Shown here: piece by piece, positions 1 through 47,804 of the stretch
Position numbering within the stretch: position 1 is the stretch's first letter
Layout: every line of letters starts with the position of its first letter
From: a virus
Taxonomy: Duplodnaviria; Caudoviricetes
DNA length: 47,804 nucleotides
Virus record (IMG/VR): IMGVR_UViG_3300030095_001639
Location: 1 to 47,804 of that record
Strand: one strand, 5' to 3'
The notes under the pieces: model-generated
Databases searched by the model: none
Seen by the model: only the letters and a program-made list of their open reading frames with translations
Told to the model about the DNA's origin: nothing
Program-made: the position numbers and the translations under genes

Positions 1-55
1 TAATTCTGCAAAGTTTTTCATGTTCTTCTATTTTTTGTATTGCGTTTTTTGCCAT
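1..55 (-). CDS. 5' fragment of a small late protein (MAKNAIQKIEEHEKLCRI...), truncated by the window edge
   Basis: ATG at 55 just after the stop of the 1302-aa gene, preceded by GAGG; open to position 1; hand-translated. Confidence 0.6.
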   Translation of the reverse strand, partial: MAKNAIQKIEEHEKLCRI

Positions 56-56
56 G

Positions 57-3000
57 TTATCCTCTGCCAAATAGTAAATCTAATTTCTGTTGTGTTGTCA
101 AGTTATTATAGTTACCGCCCTGTACCTGTGCTGACACAACTTCGTTATTAATAGTAGGTAAGTTAAGTGTTGTAGGACCTAGTGGTGTGTCTTGCATGAT
201 AGGTTGTAATGGGTTTTCAAACACAGGGAACTCTGAAAGTGTTAGACGTACATTGGACATTTGATCTTCTAAAGAGTTTATTGTAAAAAGAGCTCTTTGA
301 AGAGGGTTAGCCATACCTAACTTAGCTGCATTTTCTTCTATTGCATTAGCAACTTCATTAGAAATACTGTAGGGTCTAAAAATATTTTCATCTATAGAAC
401 TAACTTCTACATTAGATATTCTATCTAAAGAATTTTCAAAACCTACTTGAGATATATTTAATAATCTTGCAGCGTCCATGTCACCTTTTAATGTTTTCTT
501 TACATTAAATAATGCACGATTGGCATTTATGTATGCATCAACAATTTCTGTTGGTTCAATAGGTCCACCTTTTAATGCAATTCTAGTAAATAATGATCTA
601 GAATCCCTTACACCTCTTTGAAAGTTTGCAACTTTAAAATTCATTGCTCTGTCAGGATTTACATTAACTGCTCTAAAACCAAACAGTCCACCAAACTCAT
701 CACCAAATTCAAATTCTTGACCATACTTATCAAATTTACCTTTAGTAATTACGTCAACAGATTCTATAGATTGATCTAATCTTTTTAATTGATCTAATGA
801 AAAAGGCATTTGTGCTCTAACTAAATGTGCAAATATTTTACTGTTACGATCACCAGCTGTATCTTGTTCACTGTATATTTGAGCACCTTCTCTAGTTCTA
901 CCACCTCTTGCAATAATATCTAATGCAGCTTCAGTCCAAATAGATTCTGATATAAATGGTTGACCAAATTCTGATGTGGCTGTGAATAGACCTCTTGCAA
1001 AATCATCCATCATACCATCTTCATCTGTTCTGCCGTCTTGCACTGCATTAACAATTGATTGTAATGGTCTAATTAATGTGTCGTATGCATTAGCGTGACT
1101 AAAGTCTATGTATTTAAAACTACCGTCTTCTTGTTTAATAGGTAATAGCGTAGAGTTTTTAGACCACTGTGCTGCAAATCTTCTAATTGCTTCTCTCTCC
1201 TCGTCTGTGACGTCGTACAAGGCCTGGAATGCTGCTGTTGTTGCCATCGGTATAGCTGCGACTGTAGTCGTAAAACCAAATAATCTAGTGTAACCAATAC
1301 CTTCCATAGGTTTAACTTTAGTTACTCCGTCTGCTAAGGTTATTTCTTCATTAATTTCTCTTAGTGCACGTCTGACAATGTTAGTTCCTGTTCTAGCAAT
1401 CTCTGCCGGGAAAGATACGAAGTTACCAATCGGTAGTTTTCTTAAACCTTTTACAAAATCAGAGACATAATCGTAGTTAGGTATATTGTTTCTTACAATA
1501 TCAGCTGCTTCTTGTTTTAAAAAATTTTCATCAAGTCTTACGTCAACACCATTACGTTTAAAAAATTGTCCTCTTGTTACACCAATCTTTTCGTATGCTT
1601 TTTCTAGTCTAGATTTTTCTACAGCCCAAGAATATATTTTCCAAAAGTCATCCTCAGCTGTATATAAATCTTGTGACACAGATTTTAATTTTGATAGTGG
1701 TTTTAATAATAATCTCATGCCTTTGTCAGACGTCATAGTCTCACCAAAGTTTACATCTTGTAGTAGTCTAGATAGATCTCCAAGTCTTACGTTAGAGTTT
1801 ACAACACCAAGCTCTAGTAGTTCTTGATACAAATCATTTTGTTGTCTCGTACCCTTTAGTCCTGTTTGTAATGCTTGGTATGCTTGTTTAATTGCAGCAG
1901 GGTCTGCTGCTGGTAAGATACCGTTTGCTGCAGCAAAAGCTCCAGCACTTACAAAGTTACGTAAGTGTGTGACTGGTGATAAAATTGTTTTAGCTATTTG
2001 TGATGTAGCTTTAGGATACAATACTAAACTTTCATAAAGTCTACCAAGTATACCAGAGCTTTGTGTGGTTAATGATGTGTTTTTTAATGCTTCTGCAACA
2101 CCGGGTCTTGCAAAGAATGGTTGTGCAATATCACCAAATGGATTACTTGCACCTGATGCAATGTTTACATTTAATTTTTGTGCGGGATCTATAACTTCTA
2201 CTCTGACAAAATCATCACCAAAGAATGCTCTCGCTTCTGCTTCCGATCTAGCAAACATAGGTTGAGCCACTGATCTTTTATCTGCTGCATTTCTAAAAAC
2301 TTCTGTAACTTCGTCATTCTTTTTTATAAGATCATCATAAAATAAATTACGTCTTGTAATTAAAGATAGTTTAGCCATACCGCCTATCATAGTTTGCATA
2401 GGATTTTTTTGTTTACCAAACAAATCATCAAATACTTGTCTATCTGCTTCTGATGCTACATCTTTAATTGATATTCTAGCCACCCCACTTCTTTTAACAG
2501 CATCGTCTAACGCTGTTCTGTTTACAAAAAAATCTGGTATATTAAATAATGCATCAGAAGGTTTATCCATTCTTATACCTTTAGGTAAACCAGAAGTTTT
2601 AAGAACATTATTTACAATTTGTTCTGCTTCTAAATCTTCTAATACTTTTCCAGGATTAGCTTCTGCATAACTTCTTTTAAATAAAGTCTTGGCATTTTCA
2701 ATTGCTTGTGCTGCTGGTTTGTATCTAAAGAAAGGTAGTATACTTTTGTCTTGAAATATATCGTAGGTAGAACCAAGATAGTTTTTAAACTTGTTACCAA
2801 ACAATGATTTAAATGCTTGAATATCTGTTGCATCTAATGATCCACCTAGTTTAGAAAATAAATCAGCCCATTTACTTCTCATAACAGAAAGACCGCCAAG
2901 AATAGATTTTTCTAATTCTTGCGCTACATCTGAATTAGGTGCGTATTTTCTTATACTATCAATTACTTTTTGTTTAGCAGCTTGATCTATTTCTCCAAAA

Positions 3001-3965
3001 GTTGCAATACCATCGTCACCAAGTTTTGCCTCTCCTGATAACAACGCATCATTTACTTCACCTAAAAATTCTGATCTTTCTTTTGCAGATTGTTTGTTAA
3101 ATACTGTTCGCATAGGCGGAAATAATTTATCTATATCTACATCAAGATCTCTTGATAAGTTTCTTGCTACGTTTGCATCTGCTGCTTGTGCACCAATCGT
3201 GCCTCTTTCTATCTCAAAAAATTCTTTAGTTTTACCGCTACGTGCTCTAAATTTTGAAGCAACAGTATCAATCCATCTGTCTAATTTTGAGTTAGCAACG
3301 TCTAGTCCCTTGTTCCTGTTTGTTATTTTTTTAATAACTGCACCTGTACCACCAAGAATACCTGTAAATAATGCACCTTCTGTACCAAACTTAATTCTAT
3401 TTAATATTTCTCTTGTAGCATCTGGATCTGTTTCACTTCTATCTATTGCTGTAGGTCCCCCTATAAGGTCACCAAACGTACCAATAGCTTCTGCATCACC
3501 GACGAACACACCCTCAGCTGCACCACCGCCTAATGCACCTGCAACAAACTGTCTGCCTTTGCCTGCAGCTGTAAGTTCTAATGCTTCATCTGCTGCACCT
3601 ACTAAACTTTTATTATTTAATTTTACATACTTGTTATTTCTAGCTGCAATCATAGCAGCTTTTGATAGACCTGCTGCACTTTTAAATGCAATACCACCAG
3701 GAACACCTATGTTTACTAATGCTTCTGTAATTTTACCAGCAGCTGTTGCTTCTGCTTTTTCGTCAAACTCTGTAAGGTCGTCAAAGAATGCTTCTACTCG
3801 TGCAGCTTTACCGCTGTTAACACCAAGATCCATAAGACTTGCACCTAAAGAAAAGAAACCTTTTGGTATAGCAATCAGACCAGACGCTACACCTGATAGC
3901 ATAGATTCTATTGTGCCAACTTTATTATCTTTTGTGTATGAGGTTGTATCAAAAATGTTAGCCAT
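57..3965 (-). CDS. Large internal virion / DNA-ejection protein (putative)
   Basis: 1302 aa, Ala/Gly-rich amphipathic N-terminus, GGAGG RBS, last of a run of large genes after the tail module, where podoviruses place ejection proteins; function inferred from position. Confidence 0.6.
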   Translation of the reverse strand: MANIFDTTSYTKDNKVGTIESMLSGVASGLIAIPKGFFSLGASLMDLGVNSGKAARVEAFFDDLTEFDEKAEATAAGKITEALVNIGVPGGIAFKSAAGLSKAAMIAARNNKYVKLNNKSLVGAADEALELTAAGKGRQFVAGALGGGAAEGVFVGDAEAIGTFGDLIGGPTAIDRSETDPDATREILNRIKFGTEGALFTGILGGTGAVIKKITNRNKGLDVANSKLDRWIDTVASKFRARSGKTKEFFEIERGTIGAQAADANVARNLSRDLDVDIDKLFPPMRTVFNKQSAKERSEFLGEVNDALLSGEAKLGDDGIATFGEIDQAAKQKVIDSIRKYAPNSDVAQELEKSILGGLSVMRSKWADLFSKLGGSLDATDIQAFKSLFGNKFKNYLGSTYDIFQDKSILPFFRYKPAAQAIENAKTLFKRSYAEANPGKVLEDLEAEQIVNNVLKTSGLPKGIRMDKPSDALFNIPDFFVNRTALDDAVKRSGVARISIKDVASEADRQVFDDLFGKQKNPMQTMIGGMAKLSLITRRNLFYDDLIKKNDEVTEVFRNAADKRSVAQPMFARSEAEARAFFGDDFVRVEVIDPAQKLNVNIASGASNPFGDIAQPFFARPGVAEALKNTSLTTQSSGILGRLYESLVLYPKATSQIAKTILSPVTHLRNFVSAGAFAAANGILPAADPAAIKQAYQALQTGLKGTRQQNDLYQELLELGVVNSNVRLGDLSRLLQDVNFGETMTSDKGMRLLLKPLSKLKSVSQDLYTAEDDFWKIYSWAVEKSRLEKAYEKIGVTRGQFFKRNGVDVRLDENFLKQEAADIVRNNIPNYDYVSDFVKGLRKLPIGNFVSFPAEIARTGTNIVRRALREINEEITLADGVTKVKPMEGIGYTRLFGFTTTVAAIPMATTAAFQALYDVTDEEREAIRRFAAQWSKNSTLLPIKQEDGSFKYIDFSHANAYDTLIRPLQSIVNAVQDGRTDEDGMMDDFARGLFTATSEFGQPFISESIWTEAALDIIARGGRTREGAQIYSEQDTAGDRNSKIFAHLVRAQMPFSLDQLKRLDQSIESVDVITKGKFDKYGQEFEFGDEFGGLFGFRAVNVNPDRAMNFKVANFQRGVRDSRSLFTRIALKGGPIEPTEIVDAYINANRALFNVKKTLKGDMDAARLLNISQVGFENSLDRISNVEVSSIDENIFRPYSISNEVANAIEENAAKLGMANPLQRALFTINSLEDQMSNVRLTLSEFPVFENPLQPIMQDTPLGPTTLNLPTINNEVVSAQVQGGNYNNLTTQQKLDLLFGRG

Positions 3966-3973
3966 TTACCCTC

Positions 3974-5287
3974 CTATAAAATAGGGCTTACTTTACCCTG
4001 TTCGTCGACAATAAGTACTCTATCACTTATAACATAATAACCAGGAGCTACTGGTGTGCCTGCTGTTTTAGCTTCATTGACTTGTGACTCAAAGAATGTT
4101 TGTGCATCTACATCAGACGGTATTTTAGACGAATCAATTGTTGTAACGTCAACCCCCTCTGTTGCACGAAGAATACCAGCTAACTCATTACCTCTTGGTA
4201 CCTTACCTTTCTTATATCTTTCAGTAATGATGTCAGTAAAACTATCACCCGCCAATGTTTTATTAGCGATTTCTATTTGTTTTTCAGTTAATAAAGCTTT
4301 TTGTTTGGCTGTTGGATCAGAGGCTTTAATATCTTTTTCAATCTCACCTTTAAGTATAAGAGTGTCGATAGCATCTTTAGTTGCTTTTGGTTTATCAAAT
4401 GCTTTACTAGCGCCTTGTATAATTTGATTAATTAATCTACCAGATTTAAGATCACCTTTAAAATCACCAGACTCATTAATTAATCTACTTGCTTCTATTA
4501 AAGAATTGTACGCAGCATCTTTGTTCATACCTTTAATGTCCATGATGTCTCTGTACCTATCAATTTTTCTTTGACGAAGTTGTTTGTCAGTTAATTCTAC
4601 GCCGCTACCTTTTTTAGGAGCATCATAAACAGCTTCTTTACTACCTAATCTAGTTTCTCCACCACCTGGAGGTCCTACTTGTTTTATTTTTTTAATATCA
4701 TTTGGATCTTTAATTTCTTCGCCACTAGATAAAAAATATTTACCAGCTTGGTATGTAACAGGTAATCCTAAAAATGCTAATCCAGATGGAGTTGTAGTTG
4801 CATACTTACCAACATTATAAATACCTTTACCACCAGCTTTAATTCCTCTACCAAGCATAGATGTGCCACCCATTACTGTTTTAGCTAATGGATCATTTAT
4901 AAAAGCTTTTCCAAATTTGTTTGGTTCAAAAACTTCACCTCTTTTAAAAAGAGTTTTCCCTCTTTCAAAACCACCTGGTCCTGAACTCATACTACTAGGT
5001 CTATATTTTACTCTGCTTGCATAAGGAATTGCTCTTTTCATTACAAACTGACCAAAAGGTCTAGCTGCCATTCTTAATCCTTGTCCTATTATAAAAGGAA
5101 GCACGTGATTTGTTCTACCATCAGGTCCTTTGGGATAAATTGGGTTACCTACAAGCGCTGCTCTTTTTGGTCCCTCATCATTAGCCAGCATAGAACCGCC
5201 ATTCTTTTTAGGTTCCCTGATCCCCGACATAACACCCTCTTTGATAGGGCCGCCCATTCTAAACATTGGTCTATTTAATGGTCTCAT
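3974..5287 (-). CDS. Putative internal virion protein
   Basis: 437 aa in the ejection cluster; N-terminal MFRMGGPI and KKNGGSM motifs. Confidence 0.5.
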   Translation of the reverse strand: MRPLNRPMFRMGGPIKEGVMSGIREPKKNGGSMLANDEGPKRAALVGNPIYPKGPDGRTNHVLPFIIGQGLRMAARPFGQFVMKRAIPYASRVKYRPSSMSSGPGGFERGKTLFKRGEVFEPNKFGKAFINDPLAKTVMGGTSMLGRGIKAGGKGIYNVGKYATTTPSGLAFLGLPVTYQAGKYFLSSGEEIKDPNDIKKIKQVGPPGGGETRLGSKEAVYDAPKKGSGVELTDKQLRQRKIDRYRDIMDIKGMNKDAAYNSLIEASRLINESGDFKGDLKSGRLINQIIQGASKAFDKPKATKDAIDTLILKGEIEKDIKASDPTAKQKALLTEKQIEIANKTLAGDSFTDIITERYKKGKVPRGNELAGILRATEGVDVTTIDSSKIPSDVDAQTFFESQVNEAKTAGTPVAPGYYVISDRVLIVDEQGKVSPIL

Positions 5288-5289
5288 AA

Positions 5290-6189
5290 TTAATCAAATA
5301 TTTTTCCGTACAATCCACCTATTCCAAGAGCTGTGCTTAATGCAGATTGGAACGGATTAGTTTGTGGAGAATCTTGGTATTGTTGACCGACACCTCCACC
5401 AAATTGTGATAAAATATTCCCGTATTGTGTTAATCTTCCATATGGTTCCATAGCTGCAGTTCTAAGTTGTTGTTGATCAGCAGATAACTGAGCTTGTGTC
5501 ATTCCACCTCTAAGAGCACCAAGAGAACCTAGTGCAGAAATATCTTGACCCATACCTTGTCTAGCAAAATTAGATAGACCCATTTGATTAGCGCCTTGTT
5601 GTGTGTATGCATTAGCTAATCCTAATTGATCTTGTCCAATTGCTCTTTGGTTTTGAAACGCTTGTTGTGCAGCATTCTGTGCTTGCATAAAATTTTGTTG
5701 TAGTAGACCAGCCGTGATCCCCGCTCTTCCTGCAAGTGATTCAGCATCGTACTGACCTAACATAGCACCCTCTCTACCACCACCGAAGTTACCCGATGAG
5801 ACTGCAGCGTCTTGTATAGATCTTCTGTCCCCGATTCTTGATTGATCGAACTGTCTTAAAGTTTCGTCAATAACCTGTGTTTGATAAGGTGACATAAAAG
5901 GTTGATATGCCTGAGCCCCGGTCAATGCTCCTAGACCACCTGCTGTTTGTGCAGCTCCGCCAACTTGATTTGCAGAGGCTGCTTGTGCAGCTTGCGCTGC
6001 TGTTAAAAATGGTGCGTAGGATCCAACACCTTGTGTTGCTAATCCTATTGCTTGTGTTTGTAACGGATCTTCACCAGCAACAAATTGTCTACCAGTAAAT
6101 TTGTCTGTTTGAAGCGGCGCTTGAAAAGCAGCTGTGGCTTGTGTGGTATAATCTTTTACTACGTCTTCTAAATAATCTGGTACTGCCAT
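5290..6189 (-). CDS. Putative ejection (DNA transfer/pilot) protein
   Basis: 299 aa, Gln/Ala/Gly-rich, YQPFMSPYQTQVID and GNFGGGRE motifs, hydrophobic Gly-rich C-terminus, as recalled for podovirus ejection proteins. Confidence 0.55.
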   Translation of the reverse strand: MAVPDYLEDVVKDYTTQATAAFQAPLQTDKFTGRQFVAGEDPLQTQAIGLATQGVGSYAPFLTAAQAAQAASANQVGGAAQTAGGLGALTGAQAYQPFMSPYQTQVIDETLRQFDQSRIGDRRSIQDAAVSSGNFGGGREGAMLGQYDAESLAGRAGITAGLLQQNFMQAQNAAQQAFQNQRAIGQDQLGLANAYTQQGANQMGLSNFARQGMGQDISALGSLGALRGGMTQAQLSADQQQLRTAAMEPYGRLTQYGNILSQFGGGVGQQYQDSPQTNPFQSALSTALGIGGLYGKIFD

Positions 6190-7664
6190 TATATTACCCT
6201 CGATTGTAACATTTGTTGTTGTTCATACATTCTTTGTGCCCCTTCTAGGCCTTGTGAATCTTCAGAAACTTCTCCACCTTCTTCTAAATTTTTCATTAAA
6301 TTTTCCATAACTTCTGCGCCTTTGTCTATGTCTCCGCCTCCAGCGTTTCTAACAGCATCTGCTGTAAATACAAATTCATTTTTAGATAATCTTGCTGGCA
6401 CGTCATCTGCTCTTTCTTTGCCGCCAATTGCTACAAAACCACCTTCGTTTCTATAATCTTTTTCCATGCCACCCATGTCAATAAGTTCTTCTGCTTCCTC
6501 TGTATTCATAATACCACCATCCTGAGCCATGGCTCTTGGTTGTTCCATACCCGCACCTTCTGGTGCAGCTTGTTGCATTACTGCTTTTACAAATTGTTCA
6601 AAAGACATGTCACCACCTTTGTTCTTATATTTTACATACTCCATCATGAGCACTTGTTGGGCTTGTTGATTTCCTGCATCACCACCCATGTTTAAAAAAG
6701 TTTTAGGCATTTTTCTGTACATGCCAAAAGAACTTACATCTTCTTCGTCCTCTTCATCTATCACTGATTTACCCTTAGCATAACCTGCACGACCACCGTC
6801 AGCTGCTACAAAAGGGTCTAACTCTAAAGCCCTTATAAGATCTTCACCGTATCCACCTTCTTCGACTTCATCTGGATCATACCCAGCGTCTTTTAATTTT
6901 TTTAATTGCATTAAATTAAACTTACCTTGTCCTTCAGTTGGTAATGTAAGTGCATCTGCTACAAGAGTTGGTTCGTTAATAGATGGTGTAAAAATTGGTG
7001 TGTCTCCTTTATCACCAGTAAATGGATTATCATTTCTAATATTTCCTTTTACGTCTGTGCCTGGAGATATATCTTCTCCAGAAGCTAGTGCACCTTTAAA
7101 AAAACCAACACGATTATTCAAATTAGCTAAGCCACCTTCTGCAGCATAAAAATTAGGACTAACAAATCTTTTGTCAGGCATAAAAAATAAACCTGATTCT
7201 TCTGGTGTTTGATTTTGTCTATAAAAATCTACAGCTCTTTGTCTAACTGCTACAGGATCTAACATATCGACTTCTTCTACTTCTTCTTCACCACCCATAA
7301 AAAACGGCAGTGCTGATGCTGCAAGTCCAGCTGTAAGAAAAGATCTTTTAGGTGAAAATGCACCTTTAGTTCCAAACAAACCTTGACCGGCTAAACCTTT
7401 TCCATCTTTAAGACCAAAAGCTAATCTACCTGCACCACTCAAAATATTTTGTAGTCCAAAATTAGATCGACCTGCCGCCAGTTGTTTTAAAAAACCGCCT
7501 TTTCCTGCTGCACCCAAAGCACCTAGACCATAGGCACCTGCAGCAAACAAAGCAGCCTTACCTATTGGACTTTTAGCAATTTTTTTAATACCTCTAGTTG
7601 CCTTTTTTACAAGGCTTCCTAGTCCGTATAATTGTCTGGGTTCTTGCATTCGAGATATTGCCAT
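6189..7664 (-). CDS. Virion protein with multiple xxGG motifs and a C-terminal tape-measure-type 'DDVPARLSKNEFV' domain
   Basis: 491 aa; GGFV..GGKERADDVPARLSKNEFVFTADAV resembles the GG..G...SDSIPA.LS.GE[FY]V motif of tape-measure proteins. Confidence 0.55.
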   Translation of the reverse strand: MAISRMQEPRQLYGLGSLVKKATRGIKKIAKSPIGKAALFAAGAYGLGALGAAGKGGFLKQLAAGRSNFGLQNILSGAGRLAFGLKDGKGLAGQGLFGTKGAFSPKRSFLTAGLAASALPFFMGGEEEVEEVDMLDPVAVRQRAVDFYRQNQTPEESGLFFMPDKRFVSPNFYAAEGGLANLNNRVGFFKGALASGEDISPGTDVKGNIRNDNPFTGDKGDTPIFTPSINEPTLVADALTLPTEGQGKFNLMQLKKLKDAGYDPDEVEEGGYGEDLIRALELDPFVAADGGRAGYAKGKSVIDEEDEEDVSSFGMYRKMPKTFLNMGGDAGNQQAQQVLMMEYVKYKNKGGDMSFEQFVKAVMQQAAPEGAGMEQPRAMAQDGGIMNTEEAEELIDMGGMEKDYRNEGGFVAIGGKERADDVPARLSKNEFVFTADAVRNAGGGDIDKGAEVMENLMKNLEEGGEVSEDSQGLEGAQRMYEQQQMLQSRVI

Positions 7665-7686
7665 ATTTTTACCTTAATTCTTCGTT

Positions 7687-7857
7687 TTACTTTGTTTTAC
7701 TCAGTAAATCAAGAGGCGGCATTAAGACTGTTACGTCTTGAGCCATTTCTTCGTCCTTAAAACCTCTCTTTTCCCAGTCTTTTCTTTCCTTAAAAATCTG
7801 TCCAGTTTTTTTGTGTCTATATGTTGTTTCTACTTTTGCTGGTTCTAGTGTTTTCAT
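7687..7857 (-). CDS. Small hypothetical protein, 56 aa (MKTLEPAKVETTYRHKKTG...)
   Basis: Hand-translated, below the ORF-track cutoff; TAATG overlap with the upstream stop. Confidence 0.7.
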   Translation of the reverse strand: MKTLEPAKVETTYRHKKTGQIFKERKDWEKRGFKDEEMAQDVTVLMPPLDLLSKTK

Positions 7858-8216
7858 TAGTCTATGCTATCCTTTTTTATATTAAGATAACTAATAGCAA
7901 CATCAAATGAGTCTGTTGTGCTAGAAGTTACTGTTAGTGTTGTGTTTCCCTCTACTACCAACGGTTGGGTCAGTAATTCTTGTGTAACATTAGCTGTTAA
8001 AGCTGCTGTTTTAATAGTTGTTATTGAGTTATTTATTACGGTCACCGTGGGAGTGCCTGCAGATGTAACCTGTATTGACTTTACTATGTATGTTTCGCTT
8101 ACTAATGGGTTTTGTTTAGATACTCCAGCTACAGTTGTAGTGCCAAACATAGTCTGAGCAGAACTTGACGTTACATTATCTACACCAAAAAATTTAAATT
8201 GATTTACTACAGCCAT
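7857..8216 (-). CDS. Small beta-rich virion protein (putative)
   Basis: 119 aa, Thr/Val/Ser-rich, translationally coupled within the tail module. Confidence 0.55.
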   Translation of the reverse strand: MAVVNQFKFFGVDNVTSSSAQTMFGTTTVAGVSKQNPLVSETYIVKSIQVTSAGTPTVTVINNSITTIKTAALTANVTQELLTQPLVVEGNTTLTVTSSTTDSFDVAISYLNIKKDSID

Positions 8217-8383
8217 TATCCCTCCAAGAAGAAGAGTTTAGCTTCTATCTCTTGTTTTACCTCATCTTGAAATGAGGTGTTTAATTTTGTAATTACAGAA
8301 TCTAAATCCCTAACCAATGACTGTAGGTTAGTTTGATTGTATTCTGGTTCTGCTCTAGTTAATGATTCTACTATTTTTGCCAT
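8216..8383 (-). CDS. Small hypothetical protein, 55 aa (MAKIVESLTRAEPEYNQTNLQSLVRDLD...)
   Basis: Hand-translated; fills the gap exactly with TAATG overlaps at both ends. Confidence 0.75.
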   Translation of the reverse strand: MAKIVESLTRAEPEYNQTNLQSLVRDLDSVITKLNTSFQDEVKQEIEAKLFFLEG

Positions 8384-9312
8384 TATAATAAACTTGCTAG
8401 TCCCCCTCTTTTAAAACCATAATCACTCGCATAACCATAGTCCGCTTCTTGTTGAGTTGTTGGGCCTGAGTCTCCTTTAAATTGATTGCCACCAATCTGA
8501 TCAGGAACTCCAGAACCTCCTCCACCTATATATTTTTTACCACCTTTATTATCCTGTGATGATGTATCTATAAACCCATCGTTTGAATCCCCAGGAGTAT
8601 TTGCCTGTATTATTTCAAGCTCTGCAGCCTTAGCTGCGTTTAAATCTTGTAATCTTTTTATTAGACTAGTGTCAAAGTTATCGTCTTCTTCATCATATGT
8701 TCCTGCATAGATAGCATTTATGGCATCTTGATCTAATCCATATTTATCACCCGTTAAAGTTTTTTCTATTCTATCCATTCTTTTTTGATAAGCATTTTGT
8801 AGACCATAAGTTGGTGGTTCACCAAACTTACCGCCCGTTAATGTATACAAACCACCACCCGATACAGGATTGTAATCTTTCATTAATCCACTTGATACTC
8901 TACCTATATCATCAACTCCATAAAATTCTCTAAGGGCTGATTGACGTGGATCCATTTTTGGTACTAAACTTCCAATACCTCTTAAAAGAGAACCAGAAAG
9001 AGATTTTTCTCCAAACGGAAGAAACTCTAATATATTAAATTTATTTTTTGCATCAGGTGCATCTATAAACCCATCGTTTGAATCCCCATAATTACCTTGA
9101 AAAGTAGGTTCTAATTCTGCTTCTCCTGGATTTGAAAAAACAGGTTCGTTGTTTTGATTTTTTGTAGACATTATGTAGTTGGTCAAATCAAAATTAGGTT
9201 CATTTGCAGCTAACATAGCTCTAGCTTCGTCCGGGTTTTTTAATCTTATTTGACCTTCTTCATCTATAAACATAGTTCTTGGATTAAATCCAAAATCATA
9301 TAAACTAGCCAT
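8383..9312 (-). CDS. Acidic hypothetical virion-associated protein ending in FKRGGLASLL
   Basis: 309-aa ORF coupled to both neighbours; internal GDSNDGFID duplication. Confidence 0.6.
   Translation of the reverse strand: MASLYDFGFNPRTMFIDEEGQIRLKNPDEARAMLAANEPNFDLTNYIMSTKNQNNEPVFSNPGEAELEPTFQGNYGDSNDGFIDAPDAKNKFNILEFLPFGEKSLSGSLLRGIGSLVPKMDPRQSALREFYGVDDIGRVSSGLMKDYNPVSGGGLYTLTGGKFGEPPTYGLQNAYQKRMDRIEKTLTGDKYGLDQDAINAIYAGTYDEEDDNFDTSLIKRLQDLNAAKAAELEIIQANTPGDSNDGFIDTSSQDNKGGKKYIGGGGSGVPDQIGGNQFKGDSGPTTQQEADYGYASDYGFKRGGLASLL
8566..9088. repeat. Exact 28-bp direct repeat (8566-8593 and 9061-9088)
   Basis: atctataaacccatcgtttgaatcccca occurs at both positions. Confidence 0.9.
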
Positions 9313-11489
9313 TATCTTCTACCTCCCGGATGTATATCTAATCTAAACGTACCTAACTTCCAATCTTCTCCAGAAGTTGTGTTAGCAACTTTCATAGCGA
9401 TTGATCTTGCTCTTAATCTTGTATCTCGTTTTGTAGTCGAAGACGAGATTGTAAAATCTGTTGTAGTTTGGGAACTGTTTGGAAAGTTTTGAGTTGTAAA
9501 ACTTACTTGTGTATTTCCAACCTGATTAATAAAATCTGGTATAAACCTACTAATTCTCATTATATATTCTCCGTCTCCTCTTAAATCAGGGGCTCCTAAA
9601 GTTTGACCTGTTGAACTTCGTCTCTGTGTAATGTCAAAATCTCCTGATGTAATAGTTCCTATTACAGCCGTGACTACACCACCAGCGTTTACTTGATCGG
9701 TCCCTGTTTCGTGTTCATAGTATATCGTACAGCCATCAGTGTTTCCAACAACATCATAAGAGGTGTTACTACTAGAATCATAAAAAGTTGCATGTGGTTT
9801 TGCAAACACAGAAGAATCTTTCCACGCTGCTCTAGGTAAAGTTCCTGTAGTCCATATAGGTCTTTTACTTGAAGAGTCTAGGTAGTTATAAGTTACTACC
9901 CTGTCAATTACATTAGATCCATTTTGACAATAGAACCAGTTTATTTCTCCAAACAAATTGTTTAAACCACAGTTAATTAAATCTCTGGCTACAGTGTTGA
10001 TGTCATCGTATACATGATCTTCTACTAAACAAGGCATGGATCTTAACTGACCATCGTAAGTAAAGAAACCATTTTCTGACATCCAATAAGAAGAACCATC
10101 GACTTCTACACATGCGTTCTTACCTATTAATCCACAGTTAGTACCAACTTGTTCAAATGCAAATGTAAACGGTTGACCTACAAACTTCATAAGAAATAAT
10201 GCTGTGTCGGTCCAAACATAAATAGAGTCTCTACCTTTAATAGCTCCCATAATTTTAGAACCATCAGCTAATCTCTGTGTGCCTGCGGTGTTGGTTGCAG
10301 TGACTGTGTATGAATCTGTTTGATCAATACTTTCTTGAGAAGAGAATCGTATGAACATATCGTCTTGTGTAGATGACGTTCCTACAGTCGTCTCTGTTCC
10401 AAAAAATACTAAGTGTCTGTCTGGCGTAGATACCAATACATGACGAGAAGCAGTTGGTGCATTTGGTATGATAGTTGCTCTTGTTGATGTTGCTCCTCCG
10501 GCGGCTGCATCCCATTCAAAGCATGCTCCGTTATAAATTAATGCAATAAGTTTTGTTCCAAAATTATCTAATACCCATAAGCCCGGATCAATAGTAAAGT
10601 CAGCAGACGACGCATCACCCCAAGCTACAAAGTCAGATATATTGGTTACTGTCACTCCGGCACTGTGAGTGGCCTTTGTTGTTCCGTTTACTCCTCTTGC
10701 TCCACCACTTAAAGTTCCCGTGGACGTATCGTTATTTGTAAAACTAATGTCTTCAGTCCCTATTCTTATTTCTCCAGATGATGGGAACGCTGTGGTGCTG
10801 GCTAACACAATGTTCGTCGTAGTTGTGTCAGTTAATGCAGTGGACAACGTGCTAGTTGCTGGTCCGTTTGCAGTTCCACCATAGTTTGCAGTACCCCAAC
10901 CAAAACCACCTAGTTGTTGTGAAGGGCCAACATGATAATAAGCTAATACAGATGCAGATCCTGCTGCACTCAAAGGCGTCCCTGATTCTGCAGATGCCAT
11001 GGTAACAGTAAAAGTATTAAAAGACGGAACCGACGTCACCATAAATTTTATGTCTTCAAAAGATGCATTGGTATAAGTTGATCCGGTCAATCCACTTACA
11101 CTGTCAAATAAAACAATATCATCTTCTATTAAACCATGAGAGGTAACTGTGTTTATTGTTACAGTTGTTGAAGAAGATGTGCTGGTAAAAGTACAGCCCG
11201 TAAGTGTAGTTCTAATAGGGTGTATATCATAGTAAGTCCCACCAGAATAAACATATAAAATTTTATTTGTTCCTATGGCTGCGTATTTAATACCTGCATT
11301 ATCATCAAAGTGATGCAATGCTCTGCCTGCACCGGTCAGTTTATCTTGTCCTAGTTGTGACCAACCACCTATTTTCTCAGGTGTGCCATATCTAAAACGA
11401 ACATTATCACCATCAAACCATTGACCTTCGGCCCCTGTTTCAGTGACTTGTTTGTTGAATCCCGGTAAAAAACCTAGTTTTTGTAGCAT
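9312..11489 (-). CDS. Tail nozzle / DNA-stabilisation-like (tail tubular protein B, P22 gp10-type) protein
   Basis: About 725 aa, beta-propeller-like Trp/Gly/Asp content (W..GDNVRFRYG.PEKIGGW, IRFSSQE); position in the tail module; start chosen at MLQKLGF (11489) rather than 11516. Confidence 0.65.
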   Translation of the reverse strand: MLQKLGFLPGFNKQVTETGAEGQWFDGDNVRFRYGTPEKIGGWSQLGQDKLTGAGRALHHFDDNAGIKYAAIGTNKILYVYSGGTYYDIHPIRTTLTGCTFTSTSSSTTVTINTVTSHGLIEDDIVLFDSVSGLTGSTYTNASFEDIKFMVTSVPSFNTFTVTMASAESGTPLSAAGSASVLAYYHVGPSQQLGGFGWGTANYGGTANGPATSTLSTALTDTTTTNIVLASTTAFPSSGEIRIGTEDISFTNNDTSTGTLSGGARGVNGTTKATHSAGVTVTNISDFVAWGDASSADFTIDPGLWVLDNFGTKLIALIYNGACFEWDAAAGGATSTRATIIPNAPTASRHVLVSTPDRHLVFFGTETTVGTSSTQDDMFIRFSSQESIDQTDSYTVTATNTAGTQRLADGSKIMGAIKGRDSIYVWTDTALFLMKFVGQPFTFAFEQVGTNCGLIGKNACVEVDGSSYWMSENGFFTYDGQLRSMPCLVEDHVYDDINTVARDLINCGLNNLFGEINWFYCQNGSNVIDRVVTYNYLDSSSKRPIWTTGTLPRAAWKDSSVFAKPHATFYDSSSNTSYDVVGNTDGCTIYYEHETGTDQVNAGGVVTAVIGTITSGDFDITQRRSSTGQTLGAPDLRGDGEYIMRISRFIPDFINQVGNTQVSFTTQNFPNSSQTTTDFTISSSTTKRDTRLRARSIAMKVANTTSGEDWKLGTFRLDIHPGGRR

Positions 11490-11534
11490 TATCTCACTAT
11501 ATATAAGTAGTGCCAAGATTCAATGTTAAAAAAA

Positions 11535-12206
11535 TTACATCTCTTGGTTCTTTTTCATCTCAGGTATACCCCACCTTATTCCTTTATCAAGTTTTAAATC
11601 ATTAAAAAAACCAACTAAAGTAAGCCTATCCCCTTTGTCTTGTTTACTAACCATATTGTGAGCAAAATGATATTGAGAAGAATCAAAAATAAACACCCTG
11701 TTTTTCTTAGAGTTTACTCTAATGCTTTCTTCAAACTGACTGTTGTTGTCTAACAGTTTTTCTCTAAACTCAGGTGCTTTACCTGTTCTATTTCTCATGT
11801 TTTTAATAGGTACATGTTTAACATATGAAGTTAAAGATTTTGGCAAAGCTATTGATGTTCCTACATCCGTGTGATCTGAAAGATAGATCATAACAGTAAA
11901 CAAATAAGGATGATCATGGTGAACCCAGCCTTCTGTAAATTCTTTTTCTTTCTTATCCATTTTAATTTTTTGAAAAGTAAAAGTTCCATCCCACGACATA
12001 TCGTAGTTATCAGTTGGGTACATTAAAGAGATTACTTTTTTACATACCTTGGTCCATAAAACTCTGTTTACTAGCTCTAACGGTTCTGATCTTACACCAG
12101 GCCATTTACCTTCTGGGTCCGGTTTATAAGGTAATGAATTAGCAATTTTTATAATGTCATCACAATCATCAAAAAAATTATCAGCTATTATATTTGGAAC
12201 TAGCAT
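11535..12206 (-). CDS. 2OG-Fe(II) oxygenase family protein
   Basis: GWVHHD (HxD), distal FDSSQYH and RLTLVGF. Confidence 0.75.
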   Translation of the reverse strand: MLVPNIIADNFFDDCDDIIKIANSLPYKPDPEGKWPGVRSEPLELVNRVLWTKVCKKVISLMYPTDNYDMSWDGTFTFQKIKMDKKEKEFTEGWVHHDHPYLFTVMIYLSDHTDVGTSIALPKSLTSYVKHVPIKNMRNRTGKAPEFREKLLDNNSQFEESIRVNSKKNRVFIFDSSQYHFAHNMVSKQDKGDRLTLVGFFNDLKLDKGIRWGIPEMKKNQEM

Positions 12207-12784
12207 TAGTAATTATAAGATAGAGTCATTCGTTTGTTTTCTTTTAAACTTGGTGGAACAAAGTGTCTAATATCTGACCTAAAGATTAGTAGTTGTCCAG
12301 GTATAGGTTTAAAGTTTACTGTGTTGTAAGTCATGTCATTAAATCCTTCTCTTTCGTGTGGTGGCGTCATTTCTGAATTAGGGTTTTCGAAATATAACGG
12401 AGAAGAATATTCATTAGATTGTAAAAACAATACCGCACTATAAGTAGAGTGTGCATGAATGTGCGCTTCTTGATAGTGAAATGTTTTACTATATATGTTT
12501 ATCCATCCTCCTAAAGGTTGGTATGTATATTTAGATAAAAATTCTTTGTTGTATAGATTAACATGTTTTGTTATTTTTTCTGTAACAAAATTAAAACTTG
12601 AGTCTTTAACAATATCATATGTTCTTATGGTGCTATAGGTTTGATTAATAAAAGGATTTTTAGTGTCCGGTATTTTTTTAGATATCTTATTAGACAAATT
12701 AATTGCTTTTTTTATTTGTTGTTGATTTAAACAATCTTCCTCTACATAAACACACGTAGGAAAAAACTTATGCGTCTGACTCAT
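12206..12784 (-). CDS. 2OG-Fe(II) oxygenase, TIGR02466-like
   Basis: WINIY..HYQEAHIH..YSAVLFL, PGQLLIFRSDIRHFVPP, RMTLSYN. Confidence 0.8.
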   Translation of the reverse strand: MSQTHKFFPTCVYVEEDCLNQQQIKKAINLSNKISKKIPDTKNPFINQTYSTIRTYDIVKDSSFNFVTEKITKHVNLYNKEFLSKYTYQPLGGWINIYSKTFHYQEAHIHAHSTYSAVLFLQSNEYSSPLYFENPNSEMTPPHEREGFNDMTYNTVNFKPIPGQLLIFRSDIRHFVPPSLKENKRMTLSYNY

Positions 12785-14309
12785 AAAATTTATCTTTCAA
12801 AAAATCGTAAAGACTGGGTAGATCTTTAACACTGTTGTCCCATATTTTTTTTCTTCTTTCAAGGTTTTTAATTTGTGATTCCCATATTTCTCTTCCTTTT
12901 ACTTCAGAAGAATAATTGTTGTAACAGATAGAAGACTCATCACATGGAGCCCAATTAAAACCTGCACTTATTGCAGATAAACCAGAGTTAAGTGGAAACT
13001 GAAAATCAATAAACTTTCCCCTAACTGATTGTAGTAAACCATTTTGATAATCATTTTTTAAATTAATTATACTACTGGACCATTGTTTGTTTTTTTGGTA
13101 TCTCCAATACTCACTGTCTTCTCTAACGGTAAAGGCATAGTGCAAAGCTACAAACTCTGCAAAATTTTTAAATGTTAATTTGCATATATGTGTAAAAGAA
13201 TCCTTGTCTAATTGATTAACTTCTCCTCTCTCTAAAACCCTACATAAATGATGTAAAAATTCATGCACAGAAAATAAACCATTACTTTCTAATGGCTCTA
13301 TAAATCCTGCCGACAAACCAATGCCTACAACATTCTTAACCCATAATTGGTTATGAATACCAACACGCATATCTATCTTTCTAAACTCTAATTTGCTAAC
13401 ATCTGTTTTATTTTTTAAGTGATCTTTAAATTCTTTTAAGGCTTTTTCTTCTGTGGTAAATTTTTTAGAAAATACATAACCAGTTCCTACTCTAGCCCAC
13501 AAGGGTATATTCCATACCCATCCATTTTTTAAAGCCGTACAGTTTGTATAAGGAACTAATTCTTTTTTCTTGTTCTTGTAAGGCATTCTAGTAGCCCACG
13601 CTGTATCGTTAGGCAATAGATCAGAGTATGACTCAAATGGTATCTTCATTGTCTTATCTAAAAGCAATGATTTAAATCCTGTACAATCTATATACAAATC
13701 AGCCTTGTGTTTGTTTAATGACACTATGCCGTCTTTGTTTGTTTTTATATCGTCAATGTCCTCTACAACATGTTTAACACCTTTTGGTTTACAGAAATAA
13801 TCTCTTAACCAAATACCAAATTTAGTTGCATCAAAATGATATGCGGTATCTGTGTGATAATTAAAAGGCAGCTCGTGTATTGGTTCGTCAGTCATTTTGT
13901 TTTGATTTACCAGAGCCATTGCGGGATACATTGTATCTGCAAAATCTGTTTGTTTAGTTTTAGGATAAAGAATTTTTTTAAACCACCAATCATTAGTTTC
14001 ATTAATGTTGCCTTTAATGTGTGCACCACCAAATGGATAATGAAAGTGAGTTCCTTTTTTATAGAAGTCTGTAAATTTTATACTTAGCTTTAAAGAAGCA
14101 CCAGTTGCTTTTATAAAAGACTTTTCATCTAAACCTATAAAAGATGTCCAGTTTTTTATTTGACCTAGTGTGCTTTCTCCCACACCGACTGTAGGTGTGT
14201 TTGGAGATTCTATAACAGTAATATTTTTTGTAGGAAAACGTTTACACAAAGTTGCTGCTGTCATCCATCCAGCAGACCCACCTCCCAATACAATTATATT
14301 TTTAATCAT
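12768..14309 (-). CDS. Flavin-dependent tryptophan halogenase family protein
   Basis: GGGSAG FAD motif, GVGEST, conserved Lys region (LKLSIKF), AYHFDA, IDCTGF, WVWNIPL (WxWxIP), GFIEPLES. Confidence 0.9.
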   Translation of the reverse strand: MIKNIIVLGGGSAGWMTAATLCKRFPTKNITVIESPNTPTVGVGESTLGQIKNWTSFIGLDEKSFIKATGASLKLSIKFTDFYKKGTHFHYPFGGAHIKGNINETNDWWFKKILYPKTKQTDFADTMYPAMALVNQNKMTDEPIHELPFNYHTDTAYHFDATKFGIWLRDYFCKPKGVKHVVEDIDDIKTNKDGIVSLNKHKADLYIDCTGFKSLLLDKTMKIPFESYSDLLPNDTAWATRMPYKNKKKELVPYTNCTALKNGWVWNIPLWARVGTGYVFSKKFTTEEKALKEFKDHLKNKTDVSKLEFRKIDMRVGIHNQLWVKNVVGIGLSAGFIEPLESNGLFSVHEFLHHLCRVLERGEVNQLDKDSFTHICKLTFKNFAEFVALHYAFTVREDSEYWRYQKNKQWSSSIINLKNDYQNGLLQSVRGKFIDFQFPLNSGLSAISAGFNWAPCDESSICYNNYSSEVKGREIWESQIKNLERRKKIWDNSVKDLPSLYDFLKDKFYESDA

Positions 14310-15765
14310 TTACAATTAATTTACCTACCTCTGGTAAGTAACAATATTTTAGTTCTGTTTTATTCATCATTTCTTTAACGTCATCTAAAGTTTCTACAAT
14401 TGTATGACCAGGCATATTTAAACTAGTGTTTAAAACAATAGGTAGATTACTTAAGCTTTCGAATTCTTTTATTAATTTATAGTAATGTTTATTAAAATCA
14501 ATAGATAATGTTTGAATTCTACTGTAACCATCTACAGAAGATATGTTTTTTAAACGTTTATCTTTTGTTTTAAACATAAACATCATATATGGATTGGATA
14601 TTTCGTAACCTTCTATTATAGGAATTTCAAAATATTTGTCTTTGCTTTCATTTAATACAGTTCCAGCAAAAGGTCTAAACCATTCTCTCTTTTTTATTTT
14701 ATTTACTTTAGCCACACAGTCCTTATCTAATGGATTCATTAATAAAGATCTGTTGCCTAACGCTCTTTGACCTTGTTCTGATTTACTTTGAAATATAGCC
14801 ACAGGTTCTTTTAAAAGTATTTTAGCTACATCATTATAATTAACATCTATTACCTTTTTAAACATAAAAGTATCTAGTGATTGATTAAACCCTATGTAAA
14901 TACCTTTGTATGGTTTTAATTGATTGTAATAATTAGCTGCACCTAAACTAATTCCAAAATCTCCATTAAACGGATCTGGCAATATAACATTAAAAACATT
15001 GTCTTGAAGCTTTGTATTGTTAACAATGTTTTGTGCAAAACCACCACTAAGGCAAACAAAAGAATATCTGTGTGAGTACTGATGTGTCCACATCTTAAAC
15101 AAATCAAACGTGTGATCTTCAAATACTTTCTGTATCGTGGCAGCAGTATCTTTATCCGATAAACTAGAAGGTGAATAAGTTAAACAGTAGTTGTTGTATA
15201 TTTGATTATATAGTTTGTCATCTACCTTTCCATAACTAGCTAAGGCCATTGTCTTTCCCTCTTCAAATAAATCAAAACCAATGTCCAATGTATATTTAGA
15301 ATATAGGTGACCAATGTTTGTTTTATCTAGTGTAGTTATTTGAGATCTTTTTATAAACATTTGATCATTCATTTTTTGATAAAAACTTTCTGTTTCATTC
15401 TCTGCACCAGATTCATCACACACAATAAAATCCCACGCACTAGCATATACATATCTAGAGGAATACGCATGATAAAGATGGTGATTTCTAAAATCATACA
15501 TTACTTCAGTATCTTTATTAATTATGTTAAATTGTTTTAAAAAAGACATCCACTCTTTAAAATGATTTTGGTTTTGTAGGAATGTAATAAAAACTTTATC
15601 AAACTTTATCTTAAGACCTAATATTTTTTCTATAACTAAATAACTAGGAAGACCGGAGTTCTTATATCTGTTAAACCTATCTAGTTGTGCATGCACAATA
15701 ATTTCGTTATCACTAACAATAGTTATAGACCCATGGTGACTAGCATGAATAAATATACTATTCAT
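14302..15765 (-). CDS. Carbamoyltransferase (NodU/CmcH family)
   Basis: HHLYHA, EGKTMALASYG, SGGFAQN, RALGNRS, KREWFRPFA, LNTSLN. Confidence 0.9.
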   Translation of the reverse strand: MNSIFIHASHHGSITIVSDNEIIVHAQLDRFNRYKNSGLPSYLVIEKILGLKIKFDKVFITFLQNQNHFKEWMSFLKQFNIINKDTEVMYDFRNHHLYHAYSSRYVYASAWDFIVCDESGAENETESFYQKMNDQMFIKRSQITTLDKTNIGHLYSKYTLDIGFDLFEEGKTMALASYGKVDDKLYNQIYNNYCLTYSPSSLSDKDTAATIQKVFEDHTFDLFKMWTHQYSHRYSFVCLSGGFAQNIVNNTKLQDNVFNVILPDPFNGDFGISLGAANYYNQLKPYKGIYIGFNQSLDTFMFKKVIDVNYNDVAKILLKEPVAIFQSKSEQGQRALGNRSLLMNPLDKDCVAKVNKIKKREWFRPFAGTVLNESKDKYFEIPIIEGYEISNPYMMFMFKTKDKRLKNISSVDGYSRIQTLSIDFNKHYYKLIKEFESLSNLPIVLNTSLNMPGHTIVETLDDVKEMMNKTELKYCYLPEVGKLIVND

Positions 15766-16370
15766 TTTTTTGGATTTTCATCGTAGTTGGGTGGATAAGG
15801 ATATCCAAGGCAAGGTCTTTTGTCCCAAAGGTTTTTATCTCTAGCATCGTTATAATGAAGAAAAGTCTGTCCACACTGTGTGCCTAAAAAAACATCTCGC
15901 CAATGAGGTAGCTTACATCCTTTGTAAATTAATAAGTCTCCTGGTTTTAAATTAATTGTGACTTGTTTTTTATTTGAAATTAAATGAAATGGCCAAGGGT
16001 CTCCACCTAAGTTTAAAGTAGCAGAATATTCACAAGAAAATCTGTCTATGTGTTTTGCTAAGATGTCATATTTTTTATACAATCTAACAAAAGAATAAGT
16101 TTCTATTACTTTAACTCCAACCTTTTTTTCTATTAAAGGTTTTATTTTTGTTAGGATTTGTTCCATAACTAAATCCGAATAACATACGTAAGTGTTTGGA
16201 ACTTGGGGGTCAGAGTAGTGTCCCCACTCTTTAGAAAAATAAGGTATGTCTTTGTTTGCAAATAAACAATCGGCTACTTTCTTTTTCATTAATAAATGTT
16301 GATAAGCAAACCCACAGAGTTCTTTAGATAGCGCTTGTTTTACAATAGCGTATTTATTTTTTTTCCACAT
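15762..16370 (-). CDS. 2OG-Fe(II) oxygenase family protein
   Basis: RLY....LAKHIDRFSCEYSATLNL (HxD), PGDLLIYKG..PHWR, FLHY. Confidence 0.75.
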   Translation of the reverse strand: MWKKNKYAIVKQALSKELCGFAYQHLLMKKKVADCLFANKDIPYFSKEWGHYSDPQVPNTYVCYSDLVMEQILTKIKPLIEKKVGVKVIETYSFVRLYKKYDILAKHIDRFSCEYSATLNLGGDPWPFHLISNKKQVTINLKPGDLLIYKGCKLPHWRDVFLGTQCGQTFLHYNDARDKNLWDKRPCLGYPYPPNYDENPKK

Positions 16371-16917
16371 CTTCCTGCCATCTTTCTATATTCTGTCCTT
16401 TAGAAAAATTTAAAGAAAAAACAAATAACGATTTAGTCTTACCAAGGTTCATTATAGCGTGACTTAAATAACTTGGAAAAAATAATATGTCCCCCTCTTT
16501 TATAGTAAGGACATTTACTTTTTTCTCTATTGAGTTAAACCATTTTAATTCAAACTTTTTATCAGGCATATCAAAAGCATATACTCCTACAAAATTGCAA
16601 TTGTATGTTCCCCAATCTGTGGCATCGTTTTTTTTCATATTAACATAAAATAAGTTGGGGACATCAACGGATAAGTATCCCAAAGATTTTGTCATGTATT
16701 GAATAGGTGGGTCTAACAATTTAATTAATTCAACTTGATAGGGTCTTGGAACAGTCCAGGGTATAAGATAGTCTGTTTGACTAAGATGCATCTGTGTGTT
16801 TATTACAGGTTCAAAAGAACTTTTCTTTAACAGTCCTTGTATTTTTTTCTTAGCTTTTTTATGACCTTTAACAGTGTATTCTACATAAGGCATAAATATA
16901 GTATTAATCTTTATCAT
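16354..16917 (-). CDS. Degenerate 2OG-Fe(II) oxygenase-like (DSBH) protein
   Basis: Keeps NFVGVY and EGDILFFPSYLSH but has DWGTY where HxH/HxD is expected. Confidence 0.6.
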   Translation of the reverse strand: MIKINTIFMPYVEYTVKGHKKAKKKIQGLLKKSSFEPVINTQMHLSQTDYLIPWTVPRPYQVELIKLLDPPIQYMTKSLGYLSVDVPNLFYVNMKKNDATDWGTYNCNFVGVYAFDMPDKKFELKWFNSIEKKVNVLTIKEGDILFFPSYLSHAIMNLGKTKSLFVFSLNFSKGQNIERWQEDVEKK

Positions 16918-17531
16918 TTAAATTTATCTCCTAAATACCAGCCCACCAAAGAGAACCTGGTTCCTTTAGTAATAGGTTCAACTTTGTGCCACACAAAAGA
17001 TGGAAACACTACCAACGTCCCTATTTCTAAATTATGTTTAATTTCTTTCTTTTTCATTTGGTTGTCTATGTACGAAAAACATAGATCTCCTCCTTTATAT
17101 TTCTTTTTATCTGATAAGACAAGAGAAAAAGAAAGCTTTCTATACAACCCAGCATACTCATGTCCTTGAGGAAAAGAGTCTTTAAAACAATCTTGATGCC
17201 AATCATAATGTTCACTTACATCGTATTTAGTAAATTGAAATGATTCGTTATCTGATATATCAAAATTCCATTGTGATTGTTTATTAGCATCAAATATATA
17301 AGGATTAATTAAAATATTAATCCATCTATGATCTTTAAAAAATGAAACTTTTGAGTCTCTTATTTTTTTAAAAGATTTATTTTTATTTAAAAATGGAGAT
17401 TGTTTTGTATCTGCAGACAAACCAGTCTCTCCTTTAATAGGTCTAGTTTGTAACCCTTCATCTATAATATACTTACATATTCTTTCGGGAATAGCCCTAG
17501 GGTATACCCTACACTGATCAATCAGTTGCAT
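16914..17531 (-). CDS. Prolyl-4-hydroxylase-like (PKHD-type) 2OG-Fe(II) oxygenase
   Basis: QFTKY...HYDWHQD, RKLSFS, YKGGDL, VFPSFVWHKVEPITKGTRFSLVGW. Confidence 0.9.
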   Translation of the reverse strand: MQLIDQCRVYPRAIPERICKYIIDEGLQTRPIKGETGLSADTKQSPFLNKNKSFKKIRDSKVSFFKDHRWINILINPYIFDANKQSQWNFDISDNESFQFTKYDVSEHYDWHQDCFKDSFPQGHEYAGLYRKLSFSLVLSDKKKYKGGDLCFSYIDNQMKKKEIKHNLEIGTLVVFPSFVWHKVEPITKGTRFSLVGWYLGDKFK

Positions 17532-17540
17532 AAATCCTTT

Positions 17541-18038
17541 CTATATATCTATATATGTAGAACTAGATGGATCCCAATACTTAACTGCAGGTCCATCTGC
17601 TGTCTCTCTTAATACAAATCTTAAATTATCTTCTTCCCAACTTACTAATAGGCCTCCTGTGTCTACTATTTGATATGCAACAGGTGGTTCATATATTCCA
17701 GTTGTTGTGTTTAAAACATAACTAGCAGGAGCACCATTTCTTTGGCTTGTAAATGTTTCACCTACAGGGTCCCAAATATCAGAAATGTTTGCAATTTTTC
17801 TTCTCCAATTGCCGACATCATCATAAGCTCTGCTTTGTTTCCAAAAAGTATCTGGGTAAACTCCTCCATTTTGAGAAAGTATAAAAGAATCTTGAGCTAC
17901 AATAGTTGAAAGATATGTTTCAACTGAAGTATCTCCAGGATTACTTTTAACATCAACTCCGTTAATTACATCCTCTTCTTCAATTACTCTTATAACTTCG
18001 TTATTTGAAGTTTTTATTTCTGCAAATCTAGTTGTCAT
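17541..18038 (-). CDS. Tail-fibre-associated protein (putative chaperone/accessory)
   Basis: FAEI...N.VIRV, WKQ, WDP...F and PPVAY pattern recalled from genes downstream of Gly-rich fibre genes in marine phages. Confidence 0.5.
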   Translation of the reverse strand: MTTRFAEIKTSNNEVIRVIEEEDVINGVDVKSNPGDTSVETYLSTIVAQDSFILSQNGGVYPDTFWKQSRAYDDVGNWRRKIANISDIWDPVGETFTSQRNGAPASYVLNTTTGIYEPPVAYQIVDTGGLLVSWEEDNLRFVLRETADGPAVKYWDPSSSTYIDI

Positions 18039-18040
18039 GA

Positions 18041-18772
18041 TTACCCTACGTACGAAGAAGAACCTGTTGAAGTGTAGTGGTGTATTGTGTTACCACCTGA
18101 ACTACTTACAGTTCCTCCCGTCCCTTGTTGTGGTCCTGAATAACTAATTACTACTGTCCCTGGAGCTCCGTTACTTGTTGATCCCCAGTGAGCACCGTTT
18201 CCTCCATGTCCCGTATTATTAGGAGCTGCTGATGAGCCACCGTTCTTATTTCCACCGCCAGCGTAATTAACCGATGATCCGGTTATACTATTACTTTGTG
18301 AAGCGCCTGATCCTGTACCATTAATACCGCCGCCCGGTCCACCTGGTGATCCACTTGAACCTTCAGATGGACTATAACCACCCGCGTTTCCAGATCCGCC
18401 CGATCCTCCTCCCGAATCTCCAGCTCCTCCGCCAGATCCTCCAGATGATCCATTACGACTAGACTCATGTCCGCCCGCTCCTCCACCAGTGGAAGAGAAA
18501 GGTCCAAAAGTACTATTACTGCCATTAGGTGGTCTTGAATTAGCTCCTACACCGCTTGATCCCGCACCCACTACTACTGGATATGATGTTGATGGTACGA
18601 TAGTTAGAGTTCCAGTTCTGTATCCACCAGCTCCTCCTGATCCTCCTGATAAATTTGAACCTGCAGATCCACCCGCTGCTACCAGCCAGTTGACATCATA
18701 AGGACCTCTGCCGCCTTGTTGTTGGCCAAAACCTCTTGAAGATGCTGCGCCTCTTGTTGCTATTAAAGGCAT
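18041..18772 (-). CDS. Glycine-rich tail-fibre tip-like protein
   Basis: MPLIATRGAASSRGFG N-terminus, LVAAGG..GGAGGY, STGGGAGG, GGSGGGAG, G.VVISY, TIHHYTSTG. Confidence 0.7.
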   Translation of the reverse strand: MPLIATRGAASSRGFGQQQGGRGPYDVNWLVAAGGSAGSNLSGGSGGAGGYRTGTLTIVPSTSYPVVVGAGSSGVGANSRPPNGSNSTFGPFSSTGGGAGGHESSRNGSSGGSGGGAGDSGGGSGGSGNAGGYSPSEGSSGSPGGPGGGINGTGSGASQSNSITGSSVNYAGGGNKNGGSSAAPNNTGHGGNGAHWGSTSNGAPGTVVISYSGPQQGTGGTVSSSGGNTIHHYTSTGSSSYVG

Positions 18773-18789
18773 ATTCTATATCTCCCCTA

Positions 18790-20088
18790 TTATGCGTACT
18801 GCGTTAAAGATGCTAAAGCTGTAAATGCAGCGTCGCCTGTTTTAATTATAGTATATGTATAGGAGTCGATTGAGTTAGTATTTCCTTCTGTTGGTGCAGA
18901 TCCGCCTTGATACTCAGGTGTTATACTTGAGCCATCTACTTGAACAGCACTATTTCTATACTCAGATCCACCAATAGTTACTAAATGTGCAACAGTTATT
19001 GATTCTCCGGTGTCCATAATACTATTTAATGTAGTAGAACCGTCCCCTCTAATATTGATTGTCCAATCCGCTGAAGCGTTACTTGTGAAATACCAAACAG
19101 CTTGTGTTAGAACATCGTAGTTAACAGTCCCTGTGGCTGCCGTAGCTTCAATTGTAACTTTTTCTGCAACACTTTGAATTTTACCTTGACCATCAAAAGT
19201 TGCTCTACCATAGCCATTAGGGGTAATTAAAATATCTTGGTTAGCTGCGTCGGTGATTGTAATAGCACCTGAAGCCGTTCCACTGTTAGTATTTAATACT
19301 AAGTTTTCTGTGCCACCAGTCGTGACTGTTAAAGTTCCAGCTCCGTTTGAGGTTAGAACTGCTGCCGCTCCAGAGTCACCAACTTTTACAGTATCACCTG
19401 CAAGAACAACGTCTCCTGTTCCTTTTGGTGTTACATTAATATCGATATTTGTATCACCACCAGTTGATGATAAAGTTGGACCATTACCAGTTGCAGCATT
19501 AGCAACTGTAAATTCATTTACCGCTGAACTTGTAGCTGTAAGTAAAGCTAGTTCGTTACCATTAGTATCTAAAATAGAAGTACCAATTTTAGGTGATGTT
19601 AAAGTTTTGTTTGTTAAAGTTTGAGTTCCAGTAAGTGTTACGTCACCATCGTTAAAACCTAAAGTAATAATGTCTGGATTAGTTCCATCATTAGCTGATG
19701 CAAATATTAATTGATCGCCTTTGTCTGTTGTTGAAAAAGTAAAAGAATCACCAGACCCAGTCACATATTTAAACTGTACTGTATATGCTCCTGAAGTTGA
19801 ATTTCTTAAAAAATAAAATGTTTGAACATCTAAAGGTATTGTAACAATTTGGTTTCCTGTAATAGATCCTGTGAACTCAATCATTCTGTGTGCAAGAACT
19901 GCACCAGTTGATCCATCAGAAACAGAAAGAGTAGTAGTTTGAGCGCCACCAGCTATTGACTGTTGTGTAAAACCTCCAGATATCTGTTCAATAATGCTTA
20001 AATTAGTATTAGTTTTTGTTCCCCAAGTTCCGGCATTTTCACCGGTTGCCATTAATTCTACGCCAAGCGCAGTATATGTTGATGCCAT
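18790..20088 (-). CDS. Tail fibre protein
   Basis: MASTY..LGVEL..TGENAGTWG N-terminal anchor, QTLTNKTLTSP fibre motif, Thr/Gly-rich. Confidence 0.75.
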   Translation of the reverse strand: MASTYTALGVELMATGENAGTWGTKTNTNLSIIEQISGGFTQQSIAGGAQTTTLSVSDGSTGAVLAHRMIEFTGSITGNQIVTIPLDVQTFYFLRNSTSGAYTVQFKYVTGSGDSFTFSTTDKGDQLIFASANDGTNPDIITLGFNDGDVTLTGTQTLTNKTLTSPKIGTSILDTNGNELALLTATSSAVNEFTVANAATGNGPTLSSTGGDTNIDINVTPKGTGDVVLAGDTVKVGDSGAAAVLTSNGAGTLTVTTGGTENLVLNTNSGTASGAITITDAANQDILITPNGYGRATFDGQGKIQSVAEKVTIEATAATGTVNYDVLTQAVWYFTSNASADWTINIRGDGSTTLNSIMDTGESITVAHLVTIGGSEYRNSAVQVDGSSITPEYQGGSAPTEGNTNSIDSYTYTIIKTGDAAFTALASLTQYA

Positions 20089-20109
20089 ATTATTTTCTCC
20101 TTAAATTCA

Positions 20110-21003
20110 CTAAGCAGCATGATTTACGTCTGTATACGAAGTATTGCCCGTTATGTCAATATCTTTGTATCCTATACTACCTAAACCTACTGCGCTTAAT
20201 TCTGTTGTTGCTTGTTGTCCTTCTAATCCTATTACATCTGCAGGTGCAATTGCGCCTACGGAACCAGTTAAATTACTAGGTGCAGTTAATGGAACACCTA
20301 TTTCTACAATAATAGATCCTACAGAGACAGTTGCTGGAGAAGGTGCTGTTAGTGTAACTAATTGTGAATCATCTACCAACATTGAGCCTACGCTAGATGT
20401 TGTTGAAAGTCCACTTATTCCTACTACATCTGCAGGTGCAATTGATCCTACAGAAGATGCTAAATTACTAGGTGCAGTTAATGGAACAATGATCCCTGTT
20501 AAAAGAGATCCAACACTTGTTGTTGCTGAAACTCCGGATAAAGATAAACTTCCTGGTCCAAATAATAAACCAGGTGCTCCAACAGATGATGTTGAAGATT
20601 GACCAGTTGGTCCAAGTACCATTTCTGTAGGAGATATTGAACCAACATTTGTTGTCGCTACTCCGCTAGATGATACGTCTACAAAAACAGTAGTTGCATT
20701 TTCACCCCAGTTTTCAAATCCCCATGTATCACCACCCCATCCTTGTTCAGGAAAGGCTGTTACACTTCCTACAGCTGTTGTTAATTCGCCTGCACTACCT
20801 AATTGAATAGTTGGATCAAAGCTTTCGCCCCACGGCTCTTGGCCATAATCATCTCTTCCCCATCCTTGTTCAGGATAAGTTACTAAAGTTCCAAGTGAGG
20901 ATGTAAGTGTAGTAGGTGCTGTAAGAGTTAGGGTAAAATTATTCTGTTCACCCCAGTTACCTTGGGACCAGGTAGTACCGGATTCGTTCCAAGTATTAGC
21001 CAT
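20110..21003 (-). CDS. Repetitive virion structural protein (WG repeats plus T/S-S-VG repeats)
   Basis: Repeated WG..WG and 'L.g.s.ttsVGs' units; internal DNA duplication 192 bp apart. Confidence 0.65.
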   Translation of the reverse strand: MANTWNESGTTWSQGNWGEQNNFTLTLTAPTTLTSSLGTLVTYPEQGWGRDDYGQEPWGESFDPTIQLGSAGELTTAVGSVTAFPEQGWGGDTWGFENWGENATTVFVDVSSSGVATTNVGSISPTEMVLGPTGQSSTSSVGAPGLLFGPGSLSLSGVSATTSVGSLLTGIIVPLTAPSNLASSVGSIAPADVVGISGLSTTSSVGSMLVDDSQLVTLTAPSPATVSVGSIIVEIGVPLTAPSNLTGSVGAIAPADVIGLEGQQATTELSAVGLGSIGYKDIDITGNTSYTDVNHAA

Positions 21004-21016
21004 AAGGACTTACTCC

Positions 21017-21448
21017 TTATGCTATTCTAACTATAGCTGTTGTAGCTGCCTTAGCAGGAAATTGAATTGTAAAAGTTCCAGAAGAAACTGTTTTATCTCC
21101 ACCGAAAGCCACTGCACAAACTGCAGGATCTCCTGTTGCAGTGTCATTAAATATTAAACATCCGTTAGCTGTAAAAGAAGATGAAGTAAAACTCACATCA
21201 TCAAAATCAACACATGCTGTTGATCCATCTAAAGACGGAGTGATGTTAGTTAAAGCAGCTCCTTTAGCAGTATACCCAGTTCCTGTAATTTCTTCAGATG
21301 TTGTATATGCAGTTGTTCCTGCTCCTAAAGTTGCAGAACTAGTGTACAATGCAATCCTAAAAGTGTTTCCGCCTGTAGCGTTGAAATTGTGTGTAGCTGT
21401 TAGCAGCTCGTTTTTGAAGCTATTACAAATTGCCGATGTTATTGCCAT
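21017..21448 (-). CDS. Virion structural protein
   Basis: C.SFK.ELL...HNF, IALYTSSA, GYTA.G, FGGDKT..GTFTIQFP; GGAG RBS. Confidence 0.65.
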   Translation of the reverse strand: MAITSAICNSFKNELLTATHNFNATGGNTFRIALYTSSATLGAGTTAYTTSEEITGTGYTAKGAALTNITPSLDGSTACVDFDDVSFTSSSFTANGCLIFNDTATGDPAVCAVAFGGDKTVSSGTFTIQFPAKAATTAIVRIA

Positions 21449-21462
21449 AATTTTTCTCCTGT

Positions 21463-22206
21463 TTATGGTGACGGTGAAGGGACTTTGATTCTAACTGTTC
21501 CGTCAGTGTAATCGTCTCTTCTTCGTCTACCAACTTGCATTGCTGCAAACTGTTGTACTGCATTCTTATACTTTTGTTCATATAATGTCAACATATCTGT
21601 TGGACCTTTTAAAAAACCATATGCCTCTGCTAAACAGCAATACAGCAGTCCTTGTGGAAAGTTTAAACTAATATAATTAGTATTAGTGCCCTCTAATAAT
21701 ACCGGTACTTTATTATAATATACTCTAAACATGTAATTTTGATCAGGTGTAGGAGCAAAATACATACCACCAGAAGTCGTGTCTGAAAGCCCTGTAGCAC
21801 CTCCAAACATAGCATAATACTTAGGAAACCCTGTAACAGAGTTTGTTGTATCTGTAGGAGCCTGTATTTCGCCGGAAGGACCAAATTTTCTGTCAACGAA
21901 CTCTGATAGATAAGACTGATCTTTCTTTTCTAACCAAGATCCGTTGCCCTCAGTGTTGGCTGTTGAATTAAATACTTCTATACCTCTGACAAACAAACAT
22001 CCTGCAGGTGCATTAATAGTATTATCGTTAGCAACTAAGGTACCTTCCTGAACATGTCTATCTGCATCGATGGGTAAGTCCATCATAATTCTTTGTTGAG
22101 CATTTAAAATAATATTTTCTAATACAGAATCTGTTAATACGGTATCATCTACTTCTGTGTAGCTTCTAATTTGTGTTTTTAATCCTGATGCACTTAGTCC
22201 TGACAT
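21463..22206 (-). CDS. Head-tail adaptor/connector (putative)
   Basis: I.NA..RI, PKYYA, APTPD..Y, LLY.CL.EAY.FLK pattern of adaptor-like proteins. Confidence 0.55.
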   Translation of the reverse strand: MSGLSASGLKTQIRSYTEVDDTVLTDSVLENIILNAQQRIMMDLPIDADRHVQEGTLVANDNTINAPAGCLFVRGIEVFNSTANTEGNGSWLEKKDQSYLSEFVDRKFGPSGEIQAPTDTTNSVTGFPKYYAMFGGATGLSDTTSGGMYFAPTPDQNYMFRVYYNKVPVLLEGTNTNYISLNFPQGLLYCCLAEAYGFLKGPTDMLTLYEQKYKNAVQQFAAMQVGRRRRDDYTDGTVRIKVPSPSP

Positions 22207-23027
22207 TATAAACTCTCTATATTAAGAGGACTTATTACGCAATTAAATCCTCCTCCTGTTGCTGTACTCGTTGCTGCACTCGGTAAAGTCACAGTAAAAC
22301 TATTTTTTTCTGTAACTGTAGTGTTAGCATCGTTAACATAACTTGTTTCTACCAAAGAAGCAACCTTGAAAGAACCAAATACTTTGGCCCCTGAGCTGTG
22401 GCTTCCTGCGGTTGTAGCTGGTGGTGTATATCCTCTGTATTTGGAAGAGGTGCCACGAGTGCATCCAGTTAAATCATTGCTAGATCTCCCTGTGTACTCA
22501 ATAATTTCATTTTGAAACATTCCAACCTCTAAAGGATTTGATGTGTCACTAGATGTTAAAACTTTTTGTATCATGATAAAACCAGAACTTGGAAAATTAG
22601 ATCCATCAGTCAAAGATACTGTAGTGGCAGAGCTAGTAATATTTGCACTTAAAGTTGTTTGTATCTGTAAATTTGCAATTGAAACACCACCAACAGCTTC
22701 TTTAACATCTTCAAATCTTAAAACATCGTCAACTTCTAGTCTGCTGAATGGAAAAGAAACTGTTAAAGTTGTGTTAGATGCAGTTGTAAAAGGATTAAAA
22801 GGTAAAAAATCTTGTGTATTAAATTCTGTTCTTGCAGGTCTTGCTCTTTGTAAAGCTTGTGGGTCTGCACTTGTAGGCGTAGGATCTAATTGTGGTTGCT
22901 TAGGTTCGTATTCTGAAACGTGAACCAGGGCACCGTTCCATTCTCTAACCATTTCGTTATATGGAAAAGCCATACCCGACCTATCAGAAATAGCTAAAGC
23001 ATATTTACCTTGTGAAAAAACAGCCAT
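22206..23027 (-). CDS. Virion protein with inserted 'GCTRG' domain
   Basis: GKYA.AISDRSG..FPY...EW.G..V...E.EPKQPQL N-terminus; inserted domain shared with two other ORFs in this window. Confidence 0.6.
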   Translation of the reverse strand: MAVFSQGKYALAISDRSGMAFPYNEMVREWNGALVHVSEYEPKQPQLDPTPTSADPQALQRARPARTEFNTQDFLPFNPFTTASNTTLTVSFPFSRLEVDDVLRFEDVKEAVGGVSIANLQIQTTLSANITSSATTVSLTDGSNFPSSGFIMIQKVLTSSDTSNPLEVGMFQNEIIEYTGRSSNDLTGCTRGTSSKYRGYTPPATTAGSHSSGAKVFGSFKVASLVETSYVNDANTTVTEKNSFTVTLPSAATSTATGGGFNCVISPLNIESL

Positions 23028-23971
23028 TAACCGATACCAGGATAGTAAATTTTAGGAGATATATATGTAGAATTAGAAGAACCATCTTCATCTTCTGCTC
23101 TTAGTAACTCATCTTCATATAATAATTTTAATTCTTGTACCCTTTGTGGTGCGTATTTTACAGCTAAGTAATAAGATAGTCCTGAAATCATACACGGCAC
23201 AAATCTGTATGGAACGTCAGTTGCGTTTGTATATGCACCTACGTCATCAATTCTTTTTGTATAATAAAAATTAATAAAATTACCTGCTTCTGAAGCACCA
23301 GGAGTTAAATATAAAGTCATTGTAACTTTGTCTATAAATCTTTGAACCCAATATTGTGTAGGAGTTCCTGTGTCTGTTTTATTAGAAAATCCCTGGTATT
23401 GAGATCTGCTTATTTTTGTCATTGGAGTATCAACACTTGTGGAAGCTATTCTATAATTTGCTTCTTGTATGTCTGTCATTCCATTAGGAAACTGAGTAAC
23501 AGTATCGCCAGAAGTATGGGAAGCTGCAGTGCTACCGTTTACTCCTCTAGTGCATCCTGTTAAATTTAAACTAGATATTCCTGTGTAAGAAATTTGTTCA
23601 CTATTTATAGTAATTATTCCTCCCACGGTTGGCATTCCTGTAACAGATGCAACAGGAACTGTGGTTACACTTGAGTTGATACTTGATGATATAGTAGTAG
23701 ATATTCCTTCAGATGCACCATCAGAAGGTGATCTAAAAAAAGTGTATACAGCTTGGCCACTAACTAATTTTACGTTTTGATTTTTTACTTCCCAAAAATG
23801 AAGACCTCTGTTTCCCCACTCAGAAAATAAAATATTCAAGGACCTCTTAGCTGTTTTTAATTGATAGCCAGAGACTCCTTGAATACCGATACGTTCGTAC
23901 GCATCTTCAATTATTTCATCAATGCTTAGGTTCTTATCAAAAACATAAGAACTAGAAGTAACGTTAGCCAC
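23027..23971 (-). CDS. Head-tail adaptor / tail tubular protein A-like
   Basis: IEDAYER.G, TAKRSLNILFSEWGNRG..W, GL.YYLA.K; GTG start. Confidence 0.6.
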   Translation of the reverse strand: MANVTSSSYVFDKNLSIDEIIEDAYERIGIQGVSGYQLKTAKRSLNILFSEWGNRGLHFWEVKNQNVKLVSGQAVYTFFRSPSDGASEGISTTISSSINSSVTTVPVASVTGMPTVGGIITINSEQISYTGISSLNLTGCTRGVNGSTAASHTSGDTVTQFPNGMTDIQEANYRIASTSVDTPMTKISRSQYQGFSNKTDTGTPTQYWVQRFIDKVTMTLYLTPGASEAGNFINFYYTKRIDDVGAYTNATDVPYRFVPCMISGLSYYLAVKYAPQRVQELKLLYEDELLRAEDEDGSSNSTYISPKIYYPGIG

Positions 23972-23980
23972 TCAAACCCC

Positions 23981-24298
23981 CTAGCTTAGATTTGGACCAG
24001 AAAATTTGTCTGTCAATAAAGTATAAGCAGCGATATTTGTTTTAGTCTTACAAAAAATTCCTTTTGGAAATAAAATTCCATCTTCAGGAAAGTTAAAATT
24101 AATTACATCTCCTGTTGGGACGTCTGCAAGAAACAAAGTTGTTCCTGAGTTTGACGTTGTTGTAAGTTCCAAAACACCTGCACCACCACCGTCAGAAGCA
24201 ATAATTATACCTCTTAATCTTACTGGTGGAGCTATGATTGCAGTTGCACCCGCCGCTGCATCAGATCTCGTTGCTTGTATGTCAGTCTTTGCTGCCAT
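23981..24298 (-). CDS. Small virion structural protein
   Basis: RLRGI, PEDGILF..GI motif; AAGGAG RBS. Confidence 0.55.
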   Translation of the reverse strand: MAAKTDIQATRSDAAAGATAIIAPPVRLRGIIIASDGGGAGVLELTTTSNSGTTLFLADVPTGDVINFNFPEDGILFPKGIFCKTKTNIAAYTLLTDKFSGPNLS

Positions 24299-24318
24299 TA
24301 TTATTCTCCTTAAATTAA

Positions 24319-24342
24319 AATGTGGGGCTAAAGCCCCACATT
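24319..24342 (-). terminator. Rho-independent terminator
   Basis: AATGTGGGGC-4 nt-GCCCCACATT perfect stem followed by T-rich run on the minus strand, just after the stop at 24352. Confidence 0.8.
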
Positions 24343-24351
24343 AATTATTTA

Positions 24352-24888
24352 TTAGCTTACTGCCGCGCTAAACGGTGTTGCTGGTGTACTAGTACAACCA
24401 GACTCTACATCAACTTTCCATTGAGTAGAACTAATTGCAGTACACGTAACTTTTGCAAAAGTTACACCACCAGTTGTACTACCGTTTAAAGTAATAGTGT
24501 CTGATGCTGCAACAGTTTCAAAACCAACCATGTTGTCAGAAGAGTCATCAATAAATTTTGCTCCTCCAACCATAACATCGTTAGCATTTGCAACTTGTAC
24601 AACAAGATCTCCAGTCTTAGTAATGGATGCAAAAATTTCAAAAGTTGCACCTATGTTACTTAGATTGTTTAGATCTGCTCCTGGTCCTGCAACTGCAGAA
24701 TCAGAGTTAGCATTGATTGCTGGTAATGTGTAAGTTACTGCTCCAGCAGCATTATTGTGTACAATTCTACCCGCATGAGTAGCAACTGTTAATGCAACGC
24801 TTGAATCAGCATCTACAACATTAGCCGGACCTGTAGTAATAAATCCATTTTTGGATGTTACTGGTCCTTGAAACGTAGTGTTTGCCAT
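24352..24888 (-). CDS. Capsid decoration / head fibre-like protein
   Basis: MANTTFQGPV start at 24888 with GGAGG at 24897-24901; TYTLPA and G..F beta-rich pattern; own terminator. Confidence 0.6.
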   Translation of the reverse strand: MANTTFQGPVTSKNGFITTGPANVVDADSSVALTVATHAGRIVHNNAAGAVTYTLPAINANSDSAVAGPGADLNNLSNIGATFEIFASITKTGDLVVQVANANDVMVGGAKFIDDSSDNMVGFETVAASDTITLNGSTTGGVTFAKVTCTAISSTQWKVDVESGCTSTPATPFSAAVS

Positions 24889-24896
24889 AATTATAT

Positions 24897-24951
24897 CCTC
24901 CAAGTTTAGATCACATAGTCTCTTGGCCGTCGACTATACGCGTCTATGTGA
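24897..24951 (-). promoter_or_regulatory. Candidate structured 5' leader RNA overlapping the RBS
   Basis: TCACATAG/CTATGTGA stem, alternative ATAGTC/GACTAT stem, and loop CCAAG complementary to CTTGG overlapping GGAGG. Confidence 0.5.
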
Positions 24952-25054
24952 AATATTAATAATTTGTATAGTGAATTCTTTGTATACTAGATTTATAAAG
25001 AGCGCAAGAGGGCCTGTGATGTGGATTGGATTTTTCCAACGATGTAGCTTTTTA

Positions 25055-25297
25055 TTAAGTAGCTACTGAAACTTGAGGTGCAGATCCTTCAATCTTATTT
25101 TGCATATGCTCTTTTTTAGCTTCTGCAATTTTAATATGGCTAATTACTTCTCTGACTTTTCTGTCAATCTTAACCATATCGAGAGTATACCTACCCTCTT
25201 TAAGATGCTCCTGCTCCCATTCGAGATCCAGACCCTTCTTTTTTACGTAAAGGTCCTGTAGATGTTGCATCATGTTCTCCATCGATAACTTCCTCAT
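25055..25297 (-). CDS. Small coiled-coil hypothetical protein (true start may be an internal Met)
   Basis: ORF-track entry on the operon strand; LDLEWEQEH...GRYTLDMV.ID. Confidence 0.6.
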   Translation of the reverse strand: MRKLSMENMMQHLQDLYVKKKGLDLEWEQEHLKEGRYTLDMVKIDRKVREVISHIKIAEAKKEHMQNKIEGSAPQVSVAT

Positions 25298-25478
25298 AAG
25301 TTATTCTTTTAACTCTTGGATCCATCATTTCTCCAAGAGACTCCCATTTTATATCACCTTTTCCCAATCTGTCAACTATTGAGTTTTCTATATCTAATGG
25401 TCCGTCAAGGCTTTCTATAATAAAATCTGTATAATATCGATATGCATATATCTGGATTCTGAATTGTTTAGGGGACAT
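25200..25478 (-). CDS. Hypothetical protein
   Basis: AGAAAGG RBS at 25483-25489; follows the capsid terminator. Confidence 0.65.
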   Translation of the reverse strand: MSPKQFRIQIYAYRYYTDFIIESLDGPLDIENSIVDRLGKGDIKWESLGEMMDPRVKRITYEEVIDGEHDATSTGPLRKKEGSGSRMGAGAS

Positions 25479-25498
25479 TTTTCCTTTCTATGTCTTAA

Positions 25499-25525
25499 TT
25501 GTGGCGAGACTATGTCCCGCCACAA
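25499..25525 (-). terminator. Stem-loop after the major capsid gene (terminator/attenuator)
   Basis: TTGTGGCGGGAC-ATA-GTCTCGCCACAA on the minus strand, 12 bp with one G-U pair; short U tract. Confidence 0.7.
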
Positions 25526-25535
25526 AAATTACGTA

Positions 25536-26444
25536 TTAAGCACCTGGTGATGCAAAAATACCTCTAGGGTCAGAAACGCCGAAGACGTATCTTTCTCTAG
25601 CTTTGTATCTTACGTTACCAGTATCGAAGTCACCTTCCATTTTAGTAGTCAATGGAGATCTTTCGAAATGTTTCATACCATTTGGCACGTCTGTGATAAT
25701 GTAGAACGCATCTGTGTCTGTTAAGAAATTATTAACAGAGTAGCCTTGAGGAATCATCCCCATGCTTCTTATTGCGTTGATATCATTATCAGCAGTTCCA
25801 ACTCTACCAGCAGAAGCCATAAGTCTTTCAGCTGTGAATTGTAGTTGCGATGGAATGATCATCTTAGTAGCTTTAGCTGCAATTTTTAAACCTCTTTCAT
25901 CAGTTAGCGCTGCAATGTCAATCATTGCTTGCTCTAATGAAGTTTCGTTTAAGTCTGCTGCAGTTGACAATGTGTTACTGAAAGTTCCAGCCACAGTTGG
26001 GTGAGCAGTGTTGAATAAAGTTACACCGTCACCTGATGTGAATGAACCAGATGGTAAACCATTGTTTAATGGAGCTACTGCTTTTACTTGTTTAGTTTGA
26101 GCCATAGATCTTGCTAAAGCTTTTGTGTATCTAGAAGCCAGTCTGTCGTACAAGTTGTCTTCAATAGCTTCCTCAGTGATAGCAAAAGCGAGAGCGATTG
26201 TCTCGTTAGTGTATCTAGCTGTGAAAGTTTCTTGAGCGTTCTCGTAAGTAACAGCTGAACCTTCTGGTTTCACTTGAGCTTGAGCAAATCCTGATAACAT
26301 AACTTCCTCTTCGAAAGCTCTGTCAGATGTCTCAGTAGTATAAATTTCAGCGTGCTGATTTTCATACTGTTTGTATTCCAGGCCGAACAAGGCGTTCAAA
26401 CCTGGCTCTAGTTCTTTAACTAGTTGATTACGTGATATAGCCAT
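25536..26444 (-). CDS. Major capsid protein
   Basis: MAISR.QL.KELEPGLNALFG, SDRAFEE, EEAIEDNLY, DFDTGN.RYKARERY.FG.SDPRG; AAGGAGGT RBS; downstream hairpin. Confidence 0.9.
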   Translation of the reverse strand: MAISRNQLVKELEPGLNALFGLEYKQYENQHAEIYTTETSDRAFEEEVMLSGFAQAQVKPEGSAVTYENAQETFTARYTNETIALAFAITEEAIEDNLYDRLASRYTKALARSMAQTKQVKAVAPLNNGLPSGSFTSGDGVTLFNTAHPTVAGTFSNTLSTAADLNETSLEQAMIDIAALTDERGLKIAAKATKMIIPSQLQFTAERLMASAGRVGTADNDINAIRSMGMIPQGYSVNNFLTDTDAFYIITDVPNGMKHFERSPLTTKMEGDFDTGNVRYKARERYVFGVSDPRGIFASPGA

Positions 26445-26458
26445 AGTTTATAACCTCC

Positions 26459-27031
26459 TTATATACCTGCCACGTTGTTTCCAAGAATGTGCTCATTAAT
26501 GATAACTCTAAGAGCAAAGCCCTCAGCAGATGTATCAGAATGATCAGGATCTCTGGAAACCCCTAGGATTTTTAATTGTGCTATAGAAGCTCCCGTTGTA
26601 GCCGAAATTTTTGATTTCGAAATAAACAACGGAGTAGTTCCCACAGCAACTACTTGATCCGCACATCCGCCTACTTCATTTTGGTTGAAAGCAGTGTCCG
26701 CAGACATGATTTCATAGACGTTTGCAGGATCATCGTTAACGAATGCAACAATATCAGTAGCAGTGTTACTTGCTTTTGAAAAGTTTGCAAACGTTGGTTT
26801 ATTAGTGTCAGCATCAGTATAAAAAACGCCGTTGAGTACACCCAAATTGTTTTCATCTGTATTACCAGACGCAAGCACTACACCATCCGCAGTTAATTGC
26901 ACCATTGCTGCGTGCGAAATTAAAGCAGATGAAGCTGCGACTGAGTACTCACTCAACCCTTCGTTATTATAATTCTGACCAACTTTTTTAATGGGTCTAA
27001 AACCGAACCCAGTTGTTGACGCGTTAGCCAT
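26459..27031 (-). CDS. Capsid cement / minor capsid protein (putative)
   Basis: MAN....FG.RP, GV..G.FY, V.DDP, V.INEH; directly upstream of the capsid gene; AAGGAG RBS. Confidence 0.55.
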   Translation of the reverse strand: MANASTTGFGFRPIKKVGQNYNNEGLSEYSVAASSALISHAAMVQLTADGVVLASGNTDENNLGVLNGVFYTDADTNKPTFANFSKASNTATDIVAFVNDDPANVYEIMSADTAFNQNEVGGCADQVVAVGTTPLFISKSKISATTGASIAQLKILGVSRDPDHSDTSAEGFALRVIINEHILGNNVAGI

Positions 27032-27047
27032 AGTCGTTTCTCCTTAT

Positions 27048-27074
27048 GTACCTGCCCTTGCGGGCCTCCAGTAC
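27048..27074 (-). promoter_or_regulatory. GNRA-capped hairpin with internal loop just upstream of the capsid-operon RBS
   Basis: GTAC-TGGAG-GCCC-GCAA-GGGC-AG-GTAC then ATAAGGAG. Confidence 0.5.
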
Positions 27075-27112
27075 GGTTTATATTATTCGCTGGGTTGATT
27101 TGTTAAAAATTT

Positions 27113-27604
27113 TTAACTCTTCTTGCCACCGAAGGTTGTACGAGTTTGTCTATCAATATCGATAGGCATACCCTTATGCTGCTCCTTCATAAGATCGTTA
27201 TCAATTGCTGTTTGCTGGTCTTGAGATTGTTTTCTATAATACTCTTCTCTTGACCTTGCGATCTCTTCCGGTACCCTAGTCAGCACTAGGCCGCCATGCC
27301 CGATCACCCCTGCGTATTTGCCTTCTCCGATTGTTGGGAAGTCGTCTTCTGGATATTCATCGGCTCTTACTAACTCATACCCGGACCTTAAGCGTCCTTG
27401 TATGTTTTTCGTATCCACGAATCCTCTGACTTCTACCCTGACCCATCTGTGTCTAAATCCTTCTGGCGCGTTGGGCGTATCTAAGAATGATGGTGGAGTC
27501 CAAGGTGTTGAAACAGTTTTTGGTTTTACCATTGCTGCTTGTGATTTTACTTTCGTAGAATCAGTTTTACTTTGGCTCGCACGAGTTTGGTTTGTTTTTT
27601 CCAT
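27113..27604 (-). CDS. Head-module protein of unknown function
   Basis: W.PPS.L..P.AP.G.RHRW.R, G.ELVRADE, GGL.L.R.P; between scaffold and capsid genes. Confidence 0.65.
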   Translation of the reverse strand: MEKTNQTRASQSKTDSTKVKSQAAMVKPKTVSTPWTPPSFLDTPNAPEGFRHRWVRVEVRGFVDTKNIQGRLRSGYELVRADEYPEDDFPTIGEGKYAGVIGHGGLVLTRVPEEIARSREEYYRKQSQDQQTAIDNDLMKEQHKGMPIDIDRQTRTTFGGKKS

Positions 27605-27608
27605 ATGC

Positions 27609-28649
27609 CTATTCCTCCTTCGTGTTCATAAGTTGTTTCGCATACTCTTCTAATGGCACTCTTAATTTTCTCGCTATTGCGACCTGTGAGGAAGTGAGTC
27701 TCACAGTTTTGTTGTTGCTACCGGTCTTTGAACTACGCGTTGCAGATGCAACTGTTTGTGTAGGTTTACTAGTAGTTTTTTCATCAACAGGTTTATCAAA
27801 TTTATGGGGGAATTCAAGTCTTATTCTCTTGTCAATCTCCGCATAATATTCGTCAGATTGAGGGTCTAAACCCTCTTCTTCTGTTAATTTTCTATGTAAA
27901 TCAAACGCTGTATAAGTCATAGCATTATCTTTACCAAACCATTCATTTTTTTCAGCCCAAGATTCTGCTCTTGGATCTCTAGGGGCTAATTGTTGTGTTG
28001 GTTGTTGGACTGTTTGAGGTTTTTCTTTATCAGCTGTCTCCTGCATTTGATGCTGGGTTTTTATTTCTGCTAATTTACCTTGTTCATAACCTAATTGGGA
28101 AATAGCTGTTAAAGCCTCTACTTCAGCTTTAGAGTCTTCATTGGTTCTTGCTGCTGCAAGTTTCGCTTGAGCTGCAGCTAGTTGACCAGAAATTCTATTC
28201 TCCATCTCAACAGCATAATCTTTATCTAAAGATTGAGATCTAGTTTCAAACTGATCTCGTTCTTTTTTAATACTTTGAGCGTAACGTAAAGCTTCTTCTT
28301 TTTGCCTTTCGGCCTCACGCATTTTCTTAGTAAGTTTTGCTATTCTTTTTTTGACTCCTTCAGAGTATTCTTCAACTGCTTTAGCGTCGTCTGGTTGTTT
28401 ATCACTCCCTTTCTCATCAACGCTCTTCTCTGCAGTTCCTCCCTCGGCACTGAGTTGCCTATCAGATTGCTGCTCGTTAGATTTCTCAGATGTGTCATTG
28501 GGCTGATTATCGTACGTAACATTTTCTTCATCGTTCTTTTTTACCTCGTTCTCATATGTCTTATCTATTTCTTTTTCATCTTGTTGCAACTGAACATTGG
28601 CACCACCTAGTGATGTATCAAGTTCAACTGTTTTTTCATTGTCTGGCAT
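27609..28649 (-). CDS. Capsid scaffolding protein (putative)
   Basis: Acidic coiled coil, YSEGVKKRI.KLT, DP.A..W...N.WFG, C-terminal LT.SQ..IA.KL.V..EEYAK. Confidence 0.7.
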   Translation of the reverse strand: MPDNEKTVELDTSLGGANVQLQQDEKEIDKTYENEVKKNDEENVTYDNQPNDTSEKSNEQQSDRQLSAEGGTAEKSVDEKGSDKQPDDAKAVEEYSEGVKKRIAKLTKKMREAERQKEEALRYAQSIKKERDQFETRSQSLDKDYAVEMENRISGQLAAAQAKLAAARTNEDSKAEVEALTAISQLGYEQGKLAEIKTQHQMQETADKEKPQTVQQPTQQLAPRDPRAESWAEKNEWFGKDNAMTYTAFDLHRKLTEEEGLDPQSDEYYAEIDKRIRLEFPHKFDKPVDEKTTSKPTQTVASATRSSKTGSNNKTVRLTSSQVAIARKLRVPLEEYAKQLMNTKEE

Positions 28650-28667
28650 AGTTTTTCTCCTCTATGA

Positions 28668-29063
28668 TTAAAATTCGTGGAATATATCTTCGGGGTTATC
28701 CACGGTTGCTAAAACTTCATCATCATTAAGAAGTCTTATCTCACCCCCATCTATTTTAATTCGTGATCCTGCATATCTTGCGAATACAATCCAATCACCT
28801 TTTTTACACCAGGGACCCTCTGGGTATCTTTCTTTATCATAGCAGTGTGGTCCCATGTCTAAAATTAAACCACAAGTTGATGCTACTTGTGATCTTTCTA
28901 ATGTTTCATCTGCTAATATTACTCCACCTTTCGTTTTCTCTTTTTGTTTAAAAGGTAAAACTAAAAGTCTCCAACCTGTTGGTTTAGGAAGTTTTTGAGA
29001 TTCTGATTTTTTTAAACCAATAAGATCATTTTTTGGTTTTAATATCGACGACTGTTCCTTCAT
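28668..29063 (-). CDS. groES: Co-chaperonin GroES (Cpn10)
   Basis: P.GWRLLV, EKTKGGVIL mobile loop, GD.I.F.RYAG, LLNDDEVLA. Confidence 0.9.
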   Translation of the reverse strand: MKEQSSILKPKNDLIGLKKSESQKLPKPTGWRLLVLPFKQKEKTKGGVILADETLERSQVASTCGLILDMGPHCYDKERYPEGPWCKKGDWIVFARYAGSRIKIDGGEIRLLNDDEVLATVDNPEDIFHEF

Positions 29064-29256
29064 TTTCTTTTTGCTCCTTTTTATCTAGCAGGGTGGATAT
29101 TTCCTGATTTAAATATTGATACGTTCGTATCTGTCCTAACATATATTGGTATTTCTCCATATTGTCAACACCTCCTGAGGCCATCGCAGATATAACATCA
29201 TCATGCCTCATTTTTATAATCCTTCTTACTTTTTCTATAAACGTTAACTCATCCAT
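29026..29256 (-). CDS. Small hypothetical protein
   Basis: ORF-track entry; GGVDNMEKY.YMLGQI; coupled to neighbours. Confidence 0.65.
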   Translation of the reverse strand: MDELTFIEKVRRIIKMRHDDVISAMASGGVDNMEKYQYMLGQIRTYQYLNQEISTLLDKKEQKENEGTVVDIKTKK

Positions 29257-29393
29257 TATTTTCCTCTCTTCCTATCAACATTTTTTATTGTTCCTTTATT
29301 TTTTGAAGCATAAAATACAGTTTCACCTTTTTTCTTGCCATATTTTTTCTTCATAGATTTCATTATTTTTTTACCTTTATCTGTTAATGGCAT
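29256..29393 (-). CDS. Small basic protein, 45 aa (MPLTDKGKKIMKSMKKKYGKKKGETVFYASKNKG...)
   Basis: Hand-translated; TAATG overlaps at both ends. Confidence 0.75.
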   Translation of the reverse strand: MPLTDKGKKIMKSMKKKYGKKKGETVFYASKNKGTIKNVDRKRGK

Positions 29394-29611
29394 TATAATA
29401 CCGCTCCTTTTTCGGGTTCAAACTCATCTAAAACTGCTAACTTTTCTTTTGCATTTGCAATTTTTTCTAATTGTTTATCTACTTCTTCTATGTGTTGTGG
29501 ATGCTCTCCAATACCAACACTGTTTTCTAAATAGATATTTGCAGTTGCATCAGCATGTGCAATTTCAGCTTCATACTTAGCTCTTAACGCTTCTATTATT
29601 GCTCTTCGCAT
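29393..29611 (-). CDS. Small acidic hypothetical protein
   Basis: YLENSVGIGEHPQ motif recalled from marine phages. Confidence 0.65.
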   Translation of the reverse strand: MRRAIIEALRAKYEAEIAHADATANIYLENSVGIGEHPQHIEEVDKQLEKIANAKEKLAVLDEFEPEKGAVL

Positions 29612-29873
29612 TTCTTATTGTCTCCTTACCTTTCTTAAAAATTGCAGCGACTTTTGATTTACCCATAACCTTGGCACGCTGTTCTCCAACAGTTAATATC
29701 TGAATTTTCCTCGCAAACGGTTTTGAAATCTTTTTAACTTTCGCAACAGTTTTCTTCGCATCCAATGGAGTTTTAAACTTAATGCTGACAGTGTCTCTCG
29801 GATTCTCATCTGTGTATAACCTCCTTCCTGAACCTTTTGGTTTTTTACCTGTACCTACTTTAGGATCAGCCAT
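29577..29873 (-). CDS. Small basic protein (LYTDENP.DT motif)
   Basis: Lys-rich; GRRLYTDENPRDTVSIKF. Confidence 0.65.
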   Translation of the reverse strand: MADPKVGTGKKPKGSGRRLYTDENPRDTVSIKFKTPLDAKKTVAKVKKISKPFARKIQILTVGEQRAKVMGKSKVAAIFKKGKETIRNAKSNNRSVKS

Positions 29874-30158
29874 TTAACATTTCCATCTTCTACGCGCCTG
29901 CCTTAGTCTTGAATTAGGATCTTTTGCAGCTTTTGGAAACTTCTTCATTTGTCCTGCACTTCTCGCGCAGTATGATTTACGTCTTTTAGCAGCTTTAGAT
30001 CCTGGTTTGACTTTGCCAGTGACCGCTGTTTTTAATTTTGACCCTGGATTTTTTCTTCTGTACGCAGCTACACCTTTAGCTGTCATACCCGCACCAGATT
30101 TTGTTGATCTAAAATTTGTTTTATTTCTAGCAGGCATGTTATCTTGTTGTCTACTCAC
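29874..30158 (-). CDS. Small basic protein, DUF6321-like
   Basis: GMT.KG...YRR.NPGSKL, RRKSYCARS, DPNSR..ARRRWKC (family name from memory). Confidence 0.6.
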   Translation of the reverse strand: MSRQQDNMPARNKTNFRSTKSGAGMTAKGVAAYRRKNPGSKLKTAVTGKVKPGSKAAKRRKSYCARSAGQMKKFPKAAKDPNSRLRQARRRWKC

Positions 30159-30442
30159 ACCCTACCTCCGAAACTCATTTTTTTACGTTTTGCAAATGTT
30201 GCAACGTTGGTTGGTTTACCGCCCACACCCTGAGCTACCGATCGTTTTCGTTTGACAGCACTCGCCCTTTGCGAGTCGCTCATCCGTGTGGCTTTTGCAA
30301 GTGGGACGCATTTTGGATACTTCCTCTTCGCGTCTGATTTTTGTTTTGAACGGCCACATTTTGAAAATGAACCATCTTTTTTCTTGGAACCAATGTCTAC
30401 CCATTTTTGTTTGAACCATTTATCAAGACCATTTTTAGCCAT
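30155..30442 (-). CDS. Small basic protein (L.KWFK.KW.D motif), ends MSFGGRV
   Basis: ORF-track entry; CGR, YPKC.P; DUF5872-like from memory. Confidence 0.6.
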   Translation of the reverse strand: MAKNGLDKWFKQKWVDIGSKKKDGSFSKCGRSKQKSDAKRKYPKCVPLAKATRMSDSQRASAVKRKRSVAQGVGGKPTNVATFAKRKKMSFGGRV

Positions 30443-30446
30443 GGTG

Positions 30447-30758
30447 TTAAACTACTTTAGTTAATTTAGATCTATCAGACATGATAGCTCCGCATCCTCT
30501 AGCAACAAAAGCGTTTCCACCCTTTTTTAAACCCTGTCTTTTTAATCTAGCTGTAGCTTCCATAAGACCACCACCTGCTTTTCTGATTCTACCGCCCATA
30601 GCTTTTTTAGGACCTTTAAAATCTTTTCTTTTAACTCCAGATGGATCTTTAATTTTACCTGCACAAATTCTACTAGCATATGCGTTTGCATACGCCGACG
30701 GGTACACGTCAAATTTTCGTTTCGCTGCCGCTTTACCTCTAGGACAAAGTTTGGTCAT
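30447..30758 (-). CDS. Small basic protein (KF.VYPSAYAN motif)
   Basis: ORF-track entry; three GG motifs; ARGCGA. Confidence 0.65.
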   Translation of the reverse strand: MTKLCPRGKAAAKRKFDVYPSAYANAYASRICAGKIKDPSGVKRKDFKGPKKAMGGRIRKAGGGLMEATARLKRQGLKKGGNAFVARGCGAIMSDRSKLTKVV

Positions 30759-30892
30759 TATTTTTTTCTCGCTGTTTGTTTTGCTCTTGCAAAATTAGCT
30801 GCAGTCGGAGCACCTTTTGCTCCCTTCTTTCTCATTTTACCACCACGCTTTCTTTTAGCATGAATGTTTGCATATAAACCAGGACGAGACAT
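30758..30892 (-). CDS. Small basic protein, 44 aa (MSRPGLYANIHAKRKRGGKMRKKGAKGAPTAANFARAKQTARKK)
   Basis: Hand-translated; TAATG overlaps at both ends. Confidence 0.8.
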   Translation of the reverse strand: MSRPGLYANIHAKRKRGGKMRKKGAKGAPTAANFARAKQTARKK

Positions 30893-31041
30893 TATTTTAC
30901 CTTCCCACCTTTTTTCATATAACCCATTTTATTTCTAACTTTTTTAGGTAATTTTTTTAAACCTTTTTGAGATGGTTTAACTGGTTTTAAAGATTTCCCA
31001 CCTTTATTCATCATGGGTCTTTTCATCATTGTTCCGGGCAT
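30892..31041 (-). CDS. Small basic protein, 49 aa (MPGTMMKRPMMNKGGK...GYMKKGGKVK)
   Basis: Hand-translated; AGGA RBS; fills the gap. Confidence 0.75.
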   Translation of the reverse strand: MPGTMMKRPMMNKGGKSLKPVKPSQKGLKKLPKKVRNKMGYMKKGGKVK

Positions 31042-31048
31042 ATATTTC

Positions 31049-31354
31049 CTATTTATTTATTTTTCCAGATTTTTTAGCTTTAGATCCGAACTTACCATAA
31101 GACTCATTAGCAGAAGCTTTAAGTTGTTTTTTACTTCTTTTCTTTTTGATTCTCATAGCAATAGACTCATCTTTTCTATCTTTGTAGCCTTGTTTCTTTT
31201 TCTTAACTCGACCACCTTTTTTCATCATAGCACCACCTGCCATGCCCATGTCTGATGGATAATAACCAGATCTCATATCTCTTCTAGCTGTACCACCACC
31301 CATTAGCTTAGTTCTAGGTTGTGTAGTTTGTTTATTATAGTTTGGGTTTGCCAT
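31049..31354 (-). CDS. Small basic protein
   Basis: Start MANPNY at 31354 with GGAGG; QGY.DR.DES motif; MMKKGGRV. Confidence 0.65.
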   Translation of the reverse strand: MANPNYNKQTTQPRTKLMGGGTARRDMRSGYYPSDMGMAGGAMMKKGGRVKKKKQGYKDRKDESIAMRIKKKRSKKQLKASANESYGKFGSKAKKSGKINK

Positions 31355-31355
31355 T

Positions 31356-31961
31356 TTATTTTCCTCCTTTAAATGCTCTTCCGAAGCCACGTTTTGCAGC
31401 TCCTGTTCTCACTGCTGTTTTTTTACCTTTAACTATTCTACCGCCTTTTTTAGCCATCAAAGCTGATTCAGGCACGCCTTGTAATATATTTGGAATAGGC
31501 GCAGTATATGTCATGTCGGAACTTAACATAGCTGGTTTTTTATTTCTAGCTGCAAAAGTTCCAAATTTTCCTTTAGTATACGGTTTGCCATCTTGATAAA
31601 TATATTTATCTCCAACAAACATAGATTTTTTATTTCCTATTTTTTTAGGGACACCTTCACTGGCACTTTTAATTGTATAAACTTCACCTTTGTCAGTTAC
31701 TCTTTTAGATAACGGATTTTTCTTAGGTTTAGCAGGCATGCTATCCATAATAGTAGTTTTAGTTCTAGTTGGAGTAGATACAATTGATTCTTTAAACTCT
31801 ACATCATCAACCGTTGGTCTTAAACCACTTCCTCTTCCGCTATCAACACTAACATTTGACATTTCTGTTCCTTTGCCTCTGTTAGCTAAAGCTAAACCAG
31901 TTCCTAAAGCAGCTAAAGCTCCTAAAATTCTTCTATTTCTTTTTCTAGATTTTTTGCTCAT
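31356..31961 (-). CDS. Basic protein with N-terminal hydrophobic segment
   Basis: MSKKSRKRNRRILGALAALGTGLALA; C-terminal MAKKGGRI and G.AKRGFG. Confidence 0.65.
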   Translation of the reverse strand: MSKKSRKRNRRILGALAALGTGLALANRGKGTEMSNVSVDSGRGSGLRPTVDDVEFKESIVSTPTRTKTTIMDSMPAKPKKNPLSKRVTDKGEVYTIKSASEGVPKKIGNKKSMFVGDKYIYQDGKPYTKGKFGTFAARNKKPAMLSSDMTYTAPIPNILQGVPESALMAKKGGRIVKGKKTAVRTGAAKRGFGRAFKGGK

Positions 31962-32344
31962 TATTTTTTACCGTTCCTAAATATTTGTGTACCCTTTATA
32001 CCAAAAATTGAACCAACTACAAGGATCCAGAGTGAACTGAACCAGGTCGGCAGTGCTGCGAAATGCTCAAAGAAAATTTTTACTTTGTCTAACGCCACCG
32101 GATCGTCCGAAAAGACCCCCCAAGCAAGCACAATTATGGGCGCACTTAAAATTACCAAAACGAACTCGTCCTTATAGTCGTTTTGACGTGCTTCTAACAA
32201 TTTTCCCTGGTAAGCTTCCTCACCTCGAGCTTGACGCTCTGCATGCAACAATTGTGCATCAGACATAGCGACTTTTGCCCTCTGCTTATTAGCATAAATC
32301 TTACTTCCTGCAGAGACGGCTAATTTTATTGCCGATAACCACAT
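31961..32344 (-). CDS. Holin-like membrane protein (GTA 3TM type, putative)
   Basis: Amphipathic N-terminus, KDEF followed by a TM segment, LP.W followed by a TM segment ending FGIK, basic tail. Confidence 0.6.
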   Translation of the reverse strand: MWLSAIKLAVSAGSKIYANKQRAKVAMSDAQLLHAERQARGEEAYQGKLLEARQNDYKDEFVLVILSAPIIVLAWGVFSDDPVALDKVKIFFEHFAALPTWFSSLWILVVGSIFGIKGTQIFRNGKK

Positions 32345-32347
32345 AAT

Positions 32348-32530
32348 TTAATACCAAGTTGCTTTTACAGGCTTCTTGTCAGGTCTCATTCTTCGAGTAC
32401 CTTTAACTTCCACAGTTTGAGACGTAAAAGGATCAGTTGCTTGGATGATTTCACCACCTTTTTGCATTCCGTCCTTGTCTGCACCCAACTCTGGAGTTAT
32501 TTTTGGGTTTTTTATATTATTTTTTGTCAT
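32348..32530 (-). CDS. Small hypothetical protein
   Basis: AAGGAG RBS; MQKGGEI; ends ATWY. Confidence 0.65.
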   Translation of the reverse strand: MTKNNIKNPKITPELGADKDGMQKGGEIIQATDPFTSQTVEVKGTRRMRPDKKPVKATWY

Positions 32531-32544
32531 AGTTTCTCCTTATA

Positions 32545-35058
32545 TTATCTTTTTGGACCTTTCAAGATCTCTACATCAACCATTTTCATTAAATCGTTCT
32601 CCATTTTAGCGGATTGAGACATTGCTTGCTTAGTTAATGATGTATTTGCTCTTAATTGTGCCAATTCTTCGTTCTGATCTAGTTTTTCATCAAATTGTTG
32701 TTGGCCCATTAGCTGTTTAGAACGATCTAAATCAATTTTTTCTTGATCTTGATCACGTTTGGCAGCATCATTCATGGCTCTTAAGTCTAATTCTCTTGCT
32801 TTTAGTTGTGCAACAGGATCATTATTAAAACCACCCATGATTTTGTTTTCTTCTTCTTTAAATTCTTGAGTCATCTCTGCAATTAATTTTGCTTTTCTAG
32901 ATTCAAGACTCATTGACATAGTCATAATTTGTTGTTGGTACTGAGGATCTTGTTGTAACATTGGATTTTGTTGAACCATCTGTTGCATTTGTGTTAATTG
33001 CATTATCTCTTCTCTAAACTCTACTTCTAATTGCTCTTGTGCCATTAAAGAAATGTGTTCAAATATATTTTTTTCTAACGCTCCCATAATTGGTGGTGCG
33101 TTTCTTGCAATGTTAGTTGCCATAAAATTTAAGTGAGTAGTTATATGTGCTCTGTGATCTTGACCTTTGAAAGCTTGAAAAGGTTTTCCTGACATCGCTA
33201 AAATATTTTCTGCAGCCGGGTCCATTGGTTGTGGTTGTTGCGGTGGTGGCAAGACTTTGTCTATGTTTTTTACACCGATTGCTGTGTACATCGCGTGAAA
33301 TGCTTCGTACAAATTATGCATTTGTGGATTTGACATTGCAAGTTGTAATTCTGTTTGAGCTAAACTAATTCTTTGTGACTGTGAAAATATATTTGGATCA
33401 GCTACAGGTATGATATCTACCTTATCATCAAAATCTAATTGTTTAATATTTCTTTGACCACCAACAACATCGTAAGGATATTCTTGTGGAAGGTATGTTT
33501 TGTAAACCCCTGCTAATAATTGAAATTCATTTTTCATCGCCACATACAATCTTTTATGTATGGCTGACATGACCCTGGAGCCACGCTCTAAGAGGGCTAT
33601 GGTCGTACCAACAGCTGCCTGCTGGTTGCCGTCACCGACCTGCATGTCAGCTATGGCGGCGAATCGTTGTCCTGCATTTACTACAATCCCCATCAGTTGC
33701 AACAATGTTGCTGATGGTTCTTTAAATGGTAAAGGCATAAATGCATCTCTGATACTTCCACCAGGTGCATCAACATCTCTAAATTCGCCAGGCTGTATAG
33801 CTTGAGCCTCGTCTCTGACACGGATTCCCCTTTGTTTAAATCCTGCCGGTAAATTACTTAAAGTTCCTGCGTCTAACAATTGACGTAAAGCAGTAGTTGC
33901 AGTTCTAGACAAACCACCGATCATATGAATTAAACCAAAACCATAGAAACCCATTCCAGGTAAAAATTTAAAATGCACAAAATAATCTATCTTAAGTTTT
34001 TGTGGATCTTCTGCTTGATAGTTTCTTCTAATTGATAATATTTCTCTGCCACCCATTTCAAGAGTTACAATGTACGGAAGTTTAATTCCTGTTGGTTCTC
34101 CTGTTGAGTCTTTGTCTTCAAAACCTTCGATGTCTAAATCTTGGTGTATTTCTAAAATTGTAAAAATGTCTTCGTCTCTAGTTTTTCTTACACCTTCTAG
34201 TTCTCTTTCTTTTTTCTCTACTTCTGTTTCTTGATTATAGCCAGGTGTTAATTCTATATCTCTATAAAAACCTGACACTTGTTTTTTTCTTAATTCGTTT
34301 TCTGACATTTTAATTACGTGAATAACAGACTCTGCATCTTCTAAAGAAGTTGCAGTGTAAGGCACAACTAAATCATCTGCCGGTACGAATTTTGAAACGG
34401 CTCTGCCAAGAAGTTCATCGTAATAAACTTTCTTAAAAGCAGAGCCACTAAGAGGGAGATAAAAAAGCATTTGATCGAACTCGGGTTCATACTCCTTCAT
34501 CACGTCCATGAGCTGATAGTTCATGAATTCTTTTACACGTTGAGACTGTTCTTCTCTCGCTCTGTCAGCAAGTCCAACTATTCTTGTATGTACGGGACCT
34601 GATGCAGGTAATAATTCTTTATATGCTTGTGCTTGAAATTGTGTAACCGCTTCTGCTAACACAGGGTGAGTTGCACCCGATGCACCTTGAAATGGTTGTG
34701 TTGGATTTTCATATTTAAATCCTAAAAGATCTAAACCTTTTGTGTAAGTATCTTCCCAATCTTTTCTAGAAGATTTATATTGTTCGTAATTTGCAGCAAG
34801 GTCTGACCCTAATTTACCTAAAACATCTTCAGGTAAAAGTTCTGCTAAGTTATCAAAATGTGAATTTGTTCCAGGTTGGTTAACTGCCTCTGGGTCAAAA
34901 CTAATTGTAGCTCCCCCATCTTCTTCTTGAGTAATTTGTACGTCTTCAGGACCAACTTGTTCTTGAATAGTTTCTTGTTCAGCAACTGCGATTTCTTCTT
35001 CGCCAGGTACTTTAATTTCAGTCTCTACGTTTGGAAGAGCTTTGTCTATATCTGCCAT
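32545..35058 (-). CDS. Portal protein
   Basis: 837 aa; SR.DW..Y..GL.LLG, HP.LAEA..QFQA, LPL.GS.FKK.Y.D, G.YG.GL.H, L.DAG.L.N; Gln-rich C-terminal barrel; between terminase and head genes. Confidence 0.9.
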   Translation of the reverse strand: MADIDKALPNVETEIKVPGEEEIAVAEQETIQEQVGPEDVQITQEEDGGATISFDPEAVNQPGTNSHFDNLAELLPEDVLGKLGSDLAANYEQYKSSRKDWEDTYTKGLDLLGFKYENPTQPFQGASGATHPVLAEAVTQFQAQAYKELLPASGPVHTRIVGLADRAREEQSQRVKEFMNYQLMDVMKEYEPEFDQMLFYLPLSGSAFKKVYYDELLGRAVSKFVPADDLVVPYTATSLEDAESVIHVIKMSENELRKKQVSGFYRDIELTPGYNQETEVEKKERELEGVRKTRDEDIFTILEIHQDLDIEGFEDKDSTGEPTGIKLPYIVTLEMGGREILSIRRNYQAEDPQKLKIDYFVHFKFLPGMGFYGFGLIHMIGGLSRTATTALRQLLDAGTLSNLPAGFKQRGIRVRDEAQAIQPGEFRDVDAPGGSIRDAFMPLPFKEPSATLLQLMGIVVNAGQRFAAIADMQVGDGNQQAAVGTTIALLERGSRVMSAIHKRLYVAMKNEFQLLAGVYKTYLPQEYPYDVVGGQRNIKQLDFDDKVDIIPVADPNIFSQSQRISLAQTELQLAMSNPQMHNLYEAFHAMYTAIGVKNIDKVLPPPQQPQPMDPAAENILAMSGKPFQAFKGQDHRAHITTHLNFMATNIARNAPPIMGALEKNIFEHISLMAQEQLEVEFREEIMQLTQMQQMVQQNPMLQQDPQYQQQIMTMSMSLESRKAKLIAEMTQEFKEEENKIMGGFNNDPVAQLKARELDLRAMNDAAKRDQDQEKIDLDRSKQLMGQQQFDEKLDQNEELAQLRANTSLTKQAMSQSAKMENDLMKMVDVEILKGPKR

Positions 35059-35194
35059 TTATTTTCTCCGAGTTCTCTATGTTTCTAACTTGTTTTGTGG
35101 GAAGATTCAACCCTTGTGGATCAGGGCCCTTCAAAGGGGGTATCGCTTTAAATTTGACGTGTTGCATATTTACAACAAGAGTTTTATTCTTCAC
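35018..35194 (-). CDS. Small protein with IPPLKGPDPQGL motif
   Basis: Likely GTG start at 35194 with GAGGT upstream; overlaps the portal start. Confidence 0.5.
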   Translation of the reverse strand: MKNKTLVVNMQHVKFKAIPPLKGPDPQGLNLPTKQVRNIENSEKINGRYRQSSSKRRD

Positions 35195-37166
35195 TAAACA
35201 TACCTCTTTTGTTTCTATAATCGTCAAATAACTCATACCCACTAATACCAGCAGATAATGCAAGACCCGGTAATCCAAATCTTCTAGATACAGTTTTTAA
35301 TACACTTGGACTAATCCCAAGTCTCATTGTTTTTGCAATCGCAGGACTTACTCCTTTTGTAGCAAAGTCAGTTACAGGACCTGCAAAAGCAGCTCCTAAA
35401 TAATTCATTGGATTGGTTGCAATGTCGGTTAACGAATCTCCTTGTTGAACTTGACCCGCTAAAAATAATGGTTCAGTTGCAAGTAAACCTGCTGGAGTTC
35501 CAAGTGTTGCTAAACCTCTTCCTAAAGTTTTTAATGCTGTCTTTGTAATTCCAGATGGTTTTTTTCCAAATCTTCTAGATGTTGCAGCTTCAATTGTAGA
35601 TGGTGCAACTGCTGCAGTTCCAGCCACAGCGCTAGCTCCTAATACCGGTAATTGATAATCTAATATTGGAGGTCTTTCTTGTGGTGTATCATCCAATGAT
35701 CCTGTCACCATATCAATTAACAAATTCTTTTGTTGGTCTTCATTTGATAAATAAGTTTCTGGATCGTCGTTCATAAATTTTTTAACAACGCCTGCTGTTG
35801 CTGCACCTGCTGCAGCAAATGCACCAAACATACCAGCTCCTCTTAGAAATGGACTTTGTAAAAGTTTTGTCGCTGAGTTTTTAAATTTATCTATTTTACT
35901 TGCATCTCTTACTAATTTTTCTGGCTCCTTTTGTATTGCTTCTTCAACAGCGTCGACACAACTTATTGTTCCACCATTTGCTTTTTTAGTTCTAACTAAA
36001 CTACAAATAGGTCCATTATTCCCAGCATCTTTTCTTATATCTATAAATAAACTTTTTATTTCATCAGGTGCTTCCATCGATTCTAGTGTTTTTAAAATTC
36101 TAGGAAAAGAACCTGTTTTACTATCATAAGCTACATCTGCTGCAGCACCTACTCTACCAACGTTTGGAAGTTCAACACGTATATTTCTTTCTTTTAAAAT
36201 ACCATCTAACTGTGCCGCTGTTTCTTCGTTAACACCTTTGTTAAAAAAATTTGTTAACTGACTCTGTACAAAAGCTCTGTTAAATTGATTAGGTGTTATG
36301 TTTACATTAGTTGGATATCTTCCGCCTCGTTTTCTTTTAGCCACTGGACTAACATCAAAAAGATCAAACAGACGTCCATCTTTTGCTTTCTGTAAATAAT
36401 AATCATCTGATTTTAATCTAGAATAAAAATTACCTGTATCTTTATCTAAACGTATAGCCATCATAGCTTTTACATTTTGACCAAAAGGAGTAGTGTTAAT
36501 TAACTCTGGTTTATTTTGAAAATAATCATTTATCGCTGATATACCACCCTGTATTTTTTTAATATTTTGTTTATCTAATTCACTAGCACCTTTTGTAACT
36601 GCTTTTACATTTTCATATCTTCGTTTATTTCTTTTGTATGATACTTCTTCTGGATCTCCTGCAGGGGTTCTAAAACTAGTGTTTTTTCTTTTATCTAAAG
36701 CAGTCTCCGCCTCTTCTCTAGTATTAAAATATTTAAGACCTATAAACTCTTCAGGTATGGCAGTTGTTTTAACATCTAAATTAGGTCTTCCAAACTCAAC
36801 TTTAAATTTTGCACCTGCCGGAATATCTGGGTTTCTTGTTCTGTCTATATTAGTTATTTCTCGTATAGAATTAAATCTAGGTTCTGTTCTTCTAGACTCT
36901 TCAAAAAATTTAAAATCTTTTAAAGCAATTGGTTTTATTATATTCTGATTTCTTCCTGTTGTTAAAATTCTACTAATAGTAGATCTTCCAATATCTTTAT
37001 TATGTTTTTCTTTTAAAAATTTTACTATTTGATCGGGACCTAATTTTTCAGTTTCATATGTATCTAAAATTAATTTAATAGTTTTTGCGTCTAAACCAGA
37101 TCGTTTGCCACCACCTGTAAAATAACTTGCATATATCTCTTGAACTTTATTGATATCAACAGCCAT
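35184..37166 (-). CDS. Modular protein: DNA-binding/nuclease-like N-terminal half plus Ala/Gly-rich hydrophobic C-terminal half
   Basis: HTH-like QIVKFL..IGRSTISRIL, AP2-like KYFNTREEAE, C-terminal amphipathic segments. Confidence 0.55.
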   Translation of the reverse strand: MAVDINKVQEIYASYFTGGGKRSGLDAKTIKLILDTYETEKLGPDQIVKFLKEKHNKDIGRSTISRILTTGRNQNIIKPIALKDFKFFEESRRTEPRFNSIREITNIDRTRNPDIPAGAKFKVEFGRPNLDVKTTAIPEEFIGLKYFNTREEAETALDKRKNTSFRTPAGDPEEVSYKRNKRRYENVKAVTKGASELDKQNIKKIQGGISAINDYFQNKPELINTTPFGQNVKAMMAIRLDKDTGNFYSRLKSDDYYLQKAKDGRLFDLFDVSPVAKRKRGGRYPTNVNITPNQFNRAFVQSQLTNFFNKGVNEETAAQLDGILKERNIRVELPNVGRVGAAADVAYDSKTGSFPRILKTLESMEAPDEIKSLFIDIRKDAGNNGPICSLVRTKKANGGTISCVDAVEEAIQKEPEKLVRDASKIDKFKNSATKLLQSPFLRGAGMFGAFAAAGAATAGVVKKFMNDDPETYLSNEDQQKNLLIDMVTGSLDDTPQERPPILDYQLPVLGASAVAGTAAVAPSTIEAATSRRFGKKPSGITKTALKTLGRGLATLGTPAGLLATEPLFLAGQVQQGDSLTDIATNPMNYLGAAFAGPVTDFATKGVSPAIAKTMRLGISPSVLKTVSRRFGLPGLALSAGISGYELFDDYRNKRGMFSEE

Positions 37167-38131
37167 TAGACCTCCAGGATCTTAGCTAGTCCGCCTTTAG
37201 CAAAATCTTGCACTTCGTCAATAAACGTTGCAGTCAATCTGTCGAACCTAGGACTGTCTGGTCTATTGCCTGCAGCATCTACTACGTTGTTTAAAACTCT
37301 TTTTGTAAATATCGCAATCTCTTCTGAGCTAGCGTTTGTTGGAAGCATTTCTGCAATTCTTGGACCAAAGTATTTATTAACCAATACGACTGGATCACCA
37401 GCGATGCCGCCACCGCCCTCTGTAATATATTTTATATCTTCTGCAGATACAAAGTCACTAAAAGTATTTCCGCCTTTTGCAAGGTCATCCTCTTTTAACG
37501 CCTCTACTAAAAATTCTCTAGCAACACCACGTTTACCCGGAGCATCGCCTTGATTAGTTACCACAGATCTAAATTGTGCTGCAATTGCAGGATCTTGTTT
37601 TTCTAAATTTCTAATTGTTGTTTCAGCATCTTGAATTGGTGCTGCAATATCATCTGGTCCACCACGTGAACCTGGTGGTGGTAGATCATCTATCATACTT
37701 GATGGTAATATTGTATCTCTTGGATCAACACCTTCTGGCAAGTCTATGTCATCTACTTTTGATCTTAGAGACATTAGACCTTCTTGATCCAGGTTCCTGG
37801 TCCCTGTTGCCAGGTCCGTGATGTTTGGAACTTGTTTAGGATTGAATACGTCATCAATCTTTGTCATATTAGAAAGTAATTTATTTGCTTGAACGTCGTT
37901 AAGTTTACCAGCTGTTAAGTAGCCCATAGAACTTTCTAACTCTTCTAAAATTTTATTTTTACCTAGAACACCTATTGCCTCGATATTGATGTCAGAGTCG
38001 ATGAACCCTTCAGGATTTTTACCCTTTCCTAAAAAAGTAATGTTGGACCGGGAACCAAGGACATTGTTCATGTTCCCACCTAATTTTGAAAATAGATTTA
38101 TAATTAAATTTGTTACTTCTCTTTTAGCCAT
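37166..38131 (-). CDS. Acidic hypothetical protein ending FAKGGLAKILEV
   Basis: 321-aa ORF coupled to terL. Confidence 0.65.
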   Translation of the reverse strand: MAKREVTNLIINLFSKLGGNMNNVLGSRSNITFLGKGKNPEGFIDSDINIEAIGVLGKNKILEELESSMGYLTAGKLNDVQANKLLSNMTKIDDVFNPKQVPNITDLATGTRNLDQEGLMSLRSKVDDIDLPEGVDPRDTILPSSMIDDLPPPGSRGGPDDIAAPIQDAETTIRNLEKQDPAIAAQFRSVVTNQGDAPGKRGVAREFLVEALKEDDLAKGGNTFSDFVSAEDIKYITEGGGGIAGDPVVLVNKYFGPRIAEMLPTNASSEEIAIFTKRVLNNVVDAAGNRPDSPRFDRLTATFIDEVQDFAKGGLAKILEV

Positions 38132-39608
38132 AATACTTTACGTGTCCTCTTACAATAGGCTCGTCTTGGTAATCTTCAGGATGTCGAACCAAACCACCCT
38201 GTCTAATTCTCATAATGGCTTGTGTCGTACTATCGACATAGTCATCATGTTCTCCAAATGGAAACGACGCACATTCTTCTACAACTTCCTGTGCAAAATG
38301 TTCGTGCATAGGCGCCCATATTTTTCCGCTCTCAAAAAGCGGAGCAACGGAGTTTACTCTAGCGTGTTTATCATTTCCTTTACTGGGAGTAAAGTTAATA
38401 ACTGGGATATCCATCTGTCTCAACTCATGGGTCAGAGGCAGTCCAGATGCCTTAGCCTCAACTATAACCATGTCAGGACGCCAATCTAAATACTCTTGTT
38501 GTGCTACCCTTCTTAATTCAGGAAACTCAAATCTATCCTTAAATGCATTTAATAATATAATATTCTGTCCATTGTCCTCGGTTGTAAATACACCCCACGT
38601 GGTTATGGCACTATAATCTGCGGTATCTTTTTTAGTAAATGCTGTATCATAGGATTGAACAATATAATCTATAGGTGGTGGGTATTTTTCTGTCCAATCT
38701 TGCCACCAGTCTCTTTTTAGAAGAGCCCCTTCTTCGGCTGTTGGCTGCTGCATATATTGAGCCAGCCAATTACTTACAGGAATAGATGCTTTAGTTCTGA
38801 GTAATTCTTCAGATGTCCAATACTCTGGCCACACAGGTTTTCCTGTTGGCATCAAAGCAGGTAGTTCTACAACCTCCCATTGATCAGATCCCTCCTCTCC
38901 CTGAGCCTTGAGTAATTGACCTGTAATATCTTTTGTAGACCAACGGGTCATTACAATTACAATTCTACCACCAGGCTGCAAACGTTGACGTGGACCTGAT
39001 GTGTACCAATTAATTGCTTTTTCAAAAGACTTACTGTCTTTTCTAATATCTTGTTCTTTGTGTGGATCATCAATAATTAGTAGATCAGCACCACGACCTG
39101 TGATTGCTCCACCAACACCGGCTGCAAAGTATTCACCGCCTTGTTCTGTTTTCCACTTACCAGCAGCCTGAGAATCTTCTTGGAGTCTTGTATCAAAAAG
39201 TTCTCTGTAGTTTTCTTGGTCTACAAGATTTTTAGTTTTACGACCAAAGTCAATTGCAAGATCTGCTGTGTGTGTTGCTTGAATTATTTTTAGTTTTGGA
39301 TTCTTACCGATCATCCATGCCGGGAGTAAGTATGAGGCAAACTCCGACTTTGTGTGTCTTGGCGGCATGTTTATGATCAGACGTTTAATCTTGCCCTGAG
39401 CGAGTTGATTAAATTTTTTATTAATAATTTTATGGTGGGACCCCTCTATAAATTCAGGCCACACATACTTTACAAAACTCAAGAAGTTTCTCTCAATGTG
39501 GGGACGAGCATCGTCTAAAGCTACGCTTCGTTCTAGTTCTATTAGTTTGGAGTTTTCTTCCGGAGTCAATCCGTCAAATTTTTTTATAATATTTTTTTCG
39601 TTTTGCAT
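38124..39608 (-). CDS. terL: Terminase large subunit
   Basis: Walker A-like MPPRHTKS, Walker B LLIIDDP, MTRW coupling motif, RNase H-like SYDTA, EAKASG, HDDYVDS. Confidence 0.95.
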   Translation of the reverse strand: MQNEKNIIKKFDGLTPEENSKLIELERSVALDDARPHIERNFLSFVKYVWPEFIEGSHHKIINKKFNQLAQGKIKRLIINMPPRHTKSEFASYLLPAWMIGKNPKLKIIQATHTADLAIDFGRKTKNLVDQENYRELFDTRLQEDSQAAGKWKTEQGGEYFAAGVGGAITGRGADLLIIDDPHKEQDIRKDSKSFEKAINWYTSGPRQRLQPGGRIVIVMTRWSTKDITGQLLKAQGEEGSDQWEVVELPALMPTGKPVWPEYWTSEELLRTKASIPVSNWLAQYMQQPTAEEGALLKRDWWQDWTEKYPPPIDYIVQSYDTAFTKKDTADYSAITTWGVFTTEDNGQNIILLNAFKDRFEFPELRRVAQQEYLDWRPDMVIVEAKASGLPLTHELRQMDIPVINFTPSKGNDKHARVNSVAPLFESGKIWAPMHEHFAQEVVEECASFPFGEHDDYVDSTTQAIMRIRQGGLVRHPEDYQDEPIVRGHVKYYG

Positions 39609-39759
39609 ATCAAGAATATGTTTTCAAAACATATACCATAATCGTCTAAATCTTCAACTATAGACAGACTTAGGATCCCTTTTGTCTGCAGGGGGGTATT
39701 GCCTTTTTGTTTTGCGATCTAGAATGTCATTGGGCCTGGTACCTCTATCGATTGCACTG

Positions 39760-39775
39760 GGGGTGGGCCCACCCC
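39760..39775. repeat. Perfect 16-bp palindrome GGGGTGGGCCCACCCC
   Basis: Read directly; GGGGTGGGCCC recurs at 41365-41375. Confidence 0.85.
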
Positions 39776-39925
39776 GTATTTTCAAGCTTGAGCTATGCAG
39801 TTTTTGCATGGGATATTGTGGGAAAAGGTATGCAATACCTGCATGGGATATTATGGCAATATCCTATGCAGTTACTGCATGGCCCTCTGGGATTAGCCTC
39901 ACCCCCCAGGGCCAAGCGATATTAA

Positions 39926-40204
39926 CTAGAACGGAAGTTGATCCTGTTCTGGTTGATGATCCTCAGTCACCTCTTCAGTTAATGGTAGTGGTTTTTCAAT
40001 TGCACTAAAATTAACTTTCTGTAAGTGATAGGAATTTCTTTTCCTGTCCTCGTTCAATGTATCAAGAGCAAGTATTTTTTTAACTGCATCTGTTAAACTA
40101 TAAACTTCTGCATTATAGATTGAGTACATTGGGGTTGTGTATTGATAAGACTTCTCGTGAATAATCATGTATTTATCTGTCATAATTATAACCCTATTGT
40201 CCAA
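39926..40204 (-). CDS. Small early hypothetical protein
   Basis: ORF-track entry; start may be MTDKY; ends QLPF. Confidence 0.6.
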   Translation of the reverse strand: MDNRVIIMTDKYMIIHEKSYQYTTPMYSIYNAEVYSLTDAVKKILALDTLNEDRKRNSYHLQKVNFSAIEKPLPLTEEVTEDHQPEQDQLPF

Positions 40205-40377
40205 GTATCACTGGCAGTTCTATAACCATCTTGATCGAGATCAAAATAAGTCATTAAAGTTCTGCCACCTTTTGAGATCCAATACTTACTTTGATCTGTC
40301 CAAAGTGCTTTTCTTGTGATTGTTTTTTTATCACTGGCACTATAATAAGTGATAGTGAATTGTTTGTTTGTTATCAT
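40186..40377 (-). CDS. Small early hypothetical protein
   Basis: Downstream of a sigma70 promoter and AGAAAGCGAT RBS; TYFD.D..GYRTA. Confidence 0.7.
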   Translation of the reverse strand: MITNKQFTITYYSASDKKTITRKALWTDQSKYWISKGGRTLMTYFDLDQDGYRTASDTWTIGL

Positions 40378-40406
40378 TTATTTATCGCTTTCTAGATACT
40401 TTTTGT

Positions 40407-40445
40407 ATCTGGGATTAATGTATATTAATCCCAGATTGTAGTCAA
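40407..40445 (-). promoter_or_regulatory. Sigma70 promoter overlapped by a 13-bp perfect inverted repeat
   Basis: TTGACT-N17-TACATT on the minus strand; ATCTGGGATTAAT-N4-ATTAATCCCAGAT at 40407-40436. Confidence 0.7.
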
Positions 40446-40453
40446 GTGTTATT

Positions 40454-41032
40454 TTAATTAATTGTTTGGTCAGTTGGGGGTAGTGCCTTAACTTCTCTAT
40501 TCCAACTTAAGCCGTCTTTTTGCAAGTTACTATGCAACGTAGCTTTTAAACTATCCGGGCTTCCTGCTTCCATAATCTCTTTATATGAAGCCCGTTTGTT
40601 TTCCTCCAATGTTGCAAGTATTTTGCCCTCGGGTGTTTTCTTAATTTTTGCCCGCGCAAAATCCCCGGCCCATTCTCTAATCTGTTCCCAACAGTCATCC
40701 GGGGTTATTTTATTAGAACCATAACTGCTAAAAATATCAAACTCTTTTTCTTTAAATTTATAGTTGATATCTTTTTTCGCGTGTTTGGTTTTATTAAAGA
40801 ACCTGGCCGCTTTACTCATTTTACTTTTTACAGTTTCAATAGCTTCCTGCAATTCCTCAATAATTGGTGTTGCTCCAATATCATCTGCCAGATTTTTTTC
40901 TGCTATCTCTATTGCTTCTGCTTCTATTGATTTTAATTTCAATTCCGCAGCGTTAATTAACGGGTCATAGTTTCGGTTTAACTCTGAAACAAAATGATCC
41001 CGCTGCCATTTTTGCATTGTGCTTTTAGTCAT
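40454..41032 (-). CDS. Early hypothetical protein (helical)
   Basis: 192 aa; promoter and AGAAAGCGAG RBS upstream. Confidence 0.7.
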   Translation of the reverse strand: MTKSTMQKWQRDHFVSELNRNYDPLINAAELKLKSIEAEAIEIAEKNLADDIGATPIIEELQEAIETVKSKMSKAARFFNKTKHAKKDINYKFKEKEFDIFSSYGSNKITPDDCWEQIREWAGDFARAKIKKTPEGKILATLEENKRASYKEIMEAGSPDSLKATLHSNLQKDGLSWNREVKALPPTDQTIN

Positions 41033-41066
41033 GTTTTCTCGCTTTCTTTTGTTTGTTAAAAATAAA

Positions 41067-41106
41067 TTTATATATTAGTTGACAACCCCTGTCAATAGGA
41101 TATTGT
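41067..41106. promoter_or_regulatory. Overlapping divergent sigma70 promoters
   Basis: TTGACA-ACCCC-TGTCAA at 41079-41095; minus TTGACA-N17-TATAAA; plus TTGACA-N16-TATTGT. Confidence 0.7.
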
Positions 41107-41195
41107 GGGATGCATAGCCTTTTTGTATATTTATCGCTATTCAAAACTCGAAAATATTCTGGGGACTTGCACCTACAAAAGCAAGTAGGATCAAA

Positions 41196-41335
41196 GCGTG
41201 GCAGACGGCCTCTTAGCAATGCCAGAGAATCCGCGCCTGATCCCTGGTCCTGTCAAGAGAGTCCAGCTGGGAACCTCGGAGGCAGGACCTGGGATCAGTG
41301 GTTATATGGCCCTGCGGGCCTGACGTAAACAGCCA
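41196..41335 (+). ncRNA. Candidate structured non-coding RNA (strand inferred from the upstream promoter)
   Basis: GC-rich island; 18-bp imperfect stem 41237-41254/41281-41298; flanking smaller hairpins. Confidence 0.4.
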
Positions 41336-41409
41336 CAAGCTCCAAGCCGCAAGCTTTATTTTTTGGGGTGGGCCCGCCCGGAAAATTTCAAGCCTTAAAA
41401 ATTTTTTAG

Positions 41410-41437
41410 TTGACAAGCCCGCAAGCTGGTATATTAT
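41410..41437 (+). promoter_or_regulatory. Sigma70 promoter
   Basis: TTGACA-N16-TATTAT followed by GGGAT, upstream of ATG 41462. Confidence 0.7.
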
Positions 41438-41461
41438 GGGATTTTAGAAAGTGAGAACATT

Positions 41462-42067
41462 ATGAAAGTAAAACAAGCAAAAAAGTTAACCGGGTCACTG
41501 ACTCGAACGTCCAAGATGCCGGGGCTATCTTATAGTCTGCCAGCATGGGAATGCAAAACGGGCAGCAAGCTTAGAAAAATTAAAGGCAGCGTTTGCGCTA
41601 GCTGTTACGCTCTGAAGGGTAACTATACAAGATACAAAGCAATAAAAGCTGCTCAATATGTAAGATTAAAAAAATTAAAAAATAAAACCTGGATCACTGC
41701 GATGGTAACACAAATTAAAAACCAGCGCTGGTTTAGATGGCACGACGCCGGAGACATCCAAAGCATGGAGCATCTAGAAAAAATTTTTGAAGTTTGTAAA
41801 CAAACGCCTGGCACTATGCACTGGATGCCAACTAGAGAAGCGCAATTTTTAAAAGATCTTGAACCCGGGACAGTTCCAAAAAATTTAATTATTCGAATGA
41901 GTTCTCACATGGTGGACCAGGGACCAGTTAAATTCTGGCCTTGGACTTCCACTGTAACAAGCACGGGCGGCGCCAGCTGCCCGGCTCCCAAGCAGGGCGG
42001 CAAGTGTGGGGATTGTCGACAATGTTGGGACAGATCAACGCCTAATATTAGCTACGGCAAACACTAG
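41462..42067 (+). CDS. Gp88-like Cys-rich protein (possible Fe-S / radical-SAM-related)
   Basis: SKMPG..SLPA..C...........C..CYA.KG.Y, FRWHDAGD, HWMPTRE, C-terminal CPA...C.DCR.CW. Confidence 0.7.
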   Translation: MKVKQAKKLTGSLTRTSKMPGLSYSLPAWECKTGSKLRKIKGSVCASCYALKGNYTRYKAIKAAQYVRLKKLKNKTWITAMVTQIKNQRWFRWHDAGDIQSMEHLEKIFEVCKQTPGTMHWMPTREAQFLKDLEPGTVPKNLIIRMSSHMVDQGPVKFWPWTSTVTSTGGASCPAPKQGGKCGDCRQCWDRSTPNISYGKH

Positions 42068-42126
42068 CCGTGGCCCATGAATTCCGGCACCCGAAATATT
42101 ATGCTGAGCTTCGTAAACTTAGAGCT

Positions 42127-42274
42127 CAAGCTTTCAAGCGTCCAAGCTCTCAAGCAGACGAACCGCAGGTTCCAAGCCTTCCCTCAAAGGCTCAAGCTTC
42201 AAGCCAGAGTCAACAAGCTCCAGGATCCGATGACCAGGGTACAAGCGAACCTTCCCCTTGTCCGGGGAACAAGC
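42127..42274 (+). repeat. Cluster of 10 co-oriented CAAGC pentamers
   Basis: Copies at 42127, 42135, 42143, 42151, 42173, 42193, 42200, 42214, 42242, 42270. Confidence 0.8.
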
Positions 42275-42526
42275 AACAAGAATAAATGTATTTAAATTAT
42301 GTTTCACGTGGAAACTAATTTGGTGGGGTGAGAAGCGTATTTTGCCCTTATTTTTTTCTGAATTGTATACTAATGTATACTTCAATTCAACAGTGAAAAA
42401 CCTGCCAAGATCATTATAACCCAATAGATCGGGAGTGCCCAATAAGCTACGGTTTTCCAGTCTTGTCCAACTAATTTTACTTTTAATTCCTTTAAGCTCA
42501 CGCCACAAATCCTTCTCTTTTTTCAA
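42134..42526 (-). CDS. PD-(D/E)XK nuclease, Holliday junction resolvase / VRR-NUC-like
   Basis: E..LW, R.EN....G.PDLLG, F.VELK, SPHQI.FH. Confidence 0.75.
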   Translation of the reverse strand: MKKEKDLWRELKGIKSKISWTRLENRSLLGTPDLLGYNDLGRFFTVELKYTLVYNSEKNKGKIRFSPHQISFHVKHNLNTFILVACSPDKGKVRLYPGHRILELVDSGLKLEPLREGLEPAVRLLESLDA

Positions 42527-42544
42527 GTGGTATACCTCTCGGGT

Positions 42545-42772
42545 TTAGAGCTTGCCGACAATCTTTGGCATCTTCCAAGTTCCGCCTAGTTTAACACCTT
42601 TTATGTTTAGAATGTGTGTGTCTCTATCACCAATCATTCTAGATTCCAAGAGTTGAATTTCCATTACATCTAATTTTTCTCCATTAGGCATCTCAATCTG
42701 TACTCTTGCTTGTTGTGCTGTGGGGGATACTAAAAATTTATCTAAAAATTGTCTTAATTCTTTCGCTTTCAT
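42545..42772 (-). CDS. Small hypothetical protein
   Basis: ORF-track entry; TTGCAA-N17-TATATA immediately upstream. Confidence 0.65.
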   Translation of the reverse strand: MKAKELRQFLDKFLVSPTAQQARVQIEMPNGEKLDVMEIQLLESRMIGDRDTHILNIKGVKLGGTWKMPKIVGKL

Positions 42773-42777
42773 AGGGG

Positions 42778-42810
42778 TTGATATATATCCTAGATACAGC
42801 TATATTGCAA
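42778..42810. promoter_or_regulatory. Divergent promoter pair, possibly giving leaderless transcripts
   Basis: Plus TTGATA-N17-TATATT ending 6 nt before ATG 42813; minus TTGCAA-N17-TATATA before ATG 42772. Confidence 0.5.
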
Positions 42811-42812
42811 GC

Positions 42813-43283
42813 ATGAGTCAAGAAATTGTCAAAAAGAAGGCAGCCTATCCTCAAGAACTTACAGAGATGCAACGTAGGTTCTGTGAATATTTAATTATGA
42901 ATGAGGGTAGAACCACCTACAAAGATGCAGCCATAGCTGCTGGCTATGCGGAGAAGTATGCTATCCAGGAAGCTTCTGGTCTTATGTCTAATCCAAAAGT
43001 ATTAAGATATCTCCAGCACAGAGGTAATGAAGTAAACAGAGCGTTTACTGTTACAAAAACTAATTATGTCAGAAGACAACAAGTATTATCTCAGGCACTA
43101 GTAGATCAAGGTAAGATAGAAAAGGCACTGGGATATGAGAATTTAATTGGTAAAGCTACCGGTCAATTTGTAGATATACATCTACACGGTAACCTAAATG
43201 ATCTAACTAAAGATGAAAAACTACAAGAGATCAAACGTCTAAGAGAACTAAAGGAAGAACGATTACAACTTGTCAAAGAGTAA
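42813..43283 (+). CDS. terS: Terminase small subunit (putative)
   Basis: LT..QRRF...........AAI.AGY....A...AS.L..NP.V HTH signature; start chosen at MSQEIV. Confidence 0.7.
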   Translation: MSQEIVKKKAAYPQELTEMQRRFCEYLIMNEGRTTYKDAAIAAGYAEKYAIQEASGLMSNPKVLRYLQHRGNEVNRAFTVTKTNYVRRQQVLSQALVDQGKIEKALGYENLIGKATGQFVDIHLHGNLNDLTKDEKLQEIKRLRELKEERLQLVKE

Positions 43284-43560
43284 TCTTTTCTAATTTAACA
43301 ATACACCCCACAGGAAATATATTACGGTCTGAAAATGAAACGTCTTTATCTTCATATGATGCGAATGTCCAAACGAACTTGGAAGTTCTTTTGTATATGT
43401 ATGCATGCGTTATCATTTTGCTGCATTCGAATTTATCAAATTCTTCGACTGATGCATGGCCTGCATCCCCGGTTATATCAATCCACTCTAGTCGATAAAA
43501 ATAATACTTCTTCGAACCGATCACGACGTGTTTAAACTTTGATTTCTTTTTCCTTCTCAT
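43273..43560 (-). CDS. Small hypothetical protein (W.DI..D.G motif)
   Basis: EWIDITGDAG, FASY, IFP.GCI. Confidence 0.65.
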   Translation of the reverse strand: MRRKKKSKFKHVVIGSKKYYFYRLEWIDITGDAGHASVEEFDKFECSKMITHAYIYKRTSKFVWTFASYEDKDVSFSDRNIFPVGCIVKLEKITL

Positions 43561-43660
43561 GGTCGCAGTATACTACCTGTCTCAGATATTTTTAAATTAA
43601 AAATGTAATTCATATGCGCGCGACCCTTAAATCGTTGCTATTGCTTGCTTTTTTAAACAT

Positions 43661-43873
43661 TTGTATCTTTTGTATCCAATTGTATCCTGCTCTAAGATAC
43701 AAATTTGAGCGAATAAGTGTTGGTATATAACACTTCTAGAATTTGTATCCTTTGTAACCGGTTTTAAAAAAAAATAAAAATGATTTTGTTTTTTTATACA
43801 GAAAATAGTATACAAACACCCCATGATGAAATTACTCAATAAAACACTGGAGTTTTTAATCATTTTTTGTATC
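43661..43873. repeat. Iteron-like TTGTATC repeats with A/T tracts
   Basis: TTGTATC at 43661, 43670, 43680, 43743, 43867; inverted copy at 43696; TTGTAAC at 43752. Confidence 0.7.
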
Positions 43874-44566
43874 TTTTGCCTCTTTTTGACTTGGTACATT
43901 TTTATAATATTGATCTACCCTCTTCAAAAATTCGTGTTGGTAGCCCACAAATTCCTTTCCGGTAACCTCAAACTTCTGAAAAAATAAATCTTTACTGCAC
44001 ATTAGAATCACTCCAGATTGTATTTTAGTGTCGTATACACAGTTATGGGCCATTGCATACCCACCCAATTGACAAAAGTAGTCATCTATCCATTCTCTTT
44101 TCTTTGGTTTGTTTGTCTGTTTAAAATCTATGATTGCCTCATTCCCGCCATAAACTCCCACAATGTCCGTGGCCCCCGCATATAGGTCAGGATAGTACAA
44201 GGTAACTTCTTGGCCCCAAACTTCTTCCAGGTCCCCGAGCCCTGATTCTATTATCTTTTTAGCCATAGGTTCGGCTTCCTTACCTATCGATGTCAGGTCC
44301 TTGTGCCCTGTTCCGTCAATATAACACTCAAGGTACTTGTGCATGGCTGTACCACGCATTGCCGATATGTCTCTGATTCTGTCTGCATACTGCGGACCCA
44401 TTCTTTCTCTCCAGGAGGCAAGACTCTTTCTCTTCTCTTCCGACTGTGTTGCAGATAGGATAGTGGTTACCGATGGCAGCTTCTGACCTGTTATGTCATA
44501 GTGCCTTTTACCATTGATCAATGCCCGCGTAGATGTCGGGTACTCAAATTTATTTATTCTTTTCAT
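43856..44566 (-). CDS. PD-(D/E)XK exonuclease (Cas4/MGME1-like)
   Basis: PSVTTIL, RGT.MH, E..L, YAG.TD, IIDFKQ, Q..GYA.A. Confidence 0.85.
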   Translation of the reverse strand: MKRINKFEYPTSTRALINGKRHYDITGQKLPSVTTILSATQSEEKRKSLASWRERMGPQYADRIRDISAMRGTAMHKYLECYIDGTGHKDLTSIGKEAEPMAKKIIESGLGDLEEVWGQEVTLYYPDLYAGATDIVGVYGGNEAIIDFKQTNKPKKREWIDDYFCQLGGYAMAHNCVYDTKIQSGVILMCSKDLFFQKFEVTGKEFVGYQHEFLKRVDQYYKNVPSQKEAKDTKND

Positions 44567-44657
44567 TATAGTTTATAATCCACCAAGCTATAAATCCGCC
44601 AATGACTATGCCTAACATACCAATTGCAAAAAATCCTATTCCATACGCAGCTGTCAT
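44550..44657 (-). CDS. 35-aa single-TM peptide (MTAAYGIGFFAIGMLGIVIGGFIAWWIINYNEKNK)
   Basis: Hand-translated; ATGA overlap with the upstream stop. Confidence 0.55.
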   Translation of the reverse strand: MTAAYGIGFFAIGMLGIVIGGFIAWWIINYNEKNK

Positions 44658-45070
44658 TCAACACTCATCCATAGTTTATAAGCTTCTAAATTTACAATAT
44701 TACCATTCATCACTTTACTATCACCGTAGTGATCAATGATCTTTTGAATTTTATCTACCTTAGTATGTGAGTATGGCCAAAACAATCTCGCAACATAATA
44801 CGCGTCTCTAAAACCACATTGCCAACGCCATTGTTGTTTTCTACCAAGAGAGCCTCTACCGTTCTTTCTTTTATTAACAGTTCCAACTCCTAATACTTCA
44901 TGTATATATCTTAGCGTAGACTCATCAGTCATAGCCATTTCTAATCTTATCTGCCAGGTGAGGTATGGTTTCTTATTATGCTTTCTCTTACGCATGTATT
45001 GTTTGTATTGTATATGACCTTCGCCATCAAACAATCCTGCAATATACGCTATATCAGTCTCACTTGTCAT
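44654..45070 (-). CDS. Single-motif LAGLIDADG endonuclease-like protein
   Basis: IAYIAGLFDGEG helix; .MTD...L..I...LG.G; W.W. Confidence 0.8.
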   Translation of the reverse strand: MTSETDIAYIAGLFDGEGHIQYKQYMRKRKHNKKPYLTWQIRLEMAMTDESTLRYIHEVLGVGTVNKRKNGRGSLGRKQQWRWQCGFRDAYYVARLFWPYSHTKVDKIQKIIDHYGDSKVMNGNIVNLEAYKLWMSVE

Positions 45071-45752
45071 TGTTCTGTGCTTCTACTTTTTCTGCATTAA
45101 CCGTCAGTTGTTCTGCATGTCTCTTAATTTGGTTTAACGGTATAGCATCAGCAATGTTACCTGACACAGAAATTCTTGTTACATCAGAATAAAAAGGTGA
45201 AACATAATGTTTTAACCACGCAGGAAAAACAAACATATCGTTCTCGTTAGGAATTACAGATTGGTACGTAATTGCTTGTCTGCTTCCTTCACCATAAACA
45301 AAAGATAAACTTCCGGGTCCACCAGACTTACCAACATATTTTCTTTGCTCTTCTTTTATTTCTTCTGGTACTTTTAAAAATATAACAAATGACAATTGAT
45401 CAGAATGATCGTGAGGTGGATTGAACTCATGCCTCTTCATGTAATTTACCCACAACGTAGTTAAAAGGTATTCTGGTTTTTGTTTGTACTTTTCATTTTT
45501 AAATTTCTGAAAAGCTTGATCATAGACTCCTAATACTTGTGATATCTCTGGTAAAAAGTCTTGTATCCTTTCATACATGTATTCTTCTTTTATGATACCT
45601 GCAAGTTTATCCTGGTATCCTAAGTTTTTACTACGTGCATCTTCGGCACCTTTTAATAACTTATCTTTAAACGAATCACTTATCTTTAATTGCATAACAC
45701 ACGGGCCCCAATTAAGTACTCCGTATGTCACCTCGTTCTTTTCATTTTCCAT
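45060..45752 (-). CDS. 2OG-Fe(II) oxygenase, TIGR02466-like
   Basis: WVNY....EFNPPHDH...LSFVIFL, FPAWLKHYV.P, RISVSGN. Confidence 0.85.
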   Translation of the reverse strand: MENEKNEVTYGVLNWGPCVMQLKISDSFKDKLLKGAEDARSKNLGYQDKLAGIIKEEYMYERIQDFLPEISQVLGVYDQAFQKFKNEKYKQKPEYLLTTLWVNYMKRHEFNPPHDHSDQLSFVIFLKVPEEIKEEQRKYVGKSGGPGSLSFVYGEGSRQAITYQSVIPNENDMFVFPAWLKHYVSPFYSDVTRISVSGNIADAIPLNQIKRHAEQLTVNAEKVEAQNNDK

Positions 45753-45957
45753 TTTTTCTACCCATCATTGTTTTTAGATTATTGTTTTCTTCTGTAAGAG
45801 CGTCTACAACTTTAGATAGATTTTCTTTCATAACCTCCAACTCAAGGATTGCTTTTCCTGCTTGTCGGCATTTAAATTGTAAAAATTCTTTTTGTTTAGT
45901 CAACATATCTATTTGTTCTTCTAGATCGTTGGGTCCTCTTTTATTTTCTAGTGTCAT
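45742..45957 (-). CDS. Small coiled-coil protein
   Basis: Heptad pattern; coupled to neighbours. Confidence 0.6.
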   Translation of the reverse strand: MTLENKRGPNDLEEQIDMLTKQKEFLQFKCRQAGKAILELEVMKENLSKVVDALTEENNNLKTMMGRKNGK

Positions 45958-46145
45958 TGTATTCTATGTATTCCATCCGAGTCTATGATAATTCCCTCAG
46001 CATCTTCTGGATATACTTCTCCTTCCGAATCACATACACCACAATTTGCATGTACTTCTTCTTTTACTAATTGATATGGTACTCTTACAAATCCATTACC
46101 TTTACAGGTAGGACAGATTATTTTACTTTTCTTTGACTTTTCCAT
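45954..46145 (-). CDS. DnaJ-type zinc-finger mini-protein
   Basis: CPTCKGNG...CGVCDSEG. Confidence 0.75.
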   Translation of the reverse strand: MEKSKKSKIICPTCKGNGFVRVPYQLVKEEVHANCGVCDSEGEVYPEDAEGIIIDSDGIHRIQ

Positions 46146-46296
46146 TTAGTTTCCTCGCTTTCTCATTTACTAAAATACTTATAGTTTGTGATCTACTTAA
46201 AACTGTGTCTGGTTGTATTACTTTTCTTATCTTATCGATGAGATCATATGTTTTATGACTCAGGGATACGTTTTTATATTTAGTTATATCGGTCAT
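46123..46296 (-). CDS. 57-aa putative ribbon-helix-helix regulator (MTDITKYKNVSLSHKTYDLID...LSRSQTISILV)
   Basis: Hand-translated; AGAAAGGAG RBS at 46305-46313; beta-helix-SRS-helix pattern. Confidence 0.6.
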   Translation of the reverse strand: MTDITKYKNVSLSHKTYDLIDKIRKVIQPDTVLSRSQTISILVNEKARKLNGKVKEK

Positions 46297-46353
46297 GTGA
46301 TATACTCCTTTCTTAGATTTATCATATGGGATTTATCTCACAATATACAATAG

Positions 46354-46572
46354 GTGTCAATGAAATTTGTTTTAATATTAATAATGTGTTCTGGAATGTC
46401 GGGTCAATGTATAGAACCTTTTGAGTGGCCTCAAAGATTTAATACAATGTATGAATGTTTACAGTTTGGTTATGGAGAGTCTTCTAAAAAATTAGCAGAA
46501 ATGGGTCCAGAAACTGTCAACAAAGTATACGCTCACGTAAAATTTTATTGTCAACCAATTACAGAAACATAA
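46354..46572 (+). CDS. Small Cys-containing exported protein (putative)
   Basis: MKFVLILIMCS signal-like N-terminus; four Cys. Confidence 0.6.
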   Translation: MSMKFVLILIMCSGMSGQCIEPFEWPQRFNTMYECLQFGYGESSKKLAEMGPETVNKVYAHVKFYCQPITET

Positions 46573-46577
46573 TCATT

Positions 46578-46664
46578 ATGGCTGCCGGTAGGTCTCACCC
46601 GGCATTATATCTAACGCATCTTACAGCGCATATTCCCGAAGGACTACAAAGACCAATGGGCCAT
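46578..46664 (-). ncRNA. Candidate compact structured RNA
   Basis: Closing stem ATGGC/GCCAT, TCC-TTCG-GGA hairpin, GCCGG/CCGGC hairpin, GGTCT/AGACC possible pseudoknot. Confidence 0.45.
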
Positions 46665-46876
46665 TAATTTTGTATACAACCATAAAAATGTCCGCTGCCA
46701 TCATTCATGACATGAGCATTGATAGGGTAGTCGTGATATGTCGTAAGTTTTAATCTTACGATATCACAAAGATCAAACAGGTCTAATTCTTTTACCAATA
46801 AAGACATATGTTCCATCATCTGCTTTGTTAACGGAACTAATTGATACATCCCGTCGTTTAAAATTATAAGATCCAC
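46664..46876 (-). CDS. Small hypothetical protein
   Basis: GTG start with AAGGAG upstream. Confidence 0.6.
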   Translation of the reverse strand: MDLIILNDGMYQLVPLTKQMMEHMSLLVKELDLFDLCDIVRLKLTTYHDYPINAHVMNDGSGHFYGCIQN

Positions 46877-46997
46877 TTACATACTCCTTTATTAGTTTGT
46901 ACCAAAGATCTTTGTATTTAGGATCTTTGGTTTTATTCCACATAGCAGCAGCATCATCTATCTTCTTTTGCATCCTCTCCCCCGATTCTATTTCCAA
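46773..46997 (-). CDS. Small hypothetical protein (start uncertain)
   Basis: A..WNKTKDPKYKDLWYK motif; long overlap with the next ORF. Confidence 0.5.
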   Translation of the reverse strand: MEIESGERMQKKIDDAAAMWNKTKDPKYKDLWYKLIKEYVSGSYNFKRRDVSISSVNKADDGTYVFIGKRIRPV

Positions 46998-47148
46998 ATT
47001 GTATAATCTTTTTGATCCCCGGTCCCTGTAGCTCTATCTTCGCATAACTTTTCCAGGATTTTTTAATCAAATTTAATTCTAACACAAGATTAGACCATTG
47101 TTTTTGTGTAATGTCTTTACTAGTTATTATTATTTTTTTTTCTTTCAT
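46954..47148 (-). CDS. Small hypothetical protein
   Basis: AGAAAGGT RBS and promoter upstream. Confidence 0.65.
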   Translation of the reverse strand: MKEKKIIITSKDITQKQWSNLVLELNLIKKSWKSYAKIELQGPGIKKIIQFGNRIGGEDAKEDR

Positions 47149-47166
47149 ATTACCTTTCTATATTTT

Positions 47167-47195
47167 CTTATAGGATATTATGTTAGGTCTGTCAA
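47167..47195 (-). promoter_or_regulatory. Sigma70 promoter containing the TAGGATATTATG motif
   Basis: TTGACA-N17-TATAAG on the minus strand. Confidence 0.65.
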
Positions 47196-47326
47196 CCCTG
47201 GCCTTTGTATCTTGTTAATTTTTTTTGACGTTTCTCGTTCTTGTTGAGATTTTTTTTATGTTGCCGTGGTCCACGTTTCTTGGGTTTATCTCGAGGTATG
47301 AAGTGTGTGAATTTTTGTTTGGCCAA
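47192..47326 (-). CDS. 44-aa basic peptide (MAKQKFTHFIPRDKPKKRGPRQH...RYKGQG)
   Basis: Hand-translated; TTG start directly after the upstream stop. Confidence 0.55.
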   Translation of the reverse strand: MAKQKFTHFIPRDKPKKRGPRQHKKNLNKNEKRQKKLTRYKGQG

Positions 47327-47536
47327 TTACTTTAACCAATCCTTTACGACTGGTACGCCGCCATCTTCACGTGCCGTTAACACAGGTAAATAAGTTATCT
47401 TACCATTGACGTGTTGTTGTAAATCTGCACCGCAGTTCATACATCTATATAATTCAGGAGATAGACTAACTAACATTGTTATTTCACTGCATGTAGGACA
47501 TTCACCATTAACTACTTCTGCCTGTATTTTTACCAT
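47327..47536 (-). CDS. Zinc-ribbon protein
   Basis: CPTC...YRCMNCG. Confidence 0.7.
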   Translation of the reverse strand: MVKIQAEVVNGECPTCSEITMLVSLSPELYRCMNCGADLQQHVNGKITYLPVLTAREDGGVPVVKDWLK

Positions 47537-47748
47537 TACTCTAATATTAGCTTTTTTATCGACAAAGATCCATCTATATTTTCTTCAAGTTCTGCTTTTG
47601 ATTTAATACATTGATATTTTATGTGTGACTTAGATGCACGTTTTGCGACACGCTTGCCTTTCAAACAATCAGACATTGTTGGTTGTATACGGGCTTCCTT
47701 AATCTCTCCGTGTACAATCATAAGTAAAGCTACAATCAACTCTGTCAT
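47536..47748 (-). CDS. Small protein with hydrophobic N-terminus and two Cys
   Basis: ORF-track entry; coupled to neighbours. Confidence 0.6.
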   Translation of the reverse strand: MTELIVALLMIVHGEIKEARIQPTMSDCLKGKRVAKRASKSHIKYQCIKSKAELEENIDGSLSIKKLILE

Positions 47749-47804
47749 TAGTGTGCACTCTTTCCATTTGCTCTAACTTTATCTTTTAAATCTTCAACAT
47801 CATT
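47748..47804 (-). CDS. 3' end of a gene entering from the window edge (...DVEDLKDKVRANGKSAH)
   Basis: Open frame ending in a TAATG overlap. Confidence 0.5.
   Translation of the reverse strand, partial: NDVEDLKDKVRANGKSAH

Follow-up and report, generated by a model that had tools for sequence, protein, structure and literature searches.

The 47,804-nt stretch analysed here (the window) is that of a HTVC023P-type pelagiphage, taken from a source record about 77 % complete. Eleven of its ORFs had been proposed to share a Gly-Gly (GG) peptide; all were confirmed on the minus strand, with the positions given here, and every quoted peptide is present in their translations (bracketed scores are those of the motif profile described further below). 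Within the ejection-gene block, ORF 3974..5287 (437 aa) carries an N-terminal FRMGG with its GG at 5249-5254 (score -3.6), and this low-scoring FRxGG is conserved, as [FY][RK]xGG, in 32 of 32 orthologues. The DNA-ejection gene is adjoined by ORF 6189..7664, which encodes a 491-aa acidic protein with tags between variable segments (GG codons at 7131-7136, 6792-6797, 6513-6518, 6438-6443, and 6273-6278) and a distinct C-terminal module; 220 of 240 homologues have at least one tag, and longer ones have more (Spearman 0.66 for tag number against length). ORF 8383..9312 (309 aa) occupies a hypervariable slot and ends in FKRGGLASLL (GG at 8401-8406; score 12.6).

Five small tagged proteins at 30155-31961 are basic, with pI values of 10.6-11.5. 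ORF 30155..30442 (95 aa, pI 11.0) ends in MSFGGRV (score 6.7), the strict motif being found in 8/8 orthologues, and ORF 30447..30758 (103 aa, pI 10.8) has KAMGGRI at 30591-30596 and LKKGGNA at 30516-30521 (score 5.5 each). ORF 30892..31041 encodes a 49-aa micro-protein (pI 11.5, 35 % K+R) with a C-terminal MKKGGKVK at 30904-30909 (score 9.4), followed by ORF 31049..31354 (101 aa; MKKGGRV at 31211-31216, score 12.9; strict motif in 17/17 orthologues) and ORF 31356..31961 (201 aa; AKKGGRI at 31440-31445, score 8.9). After the portal gene, ORF 32348..32530 (60 aa) contains the low-scoring MQKGGEI at 32453-32458 (score -3.9), with MxxGG in 11/13 orthologues. Between the terminase and portal genes lies ORF 35184..37166 (660 aa), whose KANGG at 35970-35975 (score 3.4) is about 260 residues from the end; the pattern recurs in 23/59 orthologues, and many of the 14 long ones listed have a similar site about as far from the C-terminus. 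The top score (13.1) belongs to ORF 37166..38131, a 321-aa acidic protein ending in FAKGGLAKILEV (GG at 37190-37195), in which the strict motif is found in 33/33 orthologues and no more than 16 aa from the end in 29. Finally, ORF 38124..39608, also on the minus strand, is the terminase large subunit by Pfam and PHROG profile searches and carries a tag-like IRQGGLV at 38193-38198, 24 residues from its end (score 2.5), with R[FI]RQGG in 26/27 orthologues. Pfam assigned neither the module nor the tagged proteins to a family, save for the terminase and a weak HTH match in 35184-37166.

That a GG tag is shared by about a dozen unrelated late proteins is real. The profile was learnt from 579 GG sites in 517 IMG/VR proteins without blastp match (E 1e-4) to window proteins, by an unseeded two-component mixture model, from which [FYMLA]-[AK]-x-G-G-[RL]-[VAI] emerged by itself; an earlier fit had separated just glycine-rich from other GG sites, and glycine-rich contexts were then taken out. 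The hold-out is incomplete, because some training proteins occupy the same gene slots. At a cut-off of at least 4, and with 66 of the 72 window ORFs kept (six doubtful ones left out), the window contains 10 sites in 9 proteins versus 1.07±1.05 in 1000 shuffles holding glycines fixed (maximum 5), an approximately tenfold enrichment that bears out the predicted excess over composition-matched shuffles. Relatives HTVC027P (8 sites versus 0.9) and 023Pt_psg01 (12 versus 1.0) behave likewise, and HTVC023P has none within the 50 kb examined. The originally proposed expression [FYMA]xxGGx[AIVLM], which is post hoc, matches 17 times in the same 66 proteins versus 6.0±2.5 in residue shuffles (1/1000 reaching 17) and 8.3±2.7 with every glycine held in place (4/1000); a broader expression, applied to all 72 ORFs, gave 9 versus 5.1±2.2 (z 1.8).

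Of the originally listed examples, several fall below 4: AAEGGLA (3.9), MNKGGK (-0.2), YRNEGGFV (-1.2), AQDGGIM and FRMGGPI (both -3.6), besides the KANGGTI and MQKGGEI given above. One of the ten sites, LQPGGRI in the terminase, was not on the original list, and whether the terminase is a member of the tagged set is uncertain. As originally noted by eye, the motif is no comparable feature of the major capsid protein, which has no GG at all, or of the putative scaffold, whose listed site scores -7.3; the best portal site scores -1.8. A literature search found no published description of the tag: PMC10386132 mentions no motif, cleavage, or protease, the available part of PMC7824862 holds nothing relevant, and that of PMC5512222 mentions neither "glycine" nor "tape measure".

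Among relatives, tags are biased towards the C-terminus, with 92 of 299 distinct sites lying within 15 aa of it versus 21.6 expected; in the window, N-terminal positions are limited to 3974-5287 and a single weak site in 30892-31041. A or K stands at position two before GG in 85 % of the 299 sites, the place taken by the A of x|A-x-G-G at the cut of the T5 tape measure (below), and neighbouring tags are by far most often spaced by 8 residues (50 cases; next 12). The tag also outlives turnover of the protein body, as seen in the slot of ORF 8383-9312, where it ends 27 of 37 occupants, including 23 of the 31 without blast similarity to the window protein.

A C-terminal GG might be a mere by-product of the Shine-Dalgarno sequence GGAGG, supplemented by chance in glycine-rich proteins. 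This fits two window sites: MSFGGRV may be such a by-product, because its GG is encoded by a GGAGG that leaves 5 nt to the start codon of the following gene, and the terminal AFKGGK of 31356-31961 probably is one, encoded by a GGAGG 7 nt before the next start. Within 6 aa of the stop, GGAGG encodes 50 of 78 untagged GG and 7 of 15 tags. However, other codons are used in 233/244 internal tags and 65/89 tags 7-15 aa from the end, the enrichment persists in shuffles with fixed glycines, and MKKGGKVK of 30892-31041 is not a ribosome-binding site, as the next start is 145 nt away. The artefact accounts only for sites within about 6 residues of the stop and is refuted for most sites by these counts; as an explanation of the tag as a whole it is highly improbable.

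The C-terminal domain of 6189-7664, already singled out in the original prediction, proved to be a tape-measure-type module (6270..6452, minus strand; residues 405-465) that matches PHROG tape-measure families and the PDB tape measures 8zdo, 8rk3, and 8iyk. Over the pattern GG...D/E...GE-F-V it is homologous to a glycine-bounded module found in the tape measures of siphophages, lambda gpH among them: the top three PDB profile hits were Douge gp16 (E 2e-35), JBD30 gp46 (3e-13), and lambda gpH 732-783 (0.0034). The tape-measure match covers only residues 406-466 of the 491-aa protein, which adjoins a DNA-ejection gene in an HTVC023P-type genome and is not a long-tail tape measure. Its layout is GG...D420-x-x-A-x-L-x-x-x-E430-F-V...two helices...GG; in 55 sequences G409, G415, D420, and E430 are invariant, and no Cys or His is. 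Among 34 tape-measure-type copies (one probable false match left out, and four podovirus-like or unclassified ones set aside), 33 have a motif-like GG ahead of the module, a count to which the profile itself partly contributes, and 27 have one behind it. Of two fold models, that from alignment A2 was of low quality (pLDDT 57.7); the other (pLDDT 75) has two helices and no strands, and gave four Foldseek matches, none below E 5. When 58 residues of the module were modelled together with the C-terminal 34 residues of the 37166-38131 protein, the complex scored 0.01, a value counted neither way. No peptidase family, prohead protease included, was found among the 47 proteins scanned of this roughly 77 % complete record. 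The module is a candidate reader of the tag or a candidate (auto)protease.

Enrichment of the tag over many proteins goes together with possession of the module, in a comparison whose module-negative set is one clade. In the CRP-902-type sister clade the module is found in 0/12 records, and the broader expression gives z values of -1.1 to 1.5 in 7 such genomes versus 1.0 to 6.1 in 15 module-bearing ones; this expression was selected after the data were seen, and with the window-clade profile z exceeds 3 in only 6 of the 15. Since the module-negative genomes are all of one clade, they represent a single evolutionary event. These data bear on the idea that tags associate with one another as a structural repeat of 8-residue period, through which basic and acidic late proteins would condense mutually or with DNA, without a dedicated reader. 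Such a repeat would suit the strong periodicity and the five basic proteins at 30155-31961, but not the single copies present in many proteins, nor the co-occurrence with the module and the match to a real cut site, and we regard it as quite unlikely.

This cut site is that of the T5 tape measure pb2, which, according to the available part of PMC10038345, is cleaved after R1127 as mapped by mass spectrometry. The sequence there reads R|A-E-G-G, and R-A-x-[GS]-G is conserved in 5/5 T5-family relatives fetched. For the region downstream of the cut, a profile of 6 sequences gave hhalign probabilities of 0.2-0.3 % against the module, no detectable homology. A match of DAC15 to the T5 fragment (E 6) lies in a non-structural region and was dismissed as chance. 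For lambda gpH, the accessible text of a 2025 structure paper (PMC12617516) places the cut in the glycine-rich C-terminal region, states that site and catalyst are unknown, and gives about 78 and 14 kDa for the products, gpH* and gpHC. A cut at F733|A would instead yield about 79.7 and 12.6 kDa, and this mismatch counts against the reading favoured below. The cut proposed at position 1066 of JBD30 is a PeptideCutter prediction, not a measurement, and was left out of the evidence.

The T5 match could also mean that the tag is cut by some peptidase of the host, or by a different enzyme of the phage, and that the module folds around its own tag without acting elsewhere. In favour of this are the same cut motif beside a T5 module not detectably related to the pelagiphage one, the occurrence of the tag in HTVC115P only in the module-bearing protein (36 ORFs examined), and a 1973 title, cited in the accessible part of PMC10038345, on a selective host role in tail-protein cleavage. 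Against it, enrichment over many proteins follows the module, and phages whose hosts differ widely share a similar motif. We consider this explanation unlikely.

A further parallel comes from the crAss001 cargo protein gp45. As far as the available part of PMC10172136 reports, one gp45 domain is bound to the portal wing, the portal-bound piece is resolved from residue 425, and the authors consider gp45 one uncut chain. Residue 425 is the A of A-F-G-G. In crAss001, gp45 has nine [AK]xGG sites versus 3.95 expected (p 0.008), compared with one in 27 other proteins of the region. The A425-F-G-G site is absent in DAC15, and neither the DAC15 homologue of gp45 (4 sites, p 0.28) nor that of phi14:2 (2 sites, p 0.18) shows an excess. 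The crAss domain aligned with the module at an hhalign probability of 4 % (ESM Atlas 0.83), and PF25725 had no match in the genome at E <= 10.

Our best reading, held tentatively, is that the tag is a loading signal that is read by the module and then clipped. The C-terminal module of the 6189-7664 protein would bind tags on other proteins and gather them into the assembling head, where they would probably be clipped just before [AK]-x-Gly-Gly, by analogy with the T5 register, the invariant Asp420 and Glu430 possibly performing the cut. A C-terminal tag would then depart as a peptide of 6-11 residues and free the cargo, because the recognised residues lie after the cut; internal tags would divide a modular protein into pieces, and the small basic proteins may be DNA-neutralising core proteins. 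Several observations argue against parts of this reading. No protease fold was found in the predicted module model (Foldseek E <= 0.001), and with 60 residues and just Asp and Glu invariant besides glycines the module is small for an enzyme. The core ejection proteins are untagged, the strict motif being found in 0/45 relatives of the DNA-ejection protein (5290-6189) and in 0/22 of the large virion protein (57-3965), while the terminase, normally not a virion protein, has a tag-like site. The tag therefore does not mark all head cargo, and of the predicted address or cleavage signal for the proteins packed in the head, the signal is retained but not its extension to every head-internal protein.

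The main rival, possible though less favoured, is docking only, with the tag as an address peptide bound by module, portal, or scaffold and never cut. Docking would account for the terminal position, for tandem copies raising avidity, for free exchange of the protein body, for the lack of a detected protease fold, and for the portal-bound gp45 domain, the structure of which would start at the tag also if the tag were the first ordered element. It leaves without explanation, however, the sole mapped tape-measure cut at R|A-E-G-G and the many internal tags between variable segments.

In its most far-reaching form, which we consider rather doubtful, the tiny Asp/Glu module would be a new, widespread phage peptidase cutting x|[AK]-x-G-G. 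It would supply the catalyst still lacking for the maturation of the lambda and T5 tape measures, split crassvirus gp45 into head and tail pieces, and act in trans to load and clip cargo in HTVC023P-type pelagiphages. Any gene gaining the 7-residue tag would then become swappable injected cargo. Apart from this form, the finding links siphophage tape measures with podophage cargo proteins, nominates candidates for the lambda cut, namely x|A-x-G-G sites together with acidic residues in the module behind them, and offers a simple reason for crAss001 gp45 parts seen 420 A apart. It also predicts, for an abundant group of marine phages, which of their many "hypothetical" gene products travel in the virion and enter SAR11 cells at infection, and a portable 7-residue loading tag would be a tool for placing proteins into phage heads.

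Among known systems, the originally suggested analogies to adenovirus, African swine fever virus (ASFV), and bacteriocins fit poorly, since the sole cut mapped at such a site, that of T5, falls two residues ahead of GG and the 47 proteins scanned include no such protease. Double-glycine bacteriocin leaders are N-terminal, end in GG, and need a C39-peptidase transporter, whereas the tags are mostly C-terminal or internal and no C39 family matched the window proteins scanned. Adenovirus and ASFV likewise have many basic core proteins with a common Gly-Gly motif. Their proteases (S273R in ASFV) are cysteine proteases that cut after GG and read the residues before the cut; here no cysteine protease turned up among the 47 proteins scanned, and in the T5 register GG stands behind the cut. 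The T4 capsid-targeting sequence, an N-terminal 10-mer, is likewise short and portable and sits on small or basic proteins that are otherwise unrelated; in T4 the prohead protease gp21 removes it after Glu once loading is done. In contrast, the pelagiphage tag is mostly C-terminal or internal, often in tandem, and no gp21-like protease was found. Jumbo phages offer a likeness in one enzyme serving many internal head proteins through a short motif, as with SPN3US gp245 in the part of its description available, and phiKZ gp175 is a jumbo-phage prohead protease with many substrates; both their different motif and their full-size protease were not seen in the pelagiphage. Another is crAss001 C1 (gp45; Pfam PF25725), a head cargo in an ejection-gene block, punctuated by A-x-G-G, with a GE-V-V motif in its portal-bound domain that aligns on E430 of the module; its homology to the module is, however, not significant, its tags are confined to gp45 (28 proteins examined), and cleavage is not reported. 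Tape measures are also close: T5 pb2 has at its mapped cut the same x-A-x-G-G as the pelagiphage tag, and lambda gpH, JBD30 gp46, and Douge gp16 have a region homologous to the module. In contrast to T5 and lambda, the pelagiphage is of a short-tailed type lacking a tape measure, with one module and its tags distributed over about a dozen separate proteins.

The hydrophobic-x-x-Gly-Gly tag shared by about a dozen late proteins is real. Every peptide quoted in the original prediction was found in the window and, since a pattern should not be tested on the data that suggested it, its profile was learnt from window-unrelated proteins: 160 IMG/VR loci were fetched, 517 of their 1374 proteins (those without a blastp match to the window) were kept, and a two-component mixture was fitted to their 579 Gly-Gly sites that are not glycine-rich. 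One component is [FYLM]-[AK]-[KD]-G-G-[RL]-[AV]-[GSK]; at a score of at least 4, it marks 10 sites, spread over 9 of the 66 window proteins, versus 1.07 ± 1.05 in shuffles with fixed glycines. The motif exceeds shuffled controls, with a hold-out that is imperfect, as part of the training set comes from the same gene slots. Over 47-50 kb of each genome, the profile finds 8 sites in HTVC027P, 12 in 023Pt_psg01, 4 in DSL-LC04, 2 each in Pag-Yong1 and CRP-902, and none in HTVC023P. Seven of the originally listed examples fall below the threshold, while two of these seven are well conserved in orthologues. From codon inspection, MSFGGRV* and AFKGGK* can be read as Shine-Dalgarno sequences and may be such sites; by their codons, most tags do not originate in this way (233 of 244 internal ones, and 65 of 89 lying 7-15 aa from the end), and an artefact seems very improbable.

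Tags concentrate at C-termini, as 92 of 299 lie within 15 aa of the end (21.6 expected), and tandem tags show an 8-residue period. The gene slot of 8383-9312 has 37 occupants from six families; the tag closes 27 of them, among these 23 of the 31 without blast similarity to the window protein. Because unrelated occupants share this ending, the body of the slot protein turns over while the tag stays. Among 240 homologues of 6189-7664 (282-1231 aa), variable segments are parted by tags, whose number rises with protein length. A self-associating repeat would be a quite unlikely account of the tag as a whole. Between portal and GroES lie five small tagged proteins that are very basic (pI 10.6-11.5), as are some of their untagged neighbours. 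Further very basic micro-proteins without Gly-Gly (pI 10.5-12.0, one a DUF6321 protein) lie at 29256-30158, beside the tagged ones, and a DUF6321-like protein of HTVC023P starts with FKRGG. The capsid protein had been judged by eye to lack a comparable feature, and its relatives, like those of the portal, are indeed devoid of the strict motif. Relatives of two core ejection proteins also lack it, which contradicts the proposal that the tag marks the whole head-packed set. The terminase large subunit carries a tag-like R[FI]RQGG near its C-terminus (38193-38198), conserved in 26 of 27 relatives, which may dock terminase or be unrelated to the tag.

Residues 405-465 of the 491-aa protein 6189-7664 match tape-measure families. 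This module has invariant G409, G415, D420, and E430 in an alignment of 55 sequences, is matched by at least 3784 cluster representatives, and, in a profile search of PDB sequences, has as its three best matches the tape measures of Douge (E 2e-35), JBD30 (3e-13), and lambda (0.0034). Its predicted structure has two confident helices, in which no known fold was recognised. In tape-measure-type proteins, F-A-x-G-G-like sites flank the module, before it in 33 and after it in 27 of 34. In DSL-LC04 (43137-45416 of the fetched locus) and five relatives (G718-G721 and G726), the same protein holds another segment preceded by a tag, G-x-D-[TS]-x-L-A-H-[IV], which is module-like with His and without GE, and is possibly a diverged second copy. 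The unrelated pelagiphage HTVC115P combines module and about four tags in gp72 (6293-7300 of its locus), two genes past portal and two ahead of capsid, a frequent place for a prohead protease. In a bacterial genome, an ORF some 400 aa long (L348, G128:C1:2390525) starts with the module, bears one more tag, adjoins an adaptor-like gene, and probably belongs to a podovirus prophage.

The record is linear (47,804 bases, about 77% complete), and the phage appears to be an HTVC023P-type pelagiphage, because its capsid protein (25536-26444) shares 82% identity with the HTVC027P protein and 74% with the HTVC023P one. Late genes occupy the minus strand in the order terminase (38124-39608), portal (32545-35058), GroES (28668-29063), capsid, tail genes, and lastly an ejection block, where 5290-6189 has a PHROG "DNA ejection protein" match and 57-3965 encodes a virion protein. 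The GroES co-chaperonin gene adjoins the tagged micro-protein cluster and recurs in each of the six cultured relatives compared. A small-enzyme cassette lies within the tail region (11535-17531), where several genes have relatives annotated as 2OG-Fe(II) oxygenases. By eye, 12768-14309 resembles a flavin halogenase and 14302-15765 a carbamoyltransferase; Pfam assigns 45060-45752 to 2OG-Fe(II) oxygenases and 44654-45070 to LAGLIDADG homing endonuclease-like genes (E 1e-8).

Capsid, portal, and GroES are laid out alike in the CRP-902 clade, but none of its 12 records (six at least 90% complete, plus an isolate) matched the module, in a search that a very divergent copy would escape. The tag regex is at background in seven genomes of this clade (z -1.1 to 1.5) versus z 1.0 to 6.1 (median 3.5) in 15 module-bearing genomes (rank test, p 0.0004). 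That tag enrichment tracks the module is only suggestive, because one module-negative clade is set against the rest, IMG/VR positives were selected via the module, and the regex is post hoc.

Our tentative reading, held at rather less than even confidence, is that the module would bind tags on other late proteins and collect these proteins in the prohead, where they would be cut ahead of [AK]-x-G-G. No prohead-protease gene was detected among the 47 of 72 ORFs covered by the family scan. As a rival reading, cleavage by another enzyme seems unlikely. As to mapped cuts, T5 pb2 is cleaved after R1127 (PMC10038345), at P-R1127-A-E-G-G, which matches the tag as x|A-x-G-G; R-A-x-[GS]-G is conserved in all five T5 relatives fetched. 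With five Gly-Gly in 1219 residues, we estimate the chance of such a coincidence at about 0.4% for a fixed register and a few per cent for any nearby one. In DT57C, the cut C-terminal fragment is likewise retained (PMC10713586). From lambda gpH, about 14 kDa of a glycine-rich region is removed, by a catalyst and at a site that PMC12617516 gives as unknown; F733|A-T-G-G is the module start, where a cut would release about 12.6 kDa. Further A-x-G-G sites, at 707-718, agree with the mass equally well or better. The crAss001 cargo protein C1 (gp45, 26988-29516 of its locus) is interspersed with A-x-G-G. Of its nine [AK]xGG sites, seven lie outside the glycine-rich N-terminal part, and in the piece bound to the portal the resolved chain starts at A425 (PMC10172136), in A-F-G-G, and stops ahead of the next site at 560. 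The link of the tag to real cuts is weakened, however, because the downstream regions of T5 and crAss gave no significant alignment to the window module, the A425 site is not conserved in DAC15, and the crAss authors take gp45 as an uncut chain (PMC10172136). The main rival, somewhat less probable, is docking through the tag without any cut.

Precedents from T4, jumbo phages, and adenovirus include capsid-targeting peptides and head processing of many substrates. No description of the tag or the module was found in the literature searched, which included few subscription journals, and the passages searched in PMC5512222 do not mention the motif.
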